Made by a program: the position numbers and the translations under genes. Shown piece by piece: positions 1 through 64,000 of a stretch of DNA of 64,000 bases. Source of the stretch: a virus. Lineage: Duplodnaviria > Caudoviricetes. How positions within the stretch are numbered: the first letter of the stretch is position 1; each line of letters starts with the position of its first letter. The stretch lies in the IMG/VR virus record IMGVR_UViG_3300011113_000265, positions 1-64,000 of that record; one strand, written 5' to 3'. The notes below the pieces were generated by a model that had not been told where the DNA came from, did not search any database, and saw nothing but the letters and a program-made list of their open reading frames with translations.

Positions 1-118
1 TGGCAAGATGCGGGGTTTGTTACTTCGTTTGACATATTCGTGTTTGTTTAAAAATTTGTACTACGTTTGTGGCTTTTCGGGTTAAAGTCCCGCACCTCGC
101 CAAACTGCGGAACGTTAA
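1..118 (-). repeat. Imperfect palindrome of attC/Flavo-1-like type, truncated by the window edge
   Basis: On the minus strand TAACGTT follows the stop of ORF 119..334. Arm TGGCGAGGTGCGGG (102-89) pairs with CCCGCATCTTGCCA (14-1), and both mismatches are G-T. An ATG at 35 inside the element starts a truncated ORF (MSNEVTNPASC...). Confidence 0.55.
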
Positions 119-334
119 TCAATCCCCATCCTCATCATTTATCTGATTGACTTTTGTATTACTAATTTTTAAGTATTCTATAATATCATTAACATTTTTA
201 TGTTTAATAATATTTTTATTATTAACTCCGTTAAAATAGTCATTTGAGCATTCTCTAGGAAAACCTGCCCATGTTTCAGTATATGGATTATAATGAAATA
301 CATATCCTTGTAGGAATTCTGCTTGTTTAGTCAT
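119..334 (-). CDS. Hypothetical protein
   Basis: 71-aa ORF, tightly packed with neighbours on the same strand. Confidence 0.7.
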   Translation of the reverse strand: MTKQAEFLQGYVFHYNPYTETWAGFPRECSNDYFNGVNNKNIIKHKNVNDIIEYLKISNTKVNQINDEDGD

Positions 335-335
335 A

Positions 336-743
336 TTATTTAGTTTTGATAATTTCTATTAGTTTCTTTAAACATTCAAGTTCTGCTTCTTCGTAAGTAT
401 CACATTTACCTGAACCATCATTAGGTATTGTAGGATTTAAGTCGTCTTTAGAGATAAACCACGCATATTTTTTGAGTACTTTATTATTTTTATTATCAGC
501 ATCTAAAGCTCCTTGAGGTAAACGTGTAATACTATGATGTGAATTATACTTCTCTCTAAACCATCTAAATGCTTGTTGGTATAGTGGAGCAGGTAGACAC
601 CATTCGTGCTCAAATGGTTTTAATAAATTAAATGTTGGTTTAGGAAGATATGGGTCTATGTTCCAATAACCAAAACAAGGCTCATCAAATCCAAGTTCTT
701 TAAGAGCAAGTACTTGTTCGTAAGGTATAAATTCATTTTCCAT
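336..743 (-). CDS. Hypothetical phage protein, paralog of 939..1439
   Basis: Likely start is MENEFIPYEQ at 743 (track ORF 336..824). Shares the LKExGF, APxxxxxxxW and terminal helix pattern with 939..1439. Confidence 0.7.
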   Translation of the reverse strand: MENEFIPYEQVLALKELGFDEPCFGYWNIDPYLPKPTFNLLKPFEHEWCLPAPLYQQAFRWFREKYNSHHSITRLPQGALDADNKNNKVLKKYAWFISKDDLNPTIPNDGSGKCDTYEEAELECLKKLIEIIKTK

Positions 744-939
744 ATTTACTATTATAATATTGTTCACATCTACCTTTATTAGGATCAAATCCTTGTGCTT
801 GCATACCTTCATAACAAGCATCAACTATTTGTTGTTTTTGTATTCTTTTAGCTTCTTTAAGAATAGCATACCATGTAAGCTTATCTTTTGGTGTATCCCA
901 AAGCTTTTTAAATAAATAATCAACTGCGGTCTGTTTCAT
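733..939 (-). CDS. Hypothetical protein (MKQTAV-type small phage protein)
   Basis: 68-aa ORF overlapping both neighbours. Confidence 0.7.
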   Translation of the reverse strand: MKQTAVDYLFKKLWDTPKDKLTWYAILKEAKRIQKQQIVDACYEGMQAQGFDPNKGRCEQYYNSKYGK

Positions 940-1439
940 TATATCAAATTGTTTAATGTGTAATTAATTGCCGCTTCGTATGATTCCGTTGGTGACTGAT
1001 AATTTTCTTTTTCAATTAAAGCAAAACGTTCATTTATCATAGAGTTGTAAGTTGTCTTATAATTTAACCATTTTTCATTTGGGTCATCTTCATATTCAAC
1101 ACCTTCTTCACCAAGTTCATCATCTTTTCTTGGTAAAATAGTTGAAAATATATCCCAATCAAACCAAATACCTGTATGGTCTTTACCCATTGTGAGTTCA
1201 ATCCAAATCCCACGATTCTTATACAACCACATTACTACTTCTGAGATGGTTGGTGCTGATGTATAGTGGTTCTTAACACTATTCCAATTGATAGGATTAT
1301 AATTGATTAAACCATCCACTTGTCTTTGTTTATCAAAAGGTGTAGATAATCTTTCATAATCATAAAAGTTAATCACTTTTAAATTAAATCCTTTTTCTTT
1401 TAATAATTTAGCTATTTCAAAACTTACTGGTGTGTTCAT
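939..1439 (-). CDS. Hypothetical phage protein, paralog of 336..743
   Basis: VSFEIAKLLKEKGF ... APTISEVVMWL ... YEAAINYTL. Confidence 0.75.
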   Translation of the reverse strand: MNTPVSFEIAKLLKEKGFNLKVINFYDYERLSTPFDKQRQVDGLINYNPINWNSVKNHYTSAPTISEVVMWLYKNRGIWIELTMGKDHTGIWFDWDIFSTILPRKDDELGEEGVEYEDDPNEKWLNYKTTYNSMINERFALIEKENYQSPTESYEAAINYTLNNLI

Positions 1440-1813
1440 ACTTCAAATTTTTTACAGGTTTCTTCAAGTGTGTTTGTTATTGATTTAGGGTCAACATCAC
1501 CATCAGTTTCAATTAAATCAGCATTTTCAGCAGCAGTTTCAAGAGCTTGTTTGATTACATTAGCTGTGTATTCGTTGAGCTGTTCGGGTGTAAATACAAA
1601 TGCTTCTTGTGGTTTAAGCCAATGAGTTATATCACTTTGTTTATAAGATAGACCTTGTTTAAAATGGTCAAATAATTTCCACTTGTGCATGTAATAAGCA
1701 AAGTCAAAGCCTCTTTCTTTATGTAGAATAGCTACTTTACTACTTTCATTTTCAGAAGGCAATTCATCTTCTACTTTTACAGGTAAATAAACTGTTTGTT
1801 TAGTTGGTGTCAT
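1436..1813 (-). CDS. Hypothetical protein with DUF551-like N-terminal pattern
   Basis: VKVEDELP ... ITHWLKP pattern; ATGA overlap with the next gene. Confidence 0.6.
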   Translation of the reverse strand: MTPTKQTVYLPVKVEDELPSENESSKVAILHKERGFDFAYYMHKWKLFDHFKQGLSYKQSDITHWLKPQEAFVFTPEQLNEYTANVIKQALETAAENADLIETDGDVDPKSITNTLEETCKKFEV

Positions 1814-2170
1814 ATATCAAGTTTTAATAATTAAAATGTAGAAAAGTATTATTTATAGCGCAGTAGGTTATAAAAAATACTGAGGTTAACATAATTACCA
1901 TAAAAGTTTGATATGTAAAATATATATCATTATCAATACATAGCAAATCATTTAGTGTTGTATCTAATAAAATGGTTATTAGTTTTAATGTTAAATAAGT
2001 AGATAAGCTACTTAATAAAAATATAATTAATAGTGTCATATATCAAGTTTTATTAGGTTTAACTAAACCATCTCTAACACATTTAGGAGGTCTTACATCT
2101 TTTGATACTATTCTCATAGCTTCTTGGACTATTAACCAAGTACAAGGTTTTTTCCATATATCAAGTTTTA
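1807..2170. repeat. Three direct copies of CATATATCAAGTTTTA at gene junctions
   Basis: Exact 16-mer at 1811-1826, 2037-2052 and 2155-2170. The first two extend to 20 bp (GTGT prefix). Confidence 0.9.
1824..2039 (-). CDS. Small membrane protein with two hydrophobic segments
   Basis: 71 aa, two hydrophobic stretches, bounded by the 20-bp direct repeats. Confidence 0.55.
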   Translation of the reverse strand: MTLLIIFLLSSLSTYLTLKLITILLDTTLNDLLCIDNDIYFTYQTFMVIMLTSVFFITYCAINNTFLHFNY

Positions 2171-2429
2171 AGTTTGAGATGTAGTCTTGTTTTCTTATTT
2201 CATCATCAATTAAATGTGCAAATTCACCTAGTTTTGGTGTATTTCCATCTACCCAAGCCTTTTCAATCTCAGGAATTAAAGGAGTAGATTGAAATAAGAT
2301 TTGTTTTAATTGTGTTATTTTAGCAAAGTTTCTTATGGAATCCTCTTCGTAAAACTCATTTTCTTTTTTCAACTCTTCTATTCTTTTCTCAATAGCTGTT
2401 TTGTTGATGATGATGTATTCGTCTTTCAT
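2043..2429 (-). CDS. Hypothetical protein, C-terminus probably extended by an insertion
   Basis: Likely start is MKDEYIIIN at 2429 (track ORF 2043..2585). It reads through a repeat copy at KLDI. Confidence 0.55.
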   Translation of the reverse strand: MKDEYIIINKTAIEKRIEELKKENEFYEEDSIRNFAKITQLKQILFQSTPLIPEIEKAWVDGNTPKLGEFAHLIDDEIRKQDYISNLKLDIWKKPCTWLIVQEAMRIVSKDVRPPKCVRDGLVKPNKT

Positions 2430-2493
2430 TTTATTTTGTATTAGAGTTATTAAAATTTCTTGTTGATTGATTAAATCTTCTGCTCTATATAAA

Positions 2494-2982
2494 TCAAACA
2501 TAATACAATGTTTTAGGTTTTTGTTCTTTCCAAAGTTGGAGGAGTTCCCAATATTGATAATATCTATTTTCTTCTTTACAGACATTATTTTCTATACAGA
2601 ATTTACCAAAGTTTTTCATATCTTCCTCACTAAAAGGATGTGTTTCTTGGGATTTGTTGTAGCCTAAAAAGAAACTTCTCCTATGATAAGGTGTAAAATT
2701 TGGTAATTCTTTATTTAAAATTTCATCAACTTTTATTTCAACCTCATCCACCACTTTAGGAATATCAATGTTTGGGTTAGTGGTTGCTATTGGTTTAGGT
2801 TGTGGAGATTTACACCATTCTTCTGTTAATAAAGATGAATTATAGATAAGTTCATTACCCATAATAAACAACTCATCTTCATTAATTATTCGATCACTTA
2901 TATAATAATCAAATCCATCAATAGTGACTTTATCACAAAGATGTTCTTCTTTTGTTTTGTTGTTTATTAATTTGTATTTCAT
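2494..2982 (-). CDS. Hypothetical protein
   Basis: 162 aa; FSEEDM module shared with the adjacent genes. Confidence 0.75.
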   Translation of the reverse strand: MKYKLINNKTKEEHLCDKVTIDGFDYYISDRIINEDELFIMGNELIYNSSLLTEEWCKSPQPKPIATTNPNIDIPKVVDEVEIKVDEILNKELPNFTPYHRRSFFLGYNKSQETHPFSEEDMKNFGKFCIENNVCKEENRYYQYWELLQLWKEQKPKTLYYV

Positions 2983-3755
2983 AGTTTATTTCTTTTTAAA
3001 TTGTTTAAACCATTTCTTAACATCAAAACCCAATTTAATGGAGATGTATTTCTTACAGCACTTCTATAATCAGATTGCTGTTTTAGTAATATTTTTAATA
3101 CTTCTTCCTCACTATACATTCTTTCTTGTTGCCATTTAGCACCAAATAAAACTCCCTCTCTCCATAGAGTATCATTAACCTCATCGTGATACCCATTTCT
3201 ACGCATTGCTTCTTCAAGTGTTTCTTGTTTAGGTTCTTCTTTCTTACCAATACCAATAGCTGCAATATTTCTTGCAATCTCTAATTTTGTCGATGTTTTA
3301 GGTTCTTCTTTTGGAATGATTATTTTGTAACCTACTTCACATAAATATTGTTTATCATAAGCACCTTTGCTTGGACAATTATCACCATGTTTACAAAAAG
3401 ATTCAACTTCAACCTCCTCACAACTTGGATTCTTTACAAACCATTCTAAAAACTCATCATCAATAGCTTGTACGCCATCTTTGATTAAGTCTGGGTCTGT
3501 TGTTAGGATTATTTTTTTATAAAAACTTAAAGTGTAACCATCATATTTAGAATTATCTTGTTTAAATATTTTATTATTTGAAATATTTAATACCCAATCT
3601 CCTTCTTTAATTTCTTCATCAGAAGTGATGTAGATGTGTTGATTTTCCCAATGAGAACCACTTGTAATTGATTTAGATAATATCAAATTACCCTTTGGTA
3701 TTGTTTTAAGTAATCTGGATGGGTTTTGTGTTGGTAGTATGTGTATGTTTTTCAT
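2979..3755 (-). CDS. Hypothetical modular protein
   Basis: 258 aa; EEPK repeats, CxxxxxC...C segment, YSEEEV module. Confidence 0.75.
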   Translation of the reverse strand: MKNIHILPTQNPSRLLKTIPKGNLILSKSITSGSHWENQHIYITSDEEIKEGDWVLNISNNKIFKQDNSKYDGYTLSFYKKIILTTDPDLIKDGVQAIDDEFLEWFVKNPSCEEVEVESFCKHGDNCPSKGAYDKQYLCEVGYKIIIPKEEPKTSTKLEIARNIAAIGIGKKEEPKQETLEEAMRRNGYHDEVNDTLWREGVLFGAKWQQERMYSEEEVLKILLKQQSDYRSAVRNTSPLNWVLMLRNGLNNLKRNKL

Positions 3756-4327
3756 TGTTTGAGTGTTAGTTTACCGTTAATAATATCTACTTCCCATTCG
3801 GTTTTTTGTAAGTGTTTTGTGATTCTTAAAAGATGTTCTTTTTTGTCGTTATGTGAGTAACATTTAAACCAGTTTTGTGATACGTTGTCAACGATATTAA
3901 TAACATCTTCCTCTGTATATTTCTTATCCTTGTTATCTTCAAGGGCTTGGGTGTAGCCTTTGAGAAATGAATGATATGCATCATATAATTCAGGATGAGC
4001 AATATCTTCATTATTATGTTGTTCATCTAAATGATTCTTCGCTCTCTTCTCCACATCCACCTTGCCAAGTAGTTCTTTGATTTCGGATAAAGGTAGTTCA
4101 ATTATTTTATGATAAACAAAGGGAATAGTACCATCTTTTGCTGCATAATATTGCTCAATTGGTTGTGTTGAGTGAGTGATTTTTATTTTATATCCTCCAG
4201 TAACATGATTATTACTACCAGTTCTTATTTCTTTTTGTTTATCATCCCAATAATAATCTGTTTCAGAGAAATCTAAGGAATTATCTACAACAATATAGTG
4301 GTCTGTGTTAATTTTTATTAGTTTCAT
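3752..4327 (-). CDS. Hypothetical protein
   Basis: 191 aa; YTEEDV module; ATGA overlap. Confidence 0.75.
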   Translation of the reverse strand: MKLIKINTDHYIVVDNSLDFSETDYYWDDKQKEIRTGSNNHVTGGYKIKITHSTQPIEQYYAAKDGTIPFVYHKIIELPLSEIKELLGKVDVEKRAKNHLDEQHNNEDIAHPELYDAYHSFLKGYTQALEDNKDKKYTEEDVINIVDNVSQNWFKCYSHNDKKEHLLRITKHLQKTEWEVDIINGKLTLKQ

Positions 4328-4328
4328 A

Positions 4329-5183
4329 TTAAAATATATATCTTATTGTGTTCCATGGTATTATTTTATTGTGTAATTCAATCCATTGATTAATAAATTC
4401 AGCTTTTAATTTATGGTTGTATCTAATATTTTCTCCACCATATTGAGATATTTTAAATTCTTGTATTTCTGGTTTCCATAATAAATGCTCACCTGATAAT
4501 TTATTATTTAAATTATAATGATGTTTACTTGCATTATGAGTAAGAAATATTACTTCACATTTAACTATATCTTTGTAATCTACATAAGTATTAACATAAT
4601 CAAATAAATCTTCATAATCTTGTAACCAATTATTATATACAACTACAGGACTAAAGTTAATATGTACATCATAACCTGCATCAATAAATGCATCAATAGC
4701 TTTGATTCTATCAATTATTTTAGAAGTATTAGGTTCTAACTCATCTGATATGTTTTGAGGCATTAAACTAAATCTAATACGTATTTTACCTTCAGGATTA
4801 AATTTAGTTAAATTAGGATTTACGTATTTAGTAGCTAAACTACCCATTGCTATTGGATGTTCTTTAAAGAATTGAAATATTCTTTCCCATTCATGATATT
4901 TAGCATGTAATGCAAAGTCTTCATTACAAGATAAATCATATGTTACATATTGATGATGAGTTTGATTAGGTTTATCTACACTAGCAAACCATGCATGATT
5001 ATTAATTTCTGTTAATATATCATTAGTATTTTTAGATATAGATAATCCAGTATGGTTATGTCTTTTCATATAACAGTAAGAACAATTATATAAACAGCCA
5101 TAACCAAAACTTGGACTAATAAAATCAGTAGACCTACCACTAGGTCTTATTAACATAGATTTCCTATTTATTTTCTTGATCAT
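4329..5183 (-). CDS. Radical-SAM protein, spore photoproduct lyase (SplB)-like
   Basis: GCLYNCSYCY gives the CxxxCxxC motif. ATKYVN, RIRFSLMP and EPNTS..DRI resemble SplB-family motifs. Confidence 0.8.
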   Translation of the reverse strand: MIKKINRKSMLIRPSGRSTDFISPSFGYGCLYNCSYCYMKRHNHTGLSISKNTNDILTEINNHAWFASVDKPNQTHHQYVTYDLSCNEDFALHAKYHEWERIFQFFKEHPIAMGSLATKYVNPNLTKFNPEGKIRIRFSLMPQNISDELEPNTSKIIDRIKAIDAFIDAGYDVHINFSPVVVYNNWLQDYEDLFDYVNTYVDYKDIVKCEVIFLTHNASKHHYNLNNKLSGEHLLWKPEIQEFKISQYGGENIRYNHKLKAEFINQWIELHNKIIPWNTIRYIF

Positions 5184-5364
5184 CTTTTACTAATGAACTT
5201 AAAAATATTTTCATTGTTCTACCACCATCTTGCATACTAATTTCTGCAATATCAAAATCACCTAACTCTTTATACAGAGTTAACATTCTACCAACAGAAT
5301 AATCATTTTTAGCATGATTAATTACTTCTATTCTTGTTATTTTGCTATCATCAATTCCTTTCAT
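5164..5364 (-). CDS. Hypothetical protein
   Basis: 66 aa, ITRIEVINH ... SMQDGGRTMKIF; overlaps neighbours. Confidence 0.7.
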   Translation of the reverse strand: MKGIDDSKITRIEVINHAKNDYSVGRMLTLYKELGDFDIAEISMQDGGRTMKIFLSSLVKDDQENK

Positions 5365-5888
5365 TACTTCATATTTTTAAGTTTATAAATATAACTACTA
5401 TCTTCAGCATATTTACCATCAATAGCTTTTAAATATCTATTTTGTATTTTTATATAATGTTCTAAACATTCAGTATAAGTATTATATACTCTATATTTAT
5501 TACCTTTTTTAATACCTAATAAGTTCTTATTAGTTTTAACTAATTTAGATGTATAATTACCTGATTCTAACTTAATTTGAGCTAATGCTACATTAGGTAA
5601 TATACAACCTAATTCTATTAATTTAACAGTAATAGCACTATCATTTAATTCAACATCTTGAACTTCATTAGTTTTAATAGTTTTAAATATTTTATAATCA
5701 TTAGCTGAATTACAAGTAAATACTAATAGAGTTATAACTGTTATTACAAGAAATAATGTAATTGCTGATACAACACTATCGTTATAGGTTTTACATTCAT
5801 TCTTACATTTTTTACAAATGTATTTGTTATCTACTATTTGTTTTACATTTTCATAGCAACAAGCTGATTTTAAAATTGGATTTTTCAT
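5364..5888 (-). CDS. Membrane-anchored glucosaminidase (FlgJ/GH73-like peptidoglycan hydrolase)
   Basis: Cys-rich N-terminus, one TM helix, then AQIKLESG, NLLGIK and YAEDSSY motifs. Confidence 0.7.
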   Translation of the reverse strand: MKNPILKSACCYENVKQIVDNKYICKKCKNECKTYNDSVVSAITLFLVITVITLLVFTCNSANDYKIFKTIKTNEVQDVELNDSAITVKLIELGCILPNVALAQIKLESGNYTSKLVKTNKNLLGIKKGNKYRVYNTYTECLEHYIKIQNRYLKAIDGKYAEDSSYIYKLKNMK

Positions 5889-5915
5889 TTTTATTATTTA
5901 TTAAATTTAATAATT

Positions 5916-5987
5916 TGTAGTCAGTAAGAGATTCGAACTCTTATTTCCTATCCTACAATAGGATGTTACCAATTACACCAACTGACT
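5916..5987 (-). tRNA. Degenerate tRNA-like element, anticodon not assignable (possibly GTA)
   Basis: Acceptor stem AGTCAGT/ACTGACT; D-arm GTGT-AATTGGTA-ACAT; T-arm AAGAG-TTCGAAT-CTCTT. The anticodon arm CCTAT-TGTAGG-ATAGG has only a 6-nt loop. Confidence 0.6.
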
Positions 5988-5989
5988 AT

Positions 5990-6167
5990 GTTGCTCTTTA
6001 TTCTCCTACCCTTTTATATCAGAGCCAACCTGCTTATCTTTAAATACGAGTTTCTCAAGGGTACAGGTTGTTTGAGAATGAGAAGTCCTCTGTGTTGTTA
6101 GGATAGTGACTATGTGGTTTTAGTATCTACCTACTCCATTATATTCCTTTCTCAAGGGAACAACACA
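5990..6167 (-). ncRNA. Candidate structured RNA with two CCCUUGAGAAA units
   Basis: Stems 6159-6167/6091-6099 and 6063-6070/6026-6033. 11-mer repeated at 6148-6158 and 6051-6061. Two complementary UUCUCA copies at 6072-6084. Confidence 0.5.
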
Positions 6168-6174
6168 TTAATTA

Positions 6175-6200
6175 AGAGAGTAGTATTTCTACTACTCTCT
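6175..6200 (-). terminator. Hairpin (terminator or processing site) after 6210..6809
   Basis: Perfect 11-bp stem AGAGAGTAGTA/TACTACTCTCT, GAAA loop on the minus strand, weak U-tract. Confidence 0.6.
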
Positions 6201-6209
6201 ATTAATTGA

Positions 6210-6809
6210 TTAAGCTAAAGACTCTAATACAGCTTTAGTACTAGCTGCTACAGTAGCAGTAGGTACAGATACTTTAGTTTCAACTCTCATATCTACATCA
6301 CCAAATGCATTAGCATTAGCAGATTCTTTATGATTAGTATAATCATTTACAAAGAATCCAGTAGAATACTGAACAGGTTGAACTACATTACCAGCACTGT
6401 CTTTAATTACATGCTTATCTTGCAACTGTTCTTTAGTTACAATACCAGCACTTAGAGCATACTTTTGCTCATCTGTTAATACATCAACAAGTTTATTGCT
6501 GTATTTCTTGCAGATTCTAGCTTTAGGTTTAGTAGCAAGCATTGCTTCTACTTGTTCTTTAGTTACACCATTTGGAACTAATACCCATGCCATACGAGTA
6601 CTCTTGTACTCAGTTCCTTCGATATTAAATGCTTCAATATCAAATAAACTATCAGACATACTATTTTCTACTTTCTTACCTGGATAAGTAGTAATAATTG
6701 TTTGTCTAATTTGAGCTTGTTTAAATTCAGGCCCTTTTAATGAATCTACAATACCATCTACAGTAATTGCGTTAAATTCTTTGCTGATTCCATTTACAGT
6801 TGTTTTCAT
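6210..6809 (-). CDS. Hypothetical protein, probably highly expressed
   Basis: 199 aa with a low-complexity Ala/Thr/Val tail, followed by a hairpin. Confidence 0.8.
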   Translation of the reverse strand: MKTTVNGISKEFNAITVDGIVDSLKGPEFKQAQIRQTIITTYPGKKVENSMSDSLFDIEAFNIEGTEYKSTRMAWVLVPNGVTKEQVEAMLATKPKARICKKYSNKLVDVLTDEQKYALSAGIVTKEQLQDKHVIKDSAGNVVQPVQYSTGFFVNDYTNHKESANANAFGDVDMRVETKVSVPTATVAASTKAVLESLA

Positions 6810-6840
6810 CTTGATTTAGTTTTAATAATTAATAATTAGT

Positions 6841-7203
6841 TTAATAGTTTGGTTCTTGTATAGCAATTTTAACTGCTTGTTTAAACTTTTGTTGAAATTT
6901 AGGAAACTTAATAAACATAAAACAATCGGCTAGTTCATTTCGATGATTTAGTTCAATTTTAAATGCATCTAACCATTTTTTGCTATTACGCCCATTAATT
7001 TTATTTTTAGGCTTATTTTGTAATTGTTTAATACAACTTCTGATATGATTGGTATCCATATATTTTAAATATGTATCACCCCATTTCCAGTTGCTAGAGC
7101 TACTAAACTTTCTAACAATACCACTTTCTTTTTGATAAATGCTAGAATTTAGTTTAGCAAATCTTTCTTTAGGACTCATCTGAGTCTGTTGCGTATTTTT
7201 CAT
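6841..7203 (-). CDS. Hypothetical protein
   Basis: 120-aa basic ORF. Confidence 0.7.
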   Translation of the reverse strand: MKNTQQTQMSPKERFAKLNSSIYQKESGIVRKFSSSSNWKWGDTYLKYMDTNHIRSCIKQLQNKPKNKINGRNSKKWLDAFKIELNHRNELADCFMFIKFPKFQQKFKQAVKIAIQEPNY

Positions 7204-7411
7204 TGTTTTCTAATTGTTTTATATCAACAATATTTTGCTGATTAGTTTGTAATTCATTTTCTGATTTAGTTTTCCAAATAGGTAGTCTATTAACACAGAT
7301 ACCAATAGGAAGGTATAAAATACCTCCTATTGATTTTCCGTATTGCTTTAAATCAGACCATTTGCTAGCTTTAACAGTTAGCTTTGTATCTATATTTAAA
7401 GGTTCTTTCAT
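7169..7411 (-). CDS. Hypothetical protein
   Basis: 80-aa ORF overlapping neighbours. Confidence 0.6.
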   Translation of the reverse strand: MKEPLNIDTKLTVKASKWSDLKQYGKSIGGILYLPIGICVNRLPIWKTKSENELQTNQQNIVDIKQLENNEKYATDSDES

Positions 7412-7692
7412 GCTACTTTAAGTACTATGTTGAACATTAATTTTCTTTTGTATCCAACAATAGCTTCAATAAATTGATCTCTTAAAGTTTTATTGTAACC
7501 ACTCAATTTAGCTTTTTTAATAAGAGCTCTTTCATTTTCAGATTTAGCTTCTCTTAAATCAGTTAATGGTAATAGGTGAGGAGGTCTAAGTCCTTCTTTA
7601 ACCATTTGAGCATCATTAGAGCAATTAACTTTTAATTTAGCTAATTCAGGATCGTTTGGGTGTCTCAATACAGATTTCATGTTATTCTTCAA
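7408..7692 (-). CDS. Hypothetical protein
   Basis: 94-aa ORF, ATGA overlap. Confidence 0.65.
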   Translation of the reverse strand: MKNNMKSVLRHPNDPELAKLKVNCSNDAQMVKEGLRPPHLLPLTDLREAKSENERALIKKAKLSGYNKTLRDQFIEAIVGYKRKLMFNIVLKVA

Positions 7693-7873
7693 TTAATTGG
7701 TTAATAATTTCTTGTTCACTATTTAGAATTTCTCTTATATCATATAATTGTTCTTCTAAATCAGCTTTTTGTTCTAAAAAGTCTTCTTCAGTAATACCAA
7801 TCATTTGATCATAATCAGATTGTAGTGAATCAATTTGATTTTGTAAGTCTTTTTCTAATTCAGATGCTGTCAT
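7682..7873 (-). CDS. Small acidic coiled-coil protein
   Basis: 63 aa, D/E/Q/L-rich heptad pattern. Confidence 0.65.
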   Translation of the reverse strand: MTASELEKDLQNQIDSLQSDYDQMIGITEEDFLEQKADLEEQLYDIREILNSEQEIINQLIEE

Positions 7874-7889
7874 GTTATTTGTTTTAAGG

Positions 7890-8114
7890 TTAATAATTAG
7901 ATTTTAATACGTGGTCAATGTAAGTGCCTGCAAATATTGTACCTATGAATGTTGCTACCCAAAATGGAGGACAACATACTGTACAATCTACAATTGTGTA
8001 ATCTGTACCAATAGCTACAAAGAATGCAATTACAAATGGTACTAATGCACCTAAGAATAGGATAGATAGCAATACTACAGTTGCTTCTAATACTTTGTTT
8101 AATAGTGTTTTCAT
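7890..8114 (-). CDS. Small membrane protein with two TM helices
   Basis: Two hydrophobic helices with a CTVCC loop. Confidence 0.65.
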   Translation of the reverse strand: MKTLLNKVLEATVVLLSILFLGALVPFVIAFFVAIGTDYTIVDCTVCCPPFWVATFIGTIFAGTYIDHVLKSNY

Positions 8115-8173
8115 TGTGCTATATGTTTAGATGGTTAGTTTTTGATGGTTGTATGTAGATAGACAGATAGATA

Positions 8174-8191
8174 AAGGGGATTGCTCCCCTT
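8174..8191 (-). terminator. GC-rich hairpin after the 59-aa gene
   Basis: AAGGGGA-GCAA-TCCCCTT on the minus strand. Confidence 0.6.
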
Positions 8192-8195
8192 ATTA

Positions 8196-8375
8196 TTAAG
8201 CCTTCCACTCAATTGCTTTGGCTATTTCGGCAGGTATTGCTAACACCTCACCCTCAACCAATGGCTCTGCCGTTTTAACAAAGGCTTGCAAAATAAATCC
8301 TTGCACTGTCTTTGTAATTAAAGCCCAATTTTGGCCTTTTGAGGTAACGCCAACCTTTAAAATTGTGATTTCCAT
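8196..8375 (-). CDS. 59-aa hypothetical protein, first gene of the leftward block (absent from the ORF track)
   Basis: Translated by hand: MEITILKVGVTSKGQNWALITKTVQGFILQAFVKTAEPLVEGEVLAIPAEIAKAIEWKA*. AT-rich leader and a downstream hairpin. Confidence 0.75.
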   Translation of the reverse strand: MEITILKVGVTSKGQNWALITKTVQGFILQAFVKTAEPLVEGEVLAIPAEIAKAIEWKA

Positions 8376-8486
8376 TTTTTCTTGTTTTAATGGATTAATA
8401 TTATATCCTTACTATCAGGGGGTAAGGTTTCCCGCAATATTTTAGGTGCGTGGGCTAGAGAGAGGAGGTCCTCCCACATATATCCT

Positions 8487-8545
8487 CAAAACAATTTTTA
8501 AAATTTTCTAAAAAATTTTCTAAAAAAATTTTATTTTTTAAATTA
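8487..8545. repeat. Phased A/T-tract array
   Basis: aaaacaatttttaaaattttctaaaaaattttctaaaaaaattttatttttt, period about 10-13 bp. Confidence 0.65.
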
Positions 8546-8588
8546 CATTTAGCTATTTATTGCTTAACATTCTTTAACAATAAATCAC

Positions 8589-8616
8589 TTGACTTTTTAA
8601 TATTATGATATATATT
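8589..8616 (+). promoter_or_regulatory. Candidate rightward promoter
   Basis: TTGACT-N16-TATATT directly upstream of the structured non-coding segment. Confidence 0.4.
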
Positions 8617-8619
8617 GTA

Positions 8620-8925
8620 CACGTATCATAATTAGTAAGGTAATGGCTTACGAATTATACCAGTGAATACTAATAAGTAGGATCTTAGAAGTTGGATAGT
8701 AATCCGCAGCCTTGAGATAATAGGTAAACATAGCAGATGAGGTTTCTCCAATAGGTACACAAGGACTTGAGTAAAGTAAGGTATGGCACTCTAGGGTAAA
8801 AAACAACAGTAGTAGAGATACTCCCCTAATGGTTATGATTGAGTGTGTAGGCTAAAAACGGATACTTGAAATAAAACTTAAGTCTGAATAATTTAAATTA
8901 CTAGGGGTAAGTGTGTCTTATTCTG
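8620..8925 (+). ncRNA. Candidate ~300-nt structured, pseudoknotted RNA
   Basis: No ORF in the track, G-rich, about seven helices found by eye with many G-U pairs (see findings). Confidence 0.55.
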
Positions 8926-8964
8926 AAGTAGTATATAAGAGTATTAATATTCTAACTTAGGGAA

Positions 8965-9348
8965 ATGAAAATAGAAATTAATAATACTCGTGATAAGATT
9001 ATAGAGCAATACTATACTCTTGTTAATCCTTTATTAGGTAAGGATAAATTGGGTCCTGTTGAGATTAAAGTCTTGAGTAAAATGGCTTTAATATATAATA
9101 CGTATCAACATCTAGGAGAAGAAGCTGCAAATCTTCTATTATTCCATACACAAAGTAGAAAACAAATTAGAGAGGCTGTTGCTAAAGACTTACAAAGTGC
9201 TTTTAGTAGGAATAGTCATGAAGCTATTTTATCTCGTCTTAGGAAGAAGAATTTAATTACTAAGAATAAGATATTATATTTACCTCCTATTAAGGATGGT
9301 AAGGTTAGTGTAGATATTAAACTTAATATTGTTAATGTAGATGAGTAA
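8965..9348 (+). CDS. Hypothetical protein, possible winged-helix DNA-binding protein
   Basis: 127 aa; ILSRLRKKNLI helix followed by beta strands. Confidence 0.6.
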   Translation: MKIEINNTRDKIIEQYYTLVNPLLGKDKLGPVEIKVLSKMALIYNTYQHLGEEAANLLLFHTQSRKQIREAVAKDLQSAFSRNSHEAILSRLRKKNLITKNKILYLPPIKDGKVSVDIKLNIVNVDE

Positions 9349-9589
9349 TAAGTTTATTGAGTCTATTATTAAGGAAGTAGCTGAAGAAGAAGGTTTACCT
9401 GAATATGTTGTAGAAGAAATCTACGATTCTCCTTTTAAGTTTATGAAAGAAAATACTAAAAGATTTGCTAGTTGGAAAATATATTTAGTAAATGGATTAG
9501 GTAAGTTTATGCCTTACAATACTATTCTTAATAAGGTTAAGAATGGTGAGCATATTAATAATGTTAAAAAATTAGATTATGAAGAATAA
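9341..9589 (+). CDS. HU/IHF-like DNA-binding protein
   Basis: IIKEVAEEEGLPEYVVEEIYD ... IYLVNGLGKF pattern. Confidence 0.65.
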   Translation: MSNKFIESIIKEVAEEEGLPEYVVEEIYDSPFKFMKENTKRFASWKIYLVNGLGKFMPYNTILNKVKNGEHINNVKKLDYEE

Positions 9590-10004
9590 ATCAATTGATA
9601 TTGATAAGCAAGATAATAAGTTAGTTATATCTGTTTATCCTAAGTTTTATAAAGATGAACAAGTAAATACCGTAACTCCCACTGTAATTACTTTAGATAG
9701 TAATAAGATTAAGGTTACTATGGATTTTGATATTAATATAACTAATAATGAGTACGATGAGATATTAGGTATAGATACTAAGAAAGATGAGAATTATCTT
9801 AATAAAGGTACTTGGATTAGTAAGAAACATTTTGTTACTAATATATCTAGTGTTGTAAATAGACTTGAGTTAGAAAATGATGAAGTTGATTTAGAATACG
9901 TAGTACAAATTACTACTTATGGTAATATAATTAATATTAGAACTAAGAATGAAGAGATACAAGATCAATTATTAACTTTATTAGAAGAGTGGTACAATGA
10001 GTAA
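9579..10004 (+). CDS. Hypothetical protein
   Basis: 141-aa ORF in an overlapping operon. Confidence 0.7.
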   Translation: MKNKSIDIDKQDNKLVISVYPKFYKDEQVNTVTPTVITLDSNKIKVTMDFDINITNNEYDEILGIDTKKDENYLNKGTWISKKHFVTNISSVVNRLELENDEVDLEYVVQITTYGNIINIRTKNEEIQDQLLTLLEEWYNE

Positions 10005-10290
10005 TTATACTGAAATAATTGAAGGTTGGAATAATTATATATTCCCTAATAAGAAGGTAGAATATATTGCTAAGACTAGAGCTTTAATTTGTGCTGAATG
10101 TCCTTTATATAGTATAGGGATATGTAATCCTTTAAAGAAGGGTAAGGTAGTTAAGGATTTTACTTATAAGAATTCAATAAGAAAAAAAGGTGAAGAGTAT
10201 CCTGGTTGTGGATGTCCTATAGCTACTAAAACTAGAAGCTTAAGTAGTAAATGTCCATTAGGTAAATTTTTAGATCAAAGTATAGATTAA
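9997..10290 (+). CDS. Cys-rich putative Zn-binding protein
   Basis: RxxICxxCP ... C ... GCGC ... CPLGK. Confidence 0.7.
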   Translation: MSNYTEIIEGWNNYIFPNKKVEYIAKTRALICAECPLYSIGICNPLKKGKVVKDFTYKNSIRKKGEEYPGCGCPIATKTRSLSSKCPLGKFLDQSID

Positions 10291-10309
10291 TAATAAATAA
10301 ACAATAAGA

Positions 10310-10645
10310 ATGAAACAAGAAAATGAATTGAAAGGTATTACTCCTTTAAATGGAACAGTGATTTTAGAAATGCCTACTAAGACTGCAAGTGGTATTTTAT
10401 TGAATACTGATGTTAACAAGTATCAAGGTGTATTTAGAGTAGTAGCTGTAGCTTCTGATGTAGAAGGTATTAAAGTAGGTGATTTTGTATTAGGAGCTGG
10501 TAGTGTTATGCCTTTAACTGTTAAACAAAACGATATTAAAACTGAATATGCTCAAGTATATAAGTCTGCTATCTATACTATTGTAGATAAGGAACTAGTA
10601 GAAGATGCTTACTTTGGTACTATTGAATCAGGTCACAATGATTAA
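10310..10645 (+). CDS. groES: GroES-like co-chaperonin
   Basis: PLNGTVIL, KTASGILL mobile loop, VVAVA, IKVGDFVL. Confidence 0.75.
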   Translation: MKQENELKGITPLNGTVILEMPTKTASGILLNTDVNKYQGVFRVVAVASDVEGIKVGDFVLGAGSVMPLTVKQNDIKTEYAQVYKSAIYTIVDKELVEDAYFGTIESGHND

Positions 10646-10647
10646 TT

Positions 10648-11169
10648 ATGAGAATCTTTCAACAAAAAGATAACAATATAATTGTTTCTCCAGAAGTACT
10701 AACTATTCCAGAGTTTAGTGCAATATGGAAAGCAGATAAAACAAAAGATAAGGTAGAGGCTTTTAAAGCCTTTACCTATATCTATCATACTGTAGATTAT
10801 AACTCTCCTTATAGTAACTATCCTAAAGATAAAAAGGATGAATCTATTAAGCAAGATATGCTTGGTGATCCTGAATATAAAGTAAGTGATAAAGTTACTA
10901 AGGCATTAACTAAGTATAAACAGTTACAAGAAACTCCTTTACAAAGGTTAATGCAAGCTGCTAAGAATAAAATAGATGATATAGCAACTTATTTAGAAAC
11001 TACTAGTGTTGATGATGAATCAATTAAACTAGTGTTAGAGGTATATAAAAATATATCAACTGCTGTAAGTAATTTTGATAAGTTACAACAAGCTGTTGAG
11101 AAAGAGGTAGAAAAACAATCTTCAAGAAACCGTGGTGATATACAAGTTAATAGTGAATATAATGAATAG
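10648..11169 (+). CDS. Helical protein upstream of terminase, possible small terminase
   Basis: 173 aa; function inferred from position only. Confidence 0.5.
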   Translation: MRIFQQKDNNIIVSPEVLTIPEFSAIWKADKTKDKVEAFKAFTYIYHTVDYNSPYSNYPKDKKDESIKQDMLGDPEYKVSDKVTKALTKYKQLQETPLQRLMQAAKNKIDDIATYLETTSVDDESIKLVLEVYKNISTAVSNFDKLQQAVEKEVEKQSSRNRGDIQVNSEYNE

Positions 11170-11226
11170 ACTTAGATATAAGTCTAAGAAAATTAAACGA
11201 AGTAAACATTTTGAATCTGAATACGG

Positions 11227-13221
11227 ATGCTAATAGGAACTAATCAATTTCTTGAAACTAGACAATTCTTTGAAAAGCATGATATGTATACTAAGGCTTT
11301 ACCTGGTACTTATCAGTATAAAGAGTTTTGGGATGAACAAGTAAAAAGATGTATAGAAGGGTATAAGATAGGTGATCTATATATACCTGGACCATATTAC
11401 TTTTATTTAAACTTCTTTCCAATCCTAGGTAAAGATGAAGTTACTGGTAGAAAGAAAAAAGTATTTTCTAAATTTACTGATGTCGACTTAGAGTATTTTC
11501 TTATATTAGAAGAAGCTAGAAAACAAAAGAAAGGTGTTATTATGACTAAACCTAGACGTACAGGTTTTTCTTATAAGAATGCTGCTGTAGTAGTCCATGA
11601 ATATAACTTCTATAGGGATGCTAAATGTGTTATTGGAGGTTATGAAAAGAAGTATTCTGAAAATACAATGAATATGGCTTTAGAAGGATTAAACTTTCTT
11701 GGTAAGAATACTGTATGGTTTAAACCACGTAATCCTGATACTAAAGAACATGTTATGGCTAGACATCAAAAAGTAATTGATGGCGTACCACAATGGGTAG
11801 GCTATAATTCAGAGATTAGACGTTTAACATTCCAAGATAATCCCTTCTCCTCAATTGGTTTAAGTGCTAACATATTCCTATTTGAAGAAGCTGGTCTATT
11901 TGCTAATATTAAGGAGTCTTATAATATATCTGAACCTACTTGGAAAGATGGTGATGATATGATTGGATTACCTATTTTATTTGGTACAGCTGGTGATATG
12001 GATAAAGGCTCTTTACAGTTCTCTGAGATGTTTTATAATCCTGAAAAGTTTAATCTATTAGCTTTTGATAATATTTGGGATAAAGAAAAGATTGGTACTA
12101 AATGTGGTTGGTTCTTACCTGCTAGTAAACAAAGGTTTGGTAATTATCCTGATCCTAATAACAACAATAAGTTAACTCCTATGATAGATGAAGATGGTAA
12201 CTCTAATCAAGAGTTAGCTACTTTATCTGTACTAAAGAATAGAGAGAGTAAGAAAGGTGATATGAAAGCCTATAGAGATAGTATTACCCAGTACCCTCTT
12301 ACTACCATGGAAGCATTCCTAGTTAGAGGTAATAACATATTTCCTACTGAGTTAGCTCAAGATAGATTAGCTGAGTTAGAATCTAATAAGATAATTACTG
12401 ATTCTTATTGGTCAGCTGATTTAAAACAAACTGAAACTGGTGTAGAATTTAAATTAACTGATAAATTACCTATATCAAAGTTTCCTTTACAAGCTGATGA
12501 TGATAAAGAAGGTTGTATACAAATCTTTGAACAACCGTATACTGATAAACCTGTCCATGGTATGTATATTGCTGGTATTGACCCTTATGATGATGATCAG
12601 TCTAGTACTGATTCATTAGGTAGTATATTTATTATGCATTCCTTAACAAGTAGAATAGTAGCTGAATATACAGGTAGACCACAGACTGCTAAAGAGTTTT
12701 TTGAGATTTGTAGGAAGCTAATGGTATATTATAATGCTGTTGGTAACTATGAAAACAATAAAAAAGGTCTATTTGCTTACTTTGAGCAAAGAAATTGCTT
12801 ACATTTACTCTGTAATACACCTAAAATACTTAAAGATCAACAAATTATTACTATTATAAGAGATTCTGGTAACACTAGTAAAGGTACTAATGCTTCTAAA
12901 GAGGTAAATAAGTACGCTAGACAGCTAATTAGAAGCTATATGCTTGATCAAGCTTACAATAAAGAGGGTGGAATTACAAATACACACACAATTCCTAGTA
13001 TTCCACTACTAAAAGAGATAATTTATTGGAATGAAAATGGTAATTTTGATAGAGTTAGTAGTTTAGGTATGCTTTTAATACTTAAAGAAGACAGGATTAA
13101 ACTAATTGTTGAAGAAGAGGAGGAAGAAGAGGATAAATTTAGGTCTTTTTTTAATAGATATACCAATACAAACAATAGCTATATACCCAGTGGAATAACT
13201 TTTGGACATGAATACCGATAA
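11227..13221 (+). CDS. terL: Terminase large subunit
   Basis: Walker A-like KPRRTGFS, Walker B FLFEEAG, motif III FGTAG, nuclease IAGIDPYD, C-terminal NFDRV. Confidence 0.95.
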   Translation: MLIGTNQFLETRQFFEKHDMYTKALPGTYQYKEFWDEQVKRCIEGYKIGDLYIPGPYYFYLNFFPILGKDEVTGRKKKVFSKFTDVDLEYFLILEEARKQKKGVIMTKPRRTGFSYKNAAVVVHEYNFYRDAKCVIGGYEKKYSENTMNMALEGLNFLGKNTVWFKPRNPDTKEHVMARHQKVIDGVPQWVGYNSEIRRLTFQDNPFSSIGLSANIFLFEEAGLFANIKESYNISEPTWKDGDDMIGLPILFGTAGDMDKGSLQFSEMFYNPEKFNLLAFDNIWDKEKIGTKCGWFLPASKQRFGNYPDPNNNNKLTPMIDEDGNSNQELATLSVLKNRESKKGDMKAYRDSITQYPLTTMEAFLVRGNNIFPTELAQDRLAELESNKIITDSYWSADLKQTETGVEFKLTDKLPISKFPLQADDDKEGCIQIFEQPYTDKPVHGMYIAGIDPYDDDQSSTDSLGSIFIMHSLTSRIVAEYTGRPQTAKEFFEICRKLMVYYNAVGNYENNKKGLFAYFEQRNCLHLLCNTPKILKDQQIITIIRDSGNTSKGTNASKEVNKYARQLIRSYMLDQAYNKEGGITNTHTIPSIPLLKEIIYWNENGNFDRVSSLGMLLILKEDRIKLIVEEEEEEEDKFRSFFNRYTNTNNSYIPSGITFGHEYR

Positions 13222-13253
13222 TTATATATAAGTAATACATTACAATTTTTCAT

Positions 13254-15824
13254 ATGAACAAATTCAACTTAAATATTACTTTTCCTAACCAGAAACTACC
13301 AGAATCATCTAAAAATGAGGAATGGCGTAAGCAAAATGTAGATGCTGCTGAAACTTTGATATTGAATCAAAACCAATATACAAGAAATTCTAGGTATTCT
13401 AAGCTGGTTAACTACGATTTATATGCAGGTAAGCTCCATCCTAGTGATATGGAACTTATTATGAATCCTTTGGGGTTAAAAGATGTACATTTTCCTGCAA
13501 GACCTTTAAATCACTCTATTATTAATCCTTATATTAAGACTTTAATAGGTGAGGAGATTAAAAGAAGGTTTGATTACCATCTTAAAGTTAATAATGAAGA
13601 TGCTATTAGTGAAAAAGAGAAAGCTCAAATACAATCTTATCAACAATTAATTGAGCAAATATTACTTGAAGGTTTAGAACAACCTCAAGAGCAAACTGAA
13701 GAAGCTAAAGCTGCTTTTGAAGCTGAAGTTGAGAAAAGACTTAGACAAAAGAAACAATACATGACCTATGAGTGGCAAGATGTTAGAGAAATTGCTGGTA
13801 CTAGGTTATTAAAATATTATACACAAAAGAATAACTTACCTGATGCCTTTATGAGAGGGTTTGAGGATAGTTTAATTTGTGCTGAAGAAATCTATAGAAT
13901 AGATGTAGAGAACAACGAACCTGTTGTTTATAAATGTAATCCTCTTAATACTTATTTCTTACTACCTCCTAACTCTAATAAAGTAGAGGACTGTGATATT
14001 ATTATTGAGGAGGATTATGTACCTGTTAGTAAGATTATAGATGATTATTATGAGTATCTTAAACCATCTGAAATAGATTGGTTAGGTGAACGTACTATGT
14101 ATAAAGCTAAAGGTACTTACGGTGGACCTGTTAACTACGAGTTACAAGATCCTACCTTTGCAATACCTTTTGGTTTTACTAATAGTATTAATATTAATCA
14201 AGTAAATGTATCTGCTAATAGTTATCTTGCATTTGATTCACAAAACAATGTAAGACGTGTTAAAGTTGTATGGAGAAGTCTTAAGAAAGTAGGTATACTA
14301 TCTTATATAGATGAGTTAGGACAACCTCAAGAAACTTATGTACCTGAAACATATAAGGTAAATAAAGAAGCTGGAGAATCAGTTAAATGGATTTGGATTG
14401 GTGAGTGGTGGGAAGGTACTAAACTTGCTAATGAGATCTATATTAAGATGCAACCTAGACCAATCCAGTTTAGAACTTTAAATAACTTATCTAAATGTGC
14501 TAGTGGATATGTTGGTACTATTTACAAAACTAATAGTTCTCAACCTCAATCTCTATTAGACATTATGAAGTCTTATCAATACTTATATAATGTTATTTAT
14601 CATAGAACTCAATTAGCTTTTGCTAAGAATATTGGTAAAGTAGCTAACTTAGATTTAGCTAAAATGCCTGCTGGTTGGGAACCTGATAAGTGGTTATACT
14701 ATATGAGGGAGATGGGATTAGCTGTAACTGATAGTTTTAATGAAGCTAAGAAAGGAGCTGCTACTGGTAAGTTAGCTGGTAATATGTCTAGTAATCAAGC
14801 TGTGTTAGATTTGGATATGGGTAACTATATTCAACAACATATTGAGATGTTACAATATATTAAAAGTGAACTAGATTTAGTAACTGGTATTACTCCACAA
14901 AGACGTGGACAATATACTTCCGCTGATCAAGGTTTAGGTGTAACTCAAGAAAATAAGTTAGCTAGTAGTAATATTACAGAGTGGTATTATAAAGTACATG
15001 ATAATACTAAAGTTAGAGTATTATCCCACTTACTAGAAACAGCTAAATACTGTTTACGTAATGGTAATAAGAATATCCAATATATAGAGGATGATTATAC
15101 TACTAAGATATATCAAATTGATGGAGAGATTGTAAATGAATCAGAATACGATTTATTTATTAGAGATGCTGTAGAAGATGGACAAGCTATTGAAATGTTA
15201 CGTAGAGCTACAGAAATAGGTTTACAGACTGGTCAAGTTAATATTATCCAATTGATGGATATCTATAGTAATCAATCATTAGCTTCTATTAGAAGAAAGA
15301 TTGAGAGATCTGTAGCTGAAGCACAAGAACAAGCTCAACAAGCTCAAGAAATGCAATTACAACAGCAAAAGGCTATTGAAGATCAAAAAGCTCAAATTGA
15401 AATGGAAAAGCTTAGACTTAAGCAATATGAAATTGATCAAAACAATCAGACTAAAATTGCTATTGCTGAGATGCAAGCTTATGCTATGGATGAAGGATCT
15501 TCTCCAGAGTTAATTGATAGAACTGCAGAATTTGCATTTAAACAACAAGAGATATCTCAAAAAGCATTTAATGAGCAAGAAAAACTTAGACATGCTAAAG
15601 AAGTAAAAGATAAAGAACTTGATCTTAAGCGTAGAGAACTTGAAGAAAGAATGAAAATTGAGAATAAGAAACTAGAGCAAATTGAAGTACAAAATAAAAA
15701 CCAAGAGTACTTAAAAGAGCTTGATGTTAAGATGAAGAAAGAAGAACTTAACGCTAAGAAAGAGATTGAAAAAATAAAACTACAAGCAGCTAAATCTAAA
15801 GCTAGATCTTCAACTAAAAAGTAA
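13254..15824 (+). CDS. Portal protein (crAss-like)
   Basis: 856 aa directly after TerL; GITPQRRG motif and long C-terminal coiled coil. Confidence 0.9.
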   Translation: MNKFNLNITFPNQKLPESSKNEEWRKQNVDAAETLILNQNQYTRNSRYSKLVNYDLYAGKLHPSDMELIMNPLGLKDVHFPARPLNHSIINPYIKTLIGEEIKRRFDYHLKVNNEDAISEKEKAQIQSYQQLIEQILLEGLEQPQEQTEEAKAAFEAEVEKRLRQKKQYMTYEWQDVREIAGTRLLKYYTQKNNLPDAFMRGFEDSLICAEEIYRIDVENNEPVVYKCNPLNTYFLLPPNSNKVEDCDIIIEEDYVPVSKIIDDYYEYLKPSEIDWLGERTMYKAKGTYGGPVNYELQDPTFAIPFGFTNSININQVNVSANSYLAFDSQNNVRRVKVVWRSLKKVGILSYIDELGQPQETYVPETYKVNKEAGESVKWIWIGEWWEGTKLANEIYIKMQPRPIQFRTLNNLSKCASGYVGTIYKTNSSQPQSLLDIMKSYQYLYNVIYHRTQLAFAKNIGKVANLDLAKMPAGWEPDKWLYYMREMGLAVTDSFNEAKKGAATGKLAGNMSSNQAVLDLDMGNYIQQHIEMLQYIKSELDLVTGITPQRRGQYTSADQGLGVTQENKLASSNITEWYYKVHDNTKVRVLSHLLETAKYCLRNGNKNIQYIEDDYTTKIYQIDGEIVNESEYDLFIRDAVEDGQAIEMLRRATEIGLQTGQVNIIQLMDIYSNQSLASIRRKIERSVAEAQEQAQQAQEMQLQQQKAIEDQKAQIEMEKLRLKQYEIDQNNQTKIAIAEMQAYAMDEGSSPELIDRTAEFAFKQQEISQKAFNEQEKLRHAKEVKDKELDLKRRELEERMKIENKKLEQIEVQNKNQEYLKELDVKMKKEELNAKKEIEKIKLQAAKSKARSSTKK

Positions 15825-15825
15825 T

Positions 15826-17565
15826 ATGTTACTAAACAATAAGCATTATTATAATCTACCTCCAGAAGAAAGAAAGAACTTGTGGAAACACTATAAGAAA
15901 GTATATCCTAATATGGGATATACTGATATGGTTAAACATTTTAATGGTGAAGTAGAGAACTATCAATTTGGTGGTAGAACTGATTATTTTGATAGTGATG
16001 TTAAGAAGTTTGTTGATGGTGGTAAAACAAATACTTTAGAAGGTGATTTAATTTCTAAAGTAATTATGAATAGAAATAAAGATAAAGATTTTGTTAAAAG
16101 AGCTTATGCTGTTGGACAATATCCAGAATCAAAAATGTTTACATTACCTGATCCTGATGAATTTAATTCACGTATGACTCATAAAATGAGTTGGGGAGAA
16201 GATGATAAAGGACAAGCTTATATGTTTCCTGAAATAATGAATCCTAATAATGAGGCAATTAAAATACCTAATCAATACGCAGATTATATTACTAGTGAAG
16301 GTTATAAAAAAGTTACAAATATTCCAATTAAAAAATCTAAAGGTGGTTTAATTAAAAAATATGAAGATGGTGGTACAGATAAACCTAAAGTAAACTCTAA
16401 AATACTTAGTGGATTATCAACTAACATACCAAAAAATAGACTTGAAGCTGAAAGTAGAGAAGAATATAAAAGAATGCATCCTGAAATAGAAGCAGCAAAC
16501 TTTTATAATAAGATACAAAAAAATATAGAACAAACTTCTGAAATATATCAAACTGGTTCTAAAAAAGGTAGACCTACAGGTAAAGGTGCTTTAGAACCAT
16601 CTTATCCTGAAATGATGTTAATGCCAGGTAGTTTACCTATTAAAGCTGCTAGCAAATTAGGTAAAGCTGCTGTATTTGCTGCTGAAACATTAAATCCTAT
16701 TGGAGGTATGAAAGAAATTATTAAACCTAAAGTTTTAAAAACTATTAATAATATTAAAAAAATAAAAACTAAAACTGATGATTTTATTTATGAAACTAAA
16801 TATAAAAAACAAATTGAAAGCATACCAAAAATAAAATATCAATTAATTCAAGAAATTAATACACCTGAAGGATACAAAAGATTGCGAAAACAAGGAATAG
16901 ATCCTAAATCTTTTATAGATCAATTAAATAATACACCTGTTACAACAAAAAGAAATCAAGGAAGTTGGGATGATAGTATGTCAATTAATATTGATTTTAA
17001 TCAATTAGCAGATTTAAAAAAACAAGGTTATAATATAAGTACAGAATCAGTTTTAGATCATGAAATAGCACATAGAATGCAAAGAGGATTTAATTCTAAA
17101 GCTGTTAAAAAATATAATGAAGCTGTTAAAGAACATAATGAAAGAATAAAAATTTTAAATAGAAATTCTTTATATAAAAGACCTAAAATTGATGAAGTTC
17201 CTTCATATATTGTTTATTCTACTCCATTAGATAAAAAAAGCGCAGAATTACTTTTACCTGTAACAAAAAATATGAAACAAAAAGATGCTGACTATTTTTT
17301 TGAAGGAACTGAATATAAAGAAAGATTACCTTTTCTTAGAGAAACTAAAAGAGAGATGAAAACTAAAGGTTATATAAATAGTATTTATGATGAAATAACT
17401 CCTGAAATAACTAAAAAATTTTTAAATGAAAATCCAGGAAATAGATTTGCTAAATTTTTAGAAATAAATCAACCTTTAACACACAATAGACTTAGTTCAT
17501 TATTAAATAAAACTCCTATTGTAGCAGGAGCAACTGTAGTTACAAATAAATTAAATGAAAAATAA
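15826..17565 (+). CDS. Modular virion-associated protein with KxxxGG motifs and a C-terminal HExxH metallopeptidase-like domain
   Basis: NYQFGG, KFVDGG, KKSKGG, KYEDGG; VLDHEIAHRMQ. Confidence 0.65.
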   Translation: MLLNNKHYYNLPPEERKNLWKHYKKVYPNMGYTDMVKHFNGEVENYQFGGRTDYFDSDVKKFVDGGKTNTLEGDLISKVIMNRNKDKDFVKRAYAVGQYPESKMFTLPDPDEFNSRMTHKMSWGEDDKGQAYMFPEIMNPNNEAIKIPNQYADYITSEGYKKVTNIPIKKSKGGLIKKYEDGGTDKPKVNSKILSGLSTNIPKNRLEAESREEYKRMHPEIEAANFYNKIQKNIEQTSEIYQTGSKKGRPTGKGALEPSYPEMMLMPGSLPIKAASKLGKAAVFAAETLNPIGGMKEIIKPKVLKTINNIKKIKTKTDDFIYETKYKKQIESIPKIKYQLIQEINTPEGYKRLRKQGIDPKSFIDQLNNTPVTTKRNQGSWDDSMSINIDFNQLADLKKQGYNISTESVLDHEIAHRMQRGFNSKAVKKYNEAVKEHNERIKILNRNSLYKRPKIDEVPSYIVYSTPLDKKSAELLLPVTKNMKQKDADYFFEGTEYKERLPFLRETKREMKTKGYINSIYDEITPEITKKFLNENPGNRFAKFLEINQPLTHNRLSSLLNKTPIVAGATVVTNKLNEK

Positions 17566-17859
17566 ATGATAAACAACTTTAACATATTTGGACAACTTAT
17601 TAAGATAGAAAGTCGTAAATCTTTATATAAAAAGAAGTGTTTAGGTATGTGGTTATCTAATGAAAATAAAATTCTTGTACAAGAAAATACTGATAAGTAT
17701 CCTGTTAATGAAGATATAATTAATCAAACTACTTGTCATGAAATTATACATGCTTGGTTAGATAAATGTAATTATCACAAGCTTTCTGATGATGAACAAT
17801 TAGTTGATTTACTAGGTAGTTGCTTGCATGAATTCTTAACTTCACAAAGTAAAAACTAG
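17566..17859 (+). CDS. Small Zn-metallopeptidase-like protein
   Basis: TTCHEIIHAWL ... DEQLV. Confidence 0.65.
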   Translation: MINNFNIFGQLIKIESRKSLYKKKCLGMWLSNENKILVQENTDKYPVNEDIINQTTCHEIIHAWLDKCNYHKLSDDEQLVDLLGSCLHEFLTSQSKN

Positions 17860-17937
17860 ATATTAAGCTATTAACAGAAAAAATATAAAATAAATAATTA
17901 TAATACAAATTATAAATAAACTAATATATTAACTAAC

Positions 17938-19089
17938 ATGACTGAAAAAAACGAATTATTTGAAGGGTTAGGGTCCTTTCTTTTAAATCAAGATTCTGTA
18001 AGTGTTGATTCTTTAGAAGGTGCTAATACACCACCTGCTGCTGAAGAAGAAACTACTACTACAGAAACCCCAAATGCTAATGCTGTTACGCTAGATGAAT
18101 TAGAGGCAGATCTAGCTGGACAAGCAGAAGAAACTAGTACTGAAGAAACTACTGTTGAATCAACTGATGATACAGAAGATTCTGAAAAAGTAACTACTGA
18201 GTCTAAAGACTCAACAATCTACAAAACTTTATCTGAGTTTCTTAAAGAAGAAGGTATAGTTGATGAAGTATTTGAAGATAAAGATTCATTATTTAACTAC
18301 TTTAAATCAGTAGCTGAGAATGAAATAAAAGAGTGGAGAAGTAATTTACCTCAAGAGATTACAACTATTATTGAGAACTATGAACAAGGAGTACCTTTTG
18401 ATGAGTTGCTTAATATTACTTCTAATCAAATTAGATTAGATTCAATTGATGAGGAAGTATTATCTGATAATCTTGAATTACAAAAAAACCTAGTTAGAAA
18501 TTATTACCTTAATAAAGGTTTTAATGAATCTAAGATTGAAAAGATGATTAGTAAGTCTTTAGAATTAGATGAACTAGAAGAAGAAGCAACTGAAGCTTTA
18601 AGTGAACTTAAAGAATTAGAAGCTGAAAGATTAGAAGAACTAAAAGAAAGAACTAAACAAGAACAAGAAGAACAACGTCTTGCTTATGAACAAACTATTA
18701 ATAACTTGAATAACACTATTAAGGAAACTAAAGAAATTATTCCAGGTATTAAACTTGATGATAAAGCTAAGAAAGATCTTTTCAACATGATTACAAAACC
18801 TGCGACTCAAAAAGACGGTATGAATTACTCGCAAGTAATGTTACTTAGAGAAAAAGATCCTATCGGTTTTGAGGTAAAACTTAATTATTATGCAAAGTTA
18901 GGATTGTTTGATGAAAACCCTAAGTTTGATTTAATAACTAAAAAGAGTGAAACTAAAGCATTAAATAAACTAGAAAAACAATTAGAAGAAGATTTAAAAT
19001 CAAGAATCAATAAATCTAATGCTAATTCTAGAAATTCTGATGAGAATTCAGATGTACTTGATGCTTTAAAAACAGTATTTAAAAAATAA
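17938..19089 (+). CDS. Acidic scaffold-like protein preceding the major capsid gene
   Basis: E/D/T-rich N-terminus, coiled coils, conserved crAss-like position between portal and capsid. Confidence 0.7.
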   Translation: MTEKNELFEGLGSFLLNQDSVSVDSLEGANTPPAAEEETTTTETPNANAVTLDELEADLAGQAEETSTEETTVESTDDTEDSEKVTTESKDSTIYKTLSEFLKEEGIVDEVFEDKDSLFNYFKSVAENEIKEWRSNLPQEITTIIENYEQGVPFDELLNITSNQIRLDSIDEEVLSDNLELQKNLVRNYYLNKGFNESKIEKMISKSLELDELEEEATEALSELKELEAERLEELKERTKQEQEEQRLAYEQTINNLNNTIKETKEIIPGIKLDDKAKKDLFNMITKPATQKDGMNYSQVMLLREKDPIGFEVKLNYYAKLGLFDENPKFDLITKKSETKALNKLEKQLEEDLKSRINKSNANSRNSDENSDVLDALKTVFKK

Positions 19090-19122
19090 AATTAACCCTT
19101 AACAATATAAATTTTAAAATTA

Positions 19123-20616
19123 ATGAGTCAAATTATTAACCAATTGCAAAAATTTAGTCCTAAGGATTGGAGTGGTTTAACCACAAAAAATCACATTGGG
19201 GCTATGTATGGTGAACAACCTATCATGGTGTCTGAATTGATCAGTAATATCTACGATGTTAATCTAGGATTAGATTTCGATAGATTTATGGAACAATTTG
19301 AAACTATGGAAATTGAAAGAGATGCTCCTTTTGAATGGATGCTTAACTCTCAATCACCTTTCAAAAACATTCCATTGCTTCAGTTTTACACTAACGTAGC
19401 TTTGGATAGTTCTACTAATACAGGTACTCCTGGTATTGGTAATTCAAGTTTTTACTTGGAATTTCCTGATCGTATTTTTGAGTATTCTGATGTAATTGCT
19501 CCTGCTAGCTATGCAAAAGAAACTTACCAAATGCGTGTTATGTCTGATCCTAAGCCTAATGGTGCTAACTGGTGCTATGAAGTAGCTTTGGTATCTGGTG
19601 ATGCTAACTTGTTTGTTCCTGTAAGTGAACTTACAAATGGTGTACGTTTTGTTAAAATGTATGCTCTAGCTGAACAAACTCTTTCTCAACGTGGTTCTAG
19701 TTCATTGAACTTCAGTTCACCGTTTAGAATGCAAAATCGTTGCTCATTCATGCGTTCTGAGTACTTAGTACCTGGTGACATGATTGATCAAAAAGAAAAT
19801 GCTCCACTTGGATTCTTCTTTGTAGATGCTCAAGGTAAACGTCATACTACCTGGTTAGGTAAACTTGACTACGACTTTATGGTATCTTGGAAGAGAATGA
19901 AGTCTATGGCTCAGTTGTATGGAAAATCTTTGAAAAACTCTCAAGGTTCTTACACCATGAAGGGAGATTCAGGATATGAAATCAAAACTGGTTACGGACT
20001 TTTGGATCAAATCTCTCCTTCAAATGTACACTACTACACTACATTTAATATTGATGTATTAAGTGAAATCTTAATGAGTTTATCAGTAGGTAAACTTCCT
20101 GAAGATCAACGTAGATTTGTACTTGGTACAGGTGAATATGGTATGCGTCAGTTCCACAAAGCTGTAGAAACCAAAGCTGTAACATTTGCTCCTTCAAGAG
20201 AAGAAATTCGTATTGGTGGTACACTTACTAATATGAGTTATGGAGGTCAATTCAAGAAGTATTCATTTATTAATGGTATTGAAATTGAATTGATGCACAT
20301 TCCTTTCTTGGATGATCCTAGCTTGTGTGCTATTCAACATCCTGATGGTGGTATCTTAAGTTCATATGAATACTTAATTCTTGACTTTGGTACTTCACAA
20401 GGTAAACCAAACATTCAAAAAGTAACTGTAAAAGGTTCTCAAGATGTTTACAAATACATTCCTGGATTGCGTGATCCATTTAGTCCATCTAATAGTGGTA
20501 CTAAACCTGGTATGACTGTATCTAAGGTTGATGGTTATGAAGTAGTTCGTGCTTGTACCCTAGGTATTAAAGTACATAATCCAATGAGATTAGCTCGTTT
20601 CATTCCTAATCTATAA
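19123..20616 (+). CDS. Major capsid protein
   Basis: 497 aa, synteny, WSGLTTKNH N-terminus, strongly biased codons, strong terminator downstream. Confidence 0.9.
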   Translation: MSQIINQLQKFSPKDWSGLTTKNHIGAMYGEQPIMVSELISNIYDVNLGLDFDRFMEQFETMEIERDAPFEWMLNSQSPFKNIPLLQFYTNVALDSSTNTGTPGIGNSSFYLEFPDRIFEYSDVIAPASYAKETYQMRVMSDPKPNGANWCYEVALVSGDANLFVPVSELTNGVRFVKMYALAEQTLSQRGSSSLNFSSPFRMQNRCSFMRSEYLVPGDMIDQKENAPLGFFFVDAQGKRHTTWLGKLDYDFMVSWKRMKSMAQLYGKSLKNSQGSYTMKGDSGYEIKTGYGLLDQISPSNVHYYTTFNIDVLSEILMSLSVGKLPEDQRRFVLGTGEYGMRQFHKAVETKAVTFAPSREEIRIGGTLTNMSYGGQFKKYSFINGIEIELMHIPFLDDPSLCAIQHPDGGILSSYEYLILDFGTSQGKPNIQKVTVKGSQDVYKYIPGLRDPFSPSNSGTKPGMTVSKVDGYEVVRACTLGIKVHNPMRLARFIPNL

Positions 20617-20626
20617 TTTAAAATTT

Positions 20627-20660
20627 AGTAGGGTGGGTTTTTACCCACTCTACTTTATTT
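20627..20660 (+). terminator. Intrinsic terminator
   Basis: 12-bp stem AGTAGGGTGGGT/ACCCACTCTACT followed by TTATTT. Confidence 0.8.
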
Positions 20661-20696
20661 ATATAAAAAGAAACAAATTAATTATATATAAAAACT

Positions 20697-21551
20697 ATGG
20701 GGATAGTAGAAAAAGAACCTGTCACAATTGACAGTATTTTAAAAAACAAAAAGATTTTAGTAAAACCAATTCTAAGAAATAATGGTAACTTTCCTAAAGG
20801 ACATGATGGAGAGTTTATGTATACTGATACAGTATGGTCTACAGATTTAAGACCTGAACCAGGTACAACCAGATATAAATCAGTATTATCTGAACCAGAA
20901 AGAAAGGCATTTGAAGATGCTCTTAATCTTGAACCAGGTAATATGTCTTTTTATAAGAAAAATGGATTTTGGTCTACATTTAGAGTTAAACTAAATAAAG
21001 AAGGTAAGACTTTAGATTTAAATGACCCACTTCAATACTTAGAATATTTAGTATTAAAAAATGATAGAAGGATTGCTTCTAATTGGAATACTAAATATGA
21101 TAGTGGAGAATACAAGTTTGCTTTAGTAGATGAAGATGAAACTATTAAAGATAATATAACTAAAACTGAAATTAATAAGAAAGCTTATAAGTATTTTGGT
21201 AAGATTGAAGATTCTGTTGAAGAAATGGCTATGGTAATTAGATTAATTACTAATAGAATAGTTAAGAATAGTGATGTAGAGTTTTTAAAATCTGAAATAC
21301 AAAAAATAATTGATACAAATATTAAAGGATTTGTTGAAATTATGGAAGATAAACACTTTGCAACTAAAGCATTTATTAGTAAAGCTGTTGATGCTAAAGC
21401 AATTGATAGAACTACTAAAGGTGGTTATTCTCTTAAAGGTGGAGATGAAATTGGTAGAACTTTACAAGAAACTGTAGAATTCTTAGAATCTCCTAAAAAT
21501 CAAGATATCTATTTGAAGATTAAAGCTCAAATAGAAAACAGTAAAAAGTAA
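20697..21551 (+). CDS. Conserved crAss-like capsid-block protein
   Basis: 284 aa directly after the capsid gene; LDLNDPLQYL motif. Confidence 0.65.
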   Translation: MGIVEKEPVTIDSILKNKKILVKPILRNNGNFPKGHDGEFMYTDTVWSTDLRPEPGTTRYKSVLSEPERKAFEDALNLEPGNMSFYKKNGFWSTFRVKLNKEGKTLDLNDPLQYLEYLVLKNDRRIASNWNTKYDSGEYKFALVDEDETIKDNITKTEINKKAYKYFGKIEDSVEEMAMVIRLITNRIVKNSDVEFLKSEIQKIIDTNIKGFVEIMEDKHFATKAFISKAVDAKAIDRTTKGGYSLKGGDEIGRTLQETVEFLESPKNQDIYLKIKAQIENSKK

Positions 21552-21616
21552 TTTATTAACCTACTTAGGAGTGAAACAATTAAATAGACCCTAAGTTAAT
21601 ATATAATTAAGTAGCA

Positions 21617-22333
21617 ATGACAAAACAAGAGTTCTTGAACAACTTTTATCTACAATTTGATAAATTAGCAAGTCAAGCTTTGCCAGGTTATGAGCCTGCC
21701 GAAATTTCAGCCATGGCAACAGAAGCTCAAGAACTCTTGGTTGTTACTTATTATACAGGTAATAACTCTACTGGAAAGTCTTTTGAACAGACTGAAAAAA
21801 GAATACAGGACTTAGGTGAGTTAGTTAAACATGCAATGCTAACACCACTTCCTTATAATCCTCTACTAAATATGCCTAATGGTGTATTTGTAGAGCTACC
21901 TAATACACTATTAGATAATCCTACAGATTATTCTGATGTTCACTGGTTTACTGTATATGAAGAAGTATTAACTAGTGATAAGTGTACTCCTCGTAAGTAT
22001 GTTTTAGAGATTAACCATAACGAATATGTTAGAGCTCTAGATAATCCTTACAACAAACCTAATAAAAATAAAGTTTGGAGGATGAGAATTGAAGGTAGAA
22101 AACATGAATTAATTACAGATGGTTCTTATAACATACAAAAATATGTATTTAGATATGTTAAGAAACCTAACCCAATTGATTTAACTACTAATTTAAATGA
22201 TCAAGTAAGTCAACTATCTGATCATATTCATAGAGAGTTAGTTAGAAAGACTGTAGAAATAGCTGTTAAAGATATTGAAGCTTATAATAGAATGCAAGCT
22301 GAAATTAGTACAAATAACACATACAGGGAATAA
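21617..22333 (+). CDS. Head-tail connector / tail ring protein
   Basis: 238 aa; DNPYNKP, RYVKKP, HIHRELV pattern; synteny. Confidence 0.6.
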   Translation: MTKQEFLNNFYLQFDKLASQALPGYEPAEISAMATEAQELLVVTYYTGNNSTGKSFEQTEKRIQDLGELVKHAMLTPLPYNPLLNMPNGVFVELPNTLLDNPTDYSDVHWFTVYEEVLTSDKCTPRKYVLEINHNEYVRALDNPYNKPNKNKVWRMRIEGRKHELITDGSYNIQKYVFRYVKKPNPIDLTTNLNDQVSQLSDHIHRELVRKTVEIAVKDIEAYNRMQAEISTNNTYRE

Positions 22334-22413
22334 GCTATAGTTACACAAATTAATTCTTTAAAAATAACAATAACAAATCAATTTATTAATATATTAATTA
22401 AAAAATCAAAGAA

Positions 22414-22851
22414 ATGTCTTTAAACAAAATTTCAAGTGCAAATAGAGCTGAAGTAAGAAGCTCATTAGATGAAGCTCTACCTGCTGTAGGTGGTGATGTT
22501 AATCCAATTGTAGATTGGGTTAATAATATTTCAAATGAAGTTACTGCTGTTAATACAGTTACTACAACTGGAACTACTGCACAAACTGGTACTTTAAACG
22601 CAGTTAGCGGTACTATAACTACAGCTACTCTTACTGTAACTGCTGGTCAAAAAACAACTGTAACTATTACAGATTCTTATTGTACTGCTAATAGTACAGT
22701 TATGGCTGTAATTAGTGGAGCAACTGTAGGTACAGGTGCTATTTATATTCAAAGTGTAGTTCCTGCTGCAGGATCTTTTGTTATAACATTAGTAAATGGA
22801 ATAGTTTTAACAGGAACTCCAAGTGTAACAATCAAATTTATTATTCTTTAA
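22414..22851 (+). CDS. Virion decoration or head-fibre-like protein
   Basis: Thr/Val/Ala-rich beta-type composition. Confidence 0.5.
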   Translation: MSLNKISSANRAEVRSSLDEALPAVGGDVNPIVDWVNNISNEVTAVNTVTTTGTTAQTGTLNAVSGTITTATLTVTAGQKTTVTITDSYCTANSTVMAVISGATVGTGAIYIQSVVPAAGSFVITLVNGIVLTGTPSVTIKFIIL

Positions 22852-22885
22852 TCAAATTATTTATAAACATTAAACAAATTAAACA

Positions 22886-24196
22886 ATGTCATTACAAAAC
22901 GTAAGTAATCACAAACAATTACTCATAGCTAAAAATTTAACACGCAGCACTAATTTAGCAGGTGCTGTAGCTACTCCATCTAATCTTGCTGATGGTGAAG
23001 TAGTAGTTACCGATATAGCTGGTAGAATTTTAGATACTACTACTATATTAGCTGTAGATCAAGTACAAATTGTACAAGGTCAAGGTTCTACTAAACCTTT
23101 AATTAAATCAGCAGCAATTCCTAAAGCTCAAGTTACCGCTAAAACTTTAAAATACACTCCTGCTACTCAGCAAGTATCTACTGTAGGTTATAATGGTACA
23201 ACTGGTGGTATTGTTAATCCTGGTACAGGAACTAATATTATTTTGCGTAACACTTTTAAAACTAACTTCTTCCAATTTAGTGATAAACTAATGGAATCAA
23301 TTGTTGGTTTAAAAGTAACTGCTTTAGATACTACTTCTTCAATTGCTAATACTTTACAAAAAGCTGCAATTCTAGATGTTAGAAGATATGTAAACATTCC
23401 TTTTAAAGTTGAATTGTATTCAGCTCATGCTGGTGCTGCAATTACAGGTGCTCCTACAAGCTTTGGTGTAACCAATGCTAGTACACTTGTTACTTGGACT
23501 GGTGGTACAGATCCTTCTAATATTAATGCTGGTGATTTTGTTAGACTTGGTGGTACTACTACTTCAACTCCTGTTTATAGAGTAGCTTCTGTTGATTTAA
23601 CAAATAATTATCTAATATTAGATGCTCCTTATCAAGCTACAACTGGAACTATTGTAGTAGCAAATGTTGAAGTTATTACTAAAGCTCAAGCTGATAGTAA
23701 TCCAATTGGTATTATCTTTACAGGTCTTCCACAAGCTAAATTTGCTCCAAATATCTTCCGTTATGAAACTTCTAAGTTTGTAACTACTGCAACTAACTTT
23801 GGTACTACTGAAGTAGTTAATGCAGCTACAGTTCCTACTGAAGGTTCTGGTGTATATGAGCAAATTGCTGAACAAGAATTCTTCTTCCAATTGTTTGAAG
23901 GTATGCATGACGCTAACTTGATTCAGGTTCCTCCTGTAACAATGCGTTCTAATGTTGAACTTAGTGGTCAGTATTCAATTATGGATCTTGAGTTCCAAAC
24001 TCAATCTGGCACTATGAGTTTTATCAATAATCCAATTGCTCGTAAACAAGTTAGAATTGCTGGTAACACTAATGGTGGTATTGCTGCTGGTAAACAATTT
24101 AACACAGTAACTGGTGTTTCTGGTTCAAATGGTACAGGTATTCGTGAAGTACTTGCTTTATTTTGTTCTCCTGCACCTGCTGCATTTGCTGTATAA
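22886..24196 (+). CDS. Abundant virion protein, auxiliary capsid-like
   Basis: 436 aa, Thr/Gly/Ala-rich, capsid-like codon bias, followed by a terminator. Confidence 0.55.
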   Translation: MSLQNVSNHKQLLIAKNLTRSTNLAGAVATPSNLADGEVVVTDIAGRILDTTTILAVDQVQIVQGQGSTKPLIKSAAIPKAQVTAKTLKYTPATQQVSTVGYNGTTGGIVNPGTGTNIILRNTFKTNFFQFSDKLMESIVGLKVTALDTTSSIANTLQKAAILDVRRYVNIPFKVELYSAHAGAAITGAPTSFGVTNASTLVTWTGGTDPSNINAGDFVRLGGTTTSTPVYRVASVDLTNNYLILDAPYQATTGTIVVANVEVITKAQADSNPIGIIFTGLPQAKFAPNIFRYETSKFVTTATNFGTTEVVNAATVPTEGSGVYEQIAEQEFFFQLFEGMHDANLIQVPPVTMRSNVELSGQYSIMDLEFQTQSGTMSFINNPIARKQVRIAGNTNGGIAAGKQFNTVTGVSGSNGTGIREVLALFCSPAPAAFAV

Positions 24197-24217
24197 TAAC
24201 AACTTTTAAACTTTAAT

Positions 24218-24254
24218 AAAAAGGCTATGGCTAGTTATAGCTGTAGCCTTTTTT
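24218..24254 (+). terminator. Intrinsic terminator
   Basis: AAAAAGGCTATGGCTA-GTTA-TAGCTGTAGCCTTTTTT. Confidence 0.85.
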
Positions 24255-24268
24255 AATATAATCAATCC

Positions 24269-24838
24269 ATGGCTTTACAATTAAATATAAATATAACTGA
24301 ATATATTAATCAAGAATGGTTAACTTTTAAAGAGTTAACTGGTCTATACTCTTTAGCTAATACAACTGGTTGGGGTACTCCTAATCCAGCTACTGGTTCA
24401 GCTACTGCAGCAACTTTAGAAATGCAAGATATTAATGGTAACAGTTTAGGAATAGTTGATGTTTTTACTTACTTTCCTACCTCTGATACTAATTTTGAGT
24501 TAAATATACTAGCAAGTGATTTTAATGGTAACACAACTAAGTTTAATGATGGTGTATATCAATTTATTTATAGAGTAGTTACTCCAACTGGTAACTATGA
24601 AAAACGTATTTGGATAGTATTTAAATGTGCTGCTGAGTGTAAAATGCAAAACTTATTATTAAAGCTTGTACAAGACTTTTGTGATACTTGTGAAGATGAT
24701 GGTAGTGTATTAAAATATACTCAAGCTAGAATGATTTTAGATGCTGCTGAGAGTGCTGCTCAATGTGGAGATATTATTAGAGCTAATGCTTTAATGGATA
24801 TGTTCAATAGATTAAAGATTGAATATTGCTGCGATTAA
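24269..24838 (+). CDS. Tail structural protein with Cys-rich C-terminus
   Basis: DGVYQFIY beta domain followed by CAAEC, CDTC and YCCD. Confidence 0.55.
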   Translation: MALQLNINITEYINQEWLTFKELTGLYSLANTTGWGTPNPATGSATAATLEMQDINGNSLGIVDVFTYFPTSDTNFELNILASDFNGNTTKFNDGVYQFIYRVVTPTGNYEKRIWIVFKCAAECKMQNLLLKLVQDFCDTCEDDGSVLKYTQARMILDAAESAAQCGDIIRANALMDMFNRLKIEYCCD

Positions 24839-24839
24839 T

Positions 24840-25469
24840 ATGGAAAAAGAAAATAAATATTACTTATATAGACATATAAGATTAGATAAAAACGAGCCTT
24901 TTTATATAGGAATTGGTACTAAGGAATATAAAAATCCTAAAACACATGAACTTGAATATAGAAGAGCATTTAGAAAATATAATAGAAGTAAACATTGGAC
25001 TAACATTATAAAATTAACAGCTTATAAAGTAGAAATTTTATTTGAATCTAATGATTATAATATTATAAAAAATAAAGAAATAGAATTTATAAAACTTTAT
25101 GGTAGGAAGGATCTTGACTTAGGTACTTTAGTAAATTTTACAGATGGTGGAGATGGTTTTCATAAGATTATAACAGCGGAACAAAAAGTAAGAATATCTA
25201 AAAGTTTAAAAGAATACTATAGTAAAAATACAGTATCACAAGAAACTAGAAAAAAATTAAGTAACTTACATAAAAATAATGTAGGAAGTTCTAAAACAAG
25301 ATTTAAAAAAGGCGATAAACCTAAAAGCAGTAAAAAAATATTAGATTTAAATACAAATATAGAATATCAATCTATTTCTGAATATTGTAGAATTTTTAAT
25401 ATACCAATGACTAGTTTTTGCAGAAATATAAATAAATATAACATTTTAATATTAGAAAATAATGTGTAA
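24840..25469 (+). mobile_element. Free-standing GIY-YIG homing endonuclease with NUMOD-type repeats
   Basis: YYLYRH ... PFYIGIG, EIEFI, NFTDGGDG, SQETRKKLS, RFKKG. Likely ATG at 24840 (track ORF from 24819). Confidence 0.8.
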
Positions 25470-26451
25470 CGGATGCGATGAAATTATAAACGTAGGCTCT
25501 CAAGGTTTCAATGGTTGGACACCTGTACTTGGATTATATGAAGGTACATGCGATGGGGATCCTGTAACAGTTTTACAAATAATTAGTTTTACTGGAGGAT
25601 CTGGAACTAAACCTGATTATCTAGGAAATATAATGACTGACCAGTGGCTTATTGATCATCCTATTTATTTAGGAAGTGCTGGTTTAGTAACTGATATATG
25701 TGAAGCTGTTAATTTACAACCTAGTAATGGTACTAACGGTACTAATGGTAGTAATGGTGAACAAGGACCTCCTGGTGAAGATGGTTGTACTCCTGAAATA
25801 AGTTTTACTGCTAATGTAGGTGAAGAAAGACCTATTGAATGTACTGTAGAAGGTGTAATTGATGGTTGTACTTCTTCTTGGAACATAAACTTTCCTGAAG
25901 AAATTTTTACTAGCACTGCTGTAGTAGATGCTGTAACAGGTAGTGAAACATTTACTACTGCTGTAGAAAATGCTATTGATGGTGTACTTAATGTAACACC
26001 TATATCTGTACCTGTAACTATAAGTACAGGTAGTTCTACTTTATTACAATATGACAGTAGTGGAAATGGTATAGATCCAGCTCCAACTCTTTCATTATAT
26101 ACTACAGCTGGTAATAGTTGGTTTTATTATTATATAATAGGAAATCAAATGACTATTCAGTTTAGATTTATATTATTTAGTAATTATTCAGGTACAATAA
26201 AATTACATGTAAAAATTCCAGCAAATAAAACTTCTTTATTAGGTACTGGAACTCCTATAATGATGAATAGAGCTACTAGTGAATTAAGAGTTCCTCAAAT
26301 AAGTGATGCTTCAGATGTTGGACCAGGATGGTTAAGAATAAACGACAGATATGATAATAGTTCAACATACCGTTTTTGGGTTCCTCAATCTGTAGCACCA
26401 AGCTCTTCACCAATAATTATAGCAGGTACGTATACTTTTTTAATAAATTAA
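25462..26451 (+). CDS. Tail fibre or hub-associated protein with a short collagen-like repeat
   Basis: NGTNGTNGSNGEQGPPGEDG; Cys-containing N-terminus. Confidence 0.6.
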   Translation: MCNGCDEIINVGSQGFNGWTPVLGLYEGTCDGDPVTVLQIISFTGGSGTKPDYLGNIMTDQWLIDHPIYLGSAGLVTDICEAVNLQPSNGTNGTNGSNGEQGPPGEDGCTPEISFTANVGEERPIECTVEGVIDGCTSSWNINFPEEIFTSTAVVDAVTGSETFTTAVENAIDGVLNVTPISVPVTISTGSSTLLQYDSSGNGIDPAPTLSLYTTAGNSWFYYYIIGNQMTIQFRFILFSNYSGTIKLHVKIPANKTSLLGTGTPIMMNRATSELRVPQISDASDVGPGWLRINDRYDNSSTYRFWVPQSVAPSSSPIIIAGTYTFLIN

Positions 26452-26452
26452 T

Positions 26453-27379
26453 ATGGAAATAAATATAAATTTTTCGGGTGCTACTATTAGTTTAACTAAT
26501 GCTATGCAAAGTGTTCCTTTTACAATAACAGGAACAGGTACATTAACTTCTAATTATATAATCACTGCAACAGGTTCTTTTGATGAAGGATCTACATTTA
26601 CTTTTTATTATAAAGGTGTAGTTGATAAAGCTACTTATAATTTTAACATATTAGGTACTAATCTTAGTTCTGCTCAATTAAATAGAGAATCTACAATAGT
26701 AGCTGTTTATAATGGAGTTACTTGGGATGTTAATCTTTATATTAATGCAGTTAATGATAACTGGATAACTTCATCTATAGCTGGTACTTGGCAAAATATA
26801 CCTTATGATGATGGTGATATTATTAACTCTGGTTCAACTACAGGTACTTATACAAATACTACTGGTACTGAAGGTGCTAATTATTTAGGTCAGTGGAAAG
26901 CTTATAAAGCTAATGCTGCTAATTATTCTAATTCAGTTCCTTCAGCTAGAAGGTTAAAATATAGAAAAAACTTAGATGGTACTGTACAAATTATGGGTCA
27001 TTTAAGAAAGCAATTTGCTGTACCTGGAGCTACTACTAGTATTAAATTAGATAATAGTTTATACTCTAATACAATTACATCTCCTGCAGCTATAATTATG
27101 GATACTAAAGTATTGTGGTATTATCAATTACCTAGTCCTATATTAGATTTAGGAAGTAATTTAATACAAACATTACCTTGTGATTTATATGTAGAAGATA
27201 CTACAGCTGATAATAACGATGTGTTTAGCAGTAACGCTAAAATATGGATAGGTCAAGGTACTTTAATAGTTCATAATTCATTTTTAAGTTTATACTCAGC
27301 TGCTACTATTACAGGATTAACAGCTAGTAGAAATTATACTTTATCAGCATTTATTAATGCGTCTTATATAGATCTATAA
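26453..27379 (+). CDS. Tail fibre-associated structural protein
   Basis: Thr/Ser/Asn-rich; LKYRKNLDGTVQIMG resembles fibre-tip beta motifs. Confidence 0.55.
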   Translation: MEININFSGATISLTNAMQSVPFTITGTGTLTSNYIITATGSFDEGSTFTFYYKGVVDKATYNFNILGTNLSSAQLNRESTIVAVYNGVTWDVNLYINAVNDNWITSSIAGTWQNIPYDDGDIINSGSTTGTYTNTTGTEGANYLGQWKAYKANAANYSNSVPSARRLKYRKNLDGTVQIMGHLRKQFAVPGATTSIKLDNSLYSNTITSPAAIIMDTKVLWYYQLPSPILDLGSNLIQTLPCDLYVEDTTADNNDVFSSNAKIWIGQGTLIVHNSFLSLYSAATITGLTASRNYTLSAFINASYIDL

Positions 27380-27380
27380 T

Positions 27381-29417
27381 ATGCAAAGAATTAACTTTAC
27401 AGAATCTATTTTAAATACATTAAAGAAAACAGCTAACTGTTCATTTGCTAATGCTGTATACAAACTTACTATGAAGGCTCAACAAGGTCTTAAATGTGAT
27501 GATTTGTATAAGAAATCTGTGCTTATGAATGATGTTAATAAGATTCTTTGCAATTATAAGTTAGATACTTGTATATCATTTCATCCTGCTTTAGAAGGAG
27601 GAACTAGTACTTGGACATTTGGTCTTGGTAGTTTTACTGGTACAATATCTTATTATCTTAATATAGATGGAGTAAATGTTTTTATTGGAGCAGGTAATTC
27701 TGCTGCAAACATTGTAACTGATATAATTAATAATAGTGATGGTACAGGTGTTACTGCTAGTTTAGATGGCAGTTATATTACAATAACAAGTCCTGTAGGA
27801 TGTTTTGTAAAAAAAGATTTAACTGGAGTTAAGGATCCTGCTGGTGCTATACCAGCTACACCACTAGTATTTTTAGCTAGTAAGTGTCCACAAGAAGAAA
27901 CTTGTGTAGATTATACAGAAGAACAACTTAATTGTATTACTCCACAAGATTTACAAGTATTATATGAGTTTACTCATAAATATAAAGAAACCTTAGCTAA
28001 GTCTACTAAAAAGATATCTAATCCTAGTTCTAATACTAATACAAGTAATTCAAGTGATTGTTGTACTTGGGGTAGTATAGGAGGTAATATAGGTAACCAA
28101 TCTGATTTAGTTACTTATTTAGCTAATATTGAAAAGAATTATATATCTGTTGAAGATGAAGGTACTGAAATAACTAATGATGTTAAAAGTATTAACTTTA
28201 CAGGTGATGTTACTGCTACTGATGATGGTAATGGTAATGTTACTGTAAATGTAACTGGAGGTGGTGGTGCTACGTGGGGAACGATTACAGGAATTTTGAG
28301 TAACCAAACCGATTTAAACACAGCTTTAAATGATAAGGTTGATAAAGTTGCAGGTAAAGGACTTTCAACTGAAGATTACACCAGTGCTGAAAAAACTAAA
28401 TTAGCAGGTATTGAAGCAGGTGCGGAAGTAAACGTTAATGCAGATTGGAATGCAACCAGTGGCGATGCACAAATTTTGAATAAACCAACCATTCCAACTA
28501 CCTTACCACCAAGTGGTACTGCAGGCGGTGATTTATCAGGAACTTATCCTGACCCGACTGTACACCGAATTCACGGAGTAGATTTGCAAAGTGGAACTCC
28601 AAGCGCAGGTGATGTTTGGATTTATGGTGGTGCCCCTGCAAAATGGCAACATCAACTATTAACCAAATCAGATGTAGGACTTGGAAATGTTGATAATACT
28701 TCAGATGTTAATAAACCAATAAGCACAGCTACACAGACAGCATTAAATGCTAAAGAAAACACTATTACTAACCTACCCATCAGCAAGGGTGGAACAAACT
28801 CAACAACCGCACTCAACAATAATAGAGTAATGCGGTCAAGTGGTGGTGCAATAGTTGAAGCCGCAGCCATTACCGCAGCAAGGGCATTGAAGTCCGATGC
28901 AAATGGGTTGCCTGTACATTTTGATACAGCAACAGAGCCATCATTGACAGAGTTAAGCTACGTTAAAGGTGTAACAAGTGCAATCCAAACGCAGTTAACT
29001 AATGTAGGTACATTATCAATCGAATGTGTATCGGGAACAATAACAAGTCCTGCTGATTTAACTACTTATTTTTGGTGCATTGGCGGTACTTTCTTAACGG
29101 CAGCAACGGTATCAACAGGCCAAGGTAGCAGATTTGCGTATGCGTTTGAAATCACAGGAATAACAATAAGAATGACAATGACAACAAATGGTTCGGCAGA
29201 AGATAGTACGTTGTATTTACGCAATATTACCACATCAACATCAACATTGATGGGTACGTTTAAAACAAACGGTAACCTTGCGTACACAAGCATTACAGGT
29301 TTGGCAATCAGTTGCAACACAACAGATGAGTATTGCCTTGAAATGCGCTCACCCAATTGGGCAACTAACCCAATAAATTTACGTTTAACGGCATCATTAT
29401 TTTTAAGAAGAATATAA
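27381..29417 (+). CDS. Mosaic tail fibre / receptor-binding protein
   Basis: Fibre-shaft modules WGxIxGxxxNQxDL (twice), KGLSTEDYT, AGGDLSGTYP, VGLGNVDNTSD, VKGVTSAIQTQL. Confidence 0.8.
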   Translation: MQRINFTESILNTLKKTANCSFANAVYKLTMKAQQGLKCDDLYKKSVLMNDVNKILCNYKLDTCISFHPALEGGTSTWTFGLGSFTGTISYYLNIDGVNVFIGAGNSAANIVTDIINNSDGTGVTASLDGSYITITSPVGCFVKKDLTGVKDPAGAIPATPLVFLASKCPQEETCVDYTEEQLNCITPQDLQVLYEFTHKYKETLAKSTKKISNPSSNTNTSNSSDCCTWGSIGGNIGNQSDLVTYLANIEKNYISVEDEGTEITNDVKSINFTGDVTATDDGNGNVTVNVTGGGGATWGTITGILSNQTDLNTALNDKVDKVAGKGLSTEDYTSAEKTKLAGIEAGAEVNVNADWNATSGDAQILNKPTIPTTLPPSGTAGGDLSGTYPDPTVHRIHGVDLQSGTPSAGDVWIYGGAPAKWQHQLLTKSDVGLGNVDNTSDVNKPISTATQTALNAKENTITNLPISKGGTNSTTALNNNRVMRSSGGAIVEAAAITAARALKSDANGLPVHFDTATEPSLTELSYVKGVTSAIQTQLTNVGTLSIECVSGTITSPADLTTYFWCIGGTFLTAATVSTGQGSRFAYAFEITGITIRMTMTTNGSAEDSTLYLRNITTSTSTLMGTFKTNGNLAYTSITGLAISCNTTDEYCLEMRSPNWATNPINLRLTASLFLRRI

Positions 29418-29419
29418 CT

Positions 29420-29746
29420 ATGACAATAACATATAAATTACAAGGTGATGGTCGTAATTCGTGGCTTATCGTAGATAACGAGGACAAGTATATGATGTAC
29501 ACAAGTCCTGCTAATCACTTCCACAATGAAATGATGAAGCAAGTGTTGGAAGACAACAACTACTTGACTATTGGCGAGGTAGCATTGTGGGTAAATGATG
29601 TCGTTTATGGAGCAGAAGCAAAAAATATTATTTTGTGGTGGACATCGACTTGCAAGATGGTTGAGGCTTATGTGATTGCCAACCCAGAAGAAACTGACTG
29701 TGTTCAATTTTTAGCAACCATCCCTAAATATACAAACACAAAATGA
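29420..29746 (+). CDS. Putative tail fibre assembly chaperone
   Basis: 108 aa directly after the fibre gene, with the same atypical codon usage. Confidence 0.5.
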   Translation: MTITYKLQGDGRNSWLIVDNEDKYMMYTSPANHFHNEMMKQVLEDNNYLTIGEVALWVNDVVYGAEAKNIILWWTSTCKMVEAYVIANPEETDCVQFLATIPKYTNTK

Positions 29747-29761
29747 ACTAAAAAATAACTT

Positions 29762-29998
29762 ATGAAAAAATATTTAACTTTCTTATTTACCAAAAGACCT
29801 TGGGCTGTAGTAGTTAATGCATTTATACTACTATTCTTTACAATAGGATTACCTAGTTATTATGATAACGAATGGGTTGTTACTAATCTATGGGATATAG
29901 AAGGAACAACATCTAAAGTACTATTTAGTTTATTACTTGTTTTAACAGGAATAGCTTGTTTATTACAAGTTAATAGTGAGTTTAAAAATAATAAATGA
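29762..29998 (+). CDS. Small membrane protein with two TM helices
   Basis: Two hydrophobic helices. Confidence 0.6.
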   Translation: MKKYLTFLFTKRPWAVVVNAFILLFFTIGLPSYYDNEWVVTNLWDIEGTTSKVLFSLLLVLTGIACLLQVNSEFKNNK

Positions 29999-30204
29999 AC
30001 TCAATATTAATATTAATAATTGGTTTACCAATAGCAGTTATACTAGGAGCATATTTAGCAACAAAAAAATTAAATAAAGAACTAAATGAATCACTTAAAA
30101 AAATTGGATATAAGATACTTTGTATTTTTGCTATTTTTAATTTATTTGATAACAGCTCTAGTGAAGTGCAGGACAACCAAGAGTCCAACAAAAAGACAGA
30201 TTAA
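29995..30204 (+). CDS. Small protein with an N-terminal TM helix
   Basis: ATGA overlap; MNSILILIIGLPIAVILGAYL. Confidence 0.5.
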   Translation: MNSILILIIGLPIAVILGAYLATKKLNKELNESLKKIGYKILCIFAIFNLFDNSSSEVQDNQESNKKTD

Positions 30205-30227
30205 AAACACTATTAAATGCGTTTATA

Positions 30228-30725
30228 ATGATAACAATATTTATTATACTAAGTTGGATAAGCTACGGAATTATATCTTCTGCTAAAGGAATATATGATG
30301 GTTATTTATGGCATTATTGGTTAGAGTCTTGGTTTAAAAAGATACTAAATAGTAATACATCTCTTAAAGGTATGCAAAATGAAGGTAAGTATTTACACAA
30401 AATTGGTAGTTATTTAACTGCTTTACCCTTACTAATAATACTATTAGGTGCTTTAGCTTTAAACTTTAGTATACTTAAACTATTGTTTTTAGGTATTAGC
30501 TTATCTACAGTTAATCCTTTATTTCATTTAGGGTATATGTTTCATACTAGAAACAAACTAAATAATAAAACCTATACAGATAGTTTTAAATCAACTCACA
30601 CCATATCTGATGGTAATACAGATAAGTTTAAAAAACTAACGGTTAAGCTATTCAATACTTATAAAAAAAGAGTTATTTTTGCAATTATAAGCATAATTAC
30701 ATTATTATTGTCAATCTTTATTTAA
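30228..30725 (+). CDS. Multi-pass membrane protein
   Basis: Three to four hydrophobic segments. Confidence 0.65.
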   Translation: MITIFIILSWISYGIISSAKGIYDGYLWHYWLESWFKKILNSNTSLKGMQNEGKYLHKIGSYLTALPLLIILLGALALNFSILKLLFLGISLSTVNPLFHLGYMFHTRNKLNNKTYTDSFKSTHTISDGNTDKFKKLTVKLFNTYKKRVIFAIISIITLLLSIFI

Positions 30726-30729
30726 AACT

Positions 30730-31062
30730 ATGATACAACACTACCAAGAAGAACTTAAAAATTTTATAGAAGAAGCAGCCAAATTCTTTGGTGTAGCTAC
30801 TATGGGAATATATGGACAATTCATTGTAATGCTAGGAACACTTAGCTTTGTAAGTTATGGAGAAGCTACTTTTTTATCAGATATCCATTCAGGTAATGAT
30901 CTTTTAAAAATCTTTTTAGAATTTATAAACTATGGTGCTAAGTTCTTTACAATGTGTGTAGGTGCTATTACAACTTATAAATTTGTAGAAAGTATTGCTA
31001 TTAAAATTACTAAGTTTATAAAAAGTAAAAAACATGTTAACAACCCAACAGATAATAAGTAA
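30730..31062 (+). CDS. Putative holin
   Basis: Two TM segments, basic C-terminus, overlaps the endolysin start. Confidence 0.5.
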   Translation: MIQHYQEELKNFIEEAAKFFGVATMGIYGQFIVMLGTLSFVSYGEATFLSDIHSGNDLLKIFLEFINYGAKFFTMCVGAITTYKFVESIAIKITKFIKSKKHVNNPTDNK

Positions 31063-31501
31063 ATATGGTAAACCAACTCAAAATGGTTCACCTTATTTAG
31101 TTTCAATCAAATTACCTTATCCTATGAGATTAGCTTGGGATAAGAATACTAAAGTAACTACTATGAGATGTCATAGACTAGTAGCTGATAAGTTTCTTGC
31201 TGTATTTAATGATATATTAAGAACTTATGGCTATGCTAAAATAGTAGAATTAGGTATTGATTTATTTGGAGGATGCTTTAATTTTAGAGCTATGAGAGGA
31301 GGTTCTGATTATTCAAGACACTCTTGGGGAATAGCAATAGATTTAGATCCTGAAAGAAATCAATTAAACGAAACTAGTAATACAGCTAGATTTGCTAGAC
31401 CTGAGTACAAACCTATGTTAGAAGCTTTCTATAGAAATGGTTTTATAGGACTAGGACCTGAAAAAAATTATGATTGGATGCACTTTGAAATTAAAGATTA
31501 A
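31034..31501 (+). CDS. Endolysin, peptidase M15 family
   Basis: SRHSWGIAIDL (SxHxxGxAxD) and DWMHFE motifs. Confidence 0.9.
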   Translation: MLTTQQIISKYGKPTQNGSPYLVSIKLPYPMRLAWDKNTKVTTMRCHRLVADKFLAVFNDILRTYGYAKIVELGIDLFGGCFNFRAMRGGSDYSRHSWGIAIDLDPERNQLNETSNTARFARPEYKPMLEAFYRNGFIGLGPEKNYDWMHFEIKD

Positions 31502-31701
31502 TGGAAATAAAACTTAAACAAAATAACTATATAGTAGTTAAGAATATACTAAGAATATGTAAAGCTGCATTAGGAGCTATTGGTATGACTTTTGTAGTAA
31601 CTGATTACAAATGGACAGGCGTAATTATATTAGTATTAGCTGCTGTTTGTAATGAAAGTTTAGATATAATTAAAGAAACTGAAGAACAACATGAAAATTA
31701 A
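31501..31701 (+). CDS. Small two-TM protein (holin or antiholin candidate)
   Basis: Hydrophobic hairpin inside the lysis cassette. Confidence 0.5.
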   Translation: MEIKLKQNNYIVVKNILRICKAALGAIGMTFVVTDYKWTGVIILVLAAVCNESLDIIKETEEQHEN

Positions 31702-32290
31702 AGCGTATAAGAGAGTTTTAATAGTATTAGGTATATTACTATTCCTAATCTGTTTAGGTAGCTGTAATGCAACAAAAAGAGCTGAAAAGAAATTTCAAAA
31801 GGCTATTAACAAGTTTGGGCAGAAAGAATCTGCTAACTATATAATAACAAGATATCCTGAATACTTTAAAACTAAAACTATTCATGACACTACAGTAGTT
31901 GAAATACCTGTCATTATACCAGGTGATACACTTAATGTAGGATTTAATTGTGACAGTTTAGTACAATCTTTACAAGATGGTACAACAGTTGCTTTGGGTG
32001 AAAATAAGAAACTTAAACTTGAAGTAGAGAAATTAGGTAAAAGACTTAAGATTAAAAGTACTTTAAAACCTGATACTATAGTAGTACATGACACTATTCC
32101 AGTTACTGTACAAGTACCTTGTCCTGATATAGATATGTTATCTACAAAAAATGTAGAACTATTAACAGAACAATTAAAACATAAAAAAGCTCAAGTTACT
32201 AACTTGTATCTTATTATAGCACTATTAATAGCTGGTTTTATTGGATTTGAATATTTTAAATATAATAAAAAACAAGATAAAACTATTTAA
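31691..32290 (+). CDS. Putative unimolecular spanin
   Basis: Lipoprotein signal ending LGSC, beta-rich middle (DTTVV, DTIVVHDT), C-terminal TM helix and basic tail. Confidence 0.7.
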   Translation: MKIKAYKRVLIVLGILLFLICLGSCNATKRAEKKFQKAINKFGQKESANYIITRYPEYFKTKTIHDTTVVEIPVIIPGDTLNVGFNCDSLVQSLQDGTTVALGENKKLKLEVEKLGKRLKIKSTLKPDTIVVHDTIPVTVQVPCPDIDMLSTKNVELLTEQLKHKKAQVTNLYLIIALLIAGFIGFEYFKYNKKQDKTI

Positions 32291-32340
32291 TTTAATAGAT
32301 TTGATTTGTATAAACACATTATATTACTTTATTAACATAC

Positions 32341-32368
32341 AGGCTCTTACTCAAGTATGAGCCTTTTT
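32341..32368 (+). terminator. Intrinsic terminator
   Basis: AGGCTC-T-TAC-TCAA-GTA-T-GAGCCT followed by TTTT. Confidence 0.75.
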
Positions 32369-32379
32369 ACTTAAAATAA

Positions 32380-33090
32380 ATGGCTACAACAACATCTTTA
32401 GATCATATTGTATATTTAGTACTTGACCAAATTAGAGGTAGATCAGTAGTTACTGATACTATATTACCTGAGCAAGTTGAACAAATAGTAATTAATTTAA
32501 GATCTCAACTTATTAAACAAGATTCTAATAAAGGTTATACAGCTGATCCTTACATTATTCAAGACTTAGGTTGTGTTGAAATGGAAGTAGTAGATGCAGC
32601 TGAATCTTGTATTATTGAAGCTGGTTGTAATTTATTAAGAAGTGTTAAACCTATACCAAGCACAATAGAACTTCATCATAGTCAATTATTTACTAGAGTA
32701 GGACCTGTTAATAAGGGATTACCTGGTTATGATTATGTGCACTATGAAAGAATACCTTATGTATTAAATAACAAATATACTAAGAATAGAGTTAAGTATT
32801 ATATGCAAAATACTAACGGTTATTTGTATCTTATAGTACCTAACAATATATTACAGGTATTAAAGTTTATAAATATACAAGGTGTATTTGAAGATCCAAG
32901 AGATGCTTATAACTTTGAAGATTGTGATGGAAGACCTTGCTATTCTTCAACAGATCCTTTCCCAATTAAAAACTGGATGGTTAATAGTATAGTAGATATG
33001 GCTGTTAAATTGTTCTTAGCTACACAAGCTTCAGTAGCTGAAGATACTACTAATAATAATGAAAATGATTACACAACACAAGCTAAGTAA
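32380..33090 (+). CDS. Tail ring / tubular-type structural protein
   Basis: 236 aa; QDLGCVEM and IQGVFEDP; start of the tail block. Confidence 0.6.
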   Translation: MATTTSLDHIVYLVLDQIRGRSVVTDTILPEQVEQIVINLRSQLIKQDSNKGYTADPYIIQDLGCVEMEVVDAAESCIIEAGCNLLRSVKPIPSTIELHHSQLFTRVGPVNKGLPGYDYVHYERIPYVLNNKYTKNRVKYYMQNTNGYLYLIVPNNILQVLKFINIQGVFEDPRDAYNFEDCDGRPCYSSTDPFPIKNWMVNSIVDMAVKLFLATQASVAEDTTNNNENDYTTQAK

Positions 33091-33664
33091 TACTGAATTA
33101 GGTATTAAAGAAAGAGGTAAAGGTAAGTATCTTGCTGATTATGGATTAGGAGATTATTATAAATATTATTTAAATAATCTTAGTAAAGCTGAATTACCAT
33201 TAGGAACTGATTTAAAAGATTTAAAATACAATGTATCTTTTAATAAGTATAGAAGTGTGCTTATGAAGATATTTAGAAAAGCTAGAACTAAAATGATTCT
33301 TACTAATTCTGAATATCCACTACCTTGTAAGATGGGTAGAATTATGATACAGAAAGTTAGAAAGAAACTACAATTAGATGAGAATGGTAATGTAATTAAA
33401 CGAGTACCTATTAACTATAAAGCAACTAGAGAATTGTGGGCTACTGATCCTGAAGCTAAAGAGAAAAGATTAAAAATATATCAGTTTAATGATCATACTA
33501 ATGGTTACAGATTAAAGATAGTATGGTTAAAAAAGAATTGTAATATGAATAAAAAGAAATATTACAAACTTACAGCTGTGAGAGAATTTAAAAGACAAGT
33601 ACCTGAACTAATTAAAAAACATCCTGAGTTAGATTTTTTTGTAAGTCCTTTCTCAGATTACTAA
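33059..33664 (+). CDS. Basic IHF-like protein of the crAss-like tail block
   Basis: LPCKMGRIMIQK, INYKATRELW, NDHTNGY; synteny. Confidence 0.55.
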   Translation: MKMITQHKLSNTELGIKERGKGKYLADYGLGDYYKYYLNNLSKAELPLGTDLKDLKYNVSFNKYRSVLMKIFRKARTKMILTNSEYPLPCKMGRIMIQKVRKKLQLDENGNVIKRVPINYKATRELWATDPEAKEKRLKIYQFNDHTNGYRLKIVWLKKNCNMNKKKYYKLTAVREFKRQVPELIKKHPELDFFVSPFSDY

Positions 33665-33679
33665 TATACAAATTAAAAT

Positions 33680-34531
33680 ATGGCATTAAATGGTAAGTTA
33701 ATTTCAGTTAATGAAGTTATAAACAATGTACTTAGAGATAACCAATATAAGAATCAACAGTTTGAAGTAGGAAGTTTTGTAGAATGGGCTAATGAAGCTT
33801 GTGATTTAATAGGTGTACCTTATAATCTTATTAATGATTATGCAATTATTGATATTGAGAATCATAAAGGATTTATACCTTGTAACCTACATACTTTAGA
33901 TCAAGCTATGGTACTTACTAAAAATGGTGTAATAGTACCTATGAGAGGTTCAACTTCTACTACTCATCCTTGGAACATTAATAACATTAATGACTATCCT
34001 TTAGTTAATCCTGTACAACCTGTAGGATTTGATCCTGATGGTAATCCTATTATTAACTTTAATAATTATGATAATGCTATTACTAAAGGATTAATTAATA
34101 ACTTACCTTACACATTAAGAGATATTACTTATAATGTTCAAGGTAATTATATATTCACCTCTTTTAAAGATGGTGCTCAAGTAATTATGTTTTATAAAGC
34201 TTTTCCAGTTGATCAAGAGGGTTACCCTCTTATACCTGATGATATTAGCTTTAAACAAGCTGTACAATCTTATATAAGACTTAAAGTAGATTACTTACTA
34301 TGGAGAAGAAATATTATTGCTAGAGATGTATTTGAATACTCTGAAAGAGAGTGGATGTGGTATGTAGGTCAAGCTAAAACTAAAGCTCTTACTCCTAATT
34401 ATGATATGATGGAATCTTGGAAGAATCAACACCTTACACTTATGCCTAGAATTAATGAACAAGCTAGAAACTTTGAAGGTATTGGTCAATCTCAATATAT
34501 TAACTTTGGTATGAGAAACTATAGATATTAA
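33680..34531 (+). CDS. Tail tubular protein
   Basis: 283 aa before the large tail gene; YKAFPVDQEGYPLIPD. Confidence 0.65.
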   Translation: MALNGKLISVNEVINNVLRDNQYKNQQFEVGSFVEWANEACDLIGVPYNLINDYAIIDIENHKGFIPCNLHTLDQAMVLTKNGVIVPMRGSTSTTHPWNINNINDYPLVNPVQPVGFDPDGNPIINFNNYDNAITKGLINNLPYTLRDITYNVQGNYIFTSFKDGAQVIMFYKAFPVDQEGYPLIPDDISFKQAVQSYIRLKVDYLLWRRNIIARDVFEYSEREWMWYVGQAKTKALTPNYDMMESWKNQHLTLMPRINEQARNFEGIGQSQYINFGMRNYRY

Positions 34532-34536
34532 TACTA

Positions 34537-37500
34537 ATGACTCAAGAAAAAGAACAAGAACAAGGTGGTCAAACTAATGGTATTGCAATAAATACTTTTA
34601 CTGGAGGTATTAACCAAGACTTAGCTAAGACTATATATAAACAAGGTAATTATTTAGATGCTTTAAATATTACTTTACTTACTGATGGTGGATTAAGTAC
34701 AGCTGTTGTACAAAATAAGAAGGGAACTAAACTACAAATTCAGTTTCCTACAATTATTCCAGCTGCTACTTATGAATCTAATAGAGAATATCCTCAAGTT
34801 GTACCTGCTCAAGAAAATATAAAAGTTATTGAAGGTTTAGCAATAACTGATAGTAGTGGAGTACAAAACTTATTCTTTATTACAAAGAGTAATACTGTAG
34901 GTAATCCTAATGATAATGGTTATGGTCAAATATGGAGATGTAATTTTTTAGGTACTACTGATAATATATCAGGTGCTATTAATGGTTTTGAATTAACTGT
35001 TAATAATCATATGATGTATAATAGAAATCTTAACTTTAAGTTTGTAGAAAGAATTAAAGCTATTGGTAAGTATGAGAATGAAAACTTTTGTAGAATATAC
35101 TGGACTGATGGTATTAATCCATTAAGAAGTATTAATACAATAGGTTCTTTACAATCTTTATTAAACATACCTGTAAGAACTTTAAATATAGTATCTGAAT
35201 GTAATTTAGATACTCCTGTTATTAGTAGATTAATTAAAGGTAGTTTACCTGAAGGTAAATATCAATTAGCTTATAGATTATTAAGTAAAAGTGGAGATTT
35301 AACTAACTTCAGTACTTGTAGTAATTTAATAGATGTTATTGAAGGTAATGAGTTTAATAGTGAACTTGGATACCCATTAGCTGATACAATAGAGTATACT
35401 ACAGATGTTATGGCTGCTACAGATAGTAAAGAAGTTATTGACTCTGATAAAGGTATTGAGTTTTATATACCTCGTATTGATAAAGATTATGAAATGATTC
35501 AATACGCTTTAGTATATTATAGCCAACCTAATTTACCTGAAATATTTGTATATCCTTATAAAGAAATATCTTTGTATAGAAATCAATATGAAAGCTTTAC
35601 TGATTTATTTAGTGATACTTTTCTATTAACTACAGAAGAGTTTAATATAATGTATGCTCCATTTGAAAAAGTAGGTACTATTGAAGTTAAAGATAATATC
35701 TTATTTGCTGCTAATACTACTAATGAAATGTTTAAAGTTGATGTAGATTACAGAGCTTATAGATATAATAATAATGGTGAATGTACTACTTATGAATTAG
35801 ATGGAACTACAAATACTTTTACTACTAACTATCCTAATAATGATTTATTAGATGTTATTAATCCTTATAATGATGAGAGTGGTAAGATATTTGGTTTAAA
35901 TAATGTAGGTAATCCTACAACTTGGTATAATAATCATCAATATAAATATAAACAAGATGGTGTTACTTTAGGTGGTCAAGGTCCTAATATTGGTTATACT
36001 TTTGGTACAACTCAAATTATAGTTGATAGTGGTGTTAATCCAGCATTAAAAATTAATAGAGCTCCTTTAATTAAAACTGAAGTAGATAATAATTCTACAC
36101 TTATAAGTGTACCTAATCATGTTACTAATAATAATGGTAGTTTTAGTAGTTTAAAATCTCCTTATAAAGCTAGCTGTCAAGTATCTTGGCAACGTGGAGA
36201 AGTATATAGGTTTGGTATTACTTTTTATAATAAGAAAGGACAAGCTTCTTATGTTAACTGGATAGGTGATATTAAGATGCCTGACTTTAATGAAACTAAT
36301 AATCCTGCTTGTTTACTATCAACATTTAGTAGTAATAATGCTAAGTTAACAATGTATTCTACTTATATAGATTTTGATGTTAATGTACCTCAAGATTTAG
36401 CTGAAGAAATTAGTGGATTTAGAATAGTATATGTTGAAAGACAAGAAAATGATAAGACTAGGTTTGGTACTGCTATTACTGGTGGTATGCAAACTTTTGA
36501 TAGATTAAATATTAATGATCAAAATATAAATTATACTATATCAATTATAGCAACTGTTATTTGTTATAAAATAGGTAATTATATAGATGAAATAGATGGT
36601 AGTGATTCTACAGATCCATTTAATATTAAAGAAAATATTAGAGAAAAAATAATGCAAGCAGCTGCAGCAACTATTTATAAAAAAATAAATGGTATGCCTT
36701 CAGCAGCTCAACAAAGAGTAACTAGTTCTGAAGATTTAGCTGATTTAGTTGATTCTGTATTAGATGGTGCTGTTAATACTAACAATGGATTTTTTAGTTC
36801 TATATTAAGTAGTGCTGGAAATTTAATTAAATTAATATTTCCTAAAACTATTGAAAAAATTAAAGAATCTATTAAAGAAGATTTAAGAAAAGTATTAGCT
36901 TATAAAGTAGCTGGATTACATCCTAACGTATATTCTTTAGGTCAAATAGGATTTGCTAATGCTGCAATAGCTAGTTCTTCTGGATTAGCTCATATAGGAT
37001 ACACAATATCTCCTAATATTGATTTTGGTAAATATGAATTTAAACAAGGAGATTATTTAAAACCTATTCATATATTTAATCAAGGTAATAAAGCTACATA
37101 TCAATTACATAGAGATTCTACTGTAGGATTATACAATATATTAGATAGTTCTGCTTATTTAAGAAAATGGTATGGTGGTAGTAATATACCTTGGAATGAA
37201 GTAGCTGATAGTGATGCTAGAAGAATATATATTAATAATCAAAAAGTACTTATACCTGGTGAGTTATTAGGATCTGGTTTTGATAATGTAATGAATAGTC
37301 AAAATGCTGAAAGTGTAGATTTAGATTTTTTAATATCTAATAGTTATGTATCTTCAATACCTCAAGCTAATAAAAGAGGGGAAATTGTTAGTGCAATTAA
37401 TATGATGATTAACGATGTTACTTTAGCTGTTAAACAAGGTATTATGAATGCTGGAGGAACTTATTATTTTACTGCTGCTGAATCTTTTTTAAAAAAGATA

Positions 37501-39483
37501 GTAAGACCTCACACTGTATTAGGTATAGGAGATAAAAAACATTTAATTATTACTAATGCTTTATTTGATAATAATGGTATACCTGTAGGAAATTGGTTTG
37601 AAAATTATGAAGAAGAATCTTATCAATCTGATTTATTAAATCCAATATATGAATCAAAAGATGCTCTTAGATTTAAAGATCATGGTGGAGATTATACAGT
37701 AACTTATTGTAGACCTATAAGTAATAATCAATATGGTGGAGTAGGTTATAGTAGTAGAGCTAATAATGAGTATATACCTGCAAGTGAATATTATTCTTAT
37801 ACAAATAGAGTAGGTAATACTGTAAATATAAAAGCTAGTTTAGGTGATACTTATGTAGGAGTATATGATGCAGTTAATTACTGTTATTACTATAATCAAG
37901 TAAGACCAGCTGGTTATCAAGATCCTATTAGAAGTAAGAAAGGAATGTATGAAATATTTCCTTGTGAAGCTAGTTTTAACTTTAGTTTAAGAGAAGGTAA
38001 TCACCCAATTATTAGTTTATCTCCAGATGATTTAAAAGAAAATTCTGATTTTAAAACTGAAAGTATTAGTAATCCTGATAAAAGTAAATTGTATAATTTT
38101 TTAAAAAAACCCATTGTAGGTAAAACTGTACTTGGTCTAGGAGCTTTACAATTTGCAGGAAGGTCAGCTATGCTTGGTCCAATAGGAGCACTTGCTGGTG
38201 GAGCTGCAAGTTTATTTTCAACAAATTTATTAGTTAGCTCTATAATAAAATCATTTAAAAAACGTATGATTAAGAATGGTCCTGATACTGCTAATTTAGT
38301 ATTAAGGAATGAAAGATTCTTATTATCTGAGTTTAAGTATAATGATGTGTTTAATCAAAAATATAACATTCAAAAGTATTTTCCACCTAGTTTATTTTAT
38401 GCTAATGAAGTAGATCAATATACTAATAGAATATGGCATTCTGCTCCTAAGATAGATGGTGAGGTAATTGATAGTTGGAGAAACTTTCAATTTGTAGATT
38501 ACTTAGATGTTGAAGGTACACAAGGTCCTATTATAGAATTAGTTGTTAATAAGAATAAAATATTTTATTATCAAACAAATGGTGTAGGTGTTGCTAGTAG
38601 TAATGAAAGAGGTGCTGTTCAAGGATCTGAAGGTAATATAATTTTAAGTAATAATAAAATATTATTAAGATATGATTACATTACTAAGGAAACTGGAACT
38701 TCACAACAATATAGTGTAATTAATACTAATAGTGCAATATATCATTATGATAATAGTCTTAAAAAGATATTTAAACTAGGAGAAGGATTAGAATGTATAT
38801 CTGATAACTTAGGTTTATTTAGTAAACTACAAAGTGTTAATAATGATATTAATAGAAGACTTAATACTGTCCATGGTATATATGATACAGAATATCAAAC
38901 AATATATTATACATTCTTAGATCCAGTTAATTCTCAAAATAGTTTTACTATTGGATATAATGAAAAGTTAAATGTATTTGAAAGTTTTTATAGTTTTACA
39001 CCTAAGACTTACTTTAGAATGAATACTATGGTATTTGGTAGTATGAGTAATAATCAATGTTATTGGCATAACAAAGGTGATTATGGTAGTTTTTATGGTA
39101 CTACTTATCCAAGCAAAATTAAAGTATTAACTAATGATGCACCATTAACTACTAAGGTTTGGGATAATCAAAAGTTTCAAACACAAGTATACAATACTAA
39201 TGGAGTATTACTTAATAATGATACATTTGATTTTATTCAACATAAAACTGAAAATCAAAATACAGGTTTAATTACATTAACTCCACAAAGTAATATAGTT
39301 AAGAAGGAAAGAGATTGGAAATTGATTATACCTAGAGATATTAACAATGCTACATTTAGTACTTTAAGTAAACCTAGATTAAGAGATATGTATTTAGAAA
39401 CTGAAATAACTTATACTAATACAGATAATCAAAGATTTATCTTACATCCAATAACAACATTTTATAGACAATCAATACATTAA
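34537..39483 (+). CDS. Tail stabilization / muzzle protein
   Basis: 1648 aa; NTFTGGINQD start, IYWTDGINP, GEVYRFGI, DSWRNF, RLRDMY end. Confidence 0.8.
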   Translation: MTQEKEQEQGGQTNGIAINTFTGGINQDLAKTIYKQGNYLDALNITLLTDGGLSTAVVQNKKGTKLQIQFPTIIPAATYESNREYPQVVPAQENIKVIEGLAITDSSGVQNLFFITKSNTVGNPNDNGYGQIWRCNFLGTTDNISGAINGFELTVNNHMMYNRNLNFKFVERIKAIGKYENENFCRIYWTDGINPLRSINTIGSLQSLLNIPVRTLNIVSECNLDTPVISRLIKGSLPEGKYQLAYRLLSKSGDLTNFSTCSNLIDVIEGNEFNSELGYPLADTIEYTTDVMAATDSKEVIDSDKGIEFYIPRIDKDYEMIQYALVYYSQPNLPEIFVYPYKEISLYRNQYESFTDLFSDTFLLTTEEFNIMYAPFEKVGTIEVKDNILFAANTTNEMFKVDVDYRAYRYNNNGECTTYELDGTTNTFTTNYPNNDLLDVINPYNDESGKIFGLNNVGNPTTWYNNHQYKYKQDGVTLGGQGPNIGYTFGTTQIIVDSGVNPALKINRAPLIKTEVDNNSTLISVPNHVTNNNGSFSSLKSPYKASCQVSWQRGEVYRFGITFYNKKGQASYVNWIGDIKMPDFNETNNPACLLSTFSSNNAKLTMYSTYIDFDVNVPQDLAEEISGFRIVYVERQENDKTRFGTAITGGMQTFDRLNINDQNINYTISIIATVICYKIGNYIDEIDGSDSTDPFNIKENIREKIMQAAAATIYKKINGMPSAAQQRVTSSEDLADLVDSVLDGAVNTNNGFFSSILSSAGNLIKLIFPKTIEKIKESIKEDLRKVLAYKVAGLHPNVYSLGQIGFANAAIASSSGLAHIGYTISPNIDFGKYEFKQGDYLKPIHIFNQGNKATYQLHRDSTVGLYNILDSSAYLRKWYGGSNIPWNEVADSDARRIYINNQKVLIPGELLGSGFDNVMNSQNAESVDLDFLISNSYVSSIPQANKRGEIVSAINMMINDVTLAVKQGIMNAGGTYYFTAAESFLKKIVRPHTVLGIGDKKHLIITNALFDNNGIPVGNWFENYEEESYQSDLLNPIYESKDALRFKDHGGDYTVTYCRPISNNQYGGVGYSSRANNEYIPASEYYSYTNRVGNTVNIKASLGDTYVGVYDAVNYCYYYNQVRPAGYQDPIRSKKGMYEIFPCEASFNFSLREGNHPIISLSPDDLKENSDFKTESISNPDKSKLYNFLKKPIVGKTVLGLGALQFAGRSAMLGPIGALAGGAASLFSTNLLVSSIIKSFKKRMIKNGPDTANLVLRNERFLLSEFKYNDVFNQKYNIQKYFPPSLFYANEVDQYTNRIWHSAPKIDGEVIDSWRNFQFVDYLDVEGTQGPIIELVVNKNKIFYYQTNGVGVASSNERGAVQGSEGNIILSNNKILLRYDYITKETGTSQQYSVINTNSAIYHYDNSLKKIFKLGEGLECISDNLGLFSKLQSVNNDINRRLNTVHGIYDTEYQTIYYTFLDPVNSQNSFTIGYNEKLNVFESFYSFTPKTYFRMNTMVFGSMSNNQCYWHNKGDYGSFYGTTYPSKIKVLTNDAPLTTKVWDNQKFQTQVYNTNGVLLNNDTFDFIQHKTENQNTGLITLTPQSNIVKKERDWKLIIPRDINNATFSTLSKPRLRDMYLETEITYTNTDNQRFILHPITTFYRQSIH

Positions 39484-39486
39484 GAT

Positions 39487-42075
39487 ATGCCTGATAATAA
39501 ACAAAAAACTAAAGTATTTACAGATAAAAAATTATTTGATAAAGCTAATCAAGCTTATAATGATAGTTTGAATTTATTTAATTATACTAAAGATGATATT
39601 AAAAAATTAAAAAAATTAGAAAGAGAATCACCAACATTGCAAGATGCTTGGTTAAAATGGTATAATTTAAATAATGATGATAATAAATTAGAATCCTTTG
39701 AAAAATCAAGAATTAATTTAAAAAATATAAATAATAAATGGCCTGAACCTATTAATTTTTATCATACTATCGGAGGTGGTGGAGCAGAAGAATATAAAAA
39801 ACCAACAACTAAACCTGTCTATCAACCAGAAGTTACAAATAGTGTTTCTCCAATTGCAAAACCAAAACCTAATTTAGGTAAAGCTAAACCTAGACCTAAA
39901 ATAGAACCTATTAAACCATTAGGTATTAAACCTATGAATACTTCTGTAGAACCTAAACTAGCAGATAAGAAACAAGAAATAATACAAGAACCTATGAATA
40001 AAAAACAAACATATACAGCATCTCCTAATCTTAAAAAGATGGGTAAATCTACAGGTAGAGAATATGTAGATGGACAATGGATAGAAACTAAATCTAAAGG
40101 TGGAACAGTTAAAAAATATGCAGTAGGTGGCGGATTTGATTTATTAGGATCAGTAGATCCTAGTATTATGAAAAATCTTACAACAGCTCCTAAAACATTT
40201 ACACCAAGTACTACTGCACCAGCAGTTCCTGCAAGTACAGGTAGTAATTTTCAAATGCCTAGTTTAGGTGGTGGAGGTAGTAGTGCTCCACAACAAACTT
40301 CACAAGATCCTAATGCTCCTAAAAAAAAGAATATAGGTAAAATTGTAGGTAGTGTTGTTGGAGGTGTTGCTGGATCACTTATTGCTCCTGGTGTAGGTAC
40401 TATGATAGGATCTACTATTGGAGGTGGTATAGGTGGTGCTATAGATAATAAAACTTATCAAAATAAAGTTGAAGATTATACTGCTACTGCTATTGCTAAT
40501 AAATCTAGTCAACAAAATGCAATGATTTCTAATATACCTGGTAACTTTAATCCTAATGCTCAAACTAAGCAATTTAAAAAAGGCGGTGAGTTAATTAAAC
40601 GTGCAGATGGTTCTTATTCTAAAAGAGGTCTTTGGGATAATATAAGAGCTAATAAAGGTAGTGGTAAAGCTCCTACTAAAGAGATGCTTGAACAAGAAAA
40701 AAAGATTAAAGCTAATATGGCTCATGGTGGTATAGATACTAGTAACTCTATGAGTGGTCCTAAGTATTTAGATGGTGGTATGCTTAAACCTATGGGTAAT
40801 GATATGTATGAAGTTAAATCATATAAGAAAGGTACTGATAAGGTAGAGTACAGACCTAACGTATTTATTGATAATAAAGAGATTATACGCAAGAATTCTG
40901 ATGGATCTACTCAAATACTTAGTGATGATTTAGGATACGCTAAAGTAGCTAAAAACATTGCTAAAGCTAAAGGTGGTAATATAACTGATGAACAGTTTGA
41001 TCAATTGTATATGAATCAAGAAATGTCTAAAGCTAGTAAAGGTAAAGGTAATAAATATGTTGAAGGTGGTACTGATAAAAAACTTAAATTAAGAAATCCT
41101 ATGAGTGATGATAGGGCTACATCAGTTTTAGGTAATTTTGATAGTTTTGGTGCAGGTAAACCTGTATCTGGTTCTATTGATGCTGGATATTCACCTGATA
41201 AATTTAATATTGATCCTAAAAAAGGATTAACAGTAAAACCATTTACATATAAAACACCTGGTTCATTAGGGTATGATACTCCTAAAAAACAACCTGGTGC
41301 ATTTGATGTTAAAACTCCTGAAGTTGATTTAAAAGCTTCTAAATTTATTGGAGAAACAAAAGGTAAATACGAATATAATCCCCAAGTACCTAAAGATAAA
41401 AAATCTCTTGATACTAAAGTTAATCCATTAGGTTATTTATCTAGTCTTGCTGGACCTGCTTATAATATTGCTCAAGGTTTAAAAGGTGGTGATCCAGTTG
41501 ATTTTGAAAGAATGAATACTAAGTATCAATTTGCTGATCCTAGAGGTGCTATGGCTGCAGCTAGTAGAGGAGTAACATCTGCTTATAATGCTGCTAAAAA
41601 TGCTGCTAAAACTACAACTACTAGTGCTGGTGAGTATCTTGCTAATATGGGAAATTTAGCTAGTAAAGAAGGTATAGATAGAGCTGCTGCTTTAACTAAT
41701 ATTAAAGCTCAATATGATATGGCTAATACACAAGGTTTAAATCAAACTAACTTAGCTAAAGATCAGTTTAATGCTCAAACTCAAATGCAAGAATCTATTG
41801 CTAGACAACAAGAAAAAGATGCAGCTAGAAGTTCTATTAGTAAAGGTTTAGCTGGATTAAGTCAGAATACTATGGGTTATATGTCTGATGTAAATGCTAA
41901 TAAAACTCAACGTAGATTTGTTGATTTAATTAACTCAGGTAAATATGAATATGTTGAAGAAATAGATGCTGATGGAAAACCACGTATAAAACTAGTTCCT
42001 AAAAAAGGAGCTAAATCAAATAGTGTTCAAGTTACACCTTCTCCTACAAAACAAACTGAACCTGCTACTGAATAA
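39487..42075 (+). CDS. Cargo/ejection protein with glycine-zipper TM segment and KxxxGG motifs
   Basis: GSVVGGVAGSLIAPGVGTMIGSTIGGGIGG; seven GG motifs; Q/A-rich helical C-terminus. Confidence 0.65.
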   Translation: MPDNKQKTKVFTDKKLFDKANQAYNDSLNLFNYTKDDIKKLKKLERESPTLQDAWLKWYNLNNDDNKLESFEKSRINLKNINNKWPEPINFYHTIGGGGAEEYKKPTTKPVYQPEVTNSVSPIAKPKPNLGKAKPRPKIEPIKPLGIKPMNTSVEPKLADKKQEIIQEPMNKKQTYTASPNLKKMGKSTGREYVDGQWIETKSKGGTVKKYAVGGGFDLLGSVDPSIMKNLTTAPKTFTPSTTAPAVPASTGSNFQMPSLGGGGSSAPQQTSQDPNAPKKKNIGKIVGSVVGGVAGSLIAPGVGTMIGSTIGGGIGGAIDNKTYQNKVEDYTATAIANKSSQQNAMISNIPGNFNPNAQTKQFKKGGELIKRADGSYSKRGLWDNIRANKGSGKAPTKEMLEQEKKIKANMAHGGIDTSNSMSGPKYLDGGMLKPMGNDMYEVKSYKKGTDKVEYRPNVFIDNKEIIRKNSDGSTQILSDDLGYAKVAKNIAKAKGGNITDEQFDQLYMNQEMSKASKGKGNKYVEGGTDKKLKLRNPMSDDRATSVLGNFDSFGAGKPVSGSIDAGYSPDKFNIDPKKGLTVKPFTYKTPGSLGYDTPKKQPGAFDVKTPEVDLKASKFIGETKGKYEYNPQVPKDKKSLDTKVNPLGYLSSLAGPAYNIAQGLKGGDPVDFERMNTKYQFADPRGAMAAASRGVTSAYNAAKNAAKTTTTSAGEYLANMGNLASKEGIDRAAALTNIKAQYDMANTQGLNQTNLAKDQFNAQTQMQESIARQQEKDAARSSISKGLAGLSQNTMGYMSDVNANKTQRRFVDLINSGKYEYVEEIDADGKPRIKLVPKKGAKSNSVQVTPSPTKQTEPATE

Positions 42076-42102
42076 ACTAAATAATTATAAACTATAATAA
42101 AA

Positions 42103-42143
42103 ATAATAATAGTAGTCTTAACAAATAGGACTACTATTATTAT
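42103..42143 (+). terminator. Long intergenic hairpin
   Basis: ATAATAATAGTAGTCTTA-ACAAA-TAGGACTACTATTATTAT, 18-bp stem with one G-T pair. Confidence 0.6.
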
Positions 42144-42164
42144 ATTGATAATAAAAAGCTAAAC

Positions 42165-44081
42165 ATGAGATTTTATCAATCAAGTACACCTCAATACGTA
42201 TCACAATTTACACCGTTGCCATTAGATTTTATGGCTCAACAAATTAAAGCTAGAGAAGCTGCTGATGCTACAGCTGAAGATTTTATAAATAAAGTTGATG
42301 AATTAAAACTAAAACCTGGTAATCACACTGATCCTCTTGTAGTAGATAAGTATAATGAATGGTTAGATAGTAATAAAAATACTATTGCTCAAAAGTTTCA
42401 TGCTGGTGAAATTGATTCTAATGAAGCAACAAGAGCTCTTAGTAAATTACAAAGTGCTTATCAAAATGATCCTGTAATTAGAAATATTAAAACAGATGCT
42501 GCTTTATCAGCAGCTACTAATACTGCTATTGCACAAGGTAAATATAAAAGAGGTATTAGTAGTAGAGGTAGTCTTTTAGGAGATATGCCTCAATTTCAAT
42601 ATATAGATCCAAGAAATGCAAGTGAAGCTGATTATGCTCAAGCACATAATTATATAACTCCTACTAGTATTAAAAGTGATCAAAACTTTGGACCTCAATA
42701 TAAAGAAATTGAAGCACGAGTTACTAATACTCTTAATTCTTTAGAACCTACAAAGCAAATTATAAATGGAATAACATATTATAAACAAGGAAATAGTTTA
42801 GTAGAGAAAAAACAATTAACAAGAGATATGGTTAAATCTATGGCTATGGATTTAGCTAATACTGAAATAAATGATCAGATTACTCCTTGGACACAATATA
42901 AAACTAGATTAAAACAACAAGAAGGACAAGATTATACTGCAGATGAATTAGCTGAAGATATTACTGATAATTATTTTGGTTATGTAAATTCAAAAAGCAC
43001 TAAAAATCAATATCAATGGGATGCTGCACAAACTTCTGAAGGTAATAAAAAAGATGGTAAAGGTAGAATAGCTCGTAGAGCAGCTGTAATGCCTGAAAAA
43101 AATGTTGGATTTAAAGCAACTGATTTTTATAAAACATCAAATAATTTAAATCCTTCTGAAAATTTTGATAAAAATATGTTTACTTCTAAAAATAATACAT
43201 TAAGTCCTGGTGAAGATTTTGATAAAAATATGTTTAATAGTAAAAAACCTGGTTTAATAGGCTATCAAATATATGAATTATCTACAAATATGCAAAATGT
43301 AGTAAAAGAATATGTTAAAGATAAACCTAAATGGAAAAAAGTATTTGAAAATCCAAATAAAAAATATTCTGGTTTAGAAGAATTATATAAAGAAATAGAA
43401 AAGTCAGGTATATTAAAATTATATGAAGAAGGACAAATAAAATCACAATCTAATTTAAGAACTATTTTACCTGGTACAACAGATGAATTTGGAAATAATG
43501 ATTGGTCACAAATATTTGGATCTAATACTTCTCCTACATTAGAAAATATGAATGGTACAATATTAGGAGGAACTAAACAATGGATTAATACTAAAACTGG
43601 TGAAATAACTACTATATCAGAATTAATGAATTTAAATGAAGGAGATGCTGCTAAAACACCAATATCAGCTATTGGTGAATATCAAGCTGATAATAGTATG
43701 AATATATTTTTACCTGATAATTTACAAGGAAATTATGGACTTAAACCTTTAAGTATAAATATTGGAGGTGATGAATATATAACAACATCTGTATTTAATC
43801 CTGATCCTGAAGATTTTAGTATAAGAGATATTCATAATGTTATATATGAACAAAATAGTACAAATCTTAAAAAAGGAACACCAATTAATATTTCAATAAA
43901 TACAGATAATGGTCTTGCAACATTACCAGTTAGAATAAAATATAATAAAACTAATAAAACATATAAACTTTTAAATACTGATGGTAATCCAGCAACAGGT
44001 GTTAATGGTAAACCTTTAGAATATTCTAGTGCTATTGATTTATATACTGATTTGTTAAATCAATTTTATAATCAACAATAA
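42165..44081 (+). CDS. Cargo/ejection protein
   Basis: 638 aa; YVSQFTPLPLD N-terminus; located in the cargo block. Confidence 0.6.
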   Translation: MRFYQSSTPQYVSQFTPLPLDFMAQQIKAREAADATAEDFINKVDELKLKPGNHTDPLVVDKYNEWLDSNKNTIAQKFHAGEIDSNEATRALSKLQSAYQNDPVIRNIKTDAALSAATNTAIAQGKYKRGISSRGSLLGDMPQFQYIDPRNASEADYAQAHNYITPTSIKSDQNFGPQYKEIEARVTNTLNSLEPTKQIINGITYYKQGNSLVEKKQLTRDMVKSMAMDLANTEINDQITPWTQYKTRLKQQEGQDYTADELAEDITDNYFGYVNSKSTKNQYQWDAAQTSEGNKKDGKGRIARRAAVMPEKNVGFKATDFYKTSNNLNPSENFDKNMFTSKNNTLSPGEDFDKNMFNSKKPGLIGYQIYELSTNMQNVVKEYVKDKPKWKKVFENPNKKYSGLEELYKEIEKSGILKLYEEGQIKSQSNLRTILPGTTDEFGNNDWSQIFGSNTSPTLENMNGTILGGTKQWINTKTGEITTISELMNLNEGDAAKTPISAIGEYQADNSMNIFLPDNLQGNYGLKPLSINIGGDEYITTSVFNPDPEDFSIRDIHNVIYEQNSTNLKKGTPINISINTDNGLATLPVRIKYNKTNKTYKLLNTDGNPATGVNGKPLEYSSAIDLYTDLLNQFYNQQ

Positions 44082-44099
44082 ATATAATTAAATAATAAA

Positions 44100-47000
44100 A
44101 TGCCATTAGATAATAATAATATAGGACATATTGATGATATAAGAGCAAGGTTAGCTGTTAAAGCTAAAGCTCCAAATTTTGCTACAGCGATAACATTAAA
44201 ACCTGATCAAATATCTCAATATGATACTCAATTTGAAATCCCTATAGGAGGAGATTGGGAAAGTGCATTAGGTGAATATAAAGCTCAACAACAACCTGGT
44301 ATAGATCAACTTGCTAATGGTCTTGTTAAAGGAGCTGTATTAGCAGGTACTACATTTGCAGATACTTTTGGAGGTACACTAAGCGGTGTACTTAACATGG
44401 CACTTAATGGTTCAGAACAAGGTTATTTAAATGCTTTTGTTAATAATCCATTTAGTAATGCTATGCAAGATATTAATGATGCATCAGAAAAAGCTTTTGC
44501 TAATTATAGAACTAGAGCTGAACAAGAAATGGGTGTATTTGAACAGATGGGTACAGCTAATTTCTGGGGTGATATGTTTATTAAAAACTTAGGATTTGCT
44601 GGTGGTGCAATGGCAGCTGGTTATGTAAGTGGTGCATTATTTTCAGGATTAACACAAGGAGTTAGAGCTAGACAAGAAGCAGAGTTATTTAAAAAAATGA
44701 CTAAAAATGTTATTACTAAAGATGCTAAAAGTGTTGAAGAAGGTATACAAATGCTTGCTAATGCTGAAAGAACAGGATTACTTAATGTTGAAGCAGCTGA
44801 ATTAAAACAATTATTAGAAGATAGTGGTAAAGCATATAGAAACTTAAACAGAGCTAATCAATTAACAAGTTCTGCTTTAGCTGCTACAGGTGAAGCTAGA
44901 ATTGAAGCTTTAGGTAATGGTAGACAATTTCAAAAAGCTAAACTACAAGAACTTAATGCAGAGTTTAAAAATTCTGATGGTACTTTTAAAGCAGGTAAAA
45001 CTCAAGAAGAATATAATAATAAATTAAATCAATTAGATGATTTAGTTAAAGGATTTCAAAATTCTGAGTTTTTAATAAATACTGCTTTATTAACTGCAAG
45101 TAACTTTATAGGTTATAGAAATTTCTTTGCTAAAGATTATGGTTTAAATGCTGGTAGATTTGATGATCTTATTAGTATTAATTCAATTAAAAATATAACT
45201 GCTGGTGAAGATATTGCTAAATTAATACAAACTAAATGGTATAGTACTTTAGGTAAATCTTTAATGGGTTCTGGTAGAGAAGGTCTTGAAGAATTTTTTC
45301 AAACTGTAACACAAAAATCTGCAGATAATTACTATAGTGCTAAATTTAATGGTGTAGATCCAGATGCTTTTACTAGTCTTGCTGCTGGTATGAATGAAGC
45401 TATGGGTAAAGAAGGTTTAGAAAGTTTTATACTTGGTGCTATGACAGGTTTAATTATGCCTGGAGGTGGTTTAATAAGTGAGTTTAAACAAGCTAAACAA
45501 CTTAATAAAGATGCTGCTGAAAGAGTAGCTGATTTAAATAACTCTGTAAAAGCATATGTAGAACAATACAAAACTAACCCTGAAAGTGTGTTTATGAATT
45601 TCTATGATATGATTAATAGAGATGTTAATCTTAATAAAGCTCAATTAAAAGCTTTACTAGATGATGATAAATATACTTATGAGAATTTAAAAAACGACAA
45701 GTTTTATAATATGGCTAGTGCATTTATTAATGCAGGTAAGTATAATGATCTTGTTGATATATTAGAAGAAGAAACTAAATTAAGTGCTGATGATTTAAGA
45801 GTAAAGTATTCCGTACCTACAGATCCTGCTGATCCTAATTCTCCTAAAAAAGAATTTTTTAAAAACTGGACAGATGATGAGATAAAAACTTATGTTGCTA
45901 ACCAATCTAGAAAAAATACAGATGCTGTTAAGAATATCAGAGATCTTATGAATAACATAGAATCTAGATATGGTAAACAACTTGCTTTAGTTAAAACTGA
46001 AGATGGTACTAAAAAGGTTGAAATTAAAAACATTTTAGCAAGACATTTATTTTTAGGTGAAACTTTAGATCGCAGACTTACTAGTGTTCATAATGAACTT
46101 CTTAAAATGTTTGCTGATGCTGAACCTGCTAATGTTTTAGATACAACAGATGGTTTTGCTATTACAGATTTTATTAATAATGCATCTCGTCAACTAGAAG
46201 AAGTTAATGATGAAAACTTTAAAAAAATATTAAAGAATTTTGAAAAAGTTGCAAAAAATAGTTCTGATCCTAAAAAGATGATAGAACTATTTACTGATTA
46301 TATACAATTAGCTGGAGATAGAAAAGCTCATAATGCTGCTTGGATTAGATTAACTGAAAATAGTTTTACTAATCTACTTAATAGATTACAAACAGAAGAT
46401 CAAAAACAAGCTGAAAAAAATATAGAGCAAACTAATAAAGAGTTAAATGATGAAGAAAAGATTAATATAGTTAGAGAAAAAGCTAAAGCTGCAGGTTACA
46501 GTAAAGTTGGTAATTATTTTACTATTACAGATAATAATGGTAATGTTAAAAAATATGAACTAGATCCTATTGATATATTTAATGAAAGAAAAAAATTACA
46601 AGAAGAATTTAATAATAATTTATCTCAATTAGATCCTAATGATACTGAAGCTATTAAAGCTTTAGAAGAAGATTATGCTTTTAAAAAAGATGATCTTGTT
46701 AATAAAGCTAATCAAGCTTTAATTAAAGATTTTGAAACTGGAGAATATTTAAAAGAAAATAATCAATATGTAAAATTTAATAAAGAGTTTGCTCTAAAAA
46801 ATTATAATAAAATACAATTTATACCTAGAGAACAAGCCGTATCTATTAAAAGATCTAAGGTAATACAAAATTCTAATAGAAGAAAAATAGAAGCTGTTAG
46901 ACAAGTATTACTTGAATTAAATAAAGATATTAATTCTAATATTGCTCAAATAGATGCTCTTAATAATGAAAAAAGTCAATTAGAAAATGATATAAAATTT

Positions 47001-49997
47001 TTTAATGAGTATTTATTAATATTAGATAATGATATTGATATTGATGAAACTAAAAAGCTTTTAAATAAAGCTAATGACAGATTAAACCAACTTAATACTG
47101 CAATAGAAAATATAAATAAAACTATATTTGAATTAAATAATCAAAAGAAAGATCTTATTACTTTAGGTTTAGAAATTAAAGAATCTTTTGAAAAATCTGA
47201 AGGATTTTCTATCGAAGAGTTTATTAGAAAAATGGATGATTTAAATATACCATCTATTGAAAGAATATGGGCTAAAAATTTAGTTAAAGATTTAGAAGAT
47301 TTGGCTAATACTAATGATATTGATAATGCATTATATAATTTAGATATTCTTAAAAGTAATTTAGAAGTTGAAGTAAATAGAGTTACTAATATTATTGATA
47401 TTTTAGAAAAAGCTTTAATTAAATCAGAAGCTTATAAAGAATGGGTATTAGCTTCTAAAATAGAAGGATTACCTGGATGGTTTAGTAGTAAATGGAATGT
47501 TAGTAAAACAACAGATCCATTTAAACTTAGTGCTAAATCTAATGATTTAAAAGATATAAAAAAATTATATCAGTTTCAAAAATTAATGACTAAATATGCT
47601 AATGCAAATGGTATTAGTCCTGAAGAAGCATATCAAGAATACTTAAATGATTTAAATCAATTAAAAGAAGAAACTAATAATTTTGATAATAATCTTAATA
47701 GAACTTATCAAGAAATAGAAAGTATTAGAGAACATTTATTAATTAATAAAGCTGATTTAGTTAATTTAAAAAATAGATTAGCTGATGTTATTGATGTAAT
47801 GGAATTTAATAAGAAAAGATCTCTTGTTAATACTATTCAAAAAAATCTTAATCAAATTAAAATTAAATATAGTAATATTGTTAATAAAGAAACTAAAAAT
47901 CTTCAATTAGTAGATAATCAAATAGGAAGTGATGCTCCTCCAATTGATGATGTTACTGAAGAAGATAATATTGAATTAGGTACTTCAAAAAGTGCTAAAT
48001 CTAATAATCTTTTTTATACTACTAATAAAACAATATTACAAAAATCTAATGGAAAAACAGATTATGATAGTGAAGGATATCCAAAAACTAATCCTAATAA
48101 TGATGCTGTTAGATGGAATACCTTTTTAGAAAGAAATCCTGATTTAAGTAAAAACTTTGCATTACAAGCATTTATTTTACAAGATTTACCTGATGACTCT
48201 CCACTTAAAATAGCTGCATTAGAACGCATAAAACAAGGTGGTGGTACACCTAGTAGTACAGATATTATTACAGCTTTAGTAGATACTAAAACTGACGAAC
48301 TAGTTAAAGCTAGTATTGATGGTATTCAAAATGGTGAAGTAGGTCAAGGGTTAGTTTATACATTTTTACCTCTTACAAGTAGTTTATTAGAAGGAGATTC
48401 TAAAGTAAATGGACCTGCATTATTTACATATTTTAATAATTTTGGTTTAAAAGATTTAGGATATAATTCAATTAATTTACAATCATCTATAATGAATTTA
48501 GATAAATCTCATGATGGTGATTTAATAGAACTTACTAAAAAAGATGGAACTAAACTTAAAATAACTTTAGCAGAGTTTAAAAATATGACTTTAGAATATG
48601 CTAAAAATAAGCATATTGAATTTATTAATATAATTATTACATCTAGTAGAAGTGGTAAAAAAGTATTTTTACCTATAAAAGGAGTAACTAATGGTATTTT
48701 ATTAAAGAAAGAATCTGTTGATGGTTCTAATGTAATGCAACCAGTTCGTAATATATTAGCAGATAGAAGAAATATTGATACTTCAACTGATACAGGTTTA
48801 GATAATGTTAAAATATTTGTAGTTGATAAAAAAGTTGATCAGTATAAAATACCTGGTACAAATATTATTATTGATAATCCTAAATTAGGAGCTACTATAA
48901 TTTATAATGCAAAAACAAAAGAATATTTTTATGCTAATCAAAGAAATATTAATGATGATGAAGTTGATTTAATATTTCATTTGTTAGAAATGATTGCTAA
49001 TAATCCTGAGAAAAATTTGAACATGCAAGTAAAAATTGGTGGTCAAGATAATAGATTTTATATTGGAGCTAATGGTGATAGAATATCTGAAATAGATATT
49101 TTTAGAAAACAAGGAACTATATCTCTAATGAATAATCTTATTTATTGGGGAGGTAAACCTAAAACAGAAGCTACTAAACATACTATTTATATTGATAAAG
49201 GTAGAATATTTTATCCTAATCCTAATAACAACTTTGCTTTAGAATTTATATCTTTATCAGATATAAGAAATATTGGTAAAAATAAAAATTTACAAGCTTA
49301 TTTAAAAACTAAAAGATTTAATGTTAATACTAATATGATGAAAAATACAGGATTATATTTTCATCCAGTATTAAAAAATGGTAAATTAGATTGGGTTGCT
49401 TTTAAAGGAGGTTATAAAGATATGTTGTTAAATGGTAATGCTAAAATGGATCCTGTATTAATAACAAGTGCTATTGATAGTAATAATAGTAATTATAAGG
49501 GAAATAAATTATTATTTGCTTCTAAAAATATTATATTAGATATTAATAATGACGGTATACCTTCTATAATGAATGATTATAAAAAACAACAACCTGCAAA
49601 AAGTCCAATAATACCTCCTATTGTAGCAGGTACATATACTACTACAACAACTAGTCAACCTATTGCTGAACCTGTATTTACTGATAAACAAGGTTTACCA
49701 CAAAATTTAGAAGATATAGAAGTTACAGATGAATTTTTAAATGAGAATGCTGTTATAATAGGAAAATCAAGCAAATCAACTTTTGTATCAGGTGTTACAA
49801 ATGAACTTATATTTTCTGAAACACCACTTATTACAAAAACAACGCCTCCACCATCAGATACTAATCAAGGTGCACAACCAGAAGTTGTAGAACAAAAAAC
49901 TGAAGAATTAAAAGATCAGTGTGAAGGTAATACTCCTAATACACCTACTAAAAAACCTAAAGGATTTGGTAAAAATAATAATCCATTAGGTATTTAA
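44100..49997 (+). CDS. Giant cargo protein with N-terminal membrane-like segments and coiled coils
   Basis: 1965 aa; Gly/Ala hydrophobic stretches in the first ~460 aa; the only Cys seen is near the C-terminus. Confidence 0.7.
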   Translation: MPLDNNNIGHIDDIRARLAVKAKAPNFATAITLKPDQISQYDTQFEIPIGGDWESALGEYKAQQQPGIDQLANGLVKGAVLAGTTFADTFGGTLSGVLNMALNGSEQGYLNAFVNNPFSNAMQDINDASEKAFANYRTRAEQEMGVFEQMGTANFWGDMFIKNLGFAGGAMAAGYVSGALFSGLTQGVRARQEAELFKKMTKNVITKDAKSVEEGIQMLANAERTGLLNVEAAELKQLLEDSGKAYRNLNRANQLTSSALAATGEARIEALGNGRQFQKAKLQELNAEFKNSDGTFKAGKTQEEYNNKLNQLDDLVKGFQNSEFLINTALLTASNFIGYRNFFAKDYGLNAGRFDDLISINSIKNITAGEDIAKLIQTKWYSTLGKSLMGSGREGLEEFFQTVTQKSADNYYSAKFNGVDPDAFTSLAAGMNEAMGKEGLESFILGAMTGLIMPGGGLISEFKQAKQLNKDAAERVADLNNSVKAYVEQYKTNPESVFMNFYDMINRDVNLNKAQLKALLDDDKYTYENLKNDKFYNMASAFINAGKYNDLVDILEEETKLSADDLRVKYSVPTDPADPNSPKKEFFKNWTDDEIKTYVANQSRKNTDAVKNIRDLMNNIESRYGKQLALVKTEDGTKKVEIKNILARHLFLGETLDRRLTSVHNELLKMFADAEPANVLDTTDGFAITDFINNASRQLEEVNDENFKKILKNFEKVAKNSSDPKKMIELFTDYIQLAGDRKAHNAAWIRLTENSFTNLLNRLQTEDQKQAEKNIEQTNKELNDEEKINIVREKAKAAGYSKVGNYFTITDNNGNVKKYELDPIDIFNERKKLQEEFNNNLSQLDPNDTEAIKALEEDYAFKKDDLVNKANQALIKDFETGEYLKENNQYVKFNKEFALKNYNKIQFIPREQAVSIKRSKVIQNSNRRKIEAVRQVLLELNKDINSNIAQIDALNNEKSQLENDIKFFNEYLLILDNDIDIDETKKLLNKANDRLNQLNTAIENINKTIFELNNQKKDLITLGLEIKESFEKSEGFSIEEFIRKMDDLNIPSIERIWAKNLVKDLEDLANTNDIDNALYNLDILKSNLEVEVNRVTNIIDILEKALIKSEAYKEWVLASKIEGLPGWFSSKWNVSKTTDPFKLSAKSNDLKDIKKLYQFQKLMTKYANANGISPEEAYQEYLNDLNQLKEETNNFDNNLNRTYQEIESIREHLLINKADLVNLKNRLADVIDVMEFNKKRSLVNTIQKNLNQIKIKYSNIVNKETKNLQLVDNQIGSDAPPIDDVTEEDNIELGTSKSAKSNNLFYTTNKTILQKSNGKTDYDSEGYPKTNPNNDAVRWNTFLERNPDLSKNFALQAFILQDLPDDSPLKIAALERIKQGGGTPSSTDIITALVDTKTDELVKASIDGIQNGEVGQGLVYTFLPLTSSLLEGDSKVNGPALFTYFNNFGLKDLGYNSINLQSSIMNLDKSHDGDLIELTKKDGTKLKITLAEFKNMTLEYAKNKHIEFINIIITSSRSGKKVFLPIKGVTNGILLKKESVDGSNVMQPVRNILADRRNIDTSTDTGLDNVKIFVVDKKVDQYKIPGTNIIIDNPKLGATIIYNAKTKEYFYANQRNINDDEVDLIFHLLEMIANNPEKNLNMQVKIGGQDNRFYIGANGDRISEIDIFRKQGTISLMNNLIYWGGKPKTEATKHTIYIDKGRIFYPNPNNNFALEFISLSDIRNIGKNKNLQAYLKTKRFNVNTNMMKNTGLYFHPVLKNGKLDWVAFKGGYKDMLLNGNAKMDPVLITSAIDSNNSNYKGNKLLFASKNIILDINNDGIPSIMNDYKKQQPAKSPIIPPIVAGTYTTTTTSQPIAEPVFTDKQGLPQNLEDIEVTDEFLNENAVIIGKSSKSTFVSGVTNELIFSETPLITKTTPPPSDTNQGAQPEVVEQKTEELKDQCEGNTPNTPTKKPKGFGKNNNPLGI

Positions 49998-50019
49998 TAA
50001 AATATAATATAAAATAAAT

Positions 50020-53000
50020 ATGATTTTTGCATGTCCTATTAAAAGTTCACAAGCTTGGAAAGATTTAGAAGCTACTTATGGTAAACAAATGGCTTGGAAT
50101 CTTTATTACATGAATGCTGGAACAATACCTTCATTAACTGAAGCTAAACTAATTCGTGTAAATCATGAATCACAATTAAATAGTTTTATGTTTGAAGATA
50201 TAAAACTATCTAGTACTGAAAAAGATGATTTATTTAAAACTTTAAAGTATTGGTTTATTAGAAATATGACAGGTAGTTTTGATACATTAGATAAATTAGA
50301 AAATTTATTAGAAGATGAAATAGATTCTAAAACATTAAGAACTATATATGAAAATACTTTAACAGACATATTTAATAATATTGGTCCTGAACCAGGCAGT
50401 AGATTAGAACAAATATTTATTGCAATAGTTAAAGATCATCCTTATGATGAAACTACTAAATCTAATATATTTTTAGAAGAGTTTGGTATTGATGCAGGTT
50501 ATGGTCAAGGATTAATATATAATCAATTTAAAAAACAATTAAATAATTTACTTAGTTTTGAAGTTGATGATGAATCTGAAAATGAAAAAACTAAAGGTAA
50601 TGAAGATGTTAAAGATTCTTATGGTAAAGAAGCATTAAAACAAAATAGAAAAGATAGTTTCTCTAGAGGTATTAAATTATTACTATCAGGTATTCCTAAA
50701 TTACAAGGTACAAATTTATCAGATATAAATAGTTATGTAACTACTCAAACATTTGGTAGTGCTCAACCTATGGATCAATCTACAGTAAATAATTTATTAT
50801 TAAATACATTTGCTAATACACCTGCTAACATAAATGATTTTTTTGAAAAGATATATAAAGAAAAAGATAATAATCCTACAATTAATTGGTTGTATGAAAA
50901 AATATTTCAACATGTTAAAGTAACAACTAATGAGCAAGGTATAATTGTTAATTCTGAAATTAAAGCTGATGAAACTAATTTAGCTAGATTAAATCTTATT
51001 AATAAGTTTATACAATCATTTGCTAATTATAAATATAAATTAAATTCTTTTGTTGTTAGTCCTTCTGATTCTTCTGCAGAAGGTTTTAATATTAAAAAAC
51101 AAGACGCTGATACTAACAATCTTAAAAATAGGATGTTAAAAGAATGGGATGCTAATTTAATTAAAAATTATTCTGAAGGTTTTGTAGATTCTAAAGGTTA
51201 TAAAATTAATTTTAATTCAAATCAAGGATTTTTAAATTATATCTTAAATGAAAAAACTCCTTTAATTGATAGATTAACAGCTTTAGGTATTCCTAATATT
51301 GAAAATAGAATGTTAGATTCTGAAGAACTATTACCAATTAGAAATACTAAAGCAACTCTTTTCGATGTATCTAGTCAATTATTAAATAGTATTAGAACTA
51401 ATCAAAATAAAATACTTAATTTAAGTAATATACAAGAAATATTTAATCCTAAAGCTAAAGATGAATTTCTTGATATGCATGTATCAGTTGTTGGTATATT
51501 AGAGCATTTAATACCTTATAGAAAAGATTATGATAATCAGCTTTATAATATAGATGGTAATTTAATTAGTAGTATTAATTTGAATAATTATCAAACTTTA
51601 ATGTTAACTAGATTACAATCAGCTGTTAGTAAAGCATTAAAAATATATCCTGATGATTGGGCTAAAAATAATGGTAAAAATGTTTTAGAATATTTAAATA
51701 ATGAAATTCCTGAAGCTTTAAATTTATGGTCTAGTGATAGTATATTTTTAGATAGAATTATTAGAGGTAATAACTTATCTATTGAATTATTAGATGGTAT
51801 GACTTCTGTTGGAGAATCAGGTGTACATACTTCAGTTTTATCTGAAACAGATCTTTGGAGTACATTTATTGATAGTAGTTTAGATAATTTATTTCCTGCA
51901 ATAAAACACGCAGATAGAAGTATGTTTTATGGATATAGTTTTGGTTATGGAGATACAGATATACTAAGTAATAGTGGTAAATATGTTCCTAATGTTGAAT
52001 GGAAAAATGTTTTTAAAAATTATTTATTTAAATATTTAGATACTGAAATTAGACGTATAAGAATTGCTCAAGATAAAAATAGTATAGGTAATCAAATTCA
52101 AAATTATAATAAACAAAGTAAAAAATTTATTTTATTTGAAGATATATTAGATGTTAATAATTCAGCTAATCAAAATAAAATAGATGATTTAATTAATAGT
52201 TATACAGGGTTTGATAATTTAGTAAATAATCCTTGGGTAGCTGATAGATTTGAAAATTGGAGTAATCAATATTTTACAAAAACTATTGCTGCAGCTAACT
52301 CTGTAGGTATAGGTGAAAATATAAAAAATTCTGGTATTGATGCAAAAATATTAAATAAACTATATGTAGCTTTAGATTATTCTGCTAGAAGTAAACCTAA
52401 AAATAAACAATTTTTAGATGAGGTTATTAGTATTGCAGCAGCTAAATATTTTATTGGTTCTATAGAACAATCTAAATTATTTTTTGGTGATCCTGCATTA
52501 TACAATATAAAAGAATCAGATGGTATTCTTATATATGATATGATTAAAAGGGTTAATATGCAATCATCTACTAAGATGGTTGGTATTGTTGATGATATTA
52601 ATAATAGTTTTTTAAATAATCTAGCATTAGATAAAAAATATCAAATATCTTTTGATGGGCAAAATTACTTTTCTTATAAAAAGAATTTTGATGGTACTAT
52701 TACAGAATTAGTTATTAATGATCCTAAAACAATAACTTCAATAGGTACTGAACTAGCAATGATTTTTGGTGAAGATTCACCTGAATATAAAGCTTATACT
52801 AAAGGATTTGAAGAACCAGATGGTTATAGTATAGGTAATATATTCTTTGCTCTTGAAGGTATAATTAGAACTGAAGGTATTGCTTCAGGTAGACTTAATG
52901 TATTAGAAAAAGAATTAAAAGCACTACATTCTTCTAAAGAGGAAATTAATAAGTTATATACAATACCTAAAGGTATGAGTGCTAAAGATTATATGACTAA

Positions 53001-56000
53001 TGAATTAAGACCTTTTACTCAACAAAAGTTTCAATATTTAGGTCCTAATTATATGACTGATAGAGATTCATATATTAAAAGTGGATCTGAAGGTGAATGG
53101 AAAAATAGATTAGGTTTTGTTGCAGGTAGAAAAACATCTTATGGTTATTTAATGCCTAGTATGGTTAAAGGTACTGTATTAGAACAATTAAATAGATTTA
53201 TGTTAGAGAATGGTATAGACGTTATACATTTTAGTTCTGCTGCTAAATTTGGTGCAGGTAAAACTAGAAACTTTTATAGTACTACTACAACACCTGAAGG
53301 TATAACACACACTACTAGATTTAATAACGCACCTATTGAATATGGTGAAATAGGTTATTTAGATTTTAGATATATGGGTAAACAACAAGAAGTTTCTTAT
53401 GAATCTAAAAATGAAGCAAGTGATAGTACTCAAGGTAGAAAAACTAATTTAAGTGGTATTATTGAAAATGGTGAAGCTATTAATGAAGAATTAGAACAAT
53501 ATTTAGAAGAGTATGATAATATTTATAGAGATTTAATAAGTGAGTTAATTAAAGAATTAAGTAACTCTTATAAGTTATCTCCAGTTACTTTTAATATGAT
53601 GGACACTATGAAGTTTGTTAATCTTATTAGAAAGCAAGCTGAACAAAGAGATTCTCCTAATAATATTATTGATTCTATTGTAGATTGGGCTAATAGTGAT
53701 ACTACTCTTAAATATATTGAAAGTTTAGCTAACTATCAAAAAATACAATATGTATTAACTAGTATAGTTACTAATAAACTACTTATATTAAAAAGACCTG
53801 GTACAATGCTTCCACAATCTCCTAGTACTGGTTGGGAAAATAAAGCTAGACAAGTAATTGGTGATAAATTAGTAGCAAGTGATGAGTATAAATTTTATAC
53901 TTTTGAATATGATACTGACGGTAATATAATTAAAGTTAATCCTTGTGAATGTGCAATACCTTTACCTGTTAAATATATAGATGGTTTATTAGATTATTAT
54001 GATGGTTCACAAGTATTAGTTAATAATGAAATTATTAGAAAACCTAATGCTCAACGTAGTATATCAAAACTTATTGATATATTAAATGAGGAAATAGAAT
54101 CTGGTAATGTTCAACATCAAATTACTATTAAAGGTCTTAGAATTCCTAATCAACAAATGTCTTCTAATGATGTATTTAAAGTTAAGAAATTCTTAAATCC
54201 TATCTATAATCAAACTATTATAGTACCTAATGAAATTATTGTAAAGACTGGATCAGATTATGATATCGATAAGGAAAGTTTATACTTTCCAATATTAGAT
54301 GATAAGATGATGATTAAAGGTCCTGATGAATTAAATAATATACAAAAAGCACAACAAGATTTATTAAGTTTAGAAATTAAAATGTTGCTGCATCCTAGTA
54401 GAGTTAAAAGATTACTTACACCAGTAACAGAAGGTTCTATTAAACAAATTGCTAAAGATAAACAAAAACAAATTGCTCAACAAGAAAAAAATAGTCCTAA
54501 TAAAACTGTAAATAAACCAGCTACACATTTATTTGAAATGTCTAGTTTAATTGATGGTACATTAGAATATGTAGGTGGTAAGAAAGGTGTAGGTATTGTT
54601 GCTACTTGGATTACATTTCACAAATTAGCTGAAAGATATAAAATTACACTTAAACCTAGTTATTATGATGCTAGTAAAGAAACTTATATATCAACAGCTT
54701 TAAATAATCAATTTCTTGATGGTGTAGATAAATATGATACAGAAGGTAATATAATATTTTATAATACTTATAATGAACATAATGGTGTTATTGAACAAAT
54801 AGAAGATATTCTTAGTTCATTAATCACTAGTCAAGTAGATATTGTAAAAGATAGTTATTCATCTGTTGTTAATATTAAACTTAATACACTTAATTTAGTA
54901 TGTTATTTAGTAATGAGAGGTTGTTCTACTCAAAGTATAATTAATTTTATAGATAATCCTTATGTTAAACAATTTAATAAAATTAAAGATATAAATAAAG
55001 CACAATCTATTAATAGTGATTATGCTAGATCTAATAAAGATATTGTTGAATTTATTGCTAATAAAAATAAAAATATTGAAGCTTTATTAAATGAATATAT
55101 AAAATTAAGTGAACAATCTTTTAAAATTAAAGATGTTAAAGATTATTTATCAGCTGATACTAAGTATTTAAAAAGTCCTGAAGAAGTTTGGGAAGTAGAT
55201 AATACTTTATACAGTAAAATAATTTCTACAGAAGGACTTATTTCTGAAAATCAAATAAATAATTTAAGAGATAATAGTTTGCTTAGTGGTTTTATTACAT
55301 CAAGATCATTAATTAACACTATATTTGATCGTTTATATCTTACAAGAAATTCTAGTAATAAAGAATTAGTTAATAAACAATCTTTATTAACCAGAAATGG
55401 TTTTTCACATATCTTTAATACAGAAGCTAAAAACAAAGCTGTAAAGCGTTATAATGAACATTTTGTTACGTTCCTTATACAGAATATTATTAAACATAAT
55501 TATGATAATTTAAAGAGTGGACCTAATAGTTTAGCTAAAAGAATATTAAGAGCTAAGGATAATCCTCAATTTAAAAATAATACTTTAATAAAACAATTAG
55601 TTGCTATTATTGATAATAAATTAGGCAATAATACTAATCAACAAATAGATAATATTAAATTATATTTTAGTAAATTAACTACAGCTGAAACTAATAATCT
55701 AATTAGTAACTATGAAGATATAGAAAAAATTGATAATGATTTATATAAAGATTTAGTATATTTTAATTTATATCAAGCTGGTATATCTAATAGTCCTTAT
55801 CAATTAAATAAAATACTTTCTTATAAAGGACAAAAATTAGTATTAAATGCTATTAATAGTCCTGAGATACAAAAGTTGCTTACAGATGAAAATCTTGCTA
55901 TATTTTATGATAAGTTTTTTAAGAATAATCCTACTTTAGTTAAAAAAAATAGAAAAATTAAAGCTTCCGATTTTGTTGAAAATAATGATTTTGAAAGTTT

Positions 56001-56466
56001 TGAAAAATCAATGGATTATATTTCAAATCCTTTCTTATTATATACTAAACAATATACTAAAGAAAGTAAGATTGTTTTACAAGATGAATTTGGAAATACA
56101 ATTATACCTGAAGGTGGTGTTAATGGTATAGATTATACTATTAAACCTGGTGATAAAGCTAATGAAAAGATAGTAAACTTAATTAGTAATTATCAAATAT
56201 CTGAAATTGCTGAAGCTCCTAGTAGTGAAACTGTTGCTAAACAAGCTATTGTTGAACTTACTCAACCTACTACACCTACTCAACCACAAGCTGATACATT
56301 TTATAATCTTAAAGATTTTTCAGATGAACAGAAATTTAGTATATTAGATAATATGATATCTAAAGGTGATGCTACTACTGAAGAAGATGCTGTAGATCAA
56401 TTAAATCAAATGTTAGCAACTGATAAGCAGTTTGCTGTTGAATATATGAAATCTTGTTTAACTTAA
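50020..56466 (+). CDS. Virion-packaged DNA-dependent RNA polymerase (crAss-like, phi14:2 gp66 type)
   Basis: 2148 aa; GLRIPNQ and KTGSDYDIDK (DxDxD catalytic motif, about 54244-54273). Confidence 0.88.
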   Translation: MIFACPIKSSQAWKDLEATYGKQMAWNLYYMNAGTIPSLTEAKLIRVNHESQLNSFMFEDIKLSSTEKDDLFKTLKYWFIRNMTGSFDTLDKLENLLEDEIDSKTLRTIYENTLTDIFNNIGPEPGSRLEQIFIAIVKDHPYDETTKSNIFLEEFGIDAGYGQGLIYNQFKKQLNNLLSFEVDDESENEKTKGNEDVKDSYGKEALKQNRKDSFSRGIKLLLSGIPKLQGTNLSDINSYVTTQTFGSAQPMDQSTVNNLLLNTFANTPANINDFFEKIYKEKDNNPTINWLYEKIFQHVKVTTNEQGIIVNSEIKADETNLARLNLINKFIQSFANYKYKLNSFVVSPSDSSAEGFNIKKQDADTNNLKNRMLKEWDANLIKNYSEGFVDSKGYKINFNSNQGFLNYILNEKTPLIDRLTALGIPNIENRMLDSEELLPIRNTKATLFDVSSQLLNSIRTNQNKILNLSNIQEIFNPKAKDEFLDMHVSVVGILEHLIPYRKDYDNQLYNIDGNLISSINLNNYQTLMLTRLQSAVSKALKIYPDDWAKNNGKNVLEYLNNEIPEALNLWSSDSIFLDRIIRGNNLSIELLDGMTSVGESGVHTSVLSETDLWSTFIDSSLDNLFPAIKHADRSMFYGYSFGYGDTDILSNSGKYVPNVEWKNVFKNYLFKYLDTEIRRIRIAQDKNSIGNQIQNYNKQSKKFILFEDILDVNNSANQNKIDDLINSYTGFDNLVNNPWVADRFENWSNQYFTKTIAAANSVGIGENIKNSGIDAKILNKLYVALDYSARSKPKNKQFLDEVISIAAAKYFIGSIEQSKLFFGDPALYNIKESDGILIYDMIKRVNMQSSTKMVGIVDDINNSFLNNLALDKKYQISFDGQNYFSYKKNFDGTITELVINDPKTITSIGTELAMIFGEDSPEYKAYTKGFEEPDGYSIGNIFFALEGIIRTEGIASGRLNVLEKELKALHSSKEEINKLYTIPKGMSAKDYMTNELRPFTQQKFQYLGPNYMTDRDSYIKSGSEGEWKNRLGFVAGRKTSYGYLMPSMVKGTVLEQLNRFMLENGIDVIHFSSAAKFGAGKTRNFYSTTTTPEGITHTTRFNNAPIEYGEIGYLDFRYMGKQQEVSYESKNEASDSTQGRKTNLSGIIENGEAINEELEQYLEEYDNIYRDLISELIKELSNSYKLSPVTFNMMDTMKFVNLIRKQAEQRDSPNNIIDSIVDWANSDTTLKYIESLANYQKIQYVLTSIVTNKLLILKRPGTMLPQSPSTGWENKARQVIGDKLVASDEYKFYTFEYDTDGNIIKVNPCECAIPLPVKYIDGLLDYYDGSQVLVNNEIIRKPNAQRSISKLIDILNEEIESGNVQHQITIKGLRIPNQQMSSNDVFKVKKFLNPIYNQTIIVPNEIIVKTGSDYDIDKESLYFPILDDKMMIKGPDELNNIQKAQQDLLSLEIKMLLHPSRVKRLLTPVTEGSIKQIAKDKQKQIAQQEKNSPNKTVNKPATHLFEMSSLIDGTLEYVGGKKGVGIVATWITFHKLAERYKITLKPSYYDASKETYISTALNNQFLDGVDKYDTEGNIIFYNTYNEHNGVIEQIEDILSSLITSQVDIVKDSYSSVVNIKLNTLNLVCYLVMRGCSTQSIINFIDNPYVKQFNKIKDINKAQSINSDYARSNKDIVEFIANKNKNIEALLNEYIKLSEQSFKIKDVKDYLSADTKYLKSPEEVWEVDNTLYSKIISTEGLISENQINNLRDNSLLSGFITSRSLINTIFDRLYLTRNSSNKELVNKQSLLTRNGFSHIFNTEAKNKAVKRYNEHFVTFLIQNIIKHNYDNLKSGPNSLAKRILRAKDNPQFKNNTLIKQLVAIIDNKLGNNTNQQIDNIKLYFSKLTTAETNNLISNYEDIEKIDNDLYKDLVYFNLYQAGISNSPYQLNKILSYKGQKLVLNAINSPEIQKLLTDENLAIFYDKFFKNNPTLVKKNRKIKASDFVENNDFESFEKSMDYISNPFLLYTKQYTKESKIVLQDEFGNTIIPEGGVNGIDYTIKPGDKANEKIVNLISNYQISEIAEAPSSETVAKQAIVELTQPTTPTQPQADTFYNLKDFSDEQKFSILDNMISKGDATTEEDAVDQLNQMLATDKQFAVEYMKSCLT

Positions 56467-56480
56467 AAATATAAAATATA

Positions 56481-56891
56481 ATGTTACCTAAATTAAAAGG
56501 AAGTCAAATGGAACCTGCTGGTTCAACTAAAGCTGCTGTGCAAGCTATATCACAATGCTTATTTGAAGTTGAAATTCAAATGCATATAGTACATTTACAA
56601 GCAAGAGATAAATCATTTGCAATGCATGAAGCTCTTGGTGCATTCTACTCATCACTAGCTGATCTTAATGATGATTTAGTAGAAAAGAGTTTTGTTAAGA
56701 CTGGTCTTATGATGAATTACACTAGTATGAATATTACTAATAATGTAGAACCTATTTCTTATATTAAAAAAGAAATGGCTAAGATTGAGTCTATGAGAAC
56801 TAAAGTTACTGAAGGTTATATACAACAAATAGTTGATAATATACTTGAGCAATTTGCTCATGCAATTTACAAACTTGAAAATCTACACTAA
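56481..56891 (+). CDS. Ferritin/Dps-like four-helix protein
   Basis: HIVHLQ ... HEALGAFY ... DDLVE ... YKL pattern. Confidence 0.7.
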   Translation: MLPKLKGSQMEPAGSTKAAVQAISQCLFEVEIQMHIVHLQARDKSFAMHEALGAFYSSLADLNDDLVEKSFVKTGLMMNYTSMNITNNVEPISYIKKEMAKIESMRTKVTEGYIQQIVDNILEQFAHAIYKLENLH

Positions 56892-59800
56892 TGGCTGTAT
56901 TTTGTATAACAACTAGTAATCCTGAATTCCAAAAGCTACTAGCTGAAAGTGGAAAGAAACAAGGCGTGTTTGCTATGATGGTTTCTAAATGGATGACTGA
57001 AAATGAAGTATATGATAGGTACCCAACTTTACAAGAGTTGGGTATTTCTCCTATAACTAGTGTTAAACCAAATAAATTATTTGGATTATCTGAATCAGAA
57101 AATTTACAATTTAGTATAAATACACTAAATGCTATAAATGAATTTTTACAAGAAATTGGAGTAGAACAAAGATTTATTTCACAATTTATGAATGAGCAAG
57201 GTATTGCTCAAGATAATGTTCTTGCTGCTGCTAATTTTATTCAAGGTACTGTTGATATAATTGATGATGTAGAAAAAAGACCTTTAGCATGGGATAAACT
57301 TCCTGAAGAAGCTGCTCACTGGTGGTATAGATTATTAAAACATTCATCACCTTTAAAAAAATCATTATGGGAAGCTGCTAAAAATTCTGATAAATTAAAA
57401 GAACTAGCAGGTTCTAATTATGGTGATTATAATTCATTAGATGCTTTTACAGAAGAAGCTATTGGACAATTAATTGCTGAATCTATATATAGAATTCAAA
57501 ATAATAAAGCAACTGAAGCAGATAAAAATTTTTGGGATAAATTTATTGATTGGATTAAAAAATTACTTAATAAAGTAGAACAACATATAAATACTCCTTT
57601 TGATGAAGCTGCTGAAAAAATATTAAATAAAGATATAAAAGATTTATATGATTTAGAATATTATTCTAATATTGTTAATAGGTTAACTGATAATGAATTA
57701 GATAAAATTGTAAATGATATTCATAATAATGATATTATATATGATTCTAAAAATAAAAATATTATATATCAATATAATAATTTAGCGTATAATATTAATT
57801 TTTATCTTGATGAGTCAAATAAACAACTTAATTTAAATTTTAGTTCTCAATTTGATACTCAAAATCCTTATACAAATTTTATACAAACAATTATTCCTGA
57901 TATATGGCAATATCAAAGTTCAGGTTTTTCAAAAACAGATATTAATAGTATTTCTAGTGATGAAGAATTAACCGAATATTTAATGGATGCTCTTCAATAT
58001 TTCAATTTAAGTAAATATGAAGAAGTTAAACAAAATATTCAAAAGTCAATTTCTAAATCATATTCAGATATTACAGATATTAATATTTTAAAACAAATAT
58101 TTAATAGATTATTTAGTGATGGAGCTTTTGATGAATTATTTCAAGAATATAAAAATAAATCTATAAATAAAGGAAAGTTTATTGTTGAATTAAAAAAAAT
58201 AACTAATAACTATATTAATATAAATAATTCTCAAATAGATATTAATTTATTAGATAAAGAATTAAATTTAAAATCAACAAGAGTATTTAATAAAGGACAT
58301 TTTCAAAAAATAGAATTACCTAGAATTTTAAATGCTTTAGTTTATAATAAATTAAATGATATTAAAGCTAATAAATATTTACTAGTTAAAAATTTTAGAG
58401 AAAATTCTAAAGATTTATCTACAGATACAATTAAAACAATTTTTAAATTAAATGAATTAATAGATCGCAAACTTAAAAATAAACCTATAGATAGTAGTAA
58501 ATTTAAAGAAGAAGCTTTAAAAAAGATATATGATATTATAATTAATGATTTTAATGATTTAGGATATTCAGATTATATTATTAATTCTAATCAAAATAAT
58601 TCAGTTGGATTTAAAATAAATGATTTATTATTTGATGATTTTAAATTATTAGAAAATATAAAATATGATTCTAAAAATAAAGGTATAAGATTTTGGGCAG
58701 AAATACCTGAAACATTTTCTCAAGTTTATGGAAATAGTTTTTTTGTTAAATTATTAATAGATAATTTAAAGAAAGATAATATTTATAATGATATTATGAA
58801 TCCTATAAAAGGATATTATGATAAAATTAAATTTTCAAAATATTCTTTTAGTAATTTAAATATAAAAAATATTAATTCTGATGAATTTAAAGAAATTTTA
58901 TTTTTTGATAGTATATTATTATCATCTGATTTAAAACAAAATTTAAGTAATATTGTTAAAGAAAAAACTGGTAAATCTTTAAGTGTTTATTTTTCTAATA
59001 TATTAAATAATACATTAAATACTGAATATTTAAATAGTGAGAAAAAAATAATTAATAGAAAATTAGGAGTTAATAAATTATATTCTGAAGAATATTTTAA
59101 ATCTTTTGATAAAATAGATAGATTTTTTATTGCTGCTAAAATTTCTGAAATTTTAGAAACAAGTAATAAAAAAGTAATTACTGAACTTGCTGTTCTAAAT
59201 GTAATGAATCAAATTAATTATGATCCAAATGAAGCTTATGAAAGAGGTTTTGGATTTTATCATGGTTTTCCAGGATATTCAGATCAAACTGAAACAAATG
59301 AAATAACTTTTAGTGATGTTAAAAATTTTGTAGATGGTGTATTATGGAGTACTGATAGAGAATTACATTTTCCATTATCAACTTATACTGCTCAATCTAA
59401 ATTTAAAAATGAAAAATGGAATCATAAATTAGGATCACGTAGACAACAAGTTAGAATTGTTTTATTTCCTGAATCTTCTGATATTAAATTAGCAGGTAAA
59501 GATGATATTTATTCAGGTCAAAGAGATAGTGTAAGATTAGAAGAATTAAATTTAAAGTTACCTGTTACTAAATATTATTTTAGAGATGTTGATAGTATTA
59601 CATCAACTATTGCAGATTCAATAGAACTTAGAGATCATAATCATAATGAACAAGTTATTGATTTAAAAAAAGGTAGATTTTATTTTGAATATGATGATGA
59701 TATTTCAGATGAAATTAAAAATTATTTAAATACAGTAAATCAAAAATTATTAAATAATTTAAAAGTAAATCCAAATATTATTAATGAAAACTCTGATTAT

Positions 59801-60325
59801 ATTGATAATTCACCTTATGTTGTTAAAAGAACTAATAAATCTTTAATTGATATTAAAAAATCTAATGAAGTAAATAAAAAATTTACTAAAGGTCCTTTAA
59901 TTAATATATCTAAATTATATAAAGATATTAAAAAAGAATTAACAGAAGATAAAATTATAAAATATAAATTAGAAAAAAGAGAAAATTTAACTAATTATTT
60001 AGAAGCTTATATAAAAGATTTTAAAGAATTTAATCAAGTATTAAATCAATATACTGATTATCGACAAGATAAAGAAAATCTTTTATATAATAATGATATA
60101 ATTGAAGTAATTGATTTTTATTTAAATAGTGGTGAAGCTCCAACTTTTACTAATTTTCAATCTCATGTTAATACTAATAGAATAAATTATTTATTTGCTA
60201 TAGATCAAGCTAATAAACAAACTTATTCTTATAGTAGTCAAACTGGATTAGCTATGTCTAATGCTGAAGCTAAAGCTTTTAATAGTTTAGTAAATGATGG
60301 TACAATATCAATTAAATGTGAATAA
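56891..60325 (+). CDS. Large polyvalent cargo protein (degenerate zincin-like domain, possible ADP-ribosyltransferase domain)
   Basis: 1144 aa; PEEAAHW ... EEAIG ... FWDKFIDWIK; FYHG ... LSTYT ... NEQVI; Cys only at residue 5 and the penultimate residue. Confidence 0.6.
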   Translation: MAVFCITTSNPEFQKLLAESGKKQGVFAMMVSKWMTENEVYDRYPTLQELGISPITSVKPNKLFGLSESENLQFSINTLNAINEFLQEIGVEQRFISQFMNEQGIAQDNVLAAANFIQGTVDIIDDVEKRPLAWDKLPEEAAHWWYRLLKHSSPLKKSLWEAAKNSDKLKELAGSNYGDYNSLDAFTEEAIGQLIAESIYRIQNNKATEADKNFWDKFIDWIKKLLNKVEQHINTPFDEAAEKILNKDIKDLYDLEYYSNIVNRLTDNELDKIVNDIHNNDIIYDSKNKNIIYQYNNLAYNINFYLDESNKQLNLNFSSQFDTQNPYTNFIQTIIPDIWQYQSSGFSKTDINSISSDEELTEYLMDALQYFNLSKYEEVKQNIQKSISKSYSDITDINILKQIFNRLFSDGAFDELFQEYKNKSINKGKFIVELKKITNNYININNSQIDINLLDKELNLKSTRVFNKGHFQKIELPRILNALVYNKLNDIKANKYLLVKNFRENSKDLSTDTIKTIFKLNELIDRKLKNKPIDSSKFKEEALKKIYDIIINDFNDLGYSDYIINSNQNNSVGFKINDLLFDDFKLLENIKYDSKNKGIRFWAEIPETFSQVYGNSFFVKLLIDNLKKDNIYNDIMNPIKGYYDKIKFSKYSFSNLNIKNINSDEFKEILFFDSILLSSDLKQNLSNIVKEKTGKSLSVYFSNILNNTLNTEYLNSEKKIINRKLGVNKLYSEEYFKSFDKIDRFFIAAKISEILETSNKKVITELAVLNVMNQINYDPNEAYERGFGFYHGFPGYSDQTETNEITFSDVKNFVDGVLWSTDRELHFPLSTYTAQSKFKNEKWNHKLGSRRQQVRIVLFPESSDIKLAGKDDIYSGQRDSVRLEELNLKLPVTKYYFRDVDSITSTIADSIELRDHNHNEQVIDLKKGRFYFEYDDDISDEIKNYLNTVNQKLLNNLKVNPNIINENSDYIDNSPYVVKRTNKSLIDIKKSNEVNKKFTKGPLINISKLYKDIKKELTEDKIIKYKLEKRENLTNYLEAYIKDFKEFNQVLNQYTDYRQDKENLLYNNDIIEVIDFYLNSGEAPTFTNFQSHVNTNRINYLFAIDQANKQTYSYSSQTGLAMSNAEAKAFNSLVNDGTISIKCE

Positions 60326-60555
60326 TGTTATTACAATTAAACCCAACAATACCTGTGTATATCCCTGAGTTTGATGCTGAAGGATATGCATTTTTAGTTA
60401 ATGAAACACATGAAGAAGATTATCTTTATTTTACTGTTGCTTTAGATAATGGTGAGATATGGATACTTGATAATAGAAGAGTTAGATTTTGTGTTAATAG
60501 AACTAAATCTAGAAATAAAATAAATAAATTAAATAAATCAGAATACATAAAATGA
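60325..60555 (+). CDS. Hypothetical protein
   Basis: 76 aa, QLNPTIPV ... GEIW; overlaps both neighbours. Confidence 0.7.
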   Translation: MLLQLNPTIPVYIPEFDAEGYAFLVNETHEEDYLYFTVALDNGEIWILDNRRVRFCVNRTKSRNKINKLNKSEYIK

Positions 60556-63500
60556 GTTGTTCAATAGATCCAGATAAAATAACAGTTGGTGAAGTTAGAG
60601 ATCTTGTTAGGCGTAAAGAATTTAGTGAATTTAAACCTAATAAAGATGATGCTGCTTCTGATGTTATTAAAAAAATACAAGCTTTACAAAATAAAGTAAC
60701 TACTGAATTAGTAGATAATACACAGCTAGTTAAAGGATATCATTTAGATCCTAGTGGTAAGACTATGCGTTATGTATGGTTAGATACTAAAGAACTAGCT
60801 TTTAGTGGTAGGGTAACTGATATTAATAAAGCTAAATTTGTTAAAAGAAAAGGTGTTAAAGCTGCTGAAGAATTATCTAGTTTACCTGATAATATTATAA
60901 AACGTGATGCTGGTACTAAAGTACATAAAGCATTAGAAAAACTTGCTTTTTGGTTTATTAAAAATGATAAGTCTGGTTTAGTTGCTAATGATTTATCTAA
61001 AATACCTGATGTTGATGAAGATCAAATAAAAAATGAATTAGGTGTTTCAGATGGAGTTTTTTTAAATTTAAAAGAAGCATTTTCTGAAATATGGAGTACT
61101 GTTAAAAGTACACAAAAACAAATTGACCCTAATGGAAAGTTTTGGATAAATCCTGAAACTTTTATGTTAGATTTTACAACATTTGATAAAGGTGGTACTG
61201 CAGATTTACTTATAGTTTACTCAGATAAAAGTGGTGGTTTATTTGATTATAAAACCATGAGTCCTTTAACAGATGAGAATTATAAAATTAAAGATCCTAA
61301 TTGGATTGCTGATTATAAAATAGATGAGTTTAATACTCAAATATCTACTTTAATAGATATGTATAAAAAAATAGGTATTACTAAATTTAGACATGCTAGA
61401 ATTGTACCTATTCAAATTAGTTTAGCTCCTAAAGCTAAAACTGATACTACTAAAGCAGAAGGTGCTAAATTAACTGATAAATTTGTTACTGTTAAAATGG
61501 GTGAAAAGTTTGATGAATATCTAACTCAAATACCTATTATAGTAGAAGAAACTGGTAATGAATCTTTAGATAGAGCTATTAAAGAAGCAATTACTCTTAA
61601 AAATAATCTTAATAAAAGATTAAAAAAATATAAAGAGGATAGTGCTGAGTATAATAAATTAGTATTTAGAATTAAAAAACTAAATAAAAGTATTAATGAA
61701 ATTATGCTTAATAAAGATATTAACTTTATGTTTAAACAATATAGAGAACTTGTTAATAGATATATGAAGGGTAATTCTTTAATGGTAGAAACAAGAGATC
61801 CTAATAATTCTTTATTTTTAAATAATCAAAAGATTAAAGATTTACTTGATGATTTAAGTATATTTGAAGCTATTGCTAGTTCTACTCCTGACTTTATTGA
61901 TTCACTTGAATTAGGTGATTTTACTCCTGAATCATATTTAAATGCTTTAAATGAAATACTAGGTAAAACAACTTTTTTAAAAAATAGTTTAGAGCAAAGA
62001 CTTATTGATTTAAACTTAACTACTGATGAATATCAAGCTGCTAAGAATGATAAAAGCTTAAGTTGGTTTGATAAGTTATTTAGAAGATTTAGTAATATTA
62101 ATAATACTATTTTTCAAAAAGTTAAACAACTATTAGACTTAGCTAATACAAGAACTAGATTAGATATTAGAAACTTTGAGAGCCAGCTAAAAAAAATAGA
62201 TCAGGCCGTACAAGCTTACGGTAACTCTGTAGGACTTTCAGGTATGAAAGTGTATGAACTATTTGTAAATAAAAAAACAGGTAATTTACATACTAAATAC
62301 CTTAGTAAATTTTATGATGAGTTATCTGAAGCTAGAAAAGATAAAGATGATGCTTTTTTAAATAAATATCTTAAACTTCGTGAAGATGCTCAAGAAATAT
62401 TTGAAAAACGCAAACTTGATTATATGTTTAAAAACTCTTTAGTAGAAAGTGATTTAGAAAAAAATGATGCTTATATTAAATGGGAATCTGAAAATAATCC
62501 ATCTAAACCTAGTTCTAACACTAAATATTCTAACTATTGGTTTACTTATTATGAAATAAATGAAGATGCTATTCCTAATGAATATTTTAATCCTGATTTC
62601 ATAAAGATTAAAAGCAATCAAGCTTTATTAGATTATTATAATTTTTGGACAGATAGTATGGAAACCTTTAGAGAGTATCTTGATCTTAGTGGTGATAAAA
62701 TACCTAGAAATTTTATACCTTGGATTAAAGCTAATACTGTAGAACAGTTTATGAATAATGGGATTAATATATCTTTAGATAGTTTTAAAAACATTATGAG
62801 TATTCAAGAAAATAATGAACTTGTGTTTAGAGAAGGTTATATTGAATTAAAAAGTGAAATAGATCCTGACACTGGTTTACCTAAAAGAGAAATACCTAGA
62901 TACTTTATTAATCCTTTAATTAATCAACAAGGAGAAATAGATAGTAGTTTAAAATCTTTTGATTTATCTTCAAGTTTAATGATATTTGCTGGTATGGCTT
63001 ATAATTATAACAATCTTAAAGAACATGAAAATACTATTGAAGCTCTTAAAGAAGTTCTTGCTAAATTAGGTGTAGTACAAACTACTGCTGAAGGTAAAAC
63101 ATTACCTAATTCTGAAATTGGTAAAAGATCTGCTGAATTTAAATTATTAGAAGATCTTATTAATTCTCAATTATATGGAGCTTATTATAAAGAAAAACCT
63201 AGTAAAGCAACACAAGGTCTTCAAAAATTAAGATCTTATCAACAACTTACTACATTAGCTTTAGATCCTATATCATCAACAGTTAACTTAATGGGTGCTA
63301 GAACTAATGCTTTGTTTCAAGGTGTTAAAGGTTATTTTTATACTAGAGCAATGTATAATAAAGCATTAGATAATAGATTTAGAGATACTGAAAGATATAA
63401 AGCTTTAGCACATTTTTTTCAACCATATGCTAATAAACGTGTAGATGAAATAGCAAAAGAATTTAAAGGTAATAAGATTGCTAAAAAATTTAGTTATGAT

Positions 63501-64000
63501 AACTTATTTGTTGGTTTTAGATTAGGTGATGAGCATATTGATGAACAAGTACTTAATAGTATGTTACAAAACTATACTATTGTTGATGGTAAATTAAAAA
63601 GACTTACTGAAAAAGATAGAAATGCTGGTACTTATAAAAGCTTGTTAGATAGTAGTTCTGTTGATTCTGAAGGTAATCTTATTATTGAAGGATTACTTGA
63701 TGCTAATGGTAAAGTTGATGAACAAGTATATACTCAATTTAGAAATACTGTATTAAATACAATTGCTACTATTAAAGGAGGTCTTAATAGTGAAGATATG
63801 AATGCTATTAATCTTAGTATGAGTGGTAAAATGTTAATGACTTTTAGAAACTGGTTACCTGATCTTGCTGATGAAAGATTTAGAGGTATTACTGATGTAT
63901 GGAGTAGTAGTAGATCATCTTTAAGAATAAATCCTGTTACTAATACAGTTATTGAAGGTAGATATACTGCTTTTTTTAGTGATATGAATACTGAAGATAA
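60552..64000 (+). CDS. Giant cargo protein with N-terminal PD-(D/E)xK nuclease domain, truncated by the window end
   Basis: Not in the track (no stop inside the window). The first ~240 aa translated by hand give MSCSIDPDK ... AGTKVHKALE ... PETFM ... GGTADLLIV ... LFDYKT. Confidence 0.75.
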   Translation, partial: MSCSIDPDKITVGEVRDLVRRKEFSEFKPNKDDAASDVIKKIQALQNKVTTELVDNTQLVKGYHLDPSGKTMRYVWLDTKELAFSGRVTDINKAKFVKRKGVKAAEELSSLPDNIIKRDAGTKVHKALEKLAFWFIKNDKSGLVANDLSKIPDVDEDQIKNELGVSDGVFLNLKEAFSEIWSTVKSTQKQIDPNGKFWINPETFMLDFTTFDKGGTADLLIVYSDKSGGLFDYKTMSPLTDENYKIKDPNWIADYKIDEFNTQISTLIDMYKKIGITKFRHARIVPIQISLAPKAKTDTTKAEGAKLTDKFVTVKMGEKFDEYLTQIPIIVEETGNESLDRAIKEAITLKNNLNKRLKKYKEDSAEYNKLVFRIKKLNKSINEIMLNKDINFMFKQYRELVNRYMKGNSLMVETRDPNNSLFLNNQKIKDLLDDLSIFEAIASSTPDFIDSLELGDFTPESYLNALNEILGKTTFLKNSLEQRLIDLNLTTDEYQAAKNDKSLSWFDKLFRRFSNINNTIFQKVKQLLDLANTRTRLDIRNFESQLKKIDQAVQAYGNSVGLSGMKVYELFVNKKTGNLHTKYLSKFYDELSEARKDKDDAFLNKYLKLREDAQEIFEKRKLDYMFKNSLVESDLEKNDAYIKWESENNPSKPSSNTKYSNYWFTYYEINEDAIPNEYFNPDFIKIKSNQALLDYYNFWTDSMETFREYLDLSGDKIPRNFIPWIKANTVEQFMNNGINISLDSFKNIMSIQENNELVFREGYIELKSEIDPDTGLPKREIPRYFINPLINQQGEIDSSLKSFDLSSSLMIFAGMAYNYNNLKEHENTIEALKEVLAKLGVVQTTAEGKTLPNSEIGKRSAEFKLLEDLINSQLYGAYYKEKPSKATQGLQKLRSYQQLTTLALDPISSTVNLMGARTNALFQGVKGYFYTRAMYNKALDNRFRDTERYKALAHFFQPYANKRVDEIAKEFKGNKIAKKFSYDNLFVGFRLGDEHIDEQVLNSMLQNYTIVDGKLKRLTEKDRNAGTYKSLLDSSSVDSEGNLIIEGLLDANGKVDEQVYTQFRNTVLNTIATIKGGLNSEDMNAINLSMSGKMLMTFRNWLPDLADERFRGITDVWSSSRSSLRINPVTNTVIEGRYTAFFSDMNTED

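What the first reader, a model, noticed from the sequence alone, without database searches (positions are those of the whole stretch)
5990..6167. Two-unit structured RNA leading into the tRNA-like element
Seen on the minus strand: unit 1 is stem UGUGUUGUU/AACAACACA enclosing CCCUUGAGAAA, followed by GAGGACUUCUCA. Unit 2 is stem CAACCUGU/GCAGGUUG enclosing the same CCCUUGAGAAA. The linker has two tandem UUCUCA, one complement per UGAGAA, and a downstream AAGGGUA complements UACCCUU. The element fills the gap between a hairpin and the tRNA-like 5' end. Inference: tandem pseudoknots acting as a ribozyme, riboswitch-like RNA or processing signal. Theta ribozymes are known next to phage tRNAs, but on the 3' side, whereas this element lies 5'.
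Basis: partly seen in the sequence, partly recalled or inferred. Interest (0 to 1): 0.7.

Follow-up and report, generated by a model that had tools for sequence, protein, structure and literature searches.

The report
Two conserved pseudoknot RNAs before phage tRNA
The flagged stretch holds two separate, tightly folded small RNAs that recur, almost letter for letter, in hundreds of uncultured phage genomes next to tRNA genes and match no catalogued RNA family; one of them shares its core with an abundant RNA of unknown function made by a cultured crAss-like phage.

Summary
It is not one two-unit RNA. It is two independent modules in a ~97-kb crAss-like phage.

Module A (6168..6072, minus) has helix P1 (GUGUUG/CAACAC). 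Inside P1 are hairpin P2 (UUCC/GGAA, loop CUUGAGAAA) and a variable insert. Outside P1 is hairpin P4 (GAGGA/UUCUC), whose loop UUCUCA complements the P2 loop.

Module X (6070..5993) is an H-type pseudoknot, UACCCUU with AAGGGUA.

A scan for X gave 74 loci. Helices show compensatory changes. The loop-loop and pseudoknot pairings rest only on complementarity of near-invariant strands.

No Rfam 15 family matches, and neither module is a theta/HDV-like ribozyme.

Of 114 module A copies, 71 sit just upstream of a tRNA-shaped gene. About a third of core occurrences lie inside a 290-410-nt intergenic RNA instead. One such RNA is in Cellulophaga phage phi14:2, in a gap reported as highly and persistently transcribed.

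Best reading: autonomous stable RNAs excised from tRNA operon transcripts, function unknown. A ribozyme role is untested.

Earlier notes of this scan describe similar tRNA-adjacent pseudoknot RNAs on other DNA.

The parts
6175..6200 (-). Upstream hairpin: 11-bp stem AGAGAGUAGUA/UACUACUCUCU with a GAAA tetraloop, directly after the stop of ORF 6210..6809. It has no U-tract.
   Evidence: Sequence. The hairpin is conserved in relatives L002 and L003 while the DNA after it differs. It was not called as an intrinsic terminator, and no minus-strand promoter-like site was found nearby.
6072..6168 (-). Module A, the whole unit: helix P1, hairpin P2 with loop L2, a variable insert, the return strand of P1, hairpin P4 with loop L4, then AA.
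   Evidence: Covariance model R1 scores it 79.4 bits, but the window sequence was in the seed alignment. It is the only copy in the 97-kb genome. Homologs were found. The alignment is A2.
6161..6166 (-). Module A, P1 5' strand GUGUUG. It pairs with CAACAC at 6097..6092.
   Evidence: 99.8% of cells are paired in 80 sequences, with only G-U variation in that set. Compensatory variants GUAUUG/CAAUAC and CUUGUUG/CAACAAG were seen in L219 and L223. In the large-RNA form the flanking pair covaries: U:A 46, C:G 9, 1 mismatch, of 56.
6144..6160 (-). Module A, P2 hairpin: UUCC (6160..6157) / GGAA (6147..6144) with the 9-nt loop L2 CUUGAGAAA (6156..6148).
   Evidence: 3 of 4 P2 pairs show changes on both sides, for example UUUC/GAAA and UUCA/UGAA. 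Phage phi14:2 has UCAC/GUGG.
6098..6143 (-). Module A, variable insert (an imperfect hairpin, 'P3').
   Evidence: Its length is 25-48 nt in A2 and longer elsewhere. Predicted stability is not significant: mean z = -0.48. Recurrent GAGUG...CACUA ends were seen.
6092..6097 (-). Module A, P1 3' strand CAACAC, followed by the unpaired A6091.
6074..6090 (-). Module A, P4 hairpin outside P1: GAGGA (6090..6086) / UUCUC (6078..6074) with loop L4 CUUCUCA (6085..6079). UUCUCA at 6084..6079 can pair with UGAGAA at 6154..6149 of L2 (a loop-loop 'kissing' contact).
   Evidence: P4 has 2 pairs with changes on both sides (G:C to A:U or U:A; A:U to G:C). L2 and L4 can form at least 5 contiguous pairs in 115 of 116 units, against 24% when L4 is shuffled. 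No compensatory change was found in the loop-loop pairs themselves.
5993..6070 (-). Module X, the whole unit: an H-type pseudoknot with an extra 3' hairpin.
   Evidence: 74 loci and 56 unique variants. The alignment is A3.
6026..6070 (-). Module X, P1: CAACCUG (6070..6064) / CAGGUUG (6032..6026). It encloses UACCCUU (6063..6057), GAGAAACUCG, and a small hairpin UAUU-UAAA-GAUA (6046..6035).
   Evidence: The three outer P1 pairs are paired in 48, 44 and 40 of 50 sequences, with several pair types (A:U, C:G, U:A, G:C). The small hairpin differs in sequence between subgroups (read).
5993..6025 (-). Module X, 3' hairpin: GCUCU (6025..6021) / AGAGC (5997..5993). Its loop GAUAUAAAAGGGUAGGAGAAUAA holds AAGGGUA (6013..6007), the partner of UACCCUU.
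   Evidence: The stem is kept through many different sequences, including GGAC/GUCC, GUUCC/GGAAC, ACCAC/GUGGU and UCUCGG/CCGAGA. Both pseudoknot strands were fixed by the search pattern, so their invariance is by construction. Three variants lack the hairpin stem but keep the pseudoknot strand.
5988..5992 (-). Linker AACAU between module X and the tRNA-like 5' end.
   Evidence: Linkers of this kind (AA plus 0-5 nt, mostly ending in U) precede tRNA-shaped genes in the homologs.
5917..5987 (-). tRNA-like gene with a non-canonical anticodon arm: CCUAU-UGUAGG-AUAGG, giving a 6-nt loop, or an 8-nt loop if the closing U-A pair is open.
   Evidence: ARAGORN reports 'tRNA-???' with a 2-base anticodon. 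Rfam tRNA scores 45.3 bits. It is the only tRNA-type gene in the 97-kb genome.

Best explanation
The stretch encodes two autonomous, compactly folded small RNAs. Each belongs to a widespread, so far uncatalogued family of phage RNA modules that live in tRNA or tRNA-like gene arrays.

Module A is a junction closed by P1 and locked by a loop-loop contact between L2 (UGAGAA) and L4 (UUCUCA). Module X is an H-type pseudoknot (UACCCUU:AAGGGUA).

The modules are transcribed together with the neighbouring ORFs and the tRNA-like gene. They are then set free as RNAs of about 80-100 nt by the enzymes that mature the neighbouring tRNAs: RNase P at the 5' end of the downstream tRNA, and RNase Z or other nucleases elsewhere. 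This is how the species 1 and 2 RNAs of T4 are made.

The conserved fold itself, not the tRNA beside it, is the functional unit. It probably works in trans as a binding platform or decoy for a protein or RNA.

Shown here: the families, the helices, the tRNA context, and the shared core with a larger phage RNA. Inferred: the loop-loop and pseudoknot pairings, the excision, and the action in trans.
For: Family membership and conservation:
- With only the 3' part fixed, 87 of 102 unique hits carry the 5' motif.
- Module X gave 74 loci.

Structure:
- In A2 (80 sequences) 97.2% of cells are paired, 5 pairs change on both sides, and 0 of 500 shuffles reach the observed values.
- The X helices are kept through many sequences.
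- L2 and L4 are complementary in 115 of 116 units, against 24% when shuffled.

Autonomy:
- The order A then X occurs here and in L323/L403. The order X then A occurs in L038.
- Relatives with 86-94% identical neighbour protein lack A at this place. One of them keeps X (L436).
- Of 119 unique 5'-anchored core occurrences, 65 are the small form, 36 lie in a 286-408-nt intergenic RNA, and 18 were unclassified.
- The large form is followed by ORFs, not tRNAs.

tRNA-processing context:
- 71 of 114 A units are followed by a tRNA-shaped frame within 14 nt, 63 of them at 2-4 nt.
- 28 of 116 are preceded by a tRNA 3' end.
- For X the figures are 24 of 44 and 9 of 44.

No minus-strand promoter or canonical terminator was found around the element.

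Expression of the shared core:
- R1 matches phi14:2 at record 3130-3207 with 48.9 bits.
- That lies in the g004-g006 gap.
- Passages of the preprint 10.1101/2020.03.07.982082 say the long intergenic regions there are transcribed above most genes, early and persistently, and call them long non-coding RNAs of unknown function.
Against: - No RNA ends were mapped. Excision by RNase P or RNase Z is inferred from position alone.
- A structured hairpin only 2-5 nt from the cleavage site could hinder RNase P rather than serve it. That point rests on general knowledge and was not tested here.
- The loop-loop contact of A and the pseudoknot of X have no compensatory changes. For X both strands were fixed by the search pattern.
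- Conservation of helices at the sequence level would also fit a catalytic core, recognition by a conserved enzyme, or a DNA-level role.
- RNA-library contigs holding the modules may come from DNA in those libraries, and they show no ends.
- That the phi14:2 RNA of the preprint is the same as the large form is inferred from coordinates.
- A trans-acting target is not known.
Confidence: 0.55

Rival explanations
1. Cis-acting leader or spacer. The modules serve the neighbouring tRNA-like gene within the precursor. They could block exonucleases, keep adjacent near-identical tRNA frames from mispairing, or tune RNase P cleavage or transcription read-through. They would have no life of their own.
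For: - 71 of 114 A units and 24 of 44 X units directly abut a tRNA-shaped 5' end.
- Here the only tRNA-type gene of the genome is the one behind them.
- The downstream frames share nearly the same acceptor and T arms, so misfolding is a plausible risk. That last step is inference.
Against: - 43 of 114 A units are followed by something else.
- The same core sits inside a large RNA followed by ORFs.
- A spacer role does not explain near-invariant loops and helices across hundreds of contigs.
- No cognate complementarity exists between the variable insert and the variable part of the downstream frame: permutation p = 0.34 over 70 pairs.
Confidence: 0.2
2. Self-cleaving ribozyme of a new class that trims tRNA precursors. 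It would act at the 5' side of the following tRNA, or at the 3' side of a preceding one, as theta ribozymes do.
For: - The core is small and highly conserved, with pseudoknot-type tertiary pairing, next to phage tRNAs.
- Theta ribozymes show that phages use ribozymes for tRNA ends (PMC10879173: abstract and sections 7 and 13 read).
- 28 of 116 units lie 4-5 nt after a tRNA 3' end.
Against: - No match to any ribozyme family in Rfam 15, even at E up to 10.
- Few conserved unpaired nucleotides are left once the helices and loop-loop pairs are drawn.
- The distance to the tRNA 5' end varies from 1 to 14 nt, so the ribozyme could not set that end.
- In this window nothing tRNA-like lies upstream.
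- The core also occurs away from tRNAs.
Confidence: 0.1
3. Self-assembling RNA. The complementary loops UGAGAA and UUCUCA pair between molecules rather than within one, so that the modules, and above all the large form, build oligomers as reported for GOLLD, ROOL and OLE.
For: - The loop complementarity is conserved but cannot be assigned to cis or trans from sequence.
- The abstract of PMC12286853 (search listing only) reports homo-oligomeric complexes for large phage-associated RNAs.
- High expression is reported for the phi14:2 region.
Against: - No match to the GOLLD, ROOL or OLE models.
- The small form has both loops a short distance apart across one helix, which favours pairing in cis. 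That is inference.
- Nothing was tested.
Confidence: 0.07
4. DNA-level or selfish element. The conserved sequence is kept as a target or landing site of homing endonucleases or recombinases that shuffle tRNA-array cassettes. Alternatively the units are decaying tRNA remnants.
For: - Cassette-like presence and absence between close relatives.
- HNH-type endonuclease ORFs, recognised by eye, lie directly behind truncated large forms in L026 and L046.
- A homing endonuclease sits in the T4 tRNA cluster (PMC2330249, listing only).
Against: - Compensatory base changes in P2, P4 and P1 of the large form, and in the X helices, show selection on RNA pairing.
- ARAGORN and the Rfam tRNA model do not call either unit.
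- Transcription is reported for the phi14:2 region.
Confidence: 0.05

Closest known systems
Long non-coding RNA of Cellulophaga phage phi14:2 (intergenic region after g004; Drobysheva et al., preprint 10.1101/2020.03.07.982082, passages read)
   Same: It holds the same core as module A: P1, P2 with loop CUUGAGAAA, and a downstream UUCUCA. R1 scores it 48.9 bits at record 3130-3207. The phage is crAss-like, as the window's phage is by its terminase, portal and capsid families. The region is reported as strongly transcribed from early on and persistent.
   Different: There the core is a domain of an RNA of about 440 nt (record about 2912-3351) with further conserved parts: GGUUAAACAUUGAA......GUGACCCUAC......GAGGGUGCUAA. 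It has no P4 hairpin and is not followed by a tRNA. The paper describes neither structure nor function. That its RNA equals this element is my inference from coordinates.
Phage T4 species 1 and species 2 RNAs (rnaC, rnaD)
   Same: They are small stable RNAs encoded inside a phage tRNA cluster, directly after a tRNA gene (annotation). Their function is reported as unknown in earlier notes of this scan. That they are cut from the tRNA operon transcript is recalled knowledge.
   Different: No significant similarity: R1 gives 12.7 bits at E 0.35 on rnaD with filters off, and nhmmer gives 7.4 bits at E 2.4. Only a short resemblance exists (GAUGGUUCCCUGAG...AUCACAG against GUGUUGUUCCCUUGAG...CAACACAG). 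In six rnaD homologs the UGAG and the GGAA are not conserved.
Theta ribozymes (minimal HDV-like ribozymes next to phage tRNAs; PMC10879173)
   Same: Small structured RNAs that abut tRNA genes of uncultured phages, mostly phages of Bacteroidota (section 7 read).
   Different: Theta ribozymes lie 3' of the tRNA with the cleavage site within +/-5 nt of its 3' end. They have the HDV-like nested double pseudoknot with a catalytic C in J4/2. The present modules have another architecture, give no HDV-family hit, and here lie 5' of the tRNA-like gene.
GOLLD and ROOL RNAs
   Same: Phage or prophage RNAs of unknown function. That they are often found beside tRNA genes is recalled. The abstract of PMC12286853 was seen in a search listing.
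   Different: They are much larger (500-800 nt, recalled). No match to their Rfam models in the window or in 16 related loci.
Upstream pseudoknot domains before tRNA-like structures of plant RNA viruses, and pseudoknots of tmRNA (recalled, not tested)
   Same: Pseudoknots placed directly before a tRNA-shaped domain.
   Different: Those are parts of one RNA acting in translation or replication of RNA genomes, or in ribosome rescue. No sequence or family relation was found here.

Membership tests
Theta / HDV-like ribozymes | Nested double pseudoknot (P1, P1.1, P2, P3, P4) with a catalytic C at the start of J4/2 | tested here: not met
   The comparative structure is P1 enclosing P2 and an insert, plus an external hairpin P4. 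No HDV-type family appears among the Rfam matches up to E = 10. The motif definition was read.
Theta / HDV-like ribozymes | Cleavage site within +/-5 nt of the 3' end of a tRNA | tested here: not met
   In the window the element follows an ORF and a hairpin and precedes the tRNA-like gene. Only 28 of 116 homologs follow a tRNA 3' end.
Self-cleaving ribozyme classes held in Rfam (hammerhead, twister, twister-sister, pistol, hatchet, hairpin, HDV) | Match to the family covariance model | tested here: not met
   Gathering and E <= 10 searches of the window region. Gathering search of 12 related loci and E <= 1 search of 4 loci. Only tRNA was found.
Self-cleaving ribozyme (any class) | Site-specific self-scission | not testable with these tools
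   This needs in vitro transcription. RNA-library contigs cannot show ends.
tRNA / tRNA remnant (units 1 and 2) | Cloverleaf with a T arm and D arm recognised by tRNA models | tested here: not met
   ARAGORN and Rfam tRNA call only 5917..5987.
Module A family (defined here) | P1 GUGUUG/CAACAC; P2 with a loop of the form NNUGAGANN; external hairpin P4 with a loop holding (U)UCUCA; AA tail | tested here: met
   All parts are present at 6168..6072. R1 scores it 79.4 bits, but the window sequence was one of the 80 seed sequences, so that score is not independent. Independent support: the pattern scans found the same arrangement in other contigs.
Module X family (defined here) | P1 (NN)CCUG/CAGG(NN); UACCCUUGA(R)AAACUCG; small hairpin; 3' hairpin with loop ...AUAAAAGGGUANNAGAAUAA | tested here: met
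   All parts are present at 6070..5993. Aligned with 52 homologs.
T4 rnaD (species 2 RNA) | Similarity to the conserved rnaD core (AAGAAACCGGGUCGCUACCGGUAAGUCGUCGGACUGAUGUUCCCUG ... AUCACAGCAGAAACGGCGCACC) | tested here: not met
   Only the GUUCCCUG and CACAG pieces resemble module A. The CM score is 12.7 bits at E 0.35.
GOLLD / ROOL / other large ornate RNAs in Rfam | Match to the family covariance model | tested here: not met
T-box-like tRNA-sensing leader | A specifier-type pairing between the leader and the cognate tRNA | tested here: not met
   Duplex energies between the variable insert and the variable part of the downstream frame: cognate mean -12.6, non-cognate -12.5 kcal/mol, permutation p = 0.34, 70 pairs.

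The most novel reading that the evidence does not exclude
Module A's near-invariant core is the working heart of a new class of phage RNA. The same core drives the abundant, early and persistent non-coding RNA of crAss-like phages, and it circulates as a mobile cassette through phage tRNA arrays together with aberrant tRNA look-alikes. In this reading it is either a new catalytic RNA or an RNA decoy that neutralises a host RNA-targeting defence or processing enzyme. The arrays of modules plus odd tRNA frames would then be RNA-based counter-defence islands. A distant kinship with T4 species 2 RNA would tie in a 50-year-old orphan RNA.
Probability: 0.15. Interest if true: 0.9.

Novelty: new variant of a known kind. 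Interest (0 to 1): 0.65.

Why it matters
Small stable RNAs inside phage tRNA clusters have been known since T4, and their job is still unknown. This finding adds two families that are very widespread in uncultured phages. They are conserved almost to the letter in their cores and are absent from Rfam 15.

One of them is linked to an abundant RNA of a cultured model crAss-like phage, Cellulophaga phage phi14:2. That link turns an orphan metagenomic motif into something testable at the bench by deletion, end mapping, probing and pull-down. It also gives annotators models that explain 'empty' intergenic DNA and spurious small ORFs in phage genomes.

If the RNAs prove to be catalytic, or to act against host defence or RNA processing, they would be a new layer of phage-host conflict carried by RNA.

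Tried and rejected
- **blastn of the intergenic region against 50,697 phage records:** no match.
- **40-nt core query at E <= 10:** 9 records. Only phi14:2 (two records of one genome) is real. The Pseudoalteromonas HM1 hit lies in coding-looking DNA without the other parts.
- **Synteny:** three relatives found through the upstream protein (86-94% identity) keep the hairpin but not module A.
- **First pattern scan, two CCCTTGAGAA copies:** of 18 loci, 16 are repetitive coding-like DNA and only L017/L022 are homologs.
- **Upstream protein against phi14:2 g004:** not related.
- **T-box-like idea:** no cognate complementarity.
- **Guide-RNA idea:** the variable insert has no meaningful complement in the phage's own 97 kb. 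The best hit is a 14-nt identity in the same sense. The host could not be searched.
- **Prokaryote genomes:** 22 pattern hits, about what chance predicts by my own estimate. Nine score at least 31 bits with R1, and all nine are on MAG contigs of many phyla. No host can be named.
- **Homologs of the odd tRNA:** the D-arm pattern gave 60 loci and 45 unique sequences. None shares its acceptor or anticodon arm, so conservation of the 6/8-nt loop could not be judged.
- **Divergent module A copies, searched with nhmmer over all loci held:** 17 odd hits, none with a compensated L2/L4 change.
- **Variable insert:** no significant predicted stability.
- **RNA libraries:** contigs of four metatranscriptomes hold module X (5992-6069, depth 29, with an adapter-like sequence joined at 5992) and parts of module A (6071-6163). 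These are contigs of relatives. DNA carry-over is possible, and no starts or ends can be read. Parts without cover mean nothing.
- **T4 rnaD kinship:** not significant.
- **Promoter reading of TTGAGA:** the spacing to any conserved -10-like hexamer falls in the variable insert, and no minus-strand site was found.
Full report
**What is there.**

On the minus strand the gap between ORF 6210..6809 and ORF 5364..5888 holds four things in order:
- an 11-bp hairpin with a GAAA loop (6200..6175);
- the flagged element (6168..5993);
- a 5-nt linker;
- a tRNA-like gene (5987..5917).

ARAGORN calls that gene 'tRNA-???' with a two-base anticodon. Rfam scores it as tRNA at 45.3 bits.

The 11-mer CCCTTGAGAAA occurs exactly twice in the 64-kb window, both times here.

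The window is the first 64 kb of a 97,017-base virus record. Its terminase, portal and major head protein match PHROG families 6681, 6547 and 11589, and it has ORFs of about 2,000 residues. It also shares an RNA with Cellulophaga phage phi14:2. I read it as a crAss-like phage. The family names come from the library, and the crAss-like label is my inference.

**Known families.**

Rfam 15 finds nothing but the tRNA. I searched the window at gathering scores and at E <= 10. I also searched 12 related loci at gathering scores and 4 at E <= 1.

For the theta-ribozyme paper I read the abstract, section 7 and section 13. It defines minimal HDV-like ribozymes whose cleavage site lies within +/-5 nt of a tRNA 3' end. 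That is another architecture and another side of the tRNA.

**Homologs.**

Three close relatives were found through the upstream protein (86-94% identity). They keep the hairpin, but the DNA after it differs.

A scan for the two 11-mers at the right distance gave 18 loci. Sixteen are repetitive coding-like DNA. Two (L017, L022) are true homologs with two tandem units followed by a tRNA-like gene.

From these I derived three patterns. One fixes only the 5' part, one fixes both parts, and one fixes only the 3' part. With only the 3' part fixed, 87 of 102 unique hits carry the 5' motif within 125 nt. Altogether 116 unique small-form units were extracted.

**Module A (6168..6072).**

The alignment of 80 units (A2) supports this drawing:
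- P1 is GUGUUG/CAACAC.
- Directly inside P1 is hairpin P2, UUCC/GGAA, with loop CUUGAGAAA.
- Next comes a variable insert of 25-48 nt in A2, longer elsewhere.
- The P1 return strand follows, then one A.
- Outside P1 is hairpin P4, GAGGA/UYCUC, with loop (C)UUCUCA(A), then AA.

Counting pairs:
- 97.2% of cells are paired, against 39-55% when the partner columns are slid.
- 5 pairs show changes on both sides: 3 in P2 and 2 in P4.
- 0 of 500 shuffles reach the observed values for four of the five measures, and 1 of 500 for the fifth.

P1 hardly varies in this set. Compensated variants do exist: GUAUUG/CAAUAC in L219 and CUUGUUG/CAACAAG in L223. In the large form the pair flanking P1 is U:A in 46, C:G in 9 and mismatched in 1 of 56.

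The loops L2 and L4 can form at least 5 contiguous pairs in 115 of 116 units, against 24% when L4 is shuffled. There is no compensated change, only G-U. The loop-loop contact is therefore an inference from two near-invariant complementary loops.

The variable insert has no significant predicted stability: mean z = -0.48.

Model R1 finds a single copy in the whole 97-kb genome and none in the three relatives.

**Module X (6070..5993).**

L038 showed the same sequence as 'unit 2' upstream of a module A, which is the opposite order.

A scan fixing CTGTACCCTTGA and AAGGGTA gave 74 loci and 56 unique variants. I dropped 2 of them as chance hits without the other features. One further variant fell at the coordinate filter and is not in the alignment.

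The family has these parts:
- P1, (NN)CCUG/CAGG(NN). Its outer pairs are kept in 48, 44 and 40 of 50 sequences through several pair types.
- The strand UACCCUUGA(R)AAACUCG.
- A small hairpin whose sequence differs between subgroups.
- A 3' hairpin whose stem is kept through many different sequences.
- In that hairpin's loop, AAGGGUA, the complement of UACCCUU.

Three variants lack the hairpin stem but keep the strand, which makes a plain H-type pseudoknot.

Both pseudoknot strands were part of the search pattern. Their invariance proves nothing.

The UGAGAA of unit 2 is G in 14 and A in 39 of 53 sequences. It is not a conserved partner of any UUCUCA.

One relative of the window's phage (the contig of L003) carries X but not A (L436).

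**Context.**

For module A:
- Of 114 units with enough downstream DNA, 71 are followed within 14 nt by a tRNA-shaped frame (7-bp acceptor plus T arm).
- 63 of these frames start at 2-4 nt. 39 of the 71 frames are longer than 95 nt.
- The other 43 units are followed by other recurrent structured sequences, by module X, or by another A.
- Of 116 units, 28 follow a tRNA 3' end, mostly by 4-5 nt, and 5 follow another A.

For module X:
- 24 of 44 are followed by such a frame.
- 9 of 44 are preceded by a tRNA end.
- 3 are preceded by A and 1 is followed by A.

No minus-strand promoter-like site or canonical terminator lies around the element. This fits co-transcription with the flanking genes.

**The large form.**

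Of 119 unique 5'-anchored core occurrences, 65 are the small form and 36 lie in a larger RNA. My rule left 18 unclassified. By eye most of these are one form or the other, and one is coding.

The large RNA runs from GGUUAAACAUUGAA... to ...GAGGGUGCUAA. It is 286-408 nt long where both ends were in the fetched DNA. It is intergenic and followed by ORFs. It has a covarying GNRA hairpin just before P1.

It is present in the cultured Cellulophaga phage phi14:2 at about record 2912-3351. R1 scores it 48.9 bits, and P2 there is UCAC/GUGG.

In RefSeq this lies in the ORF-free gap between g004 (2194-2904) and g006 (4602-4901). Small ORFs once annotated there were removed in June 2020.

Passages of the preprint by Drobysheva et al. 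state several things about the g004-g005 and g005-g006 intergenic regions:
[quoted passage not shown] - Unlike other early transcripts, they do not decline.
- They are called long non-coding RNAs of unknown function.

ARAGORN finds a tmRNA gene at 4031-4500 in the second region. That the first RNA is the large form is my inference from coordinates.

**Mechanism.**

The comparative data show two autonomous RNA folds under strong selection. They shuffle within tRNA arrays and are gained and lost between close relatives. They sit where tRNA-processing enzymes would cut them free.

I therefore favour excised, stable, trans-acting RNAs (0.55 for the whole statement). Their existence as conserved structured families I hold at about 0.9.

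The rivals are:
- a cis-acting leader or spacer (0.2);
- a new self-cleaving ribozyme (0.1);
- self-assembly through the complementary loops (0.07);
- a DNA-level or remnant reading (0.05).

Tests that came out negative are listed under Tried and rejected. The main ones:
- no cognate pairing between the insert and the downstream frame;
- no target of the insert in the phage genome;
- no significant relation to T4 rnaD.

RNA-library contigs from four studies hold the modules. They cannot show transcription or ends.

**Novelty.**

- Rfam 15 holds no matching family.
- My literature searches turned up no description of these motifs.
- The catalogue paper PMC10690425 was searched only for three terms. 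It may list them among 10,006 unnamed candidates, and I did not see its supplements.
- Earlier notes of this scan describe other pseudoknotted RNAs next to phage tRNA or tmRNA genes, and tRNA frames with swappable inserts. A look-up by sequence found none for this stretch.

I class the finding as a new variant of a known kind: small structured RNAs of phage tRNA clusters.

Noticed in passing
window 5917..5987 (-): The only tRNA-type gene of the 97-kb genome has a non-canonical anticodon arm, CCUAU-UGUAGG-AUAGG. That gives a 6-nt loop, or 8 nt if the closing U-A is open. It keeps U-GUA-G, so it looks like a Tyr-type anticodon in a loop of the wrong size. It may be a decoy or mimic rather than a decoding tRNA.
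   Followed up: partly
L017 1307..1393 and ~1030..1150 (-), L049, L086 and many loci: The genes behind the modules form a family of tRNA-shaped frames. They share nearly the same acceptor stem (AGUCAGG/CCUGACU) and T arm but have very different, often over-long middles: 39 of 71 are longer than 95 nt, and some have 8-9-nt 'anticodon' loops. ARAGORN misses many of them.
   Followed up: partly
L268 1283..1722 = KC821624 / NC_021806 about 2912..3351 (+): This is a large (~440-nt) conserved intergenic RNA of Cellulophaga phage phi14:2 that contains the module A core. Relatives of 286-408 nt occur in many viral contigs. It has no Rfam match. Old small ORFs gp007-gp009 once annotated on the opposite strand have since been removed from RefSeq.
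   Followed up: partly
L467 (NC_021806) 4031..4500 (+): ARAGORN calls a phage-encoded tmRNA (tag GSSVQKLAMVA) in the second highly transcribed intergenic region of phi14:2. It is not annotated in the record's feature table as shown.
   Followed up: no
L026, L046, L034: These are truncated large-form RNAs, ending soon after the core with a hairpin. They are directly followed by ORFs starting MEQWKDVPNYENLYQISN... or MENWKDIPNYEGLYQISD..., which look like HNH/NUMOD4-type homing endonucleases (recognised by eye, not searched).
   Followed up: no
L270, L287, L293, L327, L356 (after module A); L269/L333; upstream flanks listed: Further recurrent structured-looking modules sit in the same arrays. 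One runs CUAUUAGUGAACUUCGGUACCCAUACCGCUGACGAUGGGCUAAG...CUGAUAG. Another runs ...AAGAUUGGAGCGAGACGGGUACUCCAUCACUAUCAACAAUAUU directly before module A. The arrays are mosaics of several RNA families.
   Followed up: no
L550 3054..3172 (-), T4 rnaD: T4 species 2 RNA contains GAUGGUUCCCUGAGUAAGGAAU ... CAUCACAG, which resembles module A's GUGUUGUUCCCUUGAGAAAGGAAU ... CAACACAG. The scores are not significant, and the UGAG/GGAA part is not conserved among six rnaD homologs.
   Followed up: partly
window 24819..25466 (+): An ORF inside the structural gene block matches a homing-endonuclease PHROG (phrog_314, E 8.5e-15).
   Followed up: no
L037: A module X-like start (CCUGUACCCUUGAAUG...) lies inside the terminal variable hairpin of a large-form RNA. 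This suggests that the modules can nest within one another.
   Followed up: no

Follow-up and report, generated by a model that had tools for sequence, protein, structure and literature searches.

The window that we analysed, the 64-kb stretch (about 29% G+C) that opens a 97,017-bp virus genome rated complete, raises the question of what is encoded in the 590-nt divergent gap between its leftward genes, the first of which starts at 8375, and a rightward block of genes that runs from 8965 to beyond 64000. Within this block lie a crAss-type large terminase (11227-13221), a portal (13254-15824) and, further downstream, giant ORFs; the terminase is at most about 36% identical to that of any of 50,697 GenBank phage records, and its top matches are crAss-like phages. 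The initial annotation, made from the letters of the window, had placed in this gap a large structured ncRNA, read from the plus strand and preceded by a promoter, in a stretch (8620-8925) described as free of ORFs, and the plus strand of that stretch indeed has no ORF of 30 aa or more. At the Rfam gathering threshold, the sole match in the window was a tRNA at 5918-5987. The element is present as a single copy in its genome, where a search for repeats of it yielded nothing beyond A/T matches of low complexity and a single weak, promoter-like one at 1914-1959 on the minus strand. We find that the element belongs to a large and hitherto undescribed structured-RNA family of uncultured crAss-like phages, and that this family is real and apparently new.

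Relatives were found by several routes. Four close relatives show hardly any change in 8560-8965 but have diverged in the DNA on its left side. A DNA profile search gave a 76-nt match in a phage with a terminase 54-55% identical (L023), and exact-word scans with the shared core gave further lineages, both in IMG/VR and in metagenomes; in the metagenome scan 9 of 49 stretches were true relatives, one of them from a phage with a terminase only 33% identical. All 38 stretches that an 18-mer scan picked out of prokaryote genomes were rejected as chance matches with unrelated flanks, and none of the 50,697 GenBank phage records was matched when the gap and five family variants served as BLAST queries. 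A covariance model, R1, was built from a hand-written structure of four G+C-richer members, in which all pairs are canonical in 4/4. R1 found five more loci that the DNA profile had missed (L017, L018, L020, L021 and L022; E 1e-12 to 1e-15), all five with a short hairpin instead of a 29-nt block; it matched the window at 8643-8920 (68.7 bits, E 2e-17), and in L023 it aligned the 5' domain only, the 3' domain being without confident alignment. A gapped pattern for both strands of helix P2, scanned over IMG/VR, returned at least 119 stretches, and among the pattern matches listed, 59 of 80 newly fetched loci fit R1 at E <= 1e-3. Each of the five large contigs tested carries a crAss-type terminase, 27-41% identical to that of the window. 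The family thus stands at 67 loci or more, with 62 distinct sequences, in uncultured phages whose terminases are 27-55% identical, and the length of the RNA across it is about 240-320 nt. The window carries the P2 signature AGAAGUYGGRU ... UCYCCRAUAG, in which Y/R and R/Y covary, at 8687-8754, together with the family's nested order P5 > P3 > P4 and a motif like GGCUAAAAAC ahead of the 3' strand of P3; in the R1 alignment, its P5 falls at 8768-8772/8876-8880, P3 at 8780-8784/8862-8866 and P4 at 8786-8791/8841-8846. In window coordinates, the features of the locus are these:

8589-8616, plus strand: promoter-like site, sigma-70-like (TTGACT-16-TATATT), with a putative transcript start near 8623.
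8623-8922, plus strand: the whole structured RNA, about 300 nt, its 5' end placed from the promoter and its 3' limit being the last conserved helix.
8628-8639/8647-8658, plus strand: hairpin P0, AUAAUU.GUAAG/CUUAC.AAUUAU, present in the minimum-free-energy fold and covarying in kin.
8660-8661/8680-8681 and 8668-8671/8676-8679, plus strand: helix P1, window version, CC/GG and UACU/AGUA, with a U-A to C-G change in L078.
8691-8696/8747-8752, plus strand: helix P2, GUUGGA/UCCAAU, paired in 60/60 sequences of an unfitted alignment.
8703-8707/8733-8737, plus strand: helix P2a, with one C.A mismatch in the window, enclosing P2b.
8709-8712/8722-8725, plus strand: hairpin P2b with the conserved loop UGAGAUAAU (8713-8721), its stem covarying by eye in alignment A8.
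8763-8772/8876-8885, plus strand: helix P5, which closes the 3' domain (8763-8885); 95.9% paired, every pair changing on both sides.
8779-8784/8862-8867, plus strand: helix P3; 96.0% paired, every pair changing on both sides.
8786-8791/8841-8846, plus strand: helix P4; 99.0% paired, every pair changing on both sides.
8792-8796/8824-8828, plus strand: P4a, a possible local helix within the long P4 loop, in the 3' domain.
8848-8861, plus strand: conserved unpaired motif UAGGCUAAAAACGG, read from the alignments, between P4 and the 3' strand of P3.
8902-8909, plus strand: conserved G-run UAGGGGUA, a possible pseudoknot partner of CCCCUA at 8823-8828.
8753-8760/8911-8918, plus strand: tentative closing helix P6, in which G8755.U8916 becomes G-C in L005.
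8965-9348, plus strand: first downstream ORF, 127 aa, given as context and lying outside the RNA; a homolog occurs only in lineages A and B.

The case for the fold is made by covariation in the homologs, in alignments both fitted and unfitted to the model. In the model-fitted alignment A7 (67 rows, 62 distinct sequences, 33 pairs scored), pairing holds in 94.9% of cells, compared with 66.5% in shuffles, a figure that is inflated, as it is in alignment A5, because both were fitted to the model. In A7, 29 of the 33 pairs change on both sides and the covariation score is 0.400 against 0.121 in shuffles, none of 500 shuffles reaching it; when the 3' partners are slid by 1-3 columns, only 36-52% of cells pair and the score falls to 0.03-0.08. 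A smaller fitted set of 17 rows is 97.2% paired against 72.8%. The 60 distinct sequences of A8 were aligned with MAFFT without reference to the model, and the test was limited to P1 and P2. Here 94.3% of cells are paired against 77.8% in shuffles, with a covariation score of 0.478 against 0.175 (0/500 shuffles) and with only 30-55% of cells paired in the slid controls. P1 in A8 is 88.5% paired and 6/6 of its pairs change on both sides. The third pair of P2 is UA in 30, CG in 20 and UG in 10 sequences, and the sixth is AU in 31 and GC in 29; no C-A or A-C combination occurs in P2 in the 60 sequences, even though the search pattern permitted all combinations. In a plain MAFFT alignment of 12 distinct sequences, P2 and P2a together are 93.9% paired against 84.7% in shuffles. 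P2a itself is 95.8% paired with 5/5 pairs changing on both sides, and across the family single positions of P5 carry as many as four different types of Watson-Crick pair.

The changes can also be followed in single relatives. The initial annotation had seen a 5' hairpin at 8623-8660, which is borne out as P0 at 8628-8639/8647-8658, where the path from A-U through G.U to G-C runs from GUAAG/CUUAC in the window to GUGAG/CUUAC in L006 and GUGAG/CUCAC in L078. Its 10-bp helix at 8763-8772/8876-8885 is P5; the inner 5 bp are paired by the covariance model, and in L006 a C-G pair of P5 becomes A-U and an A-U pair of P3 becomes G-C. Further changes in P3 and P4 were read in L144 and L185, two more distant members of the window type. 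Lineages A-C share an identical 29-nt block, which falls within the P2a/P2b region, and in lineage D a short hairpin replaces this block with the fold otherwise kept. A variable hairpin region follows the P2a/P2b part in the description of the fold, and the register of P1 in the window differs from that of the family.

Folding energy, which the initial annotation had listed, next to missing covariation, among the grounds for refuting it, speaks differently, and judged by it alone the reading would have to be dropped. On the plus strand the single-sequence fold reaches -55.7 kcal/mol, where shuffles average -61.9 (z +1.27; 87 of 100 shuffles as good), and on the minus strand it is likewise no better than shuffles (z +0.78). 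On the window sequence the comparative model has -37.7 kcal/mol, or -43.4 when completed, so that the minimum-free-energy fold is 12-18 kcal/mol better. The test failed because that fold and the comparative model, with its 66 pairs, have just 15 in common. We therefore rejected single-sequence folding energy as a criterion here, where it gives no evidence for structure. For RNA screening this is a caution, as the energy test alone would have discarded the element.

Several of the helices first proposed do not survive the comparison. The complementarity of a hairpin at 8682-8718 is present in the window, but it is unconserved and clashes with P2, which is paired in every sequence of A8 and has two covarying pairs. 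A helix at 8839-8846/8862-8869 competes with the covarying P3 and P4, and a CTCTA/TAGAG pairing found zero support. The long-range helix drawn at 8750-8760/8911-8922 is a bare possibility, kept as the tentative P6: one G.U becomes G-C in L005, its outer 3 pairs overlap P2, and outside the close kin inspection revealed only partial analogues of P6. Among our own early readings, pairing of AUAG with the sequence before UAUAA was rejected as inconsistent between lineages, a helix called P3b was dropped when the covariance model showed it to be P4, and pairing of a UAGGCU motif with the core AGCCU is disfavoured by uncompensated G to A changes in L006, L078 and L084.

The initial annotation derived its pseudoknot from a CCCCTA/TAGGGG helix that is crossed by the 10-bp helix. 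Of the 33 members in which P3 and P5 align well, 28 have GGGG in their 110-nt tail (2.1 expected), which makes the G-run a feature of the family; just 13 have CCCC within the domain enclosed by P3 (1.9 expected). The pseudoknot itself is possible, and by our own reading the 3' strand of P2 is an alternative candidate partner for the G-run. Taken as a whole, the comparison supports the central idea of the initial annotation and about half of its detailed fold.

The strand on which the element acts bears on two other explanations. The many G-U pairs had been taken to point to a plus-strand RNA, and in 15 aligned sequences we count G-U in 44 cells against A-C in 7, which fits the plus strand only. 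It could be argued that the locus is instead a DNA element, such as a replication origin, a packaging site or a long phage-polymerase promoter, and that its conservation reflects recognition by a protein. The element does sit at the strand switch, at the minimum of cumulative GC skew, A/T-tract repeats lie upstream of it at 8490-8545, and 29 nt are identical between phages whose terminases share 33-55% identity. The GC skew is, however, confounded with the direction of transcription, and the excess of G-U over A-C is one that a duplex DNA site would not give. Compensatory changes preserve pairing in seven helices, the fold is kept in lineage D without the 29-nt block, and the stretch is found in RNA libraries. 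We regard recognition of DNA as highly improbable.

A small protein gene on the minus strand is less credible still, and we hold it to be barely conceivable. Two ORFs on that strand, 8648-8806 (52 aa) and 8632-8760 (42 aa), overlap the element, and their translations give BLASTP matches between lineages. These matches come from two different frames, though, and stops interrupt several frames in several lineages. In a 72-nt ungapped block the 24 variable columns are split 10/7/7 by codon phase, with no codon periodicity and no concentration in the third position. A run of over 25 nucleotides stays the same, with no synonymous change, in phages whose terminases share 33-55% identity, and the 29-nt block is deleted in lineage D.

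The initial annotation had noted a promoter-like sequence just upstream of the element, which is the TTGACT-16-TATATT site at 8589-8616. Across the family, 32 of 62 distinct members have an exact TAnnTTTG, which we take to be the -7 element of Bacteroidota promoters, between -70 and +15 relative to the point where the model begins (0.065 expected per such interval), most often from -35 to -10; the window has only a near match to it, in addition to its sigma-70-like site. For the crAss-like phage phi14:2, a preprint describes middle promoters that resemble -35/-10 elements and are used by a host-type polymerase, and non-early genes driven by host-polymerase promoters (bioRxiv 10.1101/2020.03.07.982082). 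Nine public runs contain part of 8400-9400, and six of these are recorded as RNA. Four RNA runs from three studies, compared with 8000-9800, gave one contig each of 151-232 nt, at 8654-8867, 8710-8941, 8646-8812 and 8821-8971, hence all within 8646-8971. These contigs, from freshwater metatranscriptomes, bear on the proposed transcript as evidence of presence in RNA libraries and not of strand, ends, level or timing, given that DNA can occur in such libraries; by the same token, the contig-free flanks (8000-8645 and 8972-9800) are no evidence of low expression there. One contig has A in place of G at 8780, a change that would make A-U out of a G.U pair of P3.

Whether such a transcript is a gene in its own right or the leader of the genes behind it is the question on which the genomic context bears most. 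The initial annotation had put the RNA at the head of the virion operon. This description holds for the window and for three of the five other genomes inspected (G004, G007 and G008), in which the RNA heads a long one-directional gene block. It does not hold for the remaining two: in G005 the RNA lies in a 1.4-kb gap mid-way in a one-directional array, and in G006 it is antisense to all flanking ORFs, with its own promoter motif and, by our own reading, a terminator for the opposite strand beside it. The RNA could nevertheless be a cis-acting 5' leader of the rightward (virion) unit, for example one that confers processive antitermination over the 55-kb block and survives as a stable leader fragment. 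Its place directly behind a promoter and, in the four genomes above, in front of such a block would suit this role, as would the fact that two of the RNA-library contigs extend beyond the fold, as those of a leader would, to 8941 and 8971, the start codon of the next gene being at 8965. Terminators are not enriched after the RNA (10 of 59 members, about the background of 0.25 per 400 nt), and because such sites are at background, most members are without an evident 3' end signal. In L023, L163 and L182 terminators stand between the RNA and the next gene, where read-through would need to cross them.

Other points speak against a leader. In G006 nothing lies downstream for the RNA to act on, and the position in G005 is hardly that of an operon head. 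The downstream ORFs fall into mutually unrelated sets, one in the window and L023, one in L033, one in L055 and L084 and one in L093, so that the one constant downstream gene family expected of a riboswitch or of a gene-specific leader is not seen in these lineages. In G004 and L023 a promoter precedes the RNA and an intrinsic terminator follows it, and a second TAnnTTTG is often found 150-250 nt after P2 (16 cases against about 4.9 expected). At 240-320 nt and with several conserved unpaired motifs, the RNA is also far above the size of the known antiterminator RNAs. On balance a leader is possible, but we think it unlikely. Small ORFs lie beside the RNA in some lineages, with zero Pfam or PHROG families among them, and are absent from the genome of the window.

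The comparison of G004 with the cultured phage phi14:2 speaks for an accessory nature of the RNA. The terminase of G004 is 71.7% identical to that of phi14:2, and G004 carries the RNA at its strand switch. At the homologous junction of phi14:2 the RNA is absent, though a flanking conserved element and the downstream promoter are kept. Elsewhere in phi14:2, the model gave nothing on 1-50000 and only noise (at most 10.7 bits) on 86000-100418, and the whole record had no match to the P2 signature and no BLAST match to the family variants. This patchy presence, together with the varying position and orientation of the RNA, might be taken to mean that the fold is conserved without any function for the phage, as a remnant or as a selfish element that spreads between phages. 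There is, however, one copy per genome, the loci read show neither flanking repeats nor an associated mobility gene, and purifying selection has acted on the pairing across phages with terminases of 27-55% identity, so we consider it very unlikely that the RNA is without use to its carriers.

Given that the element is an RNA, the reading that we think probable is that it is an independent gene, the product of which acts in trans as a stable folded RNA and is accessory to the phage. An accessory trans-acting factor is the best fit because the RNA is optional, free-standing, transcribed and complex in its fold, and from these properties the action in trans is what we infer. Its fold consists of P0, P1, the P2 domain and the nested P5 > P3 > P4 with conserved unpaired motifs, followed by the G-run, and the apical part of the P2 domain is either a conserved hairpin and loop, as in the window type, or a short hairpin. 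A host-type promoter at 8589-8616 stands directly before it, from which transcription would start near 8623. The folded RNA might then have a partner from the host or the phage, either a protein or a second RNA, and serve as an accessory factor in host takeover or counter-defence, not as a leader controlling the next gene. A bolder version, which we regard as a long shot, sees in the RNA a functional machine that stands by itself and represents a new class, either a ribozyme or the RNA core of a small RNP, which crAss-like phages of Bacteroidota would carry as an optional weapon against a conserved host system, be it one of defence, of transcription or of translation. Active sites or docking sites would then be provided by the G-run, by two purine-rich internal loops that resemble each other and by the many unpaired nucleotides that do not vary, and the G-run would act as a conformational switch by pairing either with the P4 loop or with P2 through its 3' strand.

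The crAss-like phages rank with the most abundant of the viruses that infect Bacteroidota, and to our knowledge nearly everything known of how they take over the host concerns proteins. The long and seemingly empty strand-switch gap of these genomes, as we read it, is a gene. A covariation-supported fold, a usable search signature and a calibrated covariance model are now in hand, and G004 and phi14:2 form a natural pair with and without the RNA, so that the role of large phage RNAs becomes directly testable in a Bacteroidota system.

How the RNA relates to those already known can be judged from the models and from the literature. The initial annotation could not match the element to tmRNA, RNase P RNA or an intron, and Rfam 15, with 4227 models that include these as well as 6S, group I and II introns, riboswitches, GOLLD, ROOL, HEARO, OLE, raiA and the phi29 pRNA, likewise gave no family match for the element or for members of four lineages. 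Against 8350-9000 at E <= 10 there were four chance-level matches, all far below gathering, and nothing was found on the element in L033, L055, L093 and L084 at E <= 5 or in L018 and L139 at E <= 1. In the literature on structured or non-coding RNA in crAss-like phages we found only two unexplained lncRNAs of phi14:2, which are unrelated to this RNA. In the available part of a paper on UG/Abi reverse transcriptases, Crassvirales appear solely for phage classification. The phi14:2 lncRNAs, according to their report, are abundant long ncRNAs from the g004-g005 and g005-g006 intergenic regions (bioRxiv 10.1101/2020.03.07.982082). As described there, they are similar to the RNA of the window in being non-coding transcripts of long intergenic regions in a crAss-like phage of a Bacteroidota host. 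However, their place is in the early region, at a distance of 4-6 kb from the strand switch, and they have no likeness to the RNA of the window in sequence or structure by model, pattern or BLAST.

There is a general resemblance to GOLLD, ROOL, OLE, HEARO and raiA, which have long multi-domain folds with many conserved unpaired nucleotides, were found by comparative means and are linked to phages or prophages. The present RNA was likewise found by comparison, is carried by phages and has several domains. It matches none of their Rfam models (E up to 1-10), is smaller and occurs, so far, in crAss-like contigs only. The put RNA of phage HK022 and the EAR of Bacillus are processive antitermination RNAs, which follow a promoter where a long operon begins and fold co-transcriptionally. 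With these our RNA shares, in the window and in G004, G007 and G008, the place just behind a promoter at an operon head; it is much larger and more complex, has no Rfam match and, in G006, is antisense to all its neighbours. 6S and other protein-sequestering RNAs, finally, are folded RNAs that are stable and abundant and act in trans, binding a central machine of the host. 6S RNA is one long interrupted hairpin with a central bubble, whereas the RNA described here, unmatched by Rfam in any cmscan, has a branched fold of three domains.

The phage G004 (locus L263) and its relative phi14:2, a cultured crAss-like phage of Cellulophaga (locus L143), form a natural pair in which the RNA is present in one and absent from the other. 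G004 is a 101.6-kb phage with terminal repeats, and the terminases of the two phages share 71.7% identity. Its RNA gene is flanked by a promoter and a terminator, whereas phi14:2 lacks the gene.

L263 9800-10200, (-) strand: RNA gene locus in G004
L143 11754-12111, (-) strand: compared region of phi14:2, RNA absent

Another conserved non-coding element adjoins the point where the leftward genes begin; it is made up of a GGGG..CCCC hairpin with a G-rich block after it. It can be discerned across several lineages, and also in phi14:2, a phage without the RNA.

Window 8415-8475: copy in the window
L023, about 3630-3700: copy in a related phage
L033, about 712-775: copy in a related phage
L263 10500-10560, (-) strand: copy in G004
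L143, about 12000-12060, (-) strand: copy in phi14:2

Direct repeats lie upstream of the promoter, with similar A/T tracts at the equivalent position in other lineages; such sequence could bend the DNA or act like an UP element, or it could be where the DNA unwinds.

Window 8490-8545: phased A-tract/T-tract direct repeats of AAAATTTTCT units, 5' of the promoter

The promoter region of the RNA (window 8576-8621) has 72% likeness over 46 nt to a site upstream of leftward genes (1914-1959, (-) strand), the two having ..TGATATATATT.TACA in common, and this may reflect a recurring promoter type in the phage. The window also carries a tRNA gene to which ARAGORN assigned no identity, returning a two-base "anticodon (ta)"; its anticodon loop looks to be one base short.

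Window 5917-5987, (-) strand: tRNA gene (Rfam, 45.3 bits)

In related loci, two tiny conserved ORFs are frequent immediate 5' neighbours of the RNA, being found also in L147, L153, L200, L183, L216 and L217.

L033 831-959 and 1001-1126: tiny ORFs beside the RNA
L055 1288-1395: tiny ORF beside the RNA
L084 1303-1425: tiny ORF beside the RNA

The first encodes a basic product of 43 aa ending in ..YRGQGR, and the second an acidic product of 42 aa ending in ..C-E-N-C-G-S, with another Cys earlier in the peptide. Further sub-lineages (L166, L167, L169, L178, L198 and L201) also show the C-terminal motif of this second product immediately 5' of the RNA. Neither product had a family in Pfam or PHROG, and neither ORF is present in the window's genome. 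The two peptides are possible partners of the RNA.

On the 3' side, two direct repeats of ~20 nt (..TATAACTTTACTTTT..) separate the RNA from the next ORF in lineage D, and words resembling them, TTAC(C/T)TTTAC, follow the RNA in L033 and L055.

L021, about 3240-3320: ~20-nt direct repeats, also in L017, L018 and L020

Within the fold, two internal loops are alike in composition, with an AGUA-type strand facing a GAG/GAA-type strand, and both recur across the RNA family.

Window 8668-8681 with 8660-8667: AGUA-type internal loop in helix P1
Window 8697-8702 with 8738-8743: AGUA-type internal loop at the junction of helices P2 and P2a

These loops may resemble loop-E or bulged-G motifs.

Follow-up and report, generated by a model that had tools for sequence, protein, structure and literature searches.

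Paired terminal cysteines in crassvirus cargo proteins and a proposed disulfide-linked chain

In the human gut, no phages are more abundant than crassviruses. Their giant cargo genes have been described in crAss001 and phi14:2. In the available passages of the crAss001 atlas, the cargo proteins were found in virions, with packing and interactions among the proteins named as the probable determinants of their order (PMC10172136). The accessible part of the phi14:2 preprint places gp66 and its two neighbours in virions, and the annotation of the phi14:2 record agrees. The same part of the preprint reports a zincin-like HExxH in the gp65-type protein. It also notes that such cargo proteins can be fused, and takes the resulting polyproteins as “likely cleaved”. 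A further system is that of the N4-like phages, whose ejected proteins show Cys suppression ascribed to passage through the periplasm: in the sections available, the Cys content of Schitoviridae gp50/gp71, gp72 and gp73 is given as 0.00075%, compared with 0.865% for the proteome (PMC11445570). According to the available text of a 2026 N4 paper, the N4-like and crassvirus polymerases belong to different families, and the crassvirus ejection proteins remain unresolved (PMC13434306). Disulfides of the crAss001 particle were listed, in the sections available, for the tail and the portal vertex alone, and MS was performed on both reduced and unreduced virions (PMC10172136). The word “cysteine” occurs 0 times in the available text of the phi14:2 preprint and of the crAss001 structure paper (PMC10172136). 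No report of terminal Cys in crassvirus cargo proteins was found in a search of the open literature.

We analyzed a stretch of 64,000 nucleotides (hereafter, the window) belonging to a virus record of 97,017 bp. The window carries a block of giant genes, all on the same strand (Table 1). Four of these would constitute a virion-packaged crAss-like cargo module, made of a gp47-type protein, a gp66-type RNA polymerase (RNAP), a polyvalent “middle” effector carrier and a gp49/gp65-type protein. BLASTP aligned the first of the four with crAss001 gp47 (E = 2e-50) and phi14:2 g067 (E = 3.5e-7), and the RNAP with phi14:2 g066 and crAss001 gp50. The RNAP residues D1413, D1415 and D1417, which form the DxDxD metal-binding motif of two-barrel polymerases, were invariant in 14 aligned sequences. 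PDB entry 6VR4_A was reached (E = 5.7e-27) when the RNAP alignment A1 served as a profile, and by this route alone, as phmmer searches of the PDB with the RNAP and with the last protein returned no match. Sequence similarity was sparse for the block as a whole: the giant proteins had almost no match in PHROGs and Pfam, tblastn with the RNAP against the phage collection gave 4 distant matches only, and a search for related loci that started from the 1144-aa protein alone gave one relative only.

Table 1. Genes of the cargo block and their cysteines (codon coordinates in brackets)
Feature	Coordinates	Strand	Cysteines	Remarks
862-aa protein	39487..42075	+	none	glycine-zipper segment; position is that of crAss001 gp45 (cargo protein 1)
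638-aa protein	42165..44081	+	none	occupies the crAss001 gp46 position
First series protein, 1965 aa	44100..49997	+	sole Cys C1941 (KDQCEG; 49920-49922), 24 residues before the end; N-terminal Cys absent	ortholog of crAss001 gp47 and phi14:2 g067
Virion RNA polymerase, gp66 type, 2148 aa	50020..56466	+	head C5 (MIFACP; 50032-50034); tail C2146 (KSCLT; 56455-56457); four internal: 1309, 1311, 1628, 1635	
136-aa ORF	56481..56891	+	C26 only; no terminal Cys	flanked by the RNAP and middle-protein genes
Middle protein, 1144 aa	56891..60325	+	only C5 (56903-56905) and C1143 (IKCE; 60317-60319)	~52-aa head module, variable payload, ~25-aa tail module
Last series protein, 1372 aa in full	60552..64670 (window holds 60552..64000)	+	only C3 (60558-60560); C-terminal Cys absent	starts MSCS; read from the whole record

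Two further large proteins lie ahead of the four. The 862-aa protein has a Pfam Gly-zipper_Omp match at residues 283–322 (E = 1e-5). Since it has no BLASTP match to crAss001 gp45 at E ≤ 1e-3, its equivalence to gp45 is positional only. For the 638-aa protein, searches of PHROGs and Pfam gave no family match. Both proteins are outside the Cys-linked series. The 136-aa ORF, which had been overlooked in the first-pass annotation of this DNA, is present in locus L002 as well; it matches PHROG 858 (E = 2.5e-16) and Pfam DUF5856 (E = 7.7e-12), and is probably not a member of the chain proposed below. The four internal Cys retained by the window’s RNAP are possible competitors for pairing.

The first-pass annotation had read the terminal Cys of the four giant proteins as the sites of a head-to-tail, disulfide-linked ejection chain. 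The Cys positions on which it relied were all correct on re-reading. The Cys of the first protein in the window’s lineage is not strictly terminal: C1941 is followed by a low-complexity tail, and in 11 of 11 first-protein homologs of this lineage the Cys lies 17–76 residues inside the C-end. The last protein lacks a C-terminal Cys, and the series thus closes as the proposed chain requires. Cys accounts for 0.133% of the residues of the cargo block, compared with 1.29% in the 74 other ORFs of at least 100 aa in the same genome. Among these 74 background ORFs, 7 have a Cys in their first 10 residues and 6 in their last 10. When 10 Cys are placed at random on the four proteins (6629 aa, 8 ends), the probability that at least 5 fall within 5 residues of an end is 2e-9.

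The terminal-Cys observation is real and extends well beyond the window. The rule it follows is simple: in the first giant protein, Cys is confined to the C-end or its vicinity, the middle proteins carry one at both ends, and the last carries one at its N-end only. We took a census of 81 related loci, each scored against the order of any number of Cys-free proteins, one protein with a C-terminal Cys only, any number with both, and one with an N-terminal Cys only. This pattern was found in 64 of the 81 loci; six loci had no terminal Cys whatever, and 11 deviated, most of which were attributed, post hoc, to the choice of start codon, to a partner outside the locus or to a near-terminal Cys. As the loci are related, locus counts overstate the number of independent events; when they were grouped at 70% or higher RNAP-core identity, 50 of 61 clusters fit the pattern. 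The conservation of terminal Cys in orthologs, which the first-pass annotation had proposed as a test, was complete among the full-length RNAP homologs: all 20, at 25–98% identity, have a Cys at position 3–5 and another 0–5 residues from the C-end. A 21st match, of 1484 aa and probably cut, has the N-terminal Cys only. C5 and C2146 of the window’s RNAP were invariant in alignments A1 and A2.

The same association was seen at the level of neighboring genes. The 81 loci hold 182 adjacent pairs of plus-strand ORFs. Both facing ends carry a Cys in 105 of these pairs and neither end in 61, while the Cys is present on the downstream N-end alone in 13 and on the upstream C-end alone in 3. At these pairs, the Cys lies 0–7 residues before the C-end and at position 2–7 from the N-end; in the RNAPs of loci L013 and L063, the link Cys is ~370 residues before the end. 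The interiors of the proteins are nearly devoid of Cys. In the 185 ORFs of at least 1000 aa (446,160 aa), there are 275 Cys, of which just 65 (0.015%) are internal. The minus-strand ORFs of the same loci (n = 30) have 1.72% Cys, and internal cargo Cys are thus ~100-fold depleted.

The rule also holds in named phages. In phi14:2, the only Cys of g067 is its last residue (C1797), g066 has C3 and C2179 only, and g065 has C3 only. In crAss001, the sole Cys of gp47 (C2339) is 2 residues before the C-end, that of gp49 is C5, and gp50 has C5, a Cys 8 residues before its C-end (C2404) and one internal Cys; the masses of gp47, gp50 and gp49 are 262.5, 276.9 and 154.5 kDa (PMC10172136). CrAssphage LMMB, crAss002 and FpV4 obey the same rule. 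Because crAss001 gp47 is encoded on the strand opposite to its partners, the rule is not an artefact of DNA junctions, and this explanation was rejected. A more general origin in chance, composition or annotation has a vanishingly small probability. The start giving the longest ATG/GTG/TTG frame was used for each ORF, a choice by which N-ends may be misplaced. However, the improbable placement in the window alone, the 70% identity clusters, the persistence of the rule across the opposite strands of crAss001 and the Cys content of the rest of the genome, in which Cys codons are not disfavored, refute such an origin.

The placement of the Cys bears on a non-redox role as well, such as acylation, a processing signal, protein splicing or end protection. 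Lipoproteins and inteins of other systems make use of an N-terminal Cys, but nothing specific to these proteins favors such a role. No signal peptide or lipobox precedes the Cys, which comes within a few small residues of the initial Met, and a bacterial lipoprotein was rejected. A split intein with trans-splicing was likewise rejected: no intein or Hint domain was matched in six proteins (Pfam, E ≤ 0.1), and the C-terminal Cys is trailed by just 0–7 residues. Were the Cys a generic end signal, it would be expected also on the N-end of the first protein and the C-end of the last, where it is absent. We consider a non-redox role very improbable.

The cargo module is encoded by different numbers of genes in different lineages, and the Cys follow the breaks. 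In 30 ORFs, the RNAP core lies 2219–3244 residues from the ORF start and the N-terminal Cys is absent; in 33 ORFs in which it lies 963–2107 residues from the start, the N-terminal Cys is present in all. The heads of split RNAPs align at internal positions 1250–2200 of the fused proteins. These fused proteins hold 1–3 Cys in total, and their junction is a charged linker without Cys. In locus L009, an all-in-one protein of 5002 aa has no terminal Cys. The split and fused states changed at least four times on the RNAP-core tree. A second kind of break is found downstream. In other lineages, 17 single “last” proteins have one N-terminal Cys, two of them with one internal Cys in addition. They span the domain of the window’s 1144-aa protein and then the 1372-aa protein over almost its whole length, in this order, and the C1143/C3 pair of the window therefore sits at a new break. 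The 1372-aa protein itself matches 45 of 109 “last”-type targets, and aligns with the later part of single “last” proteins of other lineages (e.g., residues 374–1658 in L065). In short, fusion into a polyprotein is accompanied by the absence of junction Cys, and a gene split by a new Cys pair at the new ends. As a test, the first-pass annotation had asked whether the N- and C-terminal Cys stay paired when genes are split, fused or inserted; they do so across 80 further loci and five named phages.

By parsimony, each split would keep the pre-existing pair, and the two new Cys would then have to pair with each other, which yields a chain rather than rings. We infer from these sequence patterns, with a probability of roughly 60%, that inter-protein, head-to-tail disulfides stand in for the peptide linker of the polyprotein. 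Alternatively, the terminal Cys may anchor the cargo elsewhere, to inner capsid or portal proteins or through a bridging metal ion, instead of joining protein to protein. The crAss001 particle has many disulfides among its structural proteins, according to the sections available (PMC10172136), and the cargo is unresolved in the maps. Anchoring, however, does not account for the absence of Cys from the N-end of the first protein and from the C-end of the last, nor for the gain of exactly one pair with each split and its loss with each fusion; we regard it as quite unlikely. Its metal-bound form was rejected, since a single Cys per end is insufficient for a normal site and no conserved His adjoins the Cys.

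The middle proteins form a family of 89–1144 aa in which the Cys-bearing head and tail stay constant while the payload between them varies, which supports the earlier suggestion that new effectors could join by gaining both tags. Relatives P0074 and P0081 match Pfam ART-PolyVal. The window’s 1144-aa protein has no Pfam match at E ≤ 0.1, and its payload is characterized by Atlas leads only (LPD23, 0.96; ADP-ribosyltransferase, 0.92); its residues 52–296 match residues 149–410 of crAss001 gp49 (BLASTP E = 7e-6). A regular-expression search for HExxH found none in the window’s 1144-aa and 1372-aa proteins, and found the motif at position 245 of phi14:2 g065. Heads and tails were sorted by regular-expression classes, as single-linkage clustering by local alignment merged them into one cluster. 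The head motif was seen on 28 N-termini at differing positions in the chain. The first-pass view that two of the window’s N-termini are one module received modest support from their alignment (hhalign E = 5.6e-4, probability 30%).

These modules were also used to compare ways of wiring the Cys. The middle proteins might close upon themselves, N to C, with the first protein linked to the last. Equal numbers of N- and C-terminal Cys are expected from this wiring as well, and covariation did not separate pairing with the next head from pairing with the own head (informative pairs, 8 versus 3; tail similarity, 0.29 versus 0.26 on average; the pairs are few). But every new split would need a swap of partners, which is less parsimonious, and a closed ring would be unable to thread a narrow tail. 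In an AlphaFold2 model of the 94-aa relative P0076, which consists of head and tail (mean pLDDT 59, pTM 0.45), the two head helices reach ~75, and low values are found in the tail (pLDDT <50) and at both Cys tips. This low-confidence model shows no confident packing of the tail on the head, and counts at most weakly against self-closure. Overall, we judge such wiring decidedly unlikely. Prediction of a complex between the RNAP tail (residues 2085–2148, alignment A2) and the 1144-aa head (residues 1–60, alignment A3) gave 0.29, 0.32 and 0.28, against a mark of 0.32 and without controls, values that favor neither binding nor its absence.

Herein, we describe how a disulfide-linked chain might work. 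The cargo proteins have been purged of Cys, a known trait of ejected phage proteins, save one per end where two proteins would have to join. The C-terminal Cys of each protein would be bonded to the N-terminal Cys (position 2–7) of the next, and the product would be a linear hetero-chain of ~6,600 residues. This chain would be the functional match of the single polyprotein of other lineages, which has a charged peptide linker in the same place. The disulfide cannot arise while the proteins are in the reducing cytoplasm of the host; its formation would fall in the finished particle, or perhaps in the periplasm during transit. Once in the cytoplasm of a new host, it would be cut, whereupon the polymerase and the effectors would be freed. 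The disulfide itself, its timing, the ordered threading through the tail and the reductive release are all what we infer from the placement of the Cys. A reducing host cytoplasm and an anaerobic gut both count against a disulfide chain with regard to when and where oxidation would take place. Further points against it are the link Cys that are not terminal, the 11 deviating loci, the four internal Cys of the window’s RNAP, and the crAss001 disulfide list, which is confined to the tail and portal vertex although MS covered reduced and unreduced virions. The fused polyproteins are assumed to be cleaved in the phi14:2 preprint; were this so, the mature particle might do without covalent continuity.

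The same pairs could also form later. The Cys would be reduced in the particle and oxidized by the periplasmic machinery of the host at ejection, thereby locking the ejectosome conduit instead of binding the cargo for packaging and threading. The setting of gut phages is anaerobic, and the periplasm is the compartment invoked for the Cys suppression of ejected proteins in the available part of the N4-like study (PMC11445570). The location of the Cys very near the ends and the equivalence to a peptide linker fit a link made before threading, however, and late oxidation appears unlikely.

Beyond the bond between neighbors, we tentatively propose, at slightly less than even odds and judging from sequence, a wider reading of the chain. 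In Crassvirales and their relatives, the separately encoded giants would become a “post-translational polyprotein”, a disulfide thread several thousand residues long that is packed, ejected through the tail and cut by reduction, and the Cys heads and tails would serve as a plug-in system. Such a system could take any payload between head and tail, from an empty adaptor of 89 aa to ADP-ribosyltransferase carriers of >1000 aa. Taken as a whole, the reading offered by the first-pass annotation is partly supported.

The conserved rule names the exact residues that would join the proteins, and the question of how the cargo is packed, ordered and delivered thus becomes testable. The material for such tests is phages that are already cultured and, possibly, existing MS data. 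If true, the rule would explain why the same module occurs as one, two, three or four genes, and the chain would be a natural, redox-cleavable means of stringing proteins. The rule is also of use for annotation, as it exposes wrong start codons, e.g., in crAss002 gp33.

The window compares most directly with the phi14:2 gp67/gp66/gp65 and crAss001 gp47/gp50/gp49 modules, which have the same genes and the same Cys rule. Unlike in these modules, a “middle” protein has been inserted as a fourth member in the window’s lineage, and the Cys of the first protein precedes a 24-residue tail. Presence in virions is known for the crAss001 and phi14:2 proteins only; the window comes from a metagenomic record. 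Compared with the single fused crAss-like polyproteins of 3700–5100 aa, in which the heads of split RNAPs align, the domains and their order are the same. The polyprotein has a charged linker and no junction Cys, while the window has separate genes with Cys flanking each break.

In two-chain translocated toxins, a single interchain disulfide is reduced in the target cytosol, and the chains come from one cleaved precursor. The proposed chain would resemble them in its working alone, as a covalent yet reducible link that would outlast translocation and then be broken in the target cell; there is no relation in sequence, and the chain would unite, end to end, the products of as many as four separate genes. 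Classical polyvalent proteins string their domains in one polypeptide. Of the relatives of the middle protein, two match ART-PolyVal, and the window’s own protein gives an LPD23 lead only. Unlike in classical polyvalent proteins, the payload is flanked by a head and a tail that each bear a Cys, and would join the string post-translationally.

Crassvirus particles do hold inter-protein disulfides, as reported for the crAss001 tail and portal vertex in the sections available (PMC10172136). Those bonds connect structural proteins of the ring, the hub and the vertex within a fixed lattice, not the ends of ejected proteins. Finally, as in the N4-like Schitoviridae, a giant ejected virion RNA polymerase and its companions have a Cys content much lower than that of the proteome. 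Descriptions of the N4-like proteins have them wholly Cys-free, whereas here one conserved Cys is retained per joining end, at 105 junctions.

Cysteines (Cys) sit at or near the ends of the predicted giant virion cargo proteins encoded in the window, in a series of a first protein (1965 aa), an RNA polymerase (RNAP, 2148 aa), a middle protein (1144 aa) and a last protein, which measures 1372 aa once its ORF is read in the 97,017-bp viral record, whose first 64,000 bases make up the window. The giant cargo proteins matched next to nothing in PHROGs and Pfam. Homology identifies the 2148-aa product as a predicted virion RNAP of the phi14:2 gp66 type: D1413, D1415 and D1417 show no variation across a 14-homolog alignment, and the profile built from this alignment matches PDB 6VR4 chain A (E=5.7e-27). 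The 1965-aa protein is the ortholog of crAss001 gp47 (E=2e-50) and phi14:2 g067. The 1144-aa and 1372-aa proteins jointly correspond to what other lineages encode as one gp49/gp65-type protein; in 17 such proteins, the 1144-aa domain lies near the N-terminus and is followed by almost the entire 1372-aa protein, in the same order. The HExxH motif, found at position 245 in phi14:2 g065, is absent from both window proteins, and the zincin-type protease reported for gp65 orthologs may have been lost or altered in this lineage. For the 136-aa ORF, matches were obtained to Pfam DUF5856 and, with E=2.5e-16, to PHROG 858 ("starvation-inducible transcriptional regulator"). It recurs in one related locus and, judging by gap size, in another (L004); a similarly placed small gene of crAss001 is gp48, whose annotation reads "shock protein C". 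The HNH endonuclease gene shares 35 bases with the 3' end of the last cargo gene.

Coordinates of the cargo genes and related features (L, related viral locus; P, homologous RNAP; G000, whole record)
Feature	Sequence	Positions	Strand	Remarks
Large-ORF run	window	from 39487	+	862, 638, 1965, 2148, 136, 1144 aa, then ORF crossing window edge
RNAP C1309, C1311	window	53944-53952		CxC
RNAP C1628, C1635	window	54901-54924		Cx6C
136-aa ORF	window	56481-56891	+	between RNAP and middle protein; one internal Cys
Middle protein	window	56891-60325	+	1144 aa
Last protein	window	60552-64000	+	part in window
HNH endonuclease	G000	64636-65124	+	162 aa; NUMOD4 + HNH_3; PHROG 59, E=1.8e-34; outside window
136-aa ORF	L002	9591-10001
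RNAP insert	P0002	2104-2233		residues
RNAP insert	P0004	2107-2245		residues
RNAP insert	P0016	2045-2112		residues
264-aa protein	L086 (CrAssphage LMMB)	662-1456		Cys 5 residues from C-end
861-aa protein	L086	1576-4161		single Cys, 1 residue from C-end
557-aa protein	L087 (crAss002)	2393-4066		Cys 7 residues from C-end
gp33	L087	13088-25825		as annotated
598-aa protein	L088 (FpV4)	4054-5850		Cys at position 5
RNAP with appended domain	L013	7973-15574
RNAP with appended domain	L063	84-5606
Cys-rich downstream protein	L029	18313
Cys-rich downstream protein	L041	18041
Cys-rich downstream protein	L046	19595
Cys-rich downstream protein	L047	18237
Cys-rich downstream protein	L067	21080
Cys-rich downstream protein	L076	19923

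The Cys positions that the first-pass annotation had listed all proved correct when the window ORFs were checked. Over its 8265 residues, the cargo block has 11 Cys (0.133%). The remaining 74 ORFs of the genome contain 1.29% Cys, with Cys in the first ten residues of 7/74 and in the last ten of 6/74. The four giant proteins have 10 Cys between them; under random placement, at least five of these would lie five residues or less from an end with a probability of 2e-9. In its complete form the last protein contains a single Cys, C3, and thus no C-terminal Cys closes the series. The four internal Cys of the RNAP are retained in its closest relatives (P0002-P0004), partly in more distant ones, and not at all in phi14:2 g066. 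A metal site or an internal disulfide is a possible role for them within this sub-lineage.

A search with the entire RNAP returned 21 proteins. All 20 full-length homologs (25-98% identity) carry one Cys at position 3-5 and a second one 0-5 residues before the C-end, while the remaining match (1484 aa) has the first Cys only. The RNAP alignment was then scanned over viral contigs, giving 80 loci with 10 kb per side, and ORFs of at least 250 aa were called. For 182 adjacent pairs, the C-end of the upstream protein was compared with the N-end of the next. Both Cys were present in 105 pairs and both were absent in 61; only the downstream N-end carried a Cys in 13 pairs, and only the upstream C-end in 3. 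Distances from the end are 0-7 residues for the C-terminal Cys (most commonly 1); the N-terminal Cys occupies position 2-7 (most commonly 3). Several lineages carry, 3' of the last cargo gene, a Cys-rich protein of a different family (Cys at 5, 10 and 18), which explains six of the 13 N-end-only junctions.

With the window's locus included, 64/81 loci fit one order: any number of Cys-free proteins, a protein with a C-terminal Cys only, zero or more with both, and one with an N-terminal Cys only. These counts are of related loci rather than independent events; at 70% RNAP-core identity the loci form 61 clusters, 50 of which contain a fitting locus. Terminal Cys are absent in 6/81 loci, and 11/81 deviate from the order. 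Several deviations could be explained post hoc. In L015, and similarly in L031, an internal Met restores the usual start of Met, a few residues and Cys, so the start codon was probably called too far upstream. In L034 and L050 the locus does not reach as far as the first gene. In the window's own lineage the Cys of the first protein is 17-76 residues from the end, and in the RNAPs of L013 and L063 a domain of ~370 aa is appended after the link Cys. This domain contains a His-x-x-Gly-Gly-x-Asp stretch, which may resemble M23-type peptidases.

The rule spans crAss-like phages, cultured ones included. In phi14:2, the only Cys of g067 (1797 aa) is its last residue, RNAP g066 (2180 aa) has exactly two Cys, C3 and C2179, and g065 (1421 aa) has only C3. 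CrAssphage LMMB has a 1957-aa protein with a Cys one residue from the C-end, followed by a 4070-aa protein with C3; in FpV4, the sole Cys of a 4287-aa protein is one residue from the C-end and the next protein (1596 aa) has C3. The single Cys of crAss002 gp32 is also one residue from the C-end. The first Cys of gp33 as annotated is at 35, while an in-frame Met (ATG) at 33 would restore the usual Met-Ser-Cys beginning; the annotation thus probably places the start wrongly, 32 codons further upstream than it should be. Smaller end-Cys proteins are encoded upstream of the giant ones in LMMB, crAss002 and FpV4. In crAss001, the only Cys of gp47 (2341 aa) is two residues from its end; gp50 combines C5 with an internal Cys and a third located eight residues before its end, and gp49 has C5 only. 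Since gp47 is encoded on the strand opposite to gp50 and gp49, the pairing is not a by-product of a DNA signal at the gene junction. Mass spectrometry found gp47, gp49 and gp50 in virions, according to the available text of the crAss001 atlas (PMC10172136), and the accessible part of the phi14:2 preprint places gp66 and both its neighbours in virions.

Next, we asked whether pairing is kept through gene splits and fusions, a test put forward in the first-pass annotation, using ORFs complete at the 5' end. In the 33 ORFs with an N-terminal Cys, the RNAP core lies 963-2107 residues from the start, and therefore the RNAP is a separate gene. In the 30 ORFs without this Cys, the core lies 2219-3244 residues in, and therefore the RNAP is fused to the first protein. 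Such fusion products (3700-5100 aa) have just 1-3 Cys in total. Heads (short Cys-bearing N-terminal modules) of split RNAPs align inside them at positions 1250-2200. Their projected junction is a charged, low-complexity linker with no head motif, tail motif or Cys. In L009, everything is in one 5002-aa protein without terminal Cys. L078 carries a fused gene 99.6% identical to that of L076 but broken, and there is no Cys at the break. A quick maximum-likelihood tree was built from 80 rows of the RNAP core. On it, at least four changes between split and fused are required, three of them forced by well-supported branches; thus the association of Cys with splitting was not inherited from a single event. 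A second kind of split, within the ancestral last protein, is marked by the C1143/C3 pair of the window.

The first-pass annotation had also proposed that gaining both Cys tags could let new effectors into the chain, and this idea passed the comparative test. When the 1144-aa protein served as query in an exhaustive profile-free search, 98 matches came up, 18 of which bear its head (~52 residues, Cys at 5). Sixteen of these also have a conserved C-terminal tail (~25 residues, Cys one residue from the end), and the other two appear truncated. The head-and-tail proteins are 89-1028 aa long; the 89-aa and 94-aa members have nothing between the two modules. An AlphaFold2 model of a minimal member was of low confidence. 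The payloads vary: Pfam ART-PolyVal occurs in two middle-protein relatives, and for the window's 1144-aa payload the Atlas gave LPD23 (0.96) and ADP-ribosyltransferases (0.92) as leads only. The C-terminal part of the RNAP is a hot spot for accessory domains: in close relatives, differing domains (DUF7831, NADAR, cpYpsA) are inserted immediately ahead of the conserved tail with its Cys. In a relaxed form, the head motif C-x3-S-x3-[WF]-x2-L of the first-pass annotation is carried by RNAPs (9), middle proteins (3) and last proteins (16), and other head types likewise occur at differing chain positions. The claim that the RNAP and middle-protein heads are the same module received modest support, as a common origin, from profile comparison (E=5.6e-4, 30% probability).

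In the order described, the number of C-terminal link Cys equals that of N-terminal link Cys and is one less than the number of proteins; a pair arises exactly at gene breaks and is gone where genes join. The simplest reading, to which we give a probability of about 0.6, is that head-to-tail disulfides form between cargo proteins. Each disulfide would replace a peptide linker, so that separate products act as one thread. At a new split, the two new Cys would have to bond each other because the older pair is already engaged, and parsimony favours a chain over rings. Owing to the extreme terminal position of the Cys, the joint would be a stub of a few residues, a hint that it has to fit through a narrow channel; in crAss001, cargo is described as having to partly unfold to pass tail constrictions of <50 Å (PMC10172136, available text). 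The bond could not form during assembly in the reducing cytoplasm; its formation would have to wait for the particle or for periplasm passage, and it would be cut in the cytoplasm of the next host. Some observations weigh against this picture. In some lineages the link Cys falls short of the very end, as it does in the window's first protein. Covariation of tails with the next head did not stand clear of covariation with their own head (8 versus 3 informative pairs; mean tail similarity 0.29 versus 0.26). The phi14:2 preprint, in its accessible part, supposes that fused polyproteins are cleaved. The available atlas text (PMC10172136) describes disulfides elsewhere in the crAss001 particle and reports none in the cargo although unreduced virions were analysed; it is silent on looking for cargo cross-links. 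Head-to-tail disulfides combined with ordered threading and plug-in payloads fall slightly short of an even bet. Overall, the original observation is confirmed, and more strongly than the window by itself could show; the original reading is partly supported, its pairing logic and tag-and-payload idea having withstood comparison.

Full-text literature searches outside subscription journals turned up no mention of terminal Cys in crassvirus cargo proteins. Term searches of the available text of the crAss001 atlas (PMC10172136), the phi14:2 preprint and N4-type papers likewise gave no mention of them, and the word "cysteine" was absent from the first two. Cys depletion itself was counted in plus-strand ORFs of at least 1000 aa in the loci (n=185, 446,160 residues). 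These contain 275 Cys, of which 65 are more than 10 residues from an end (0.015%), and internal Cys are absent in 148/185; minus-strand ORFs of the same loci (n=30) contain 1.72% Cys. In N4-like phages, Cys make up 0.00075% of vRNAP homologs versus 0.865% of proteomes, and their suppression in ejected proteins is ascribed to passage through the periplasm (PMC11445570, available text). Because it has already been described in N4-like phages, purging belongs to a known type of feature; what is new is that paired terminal Cys are retained.
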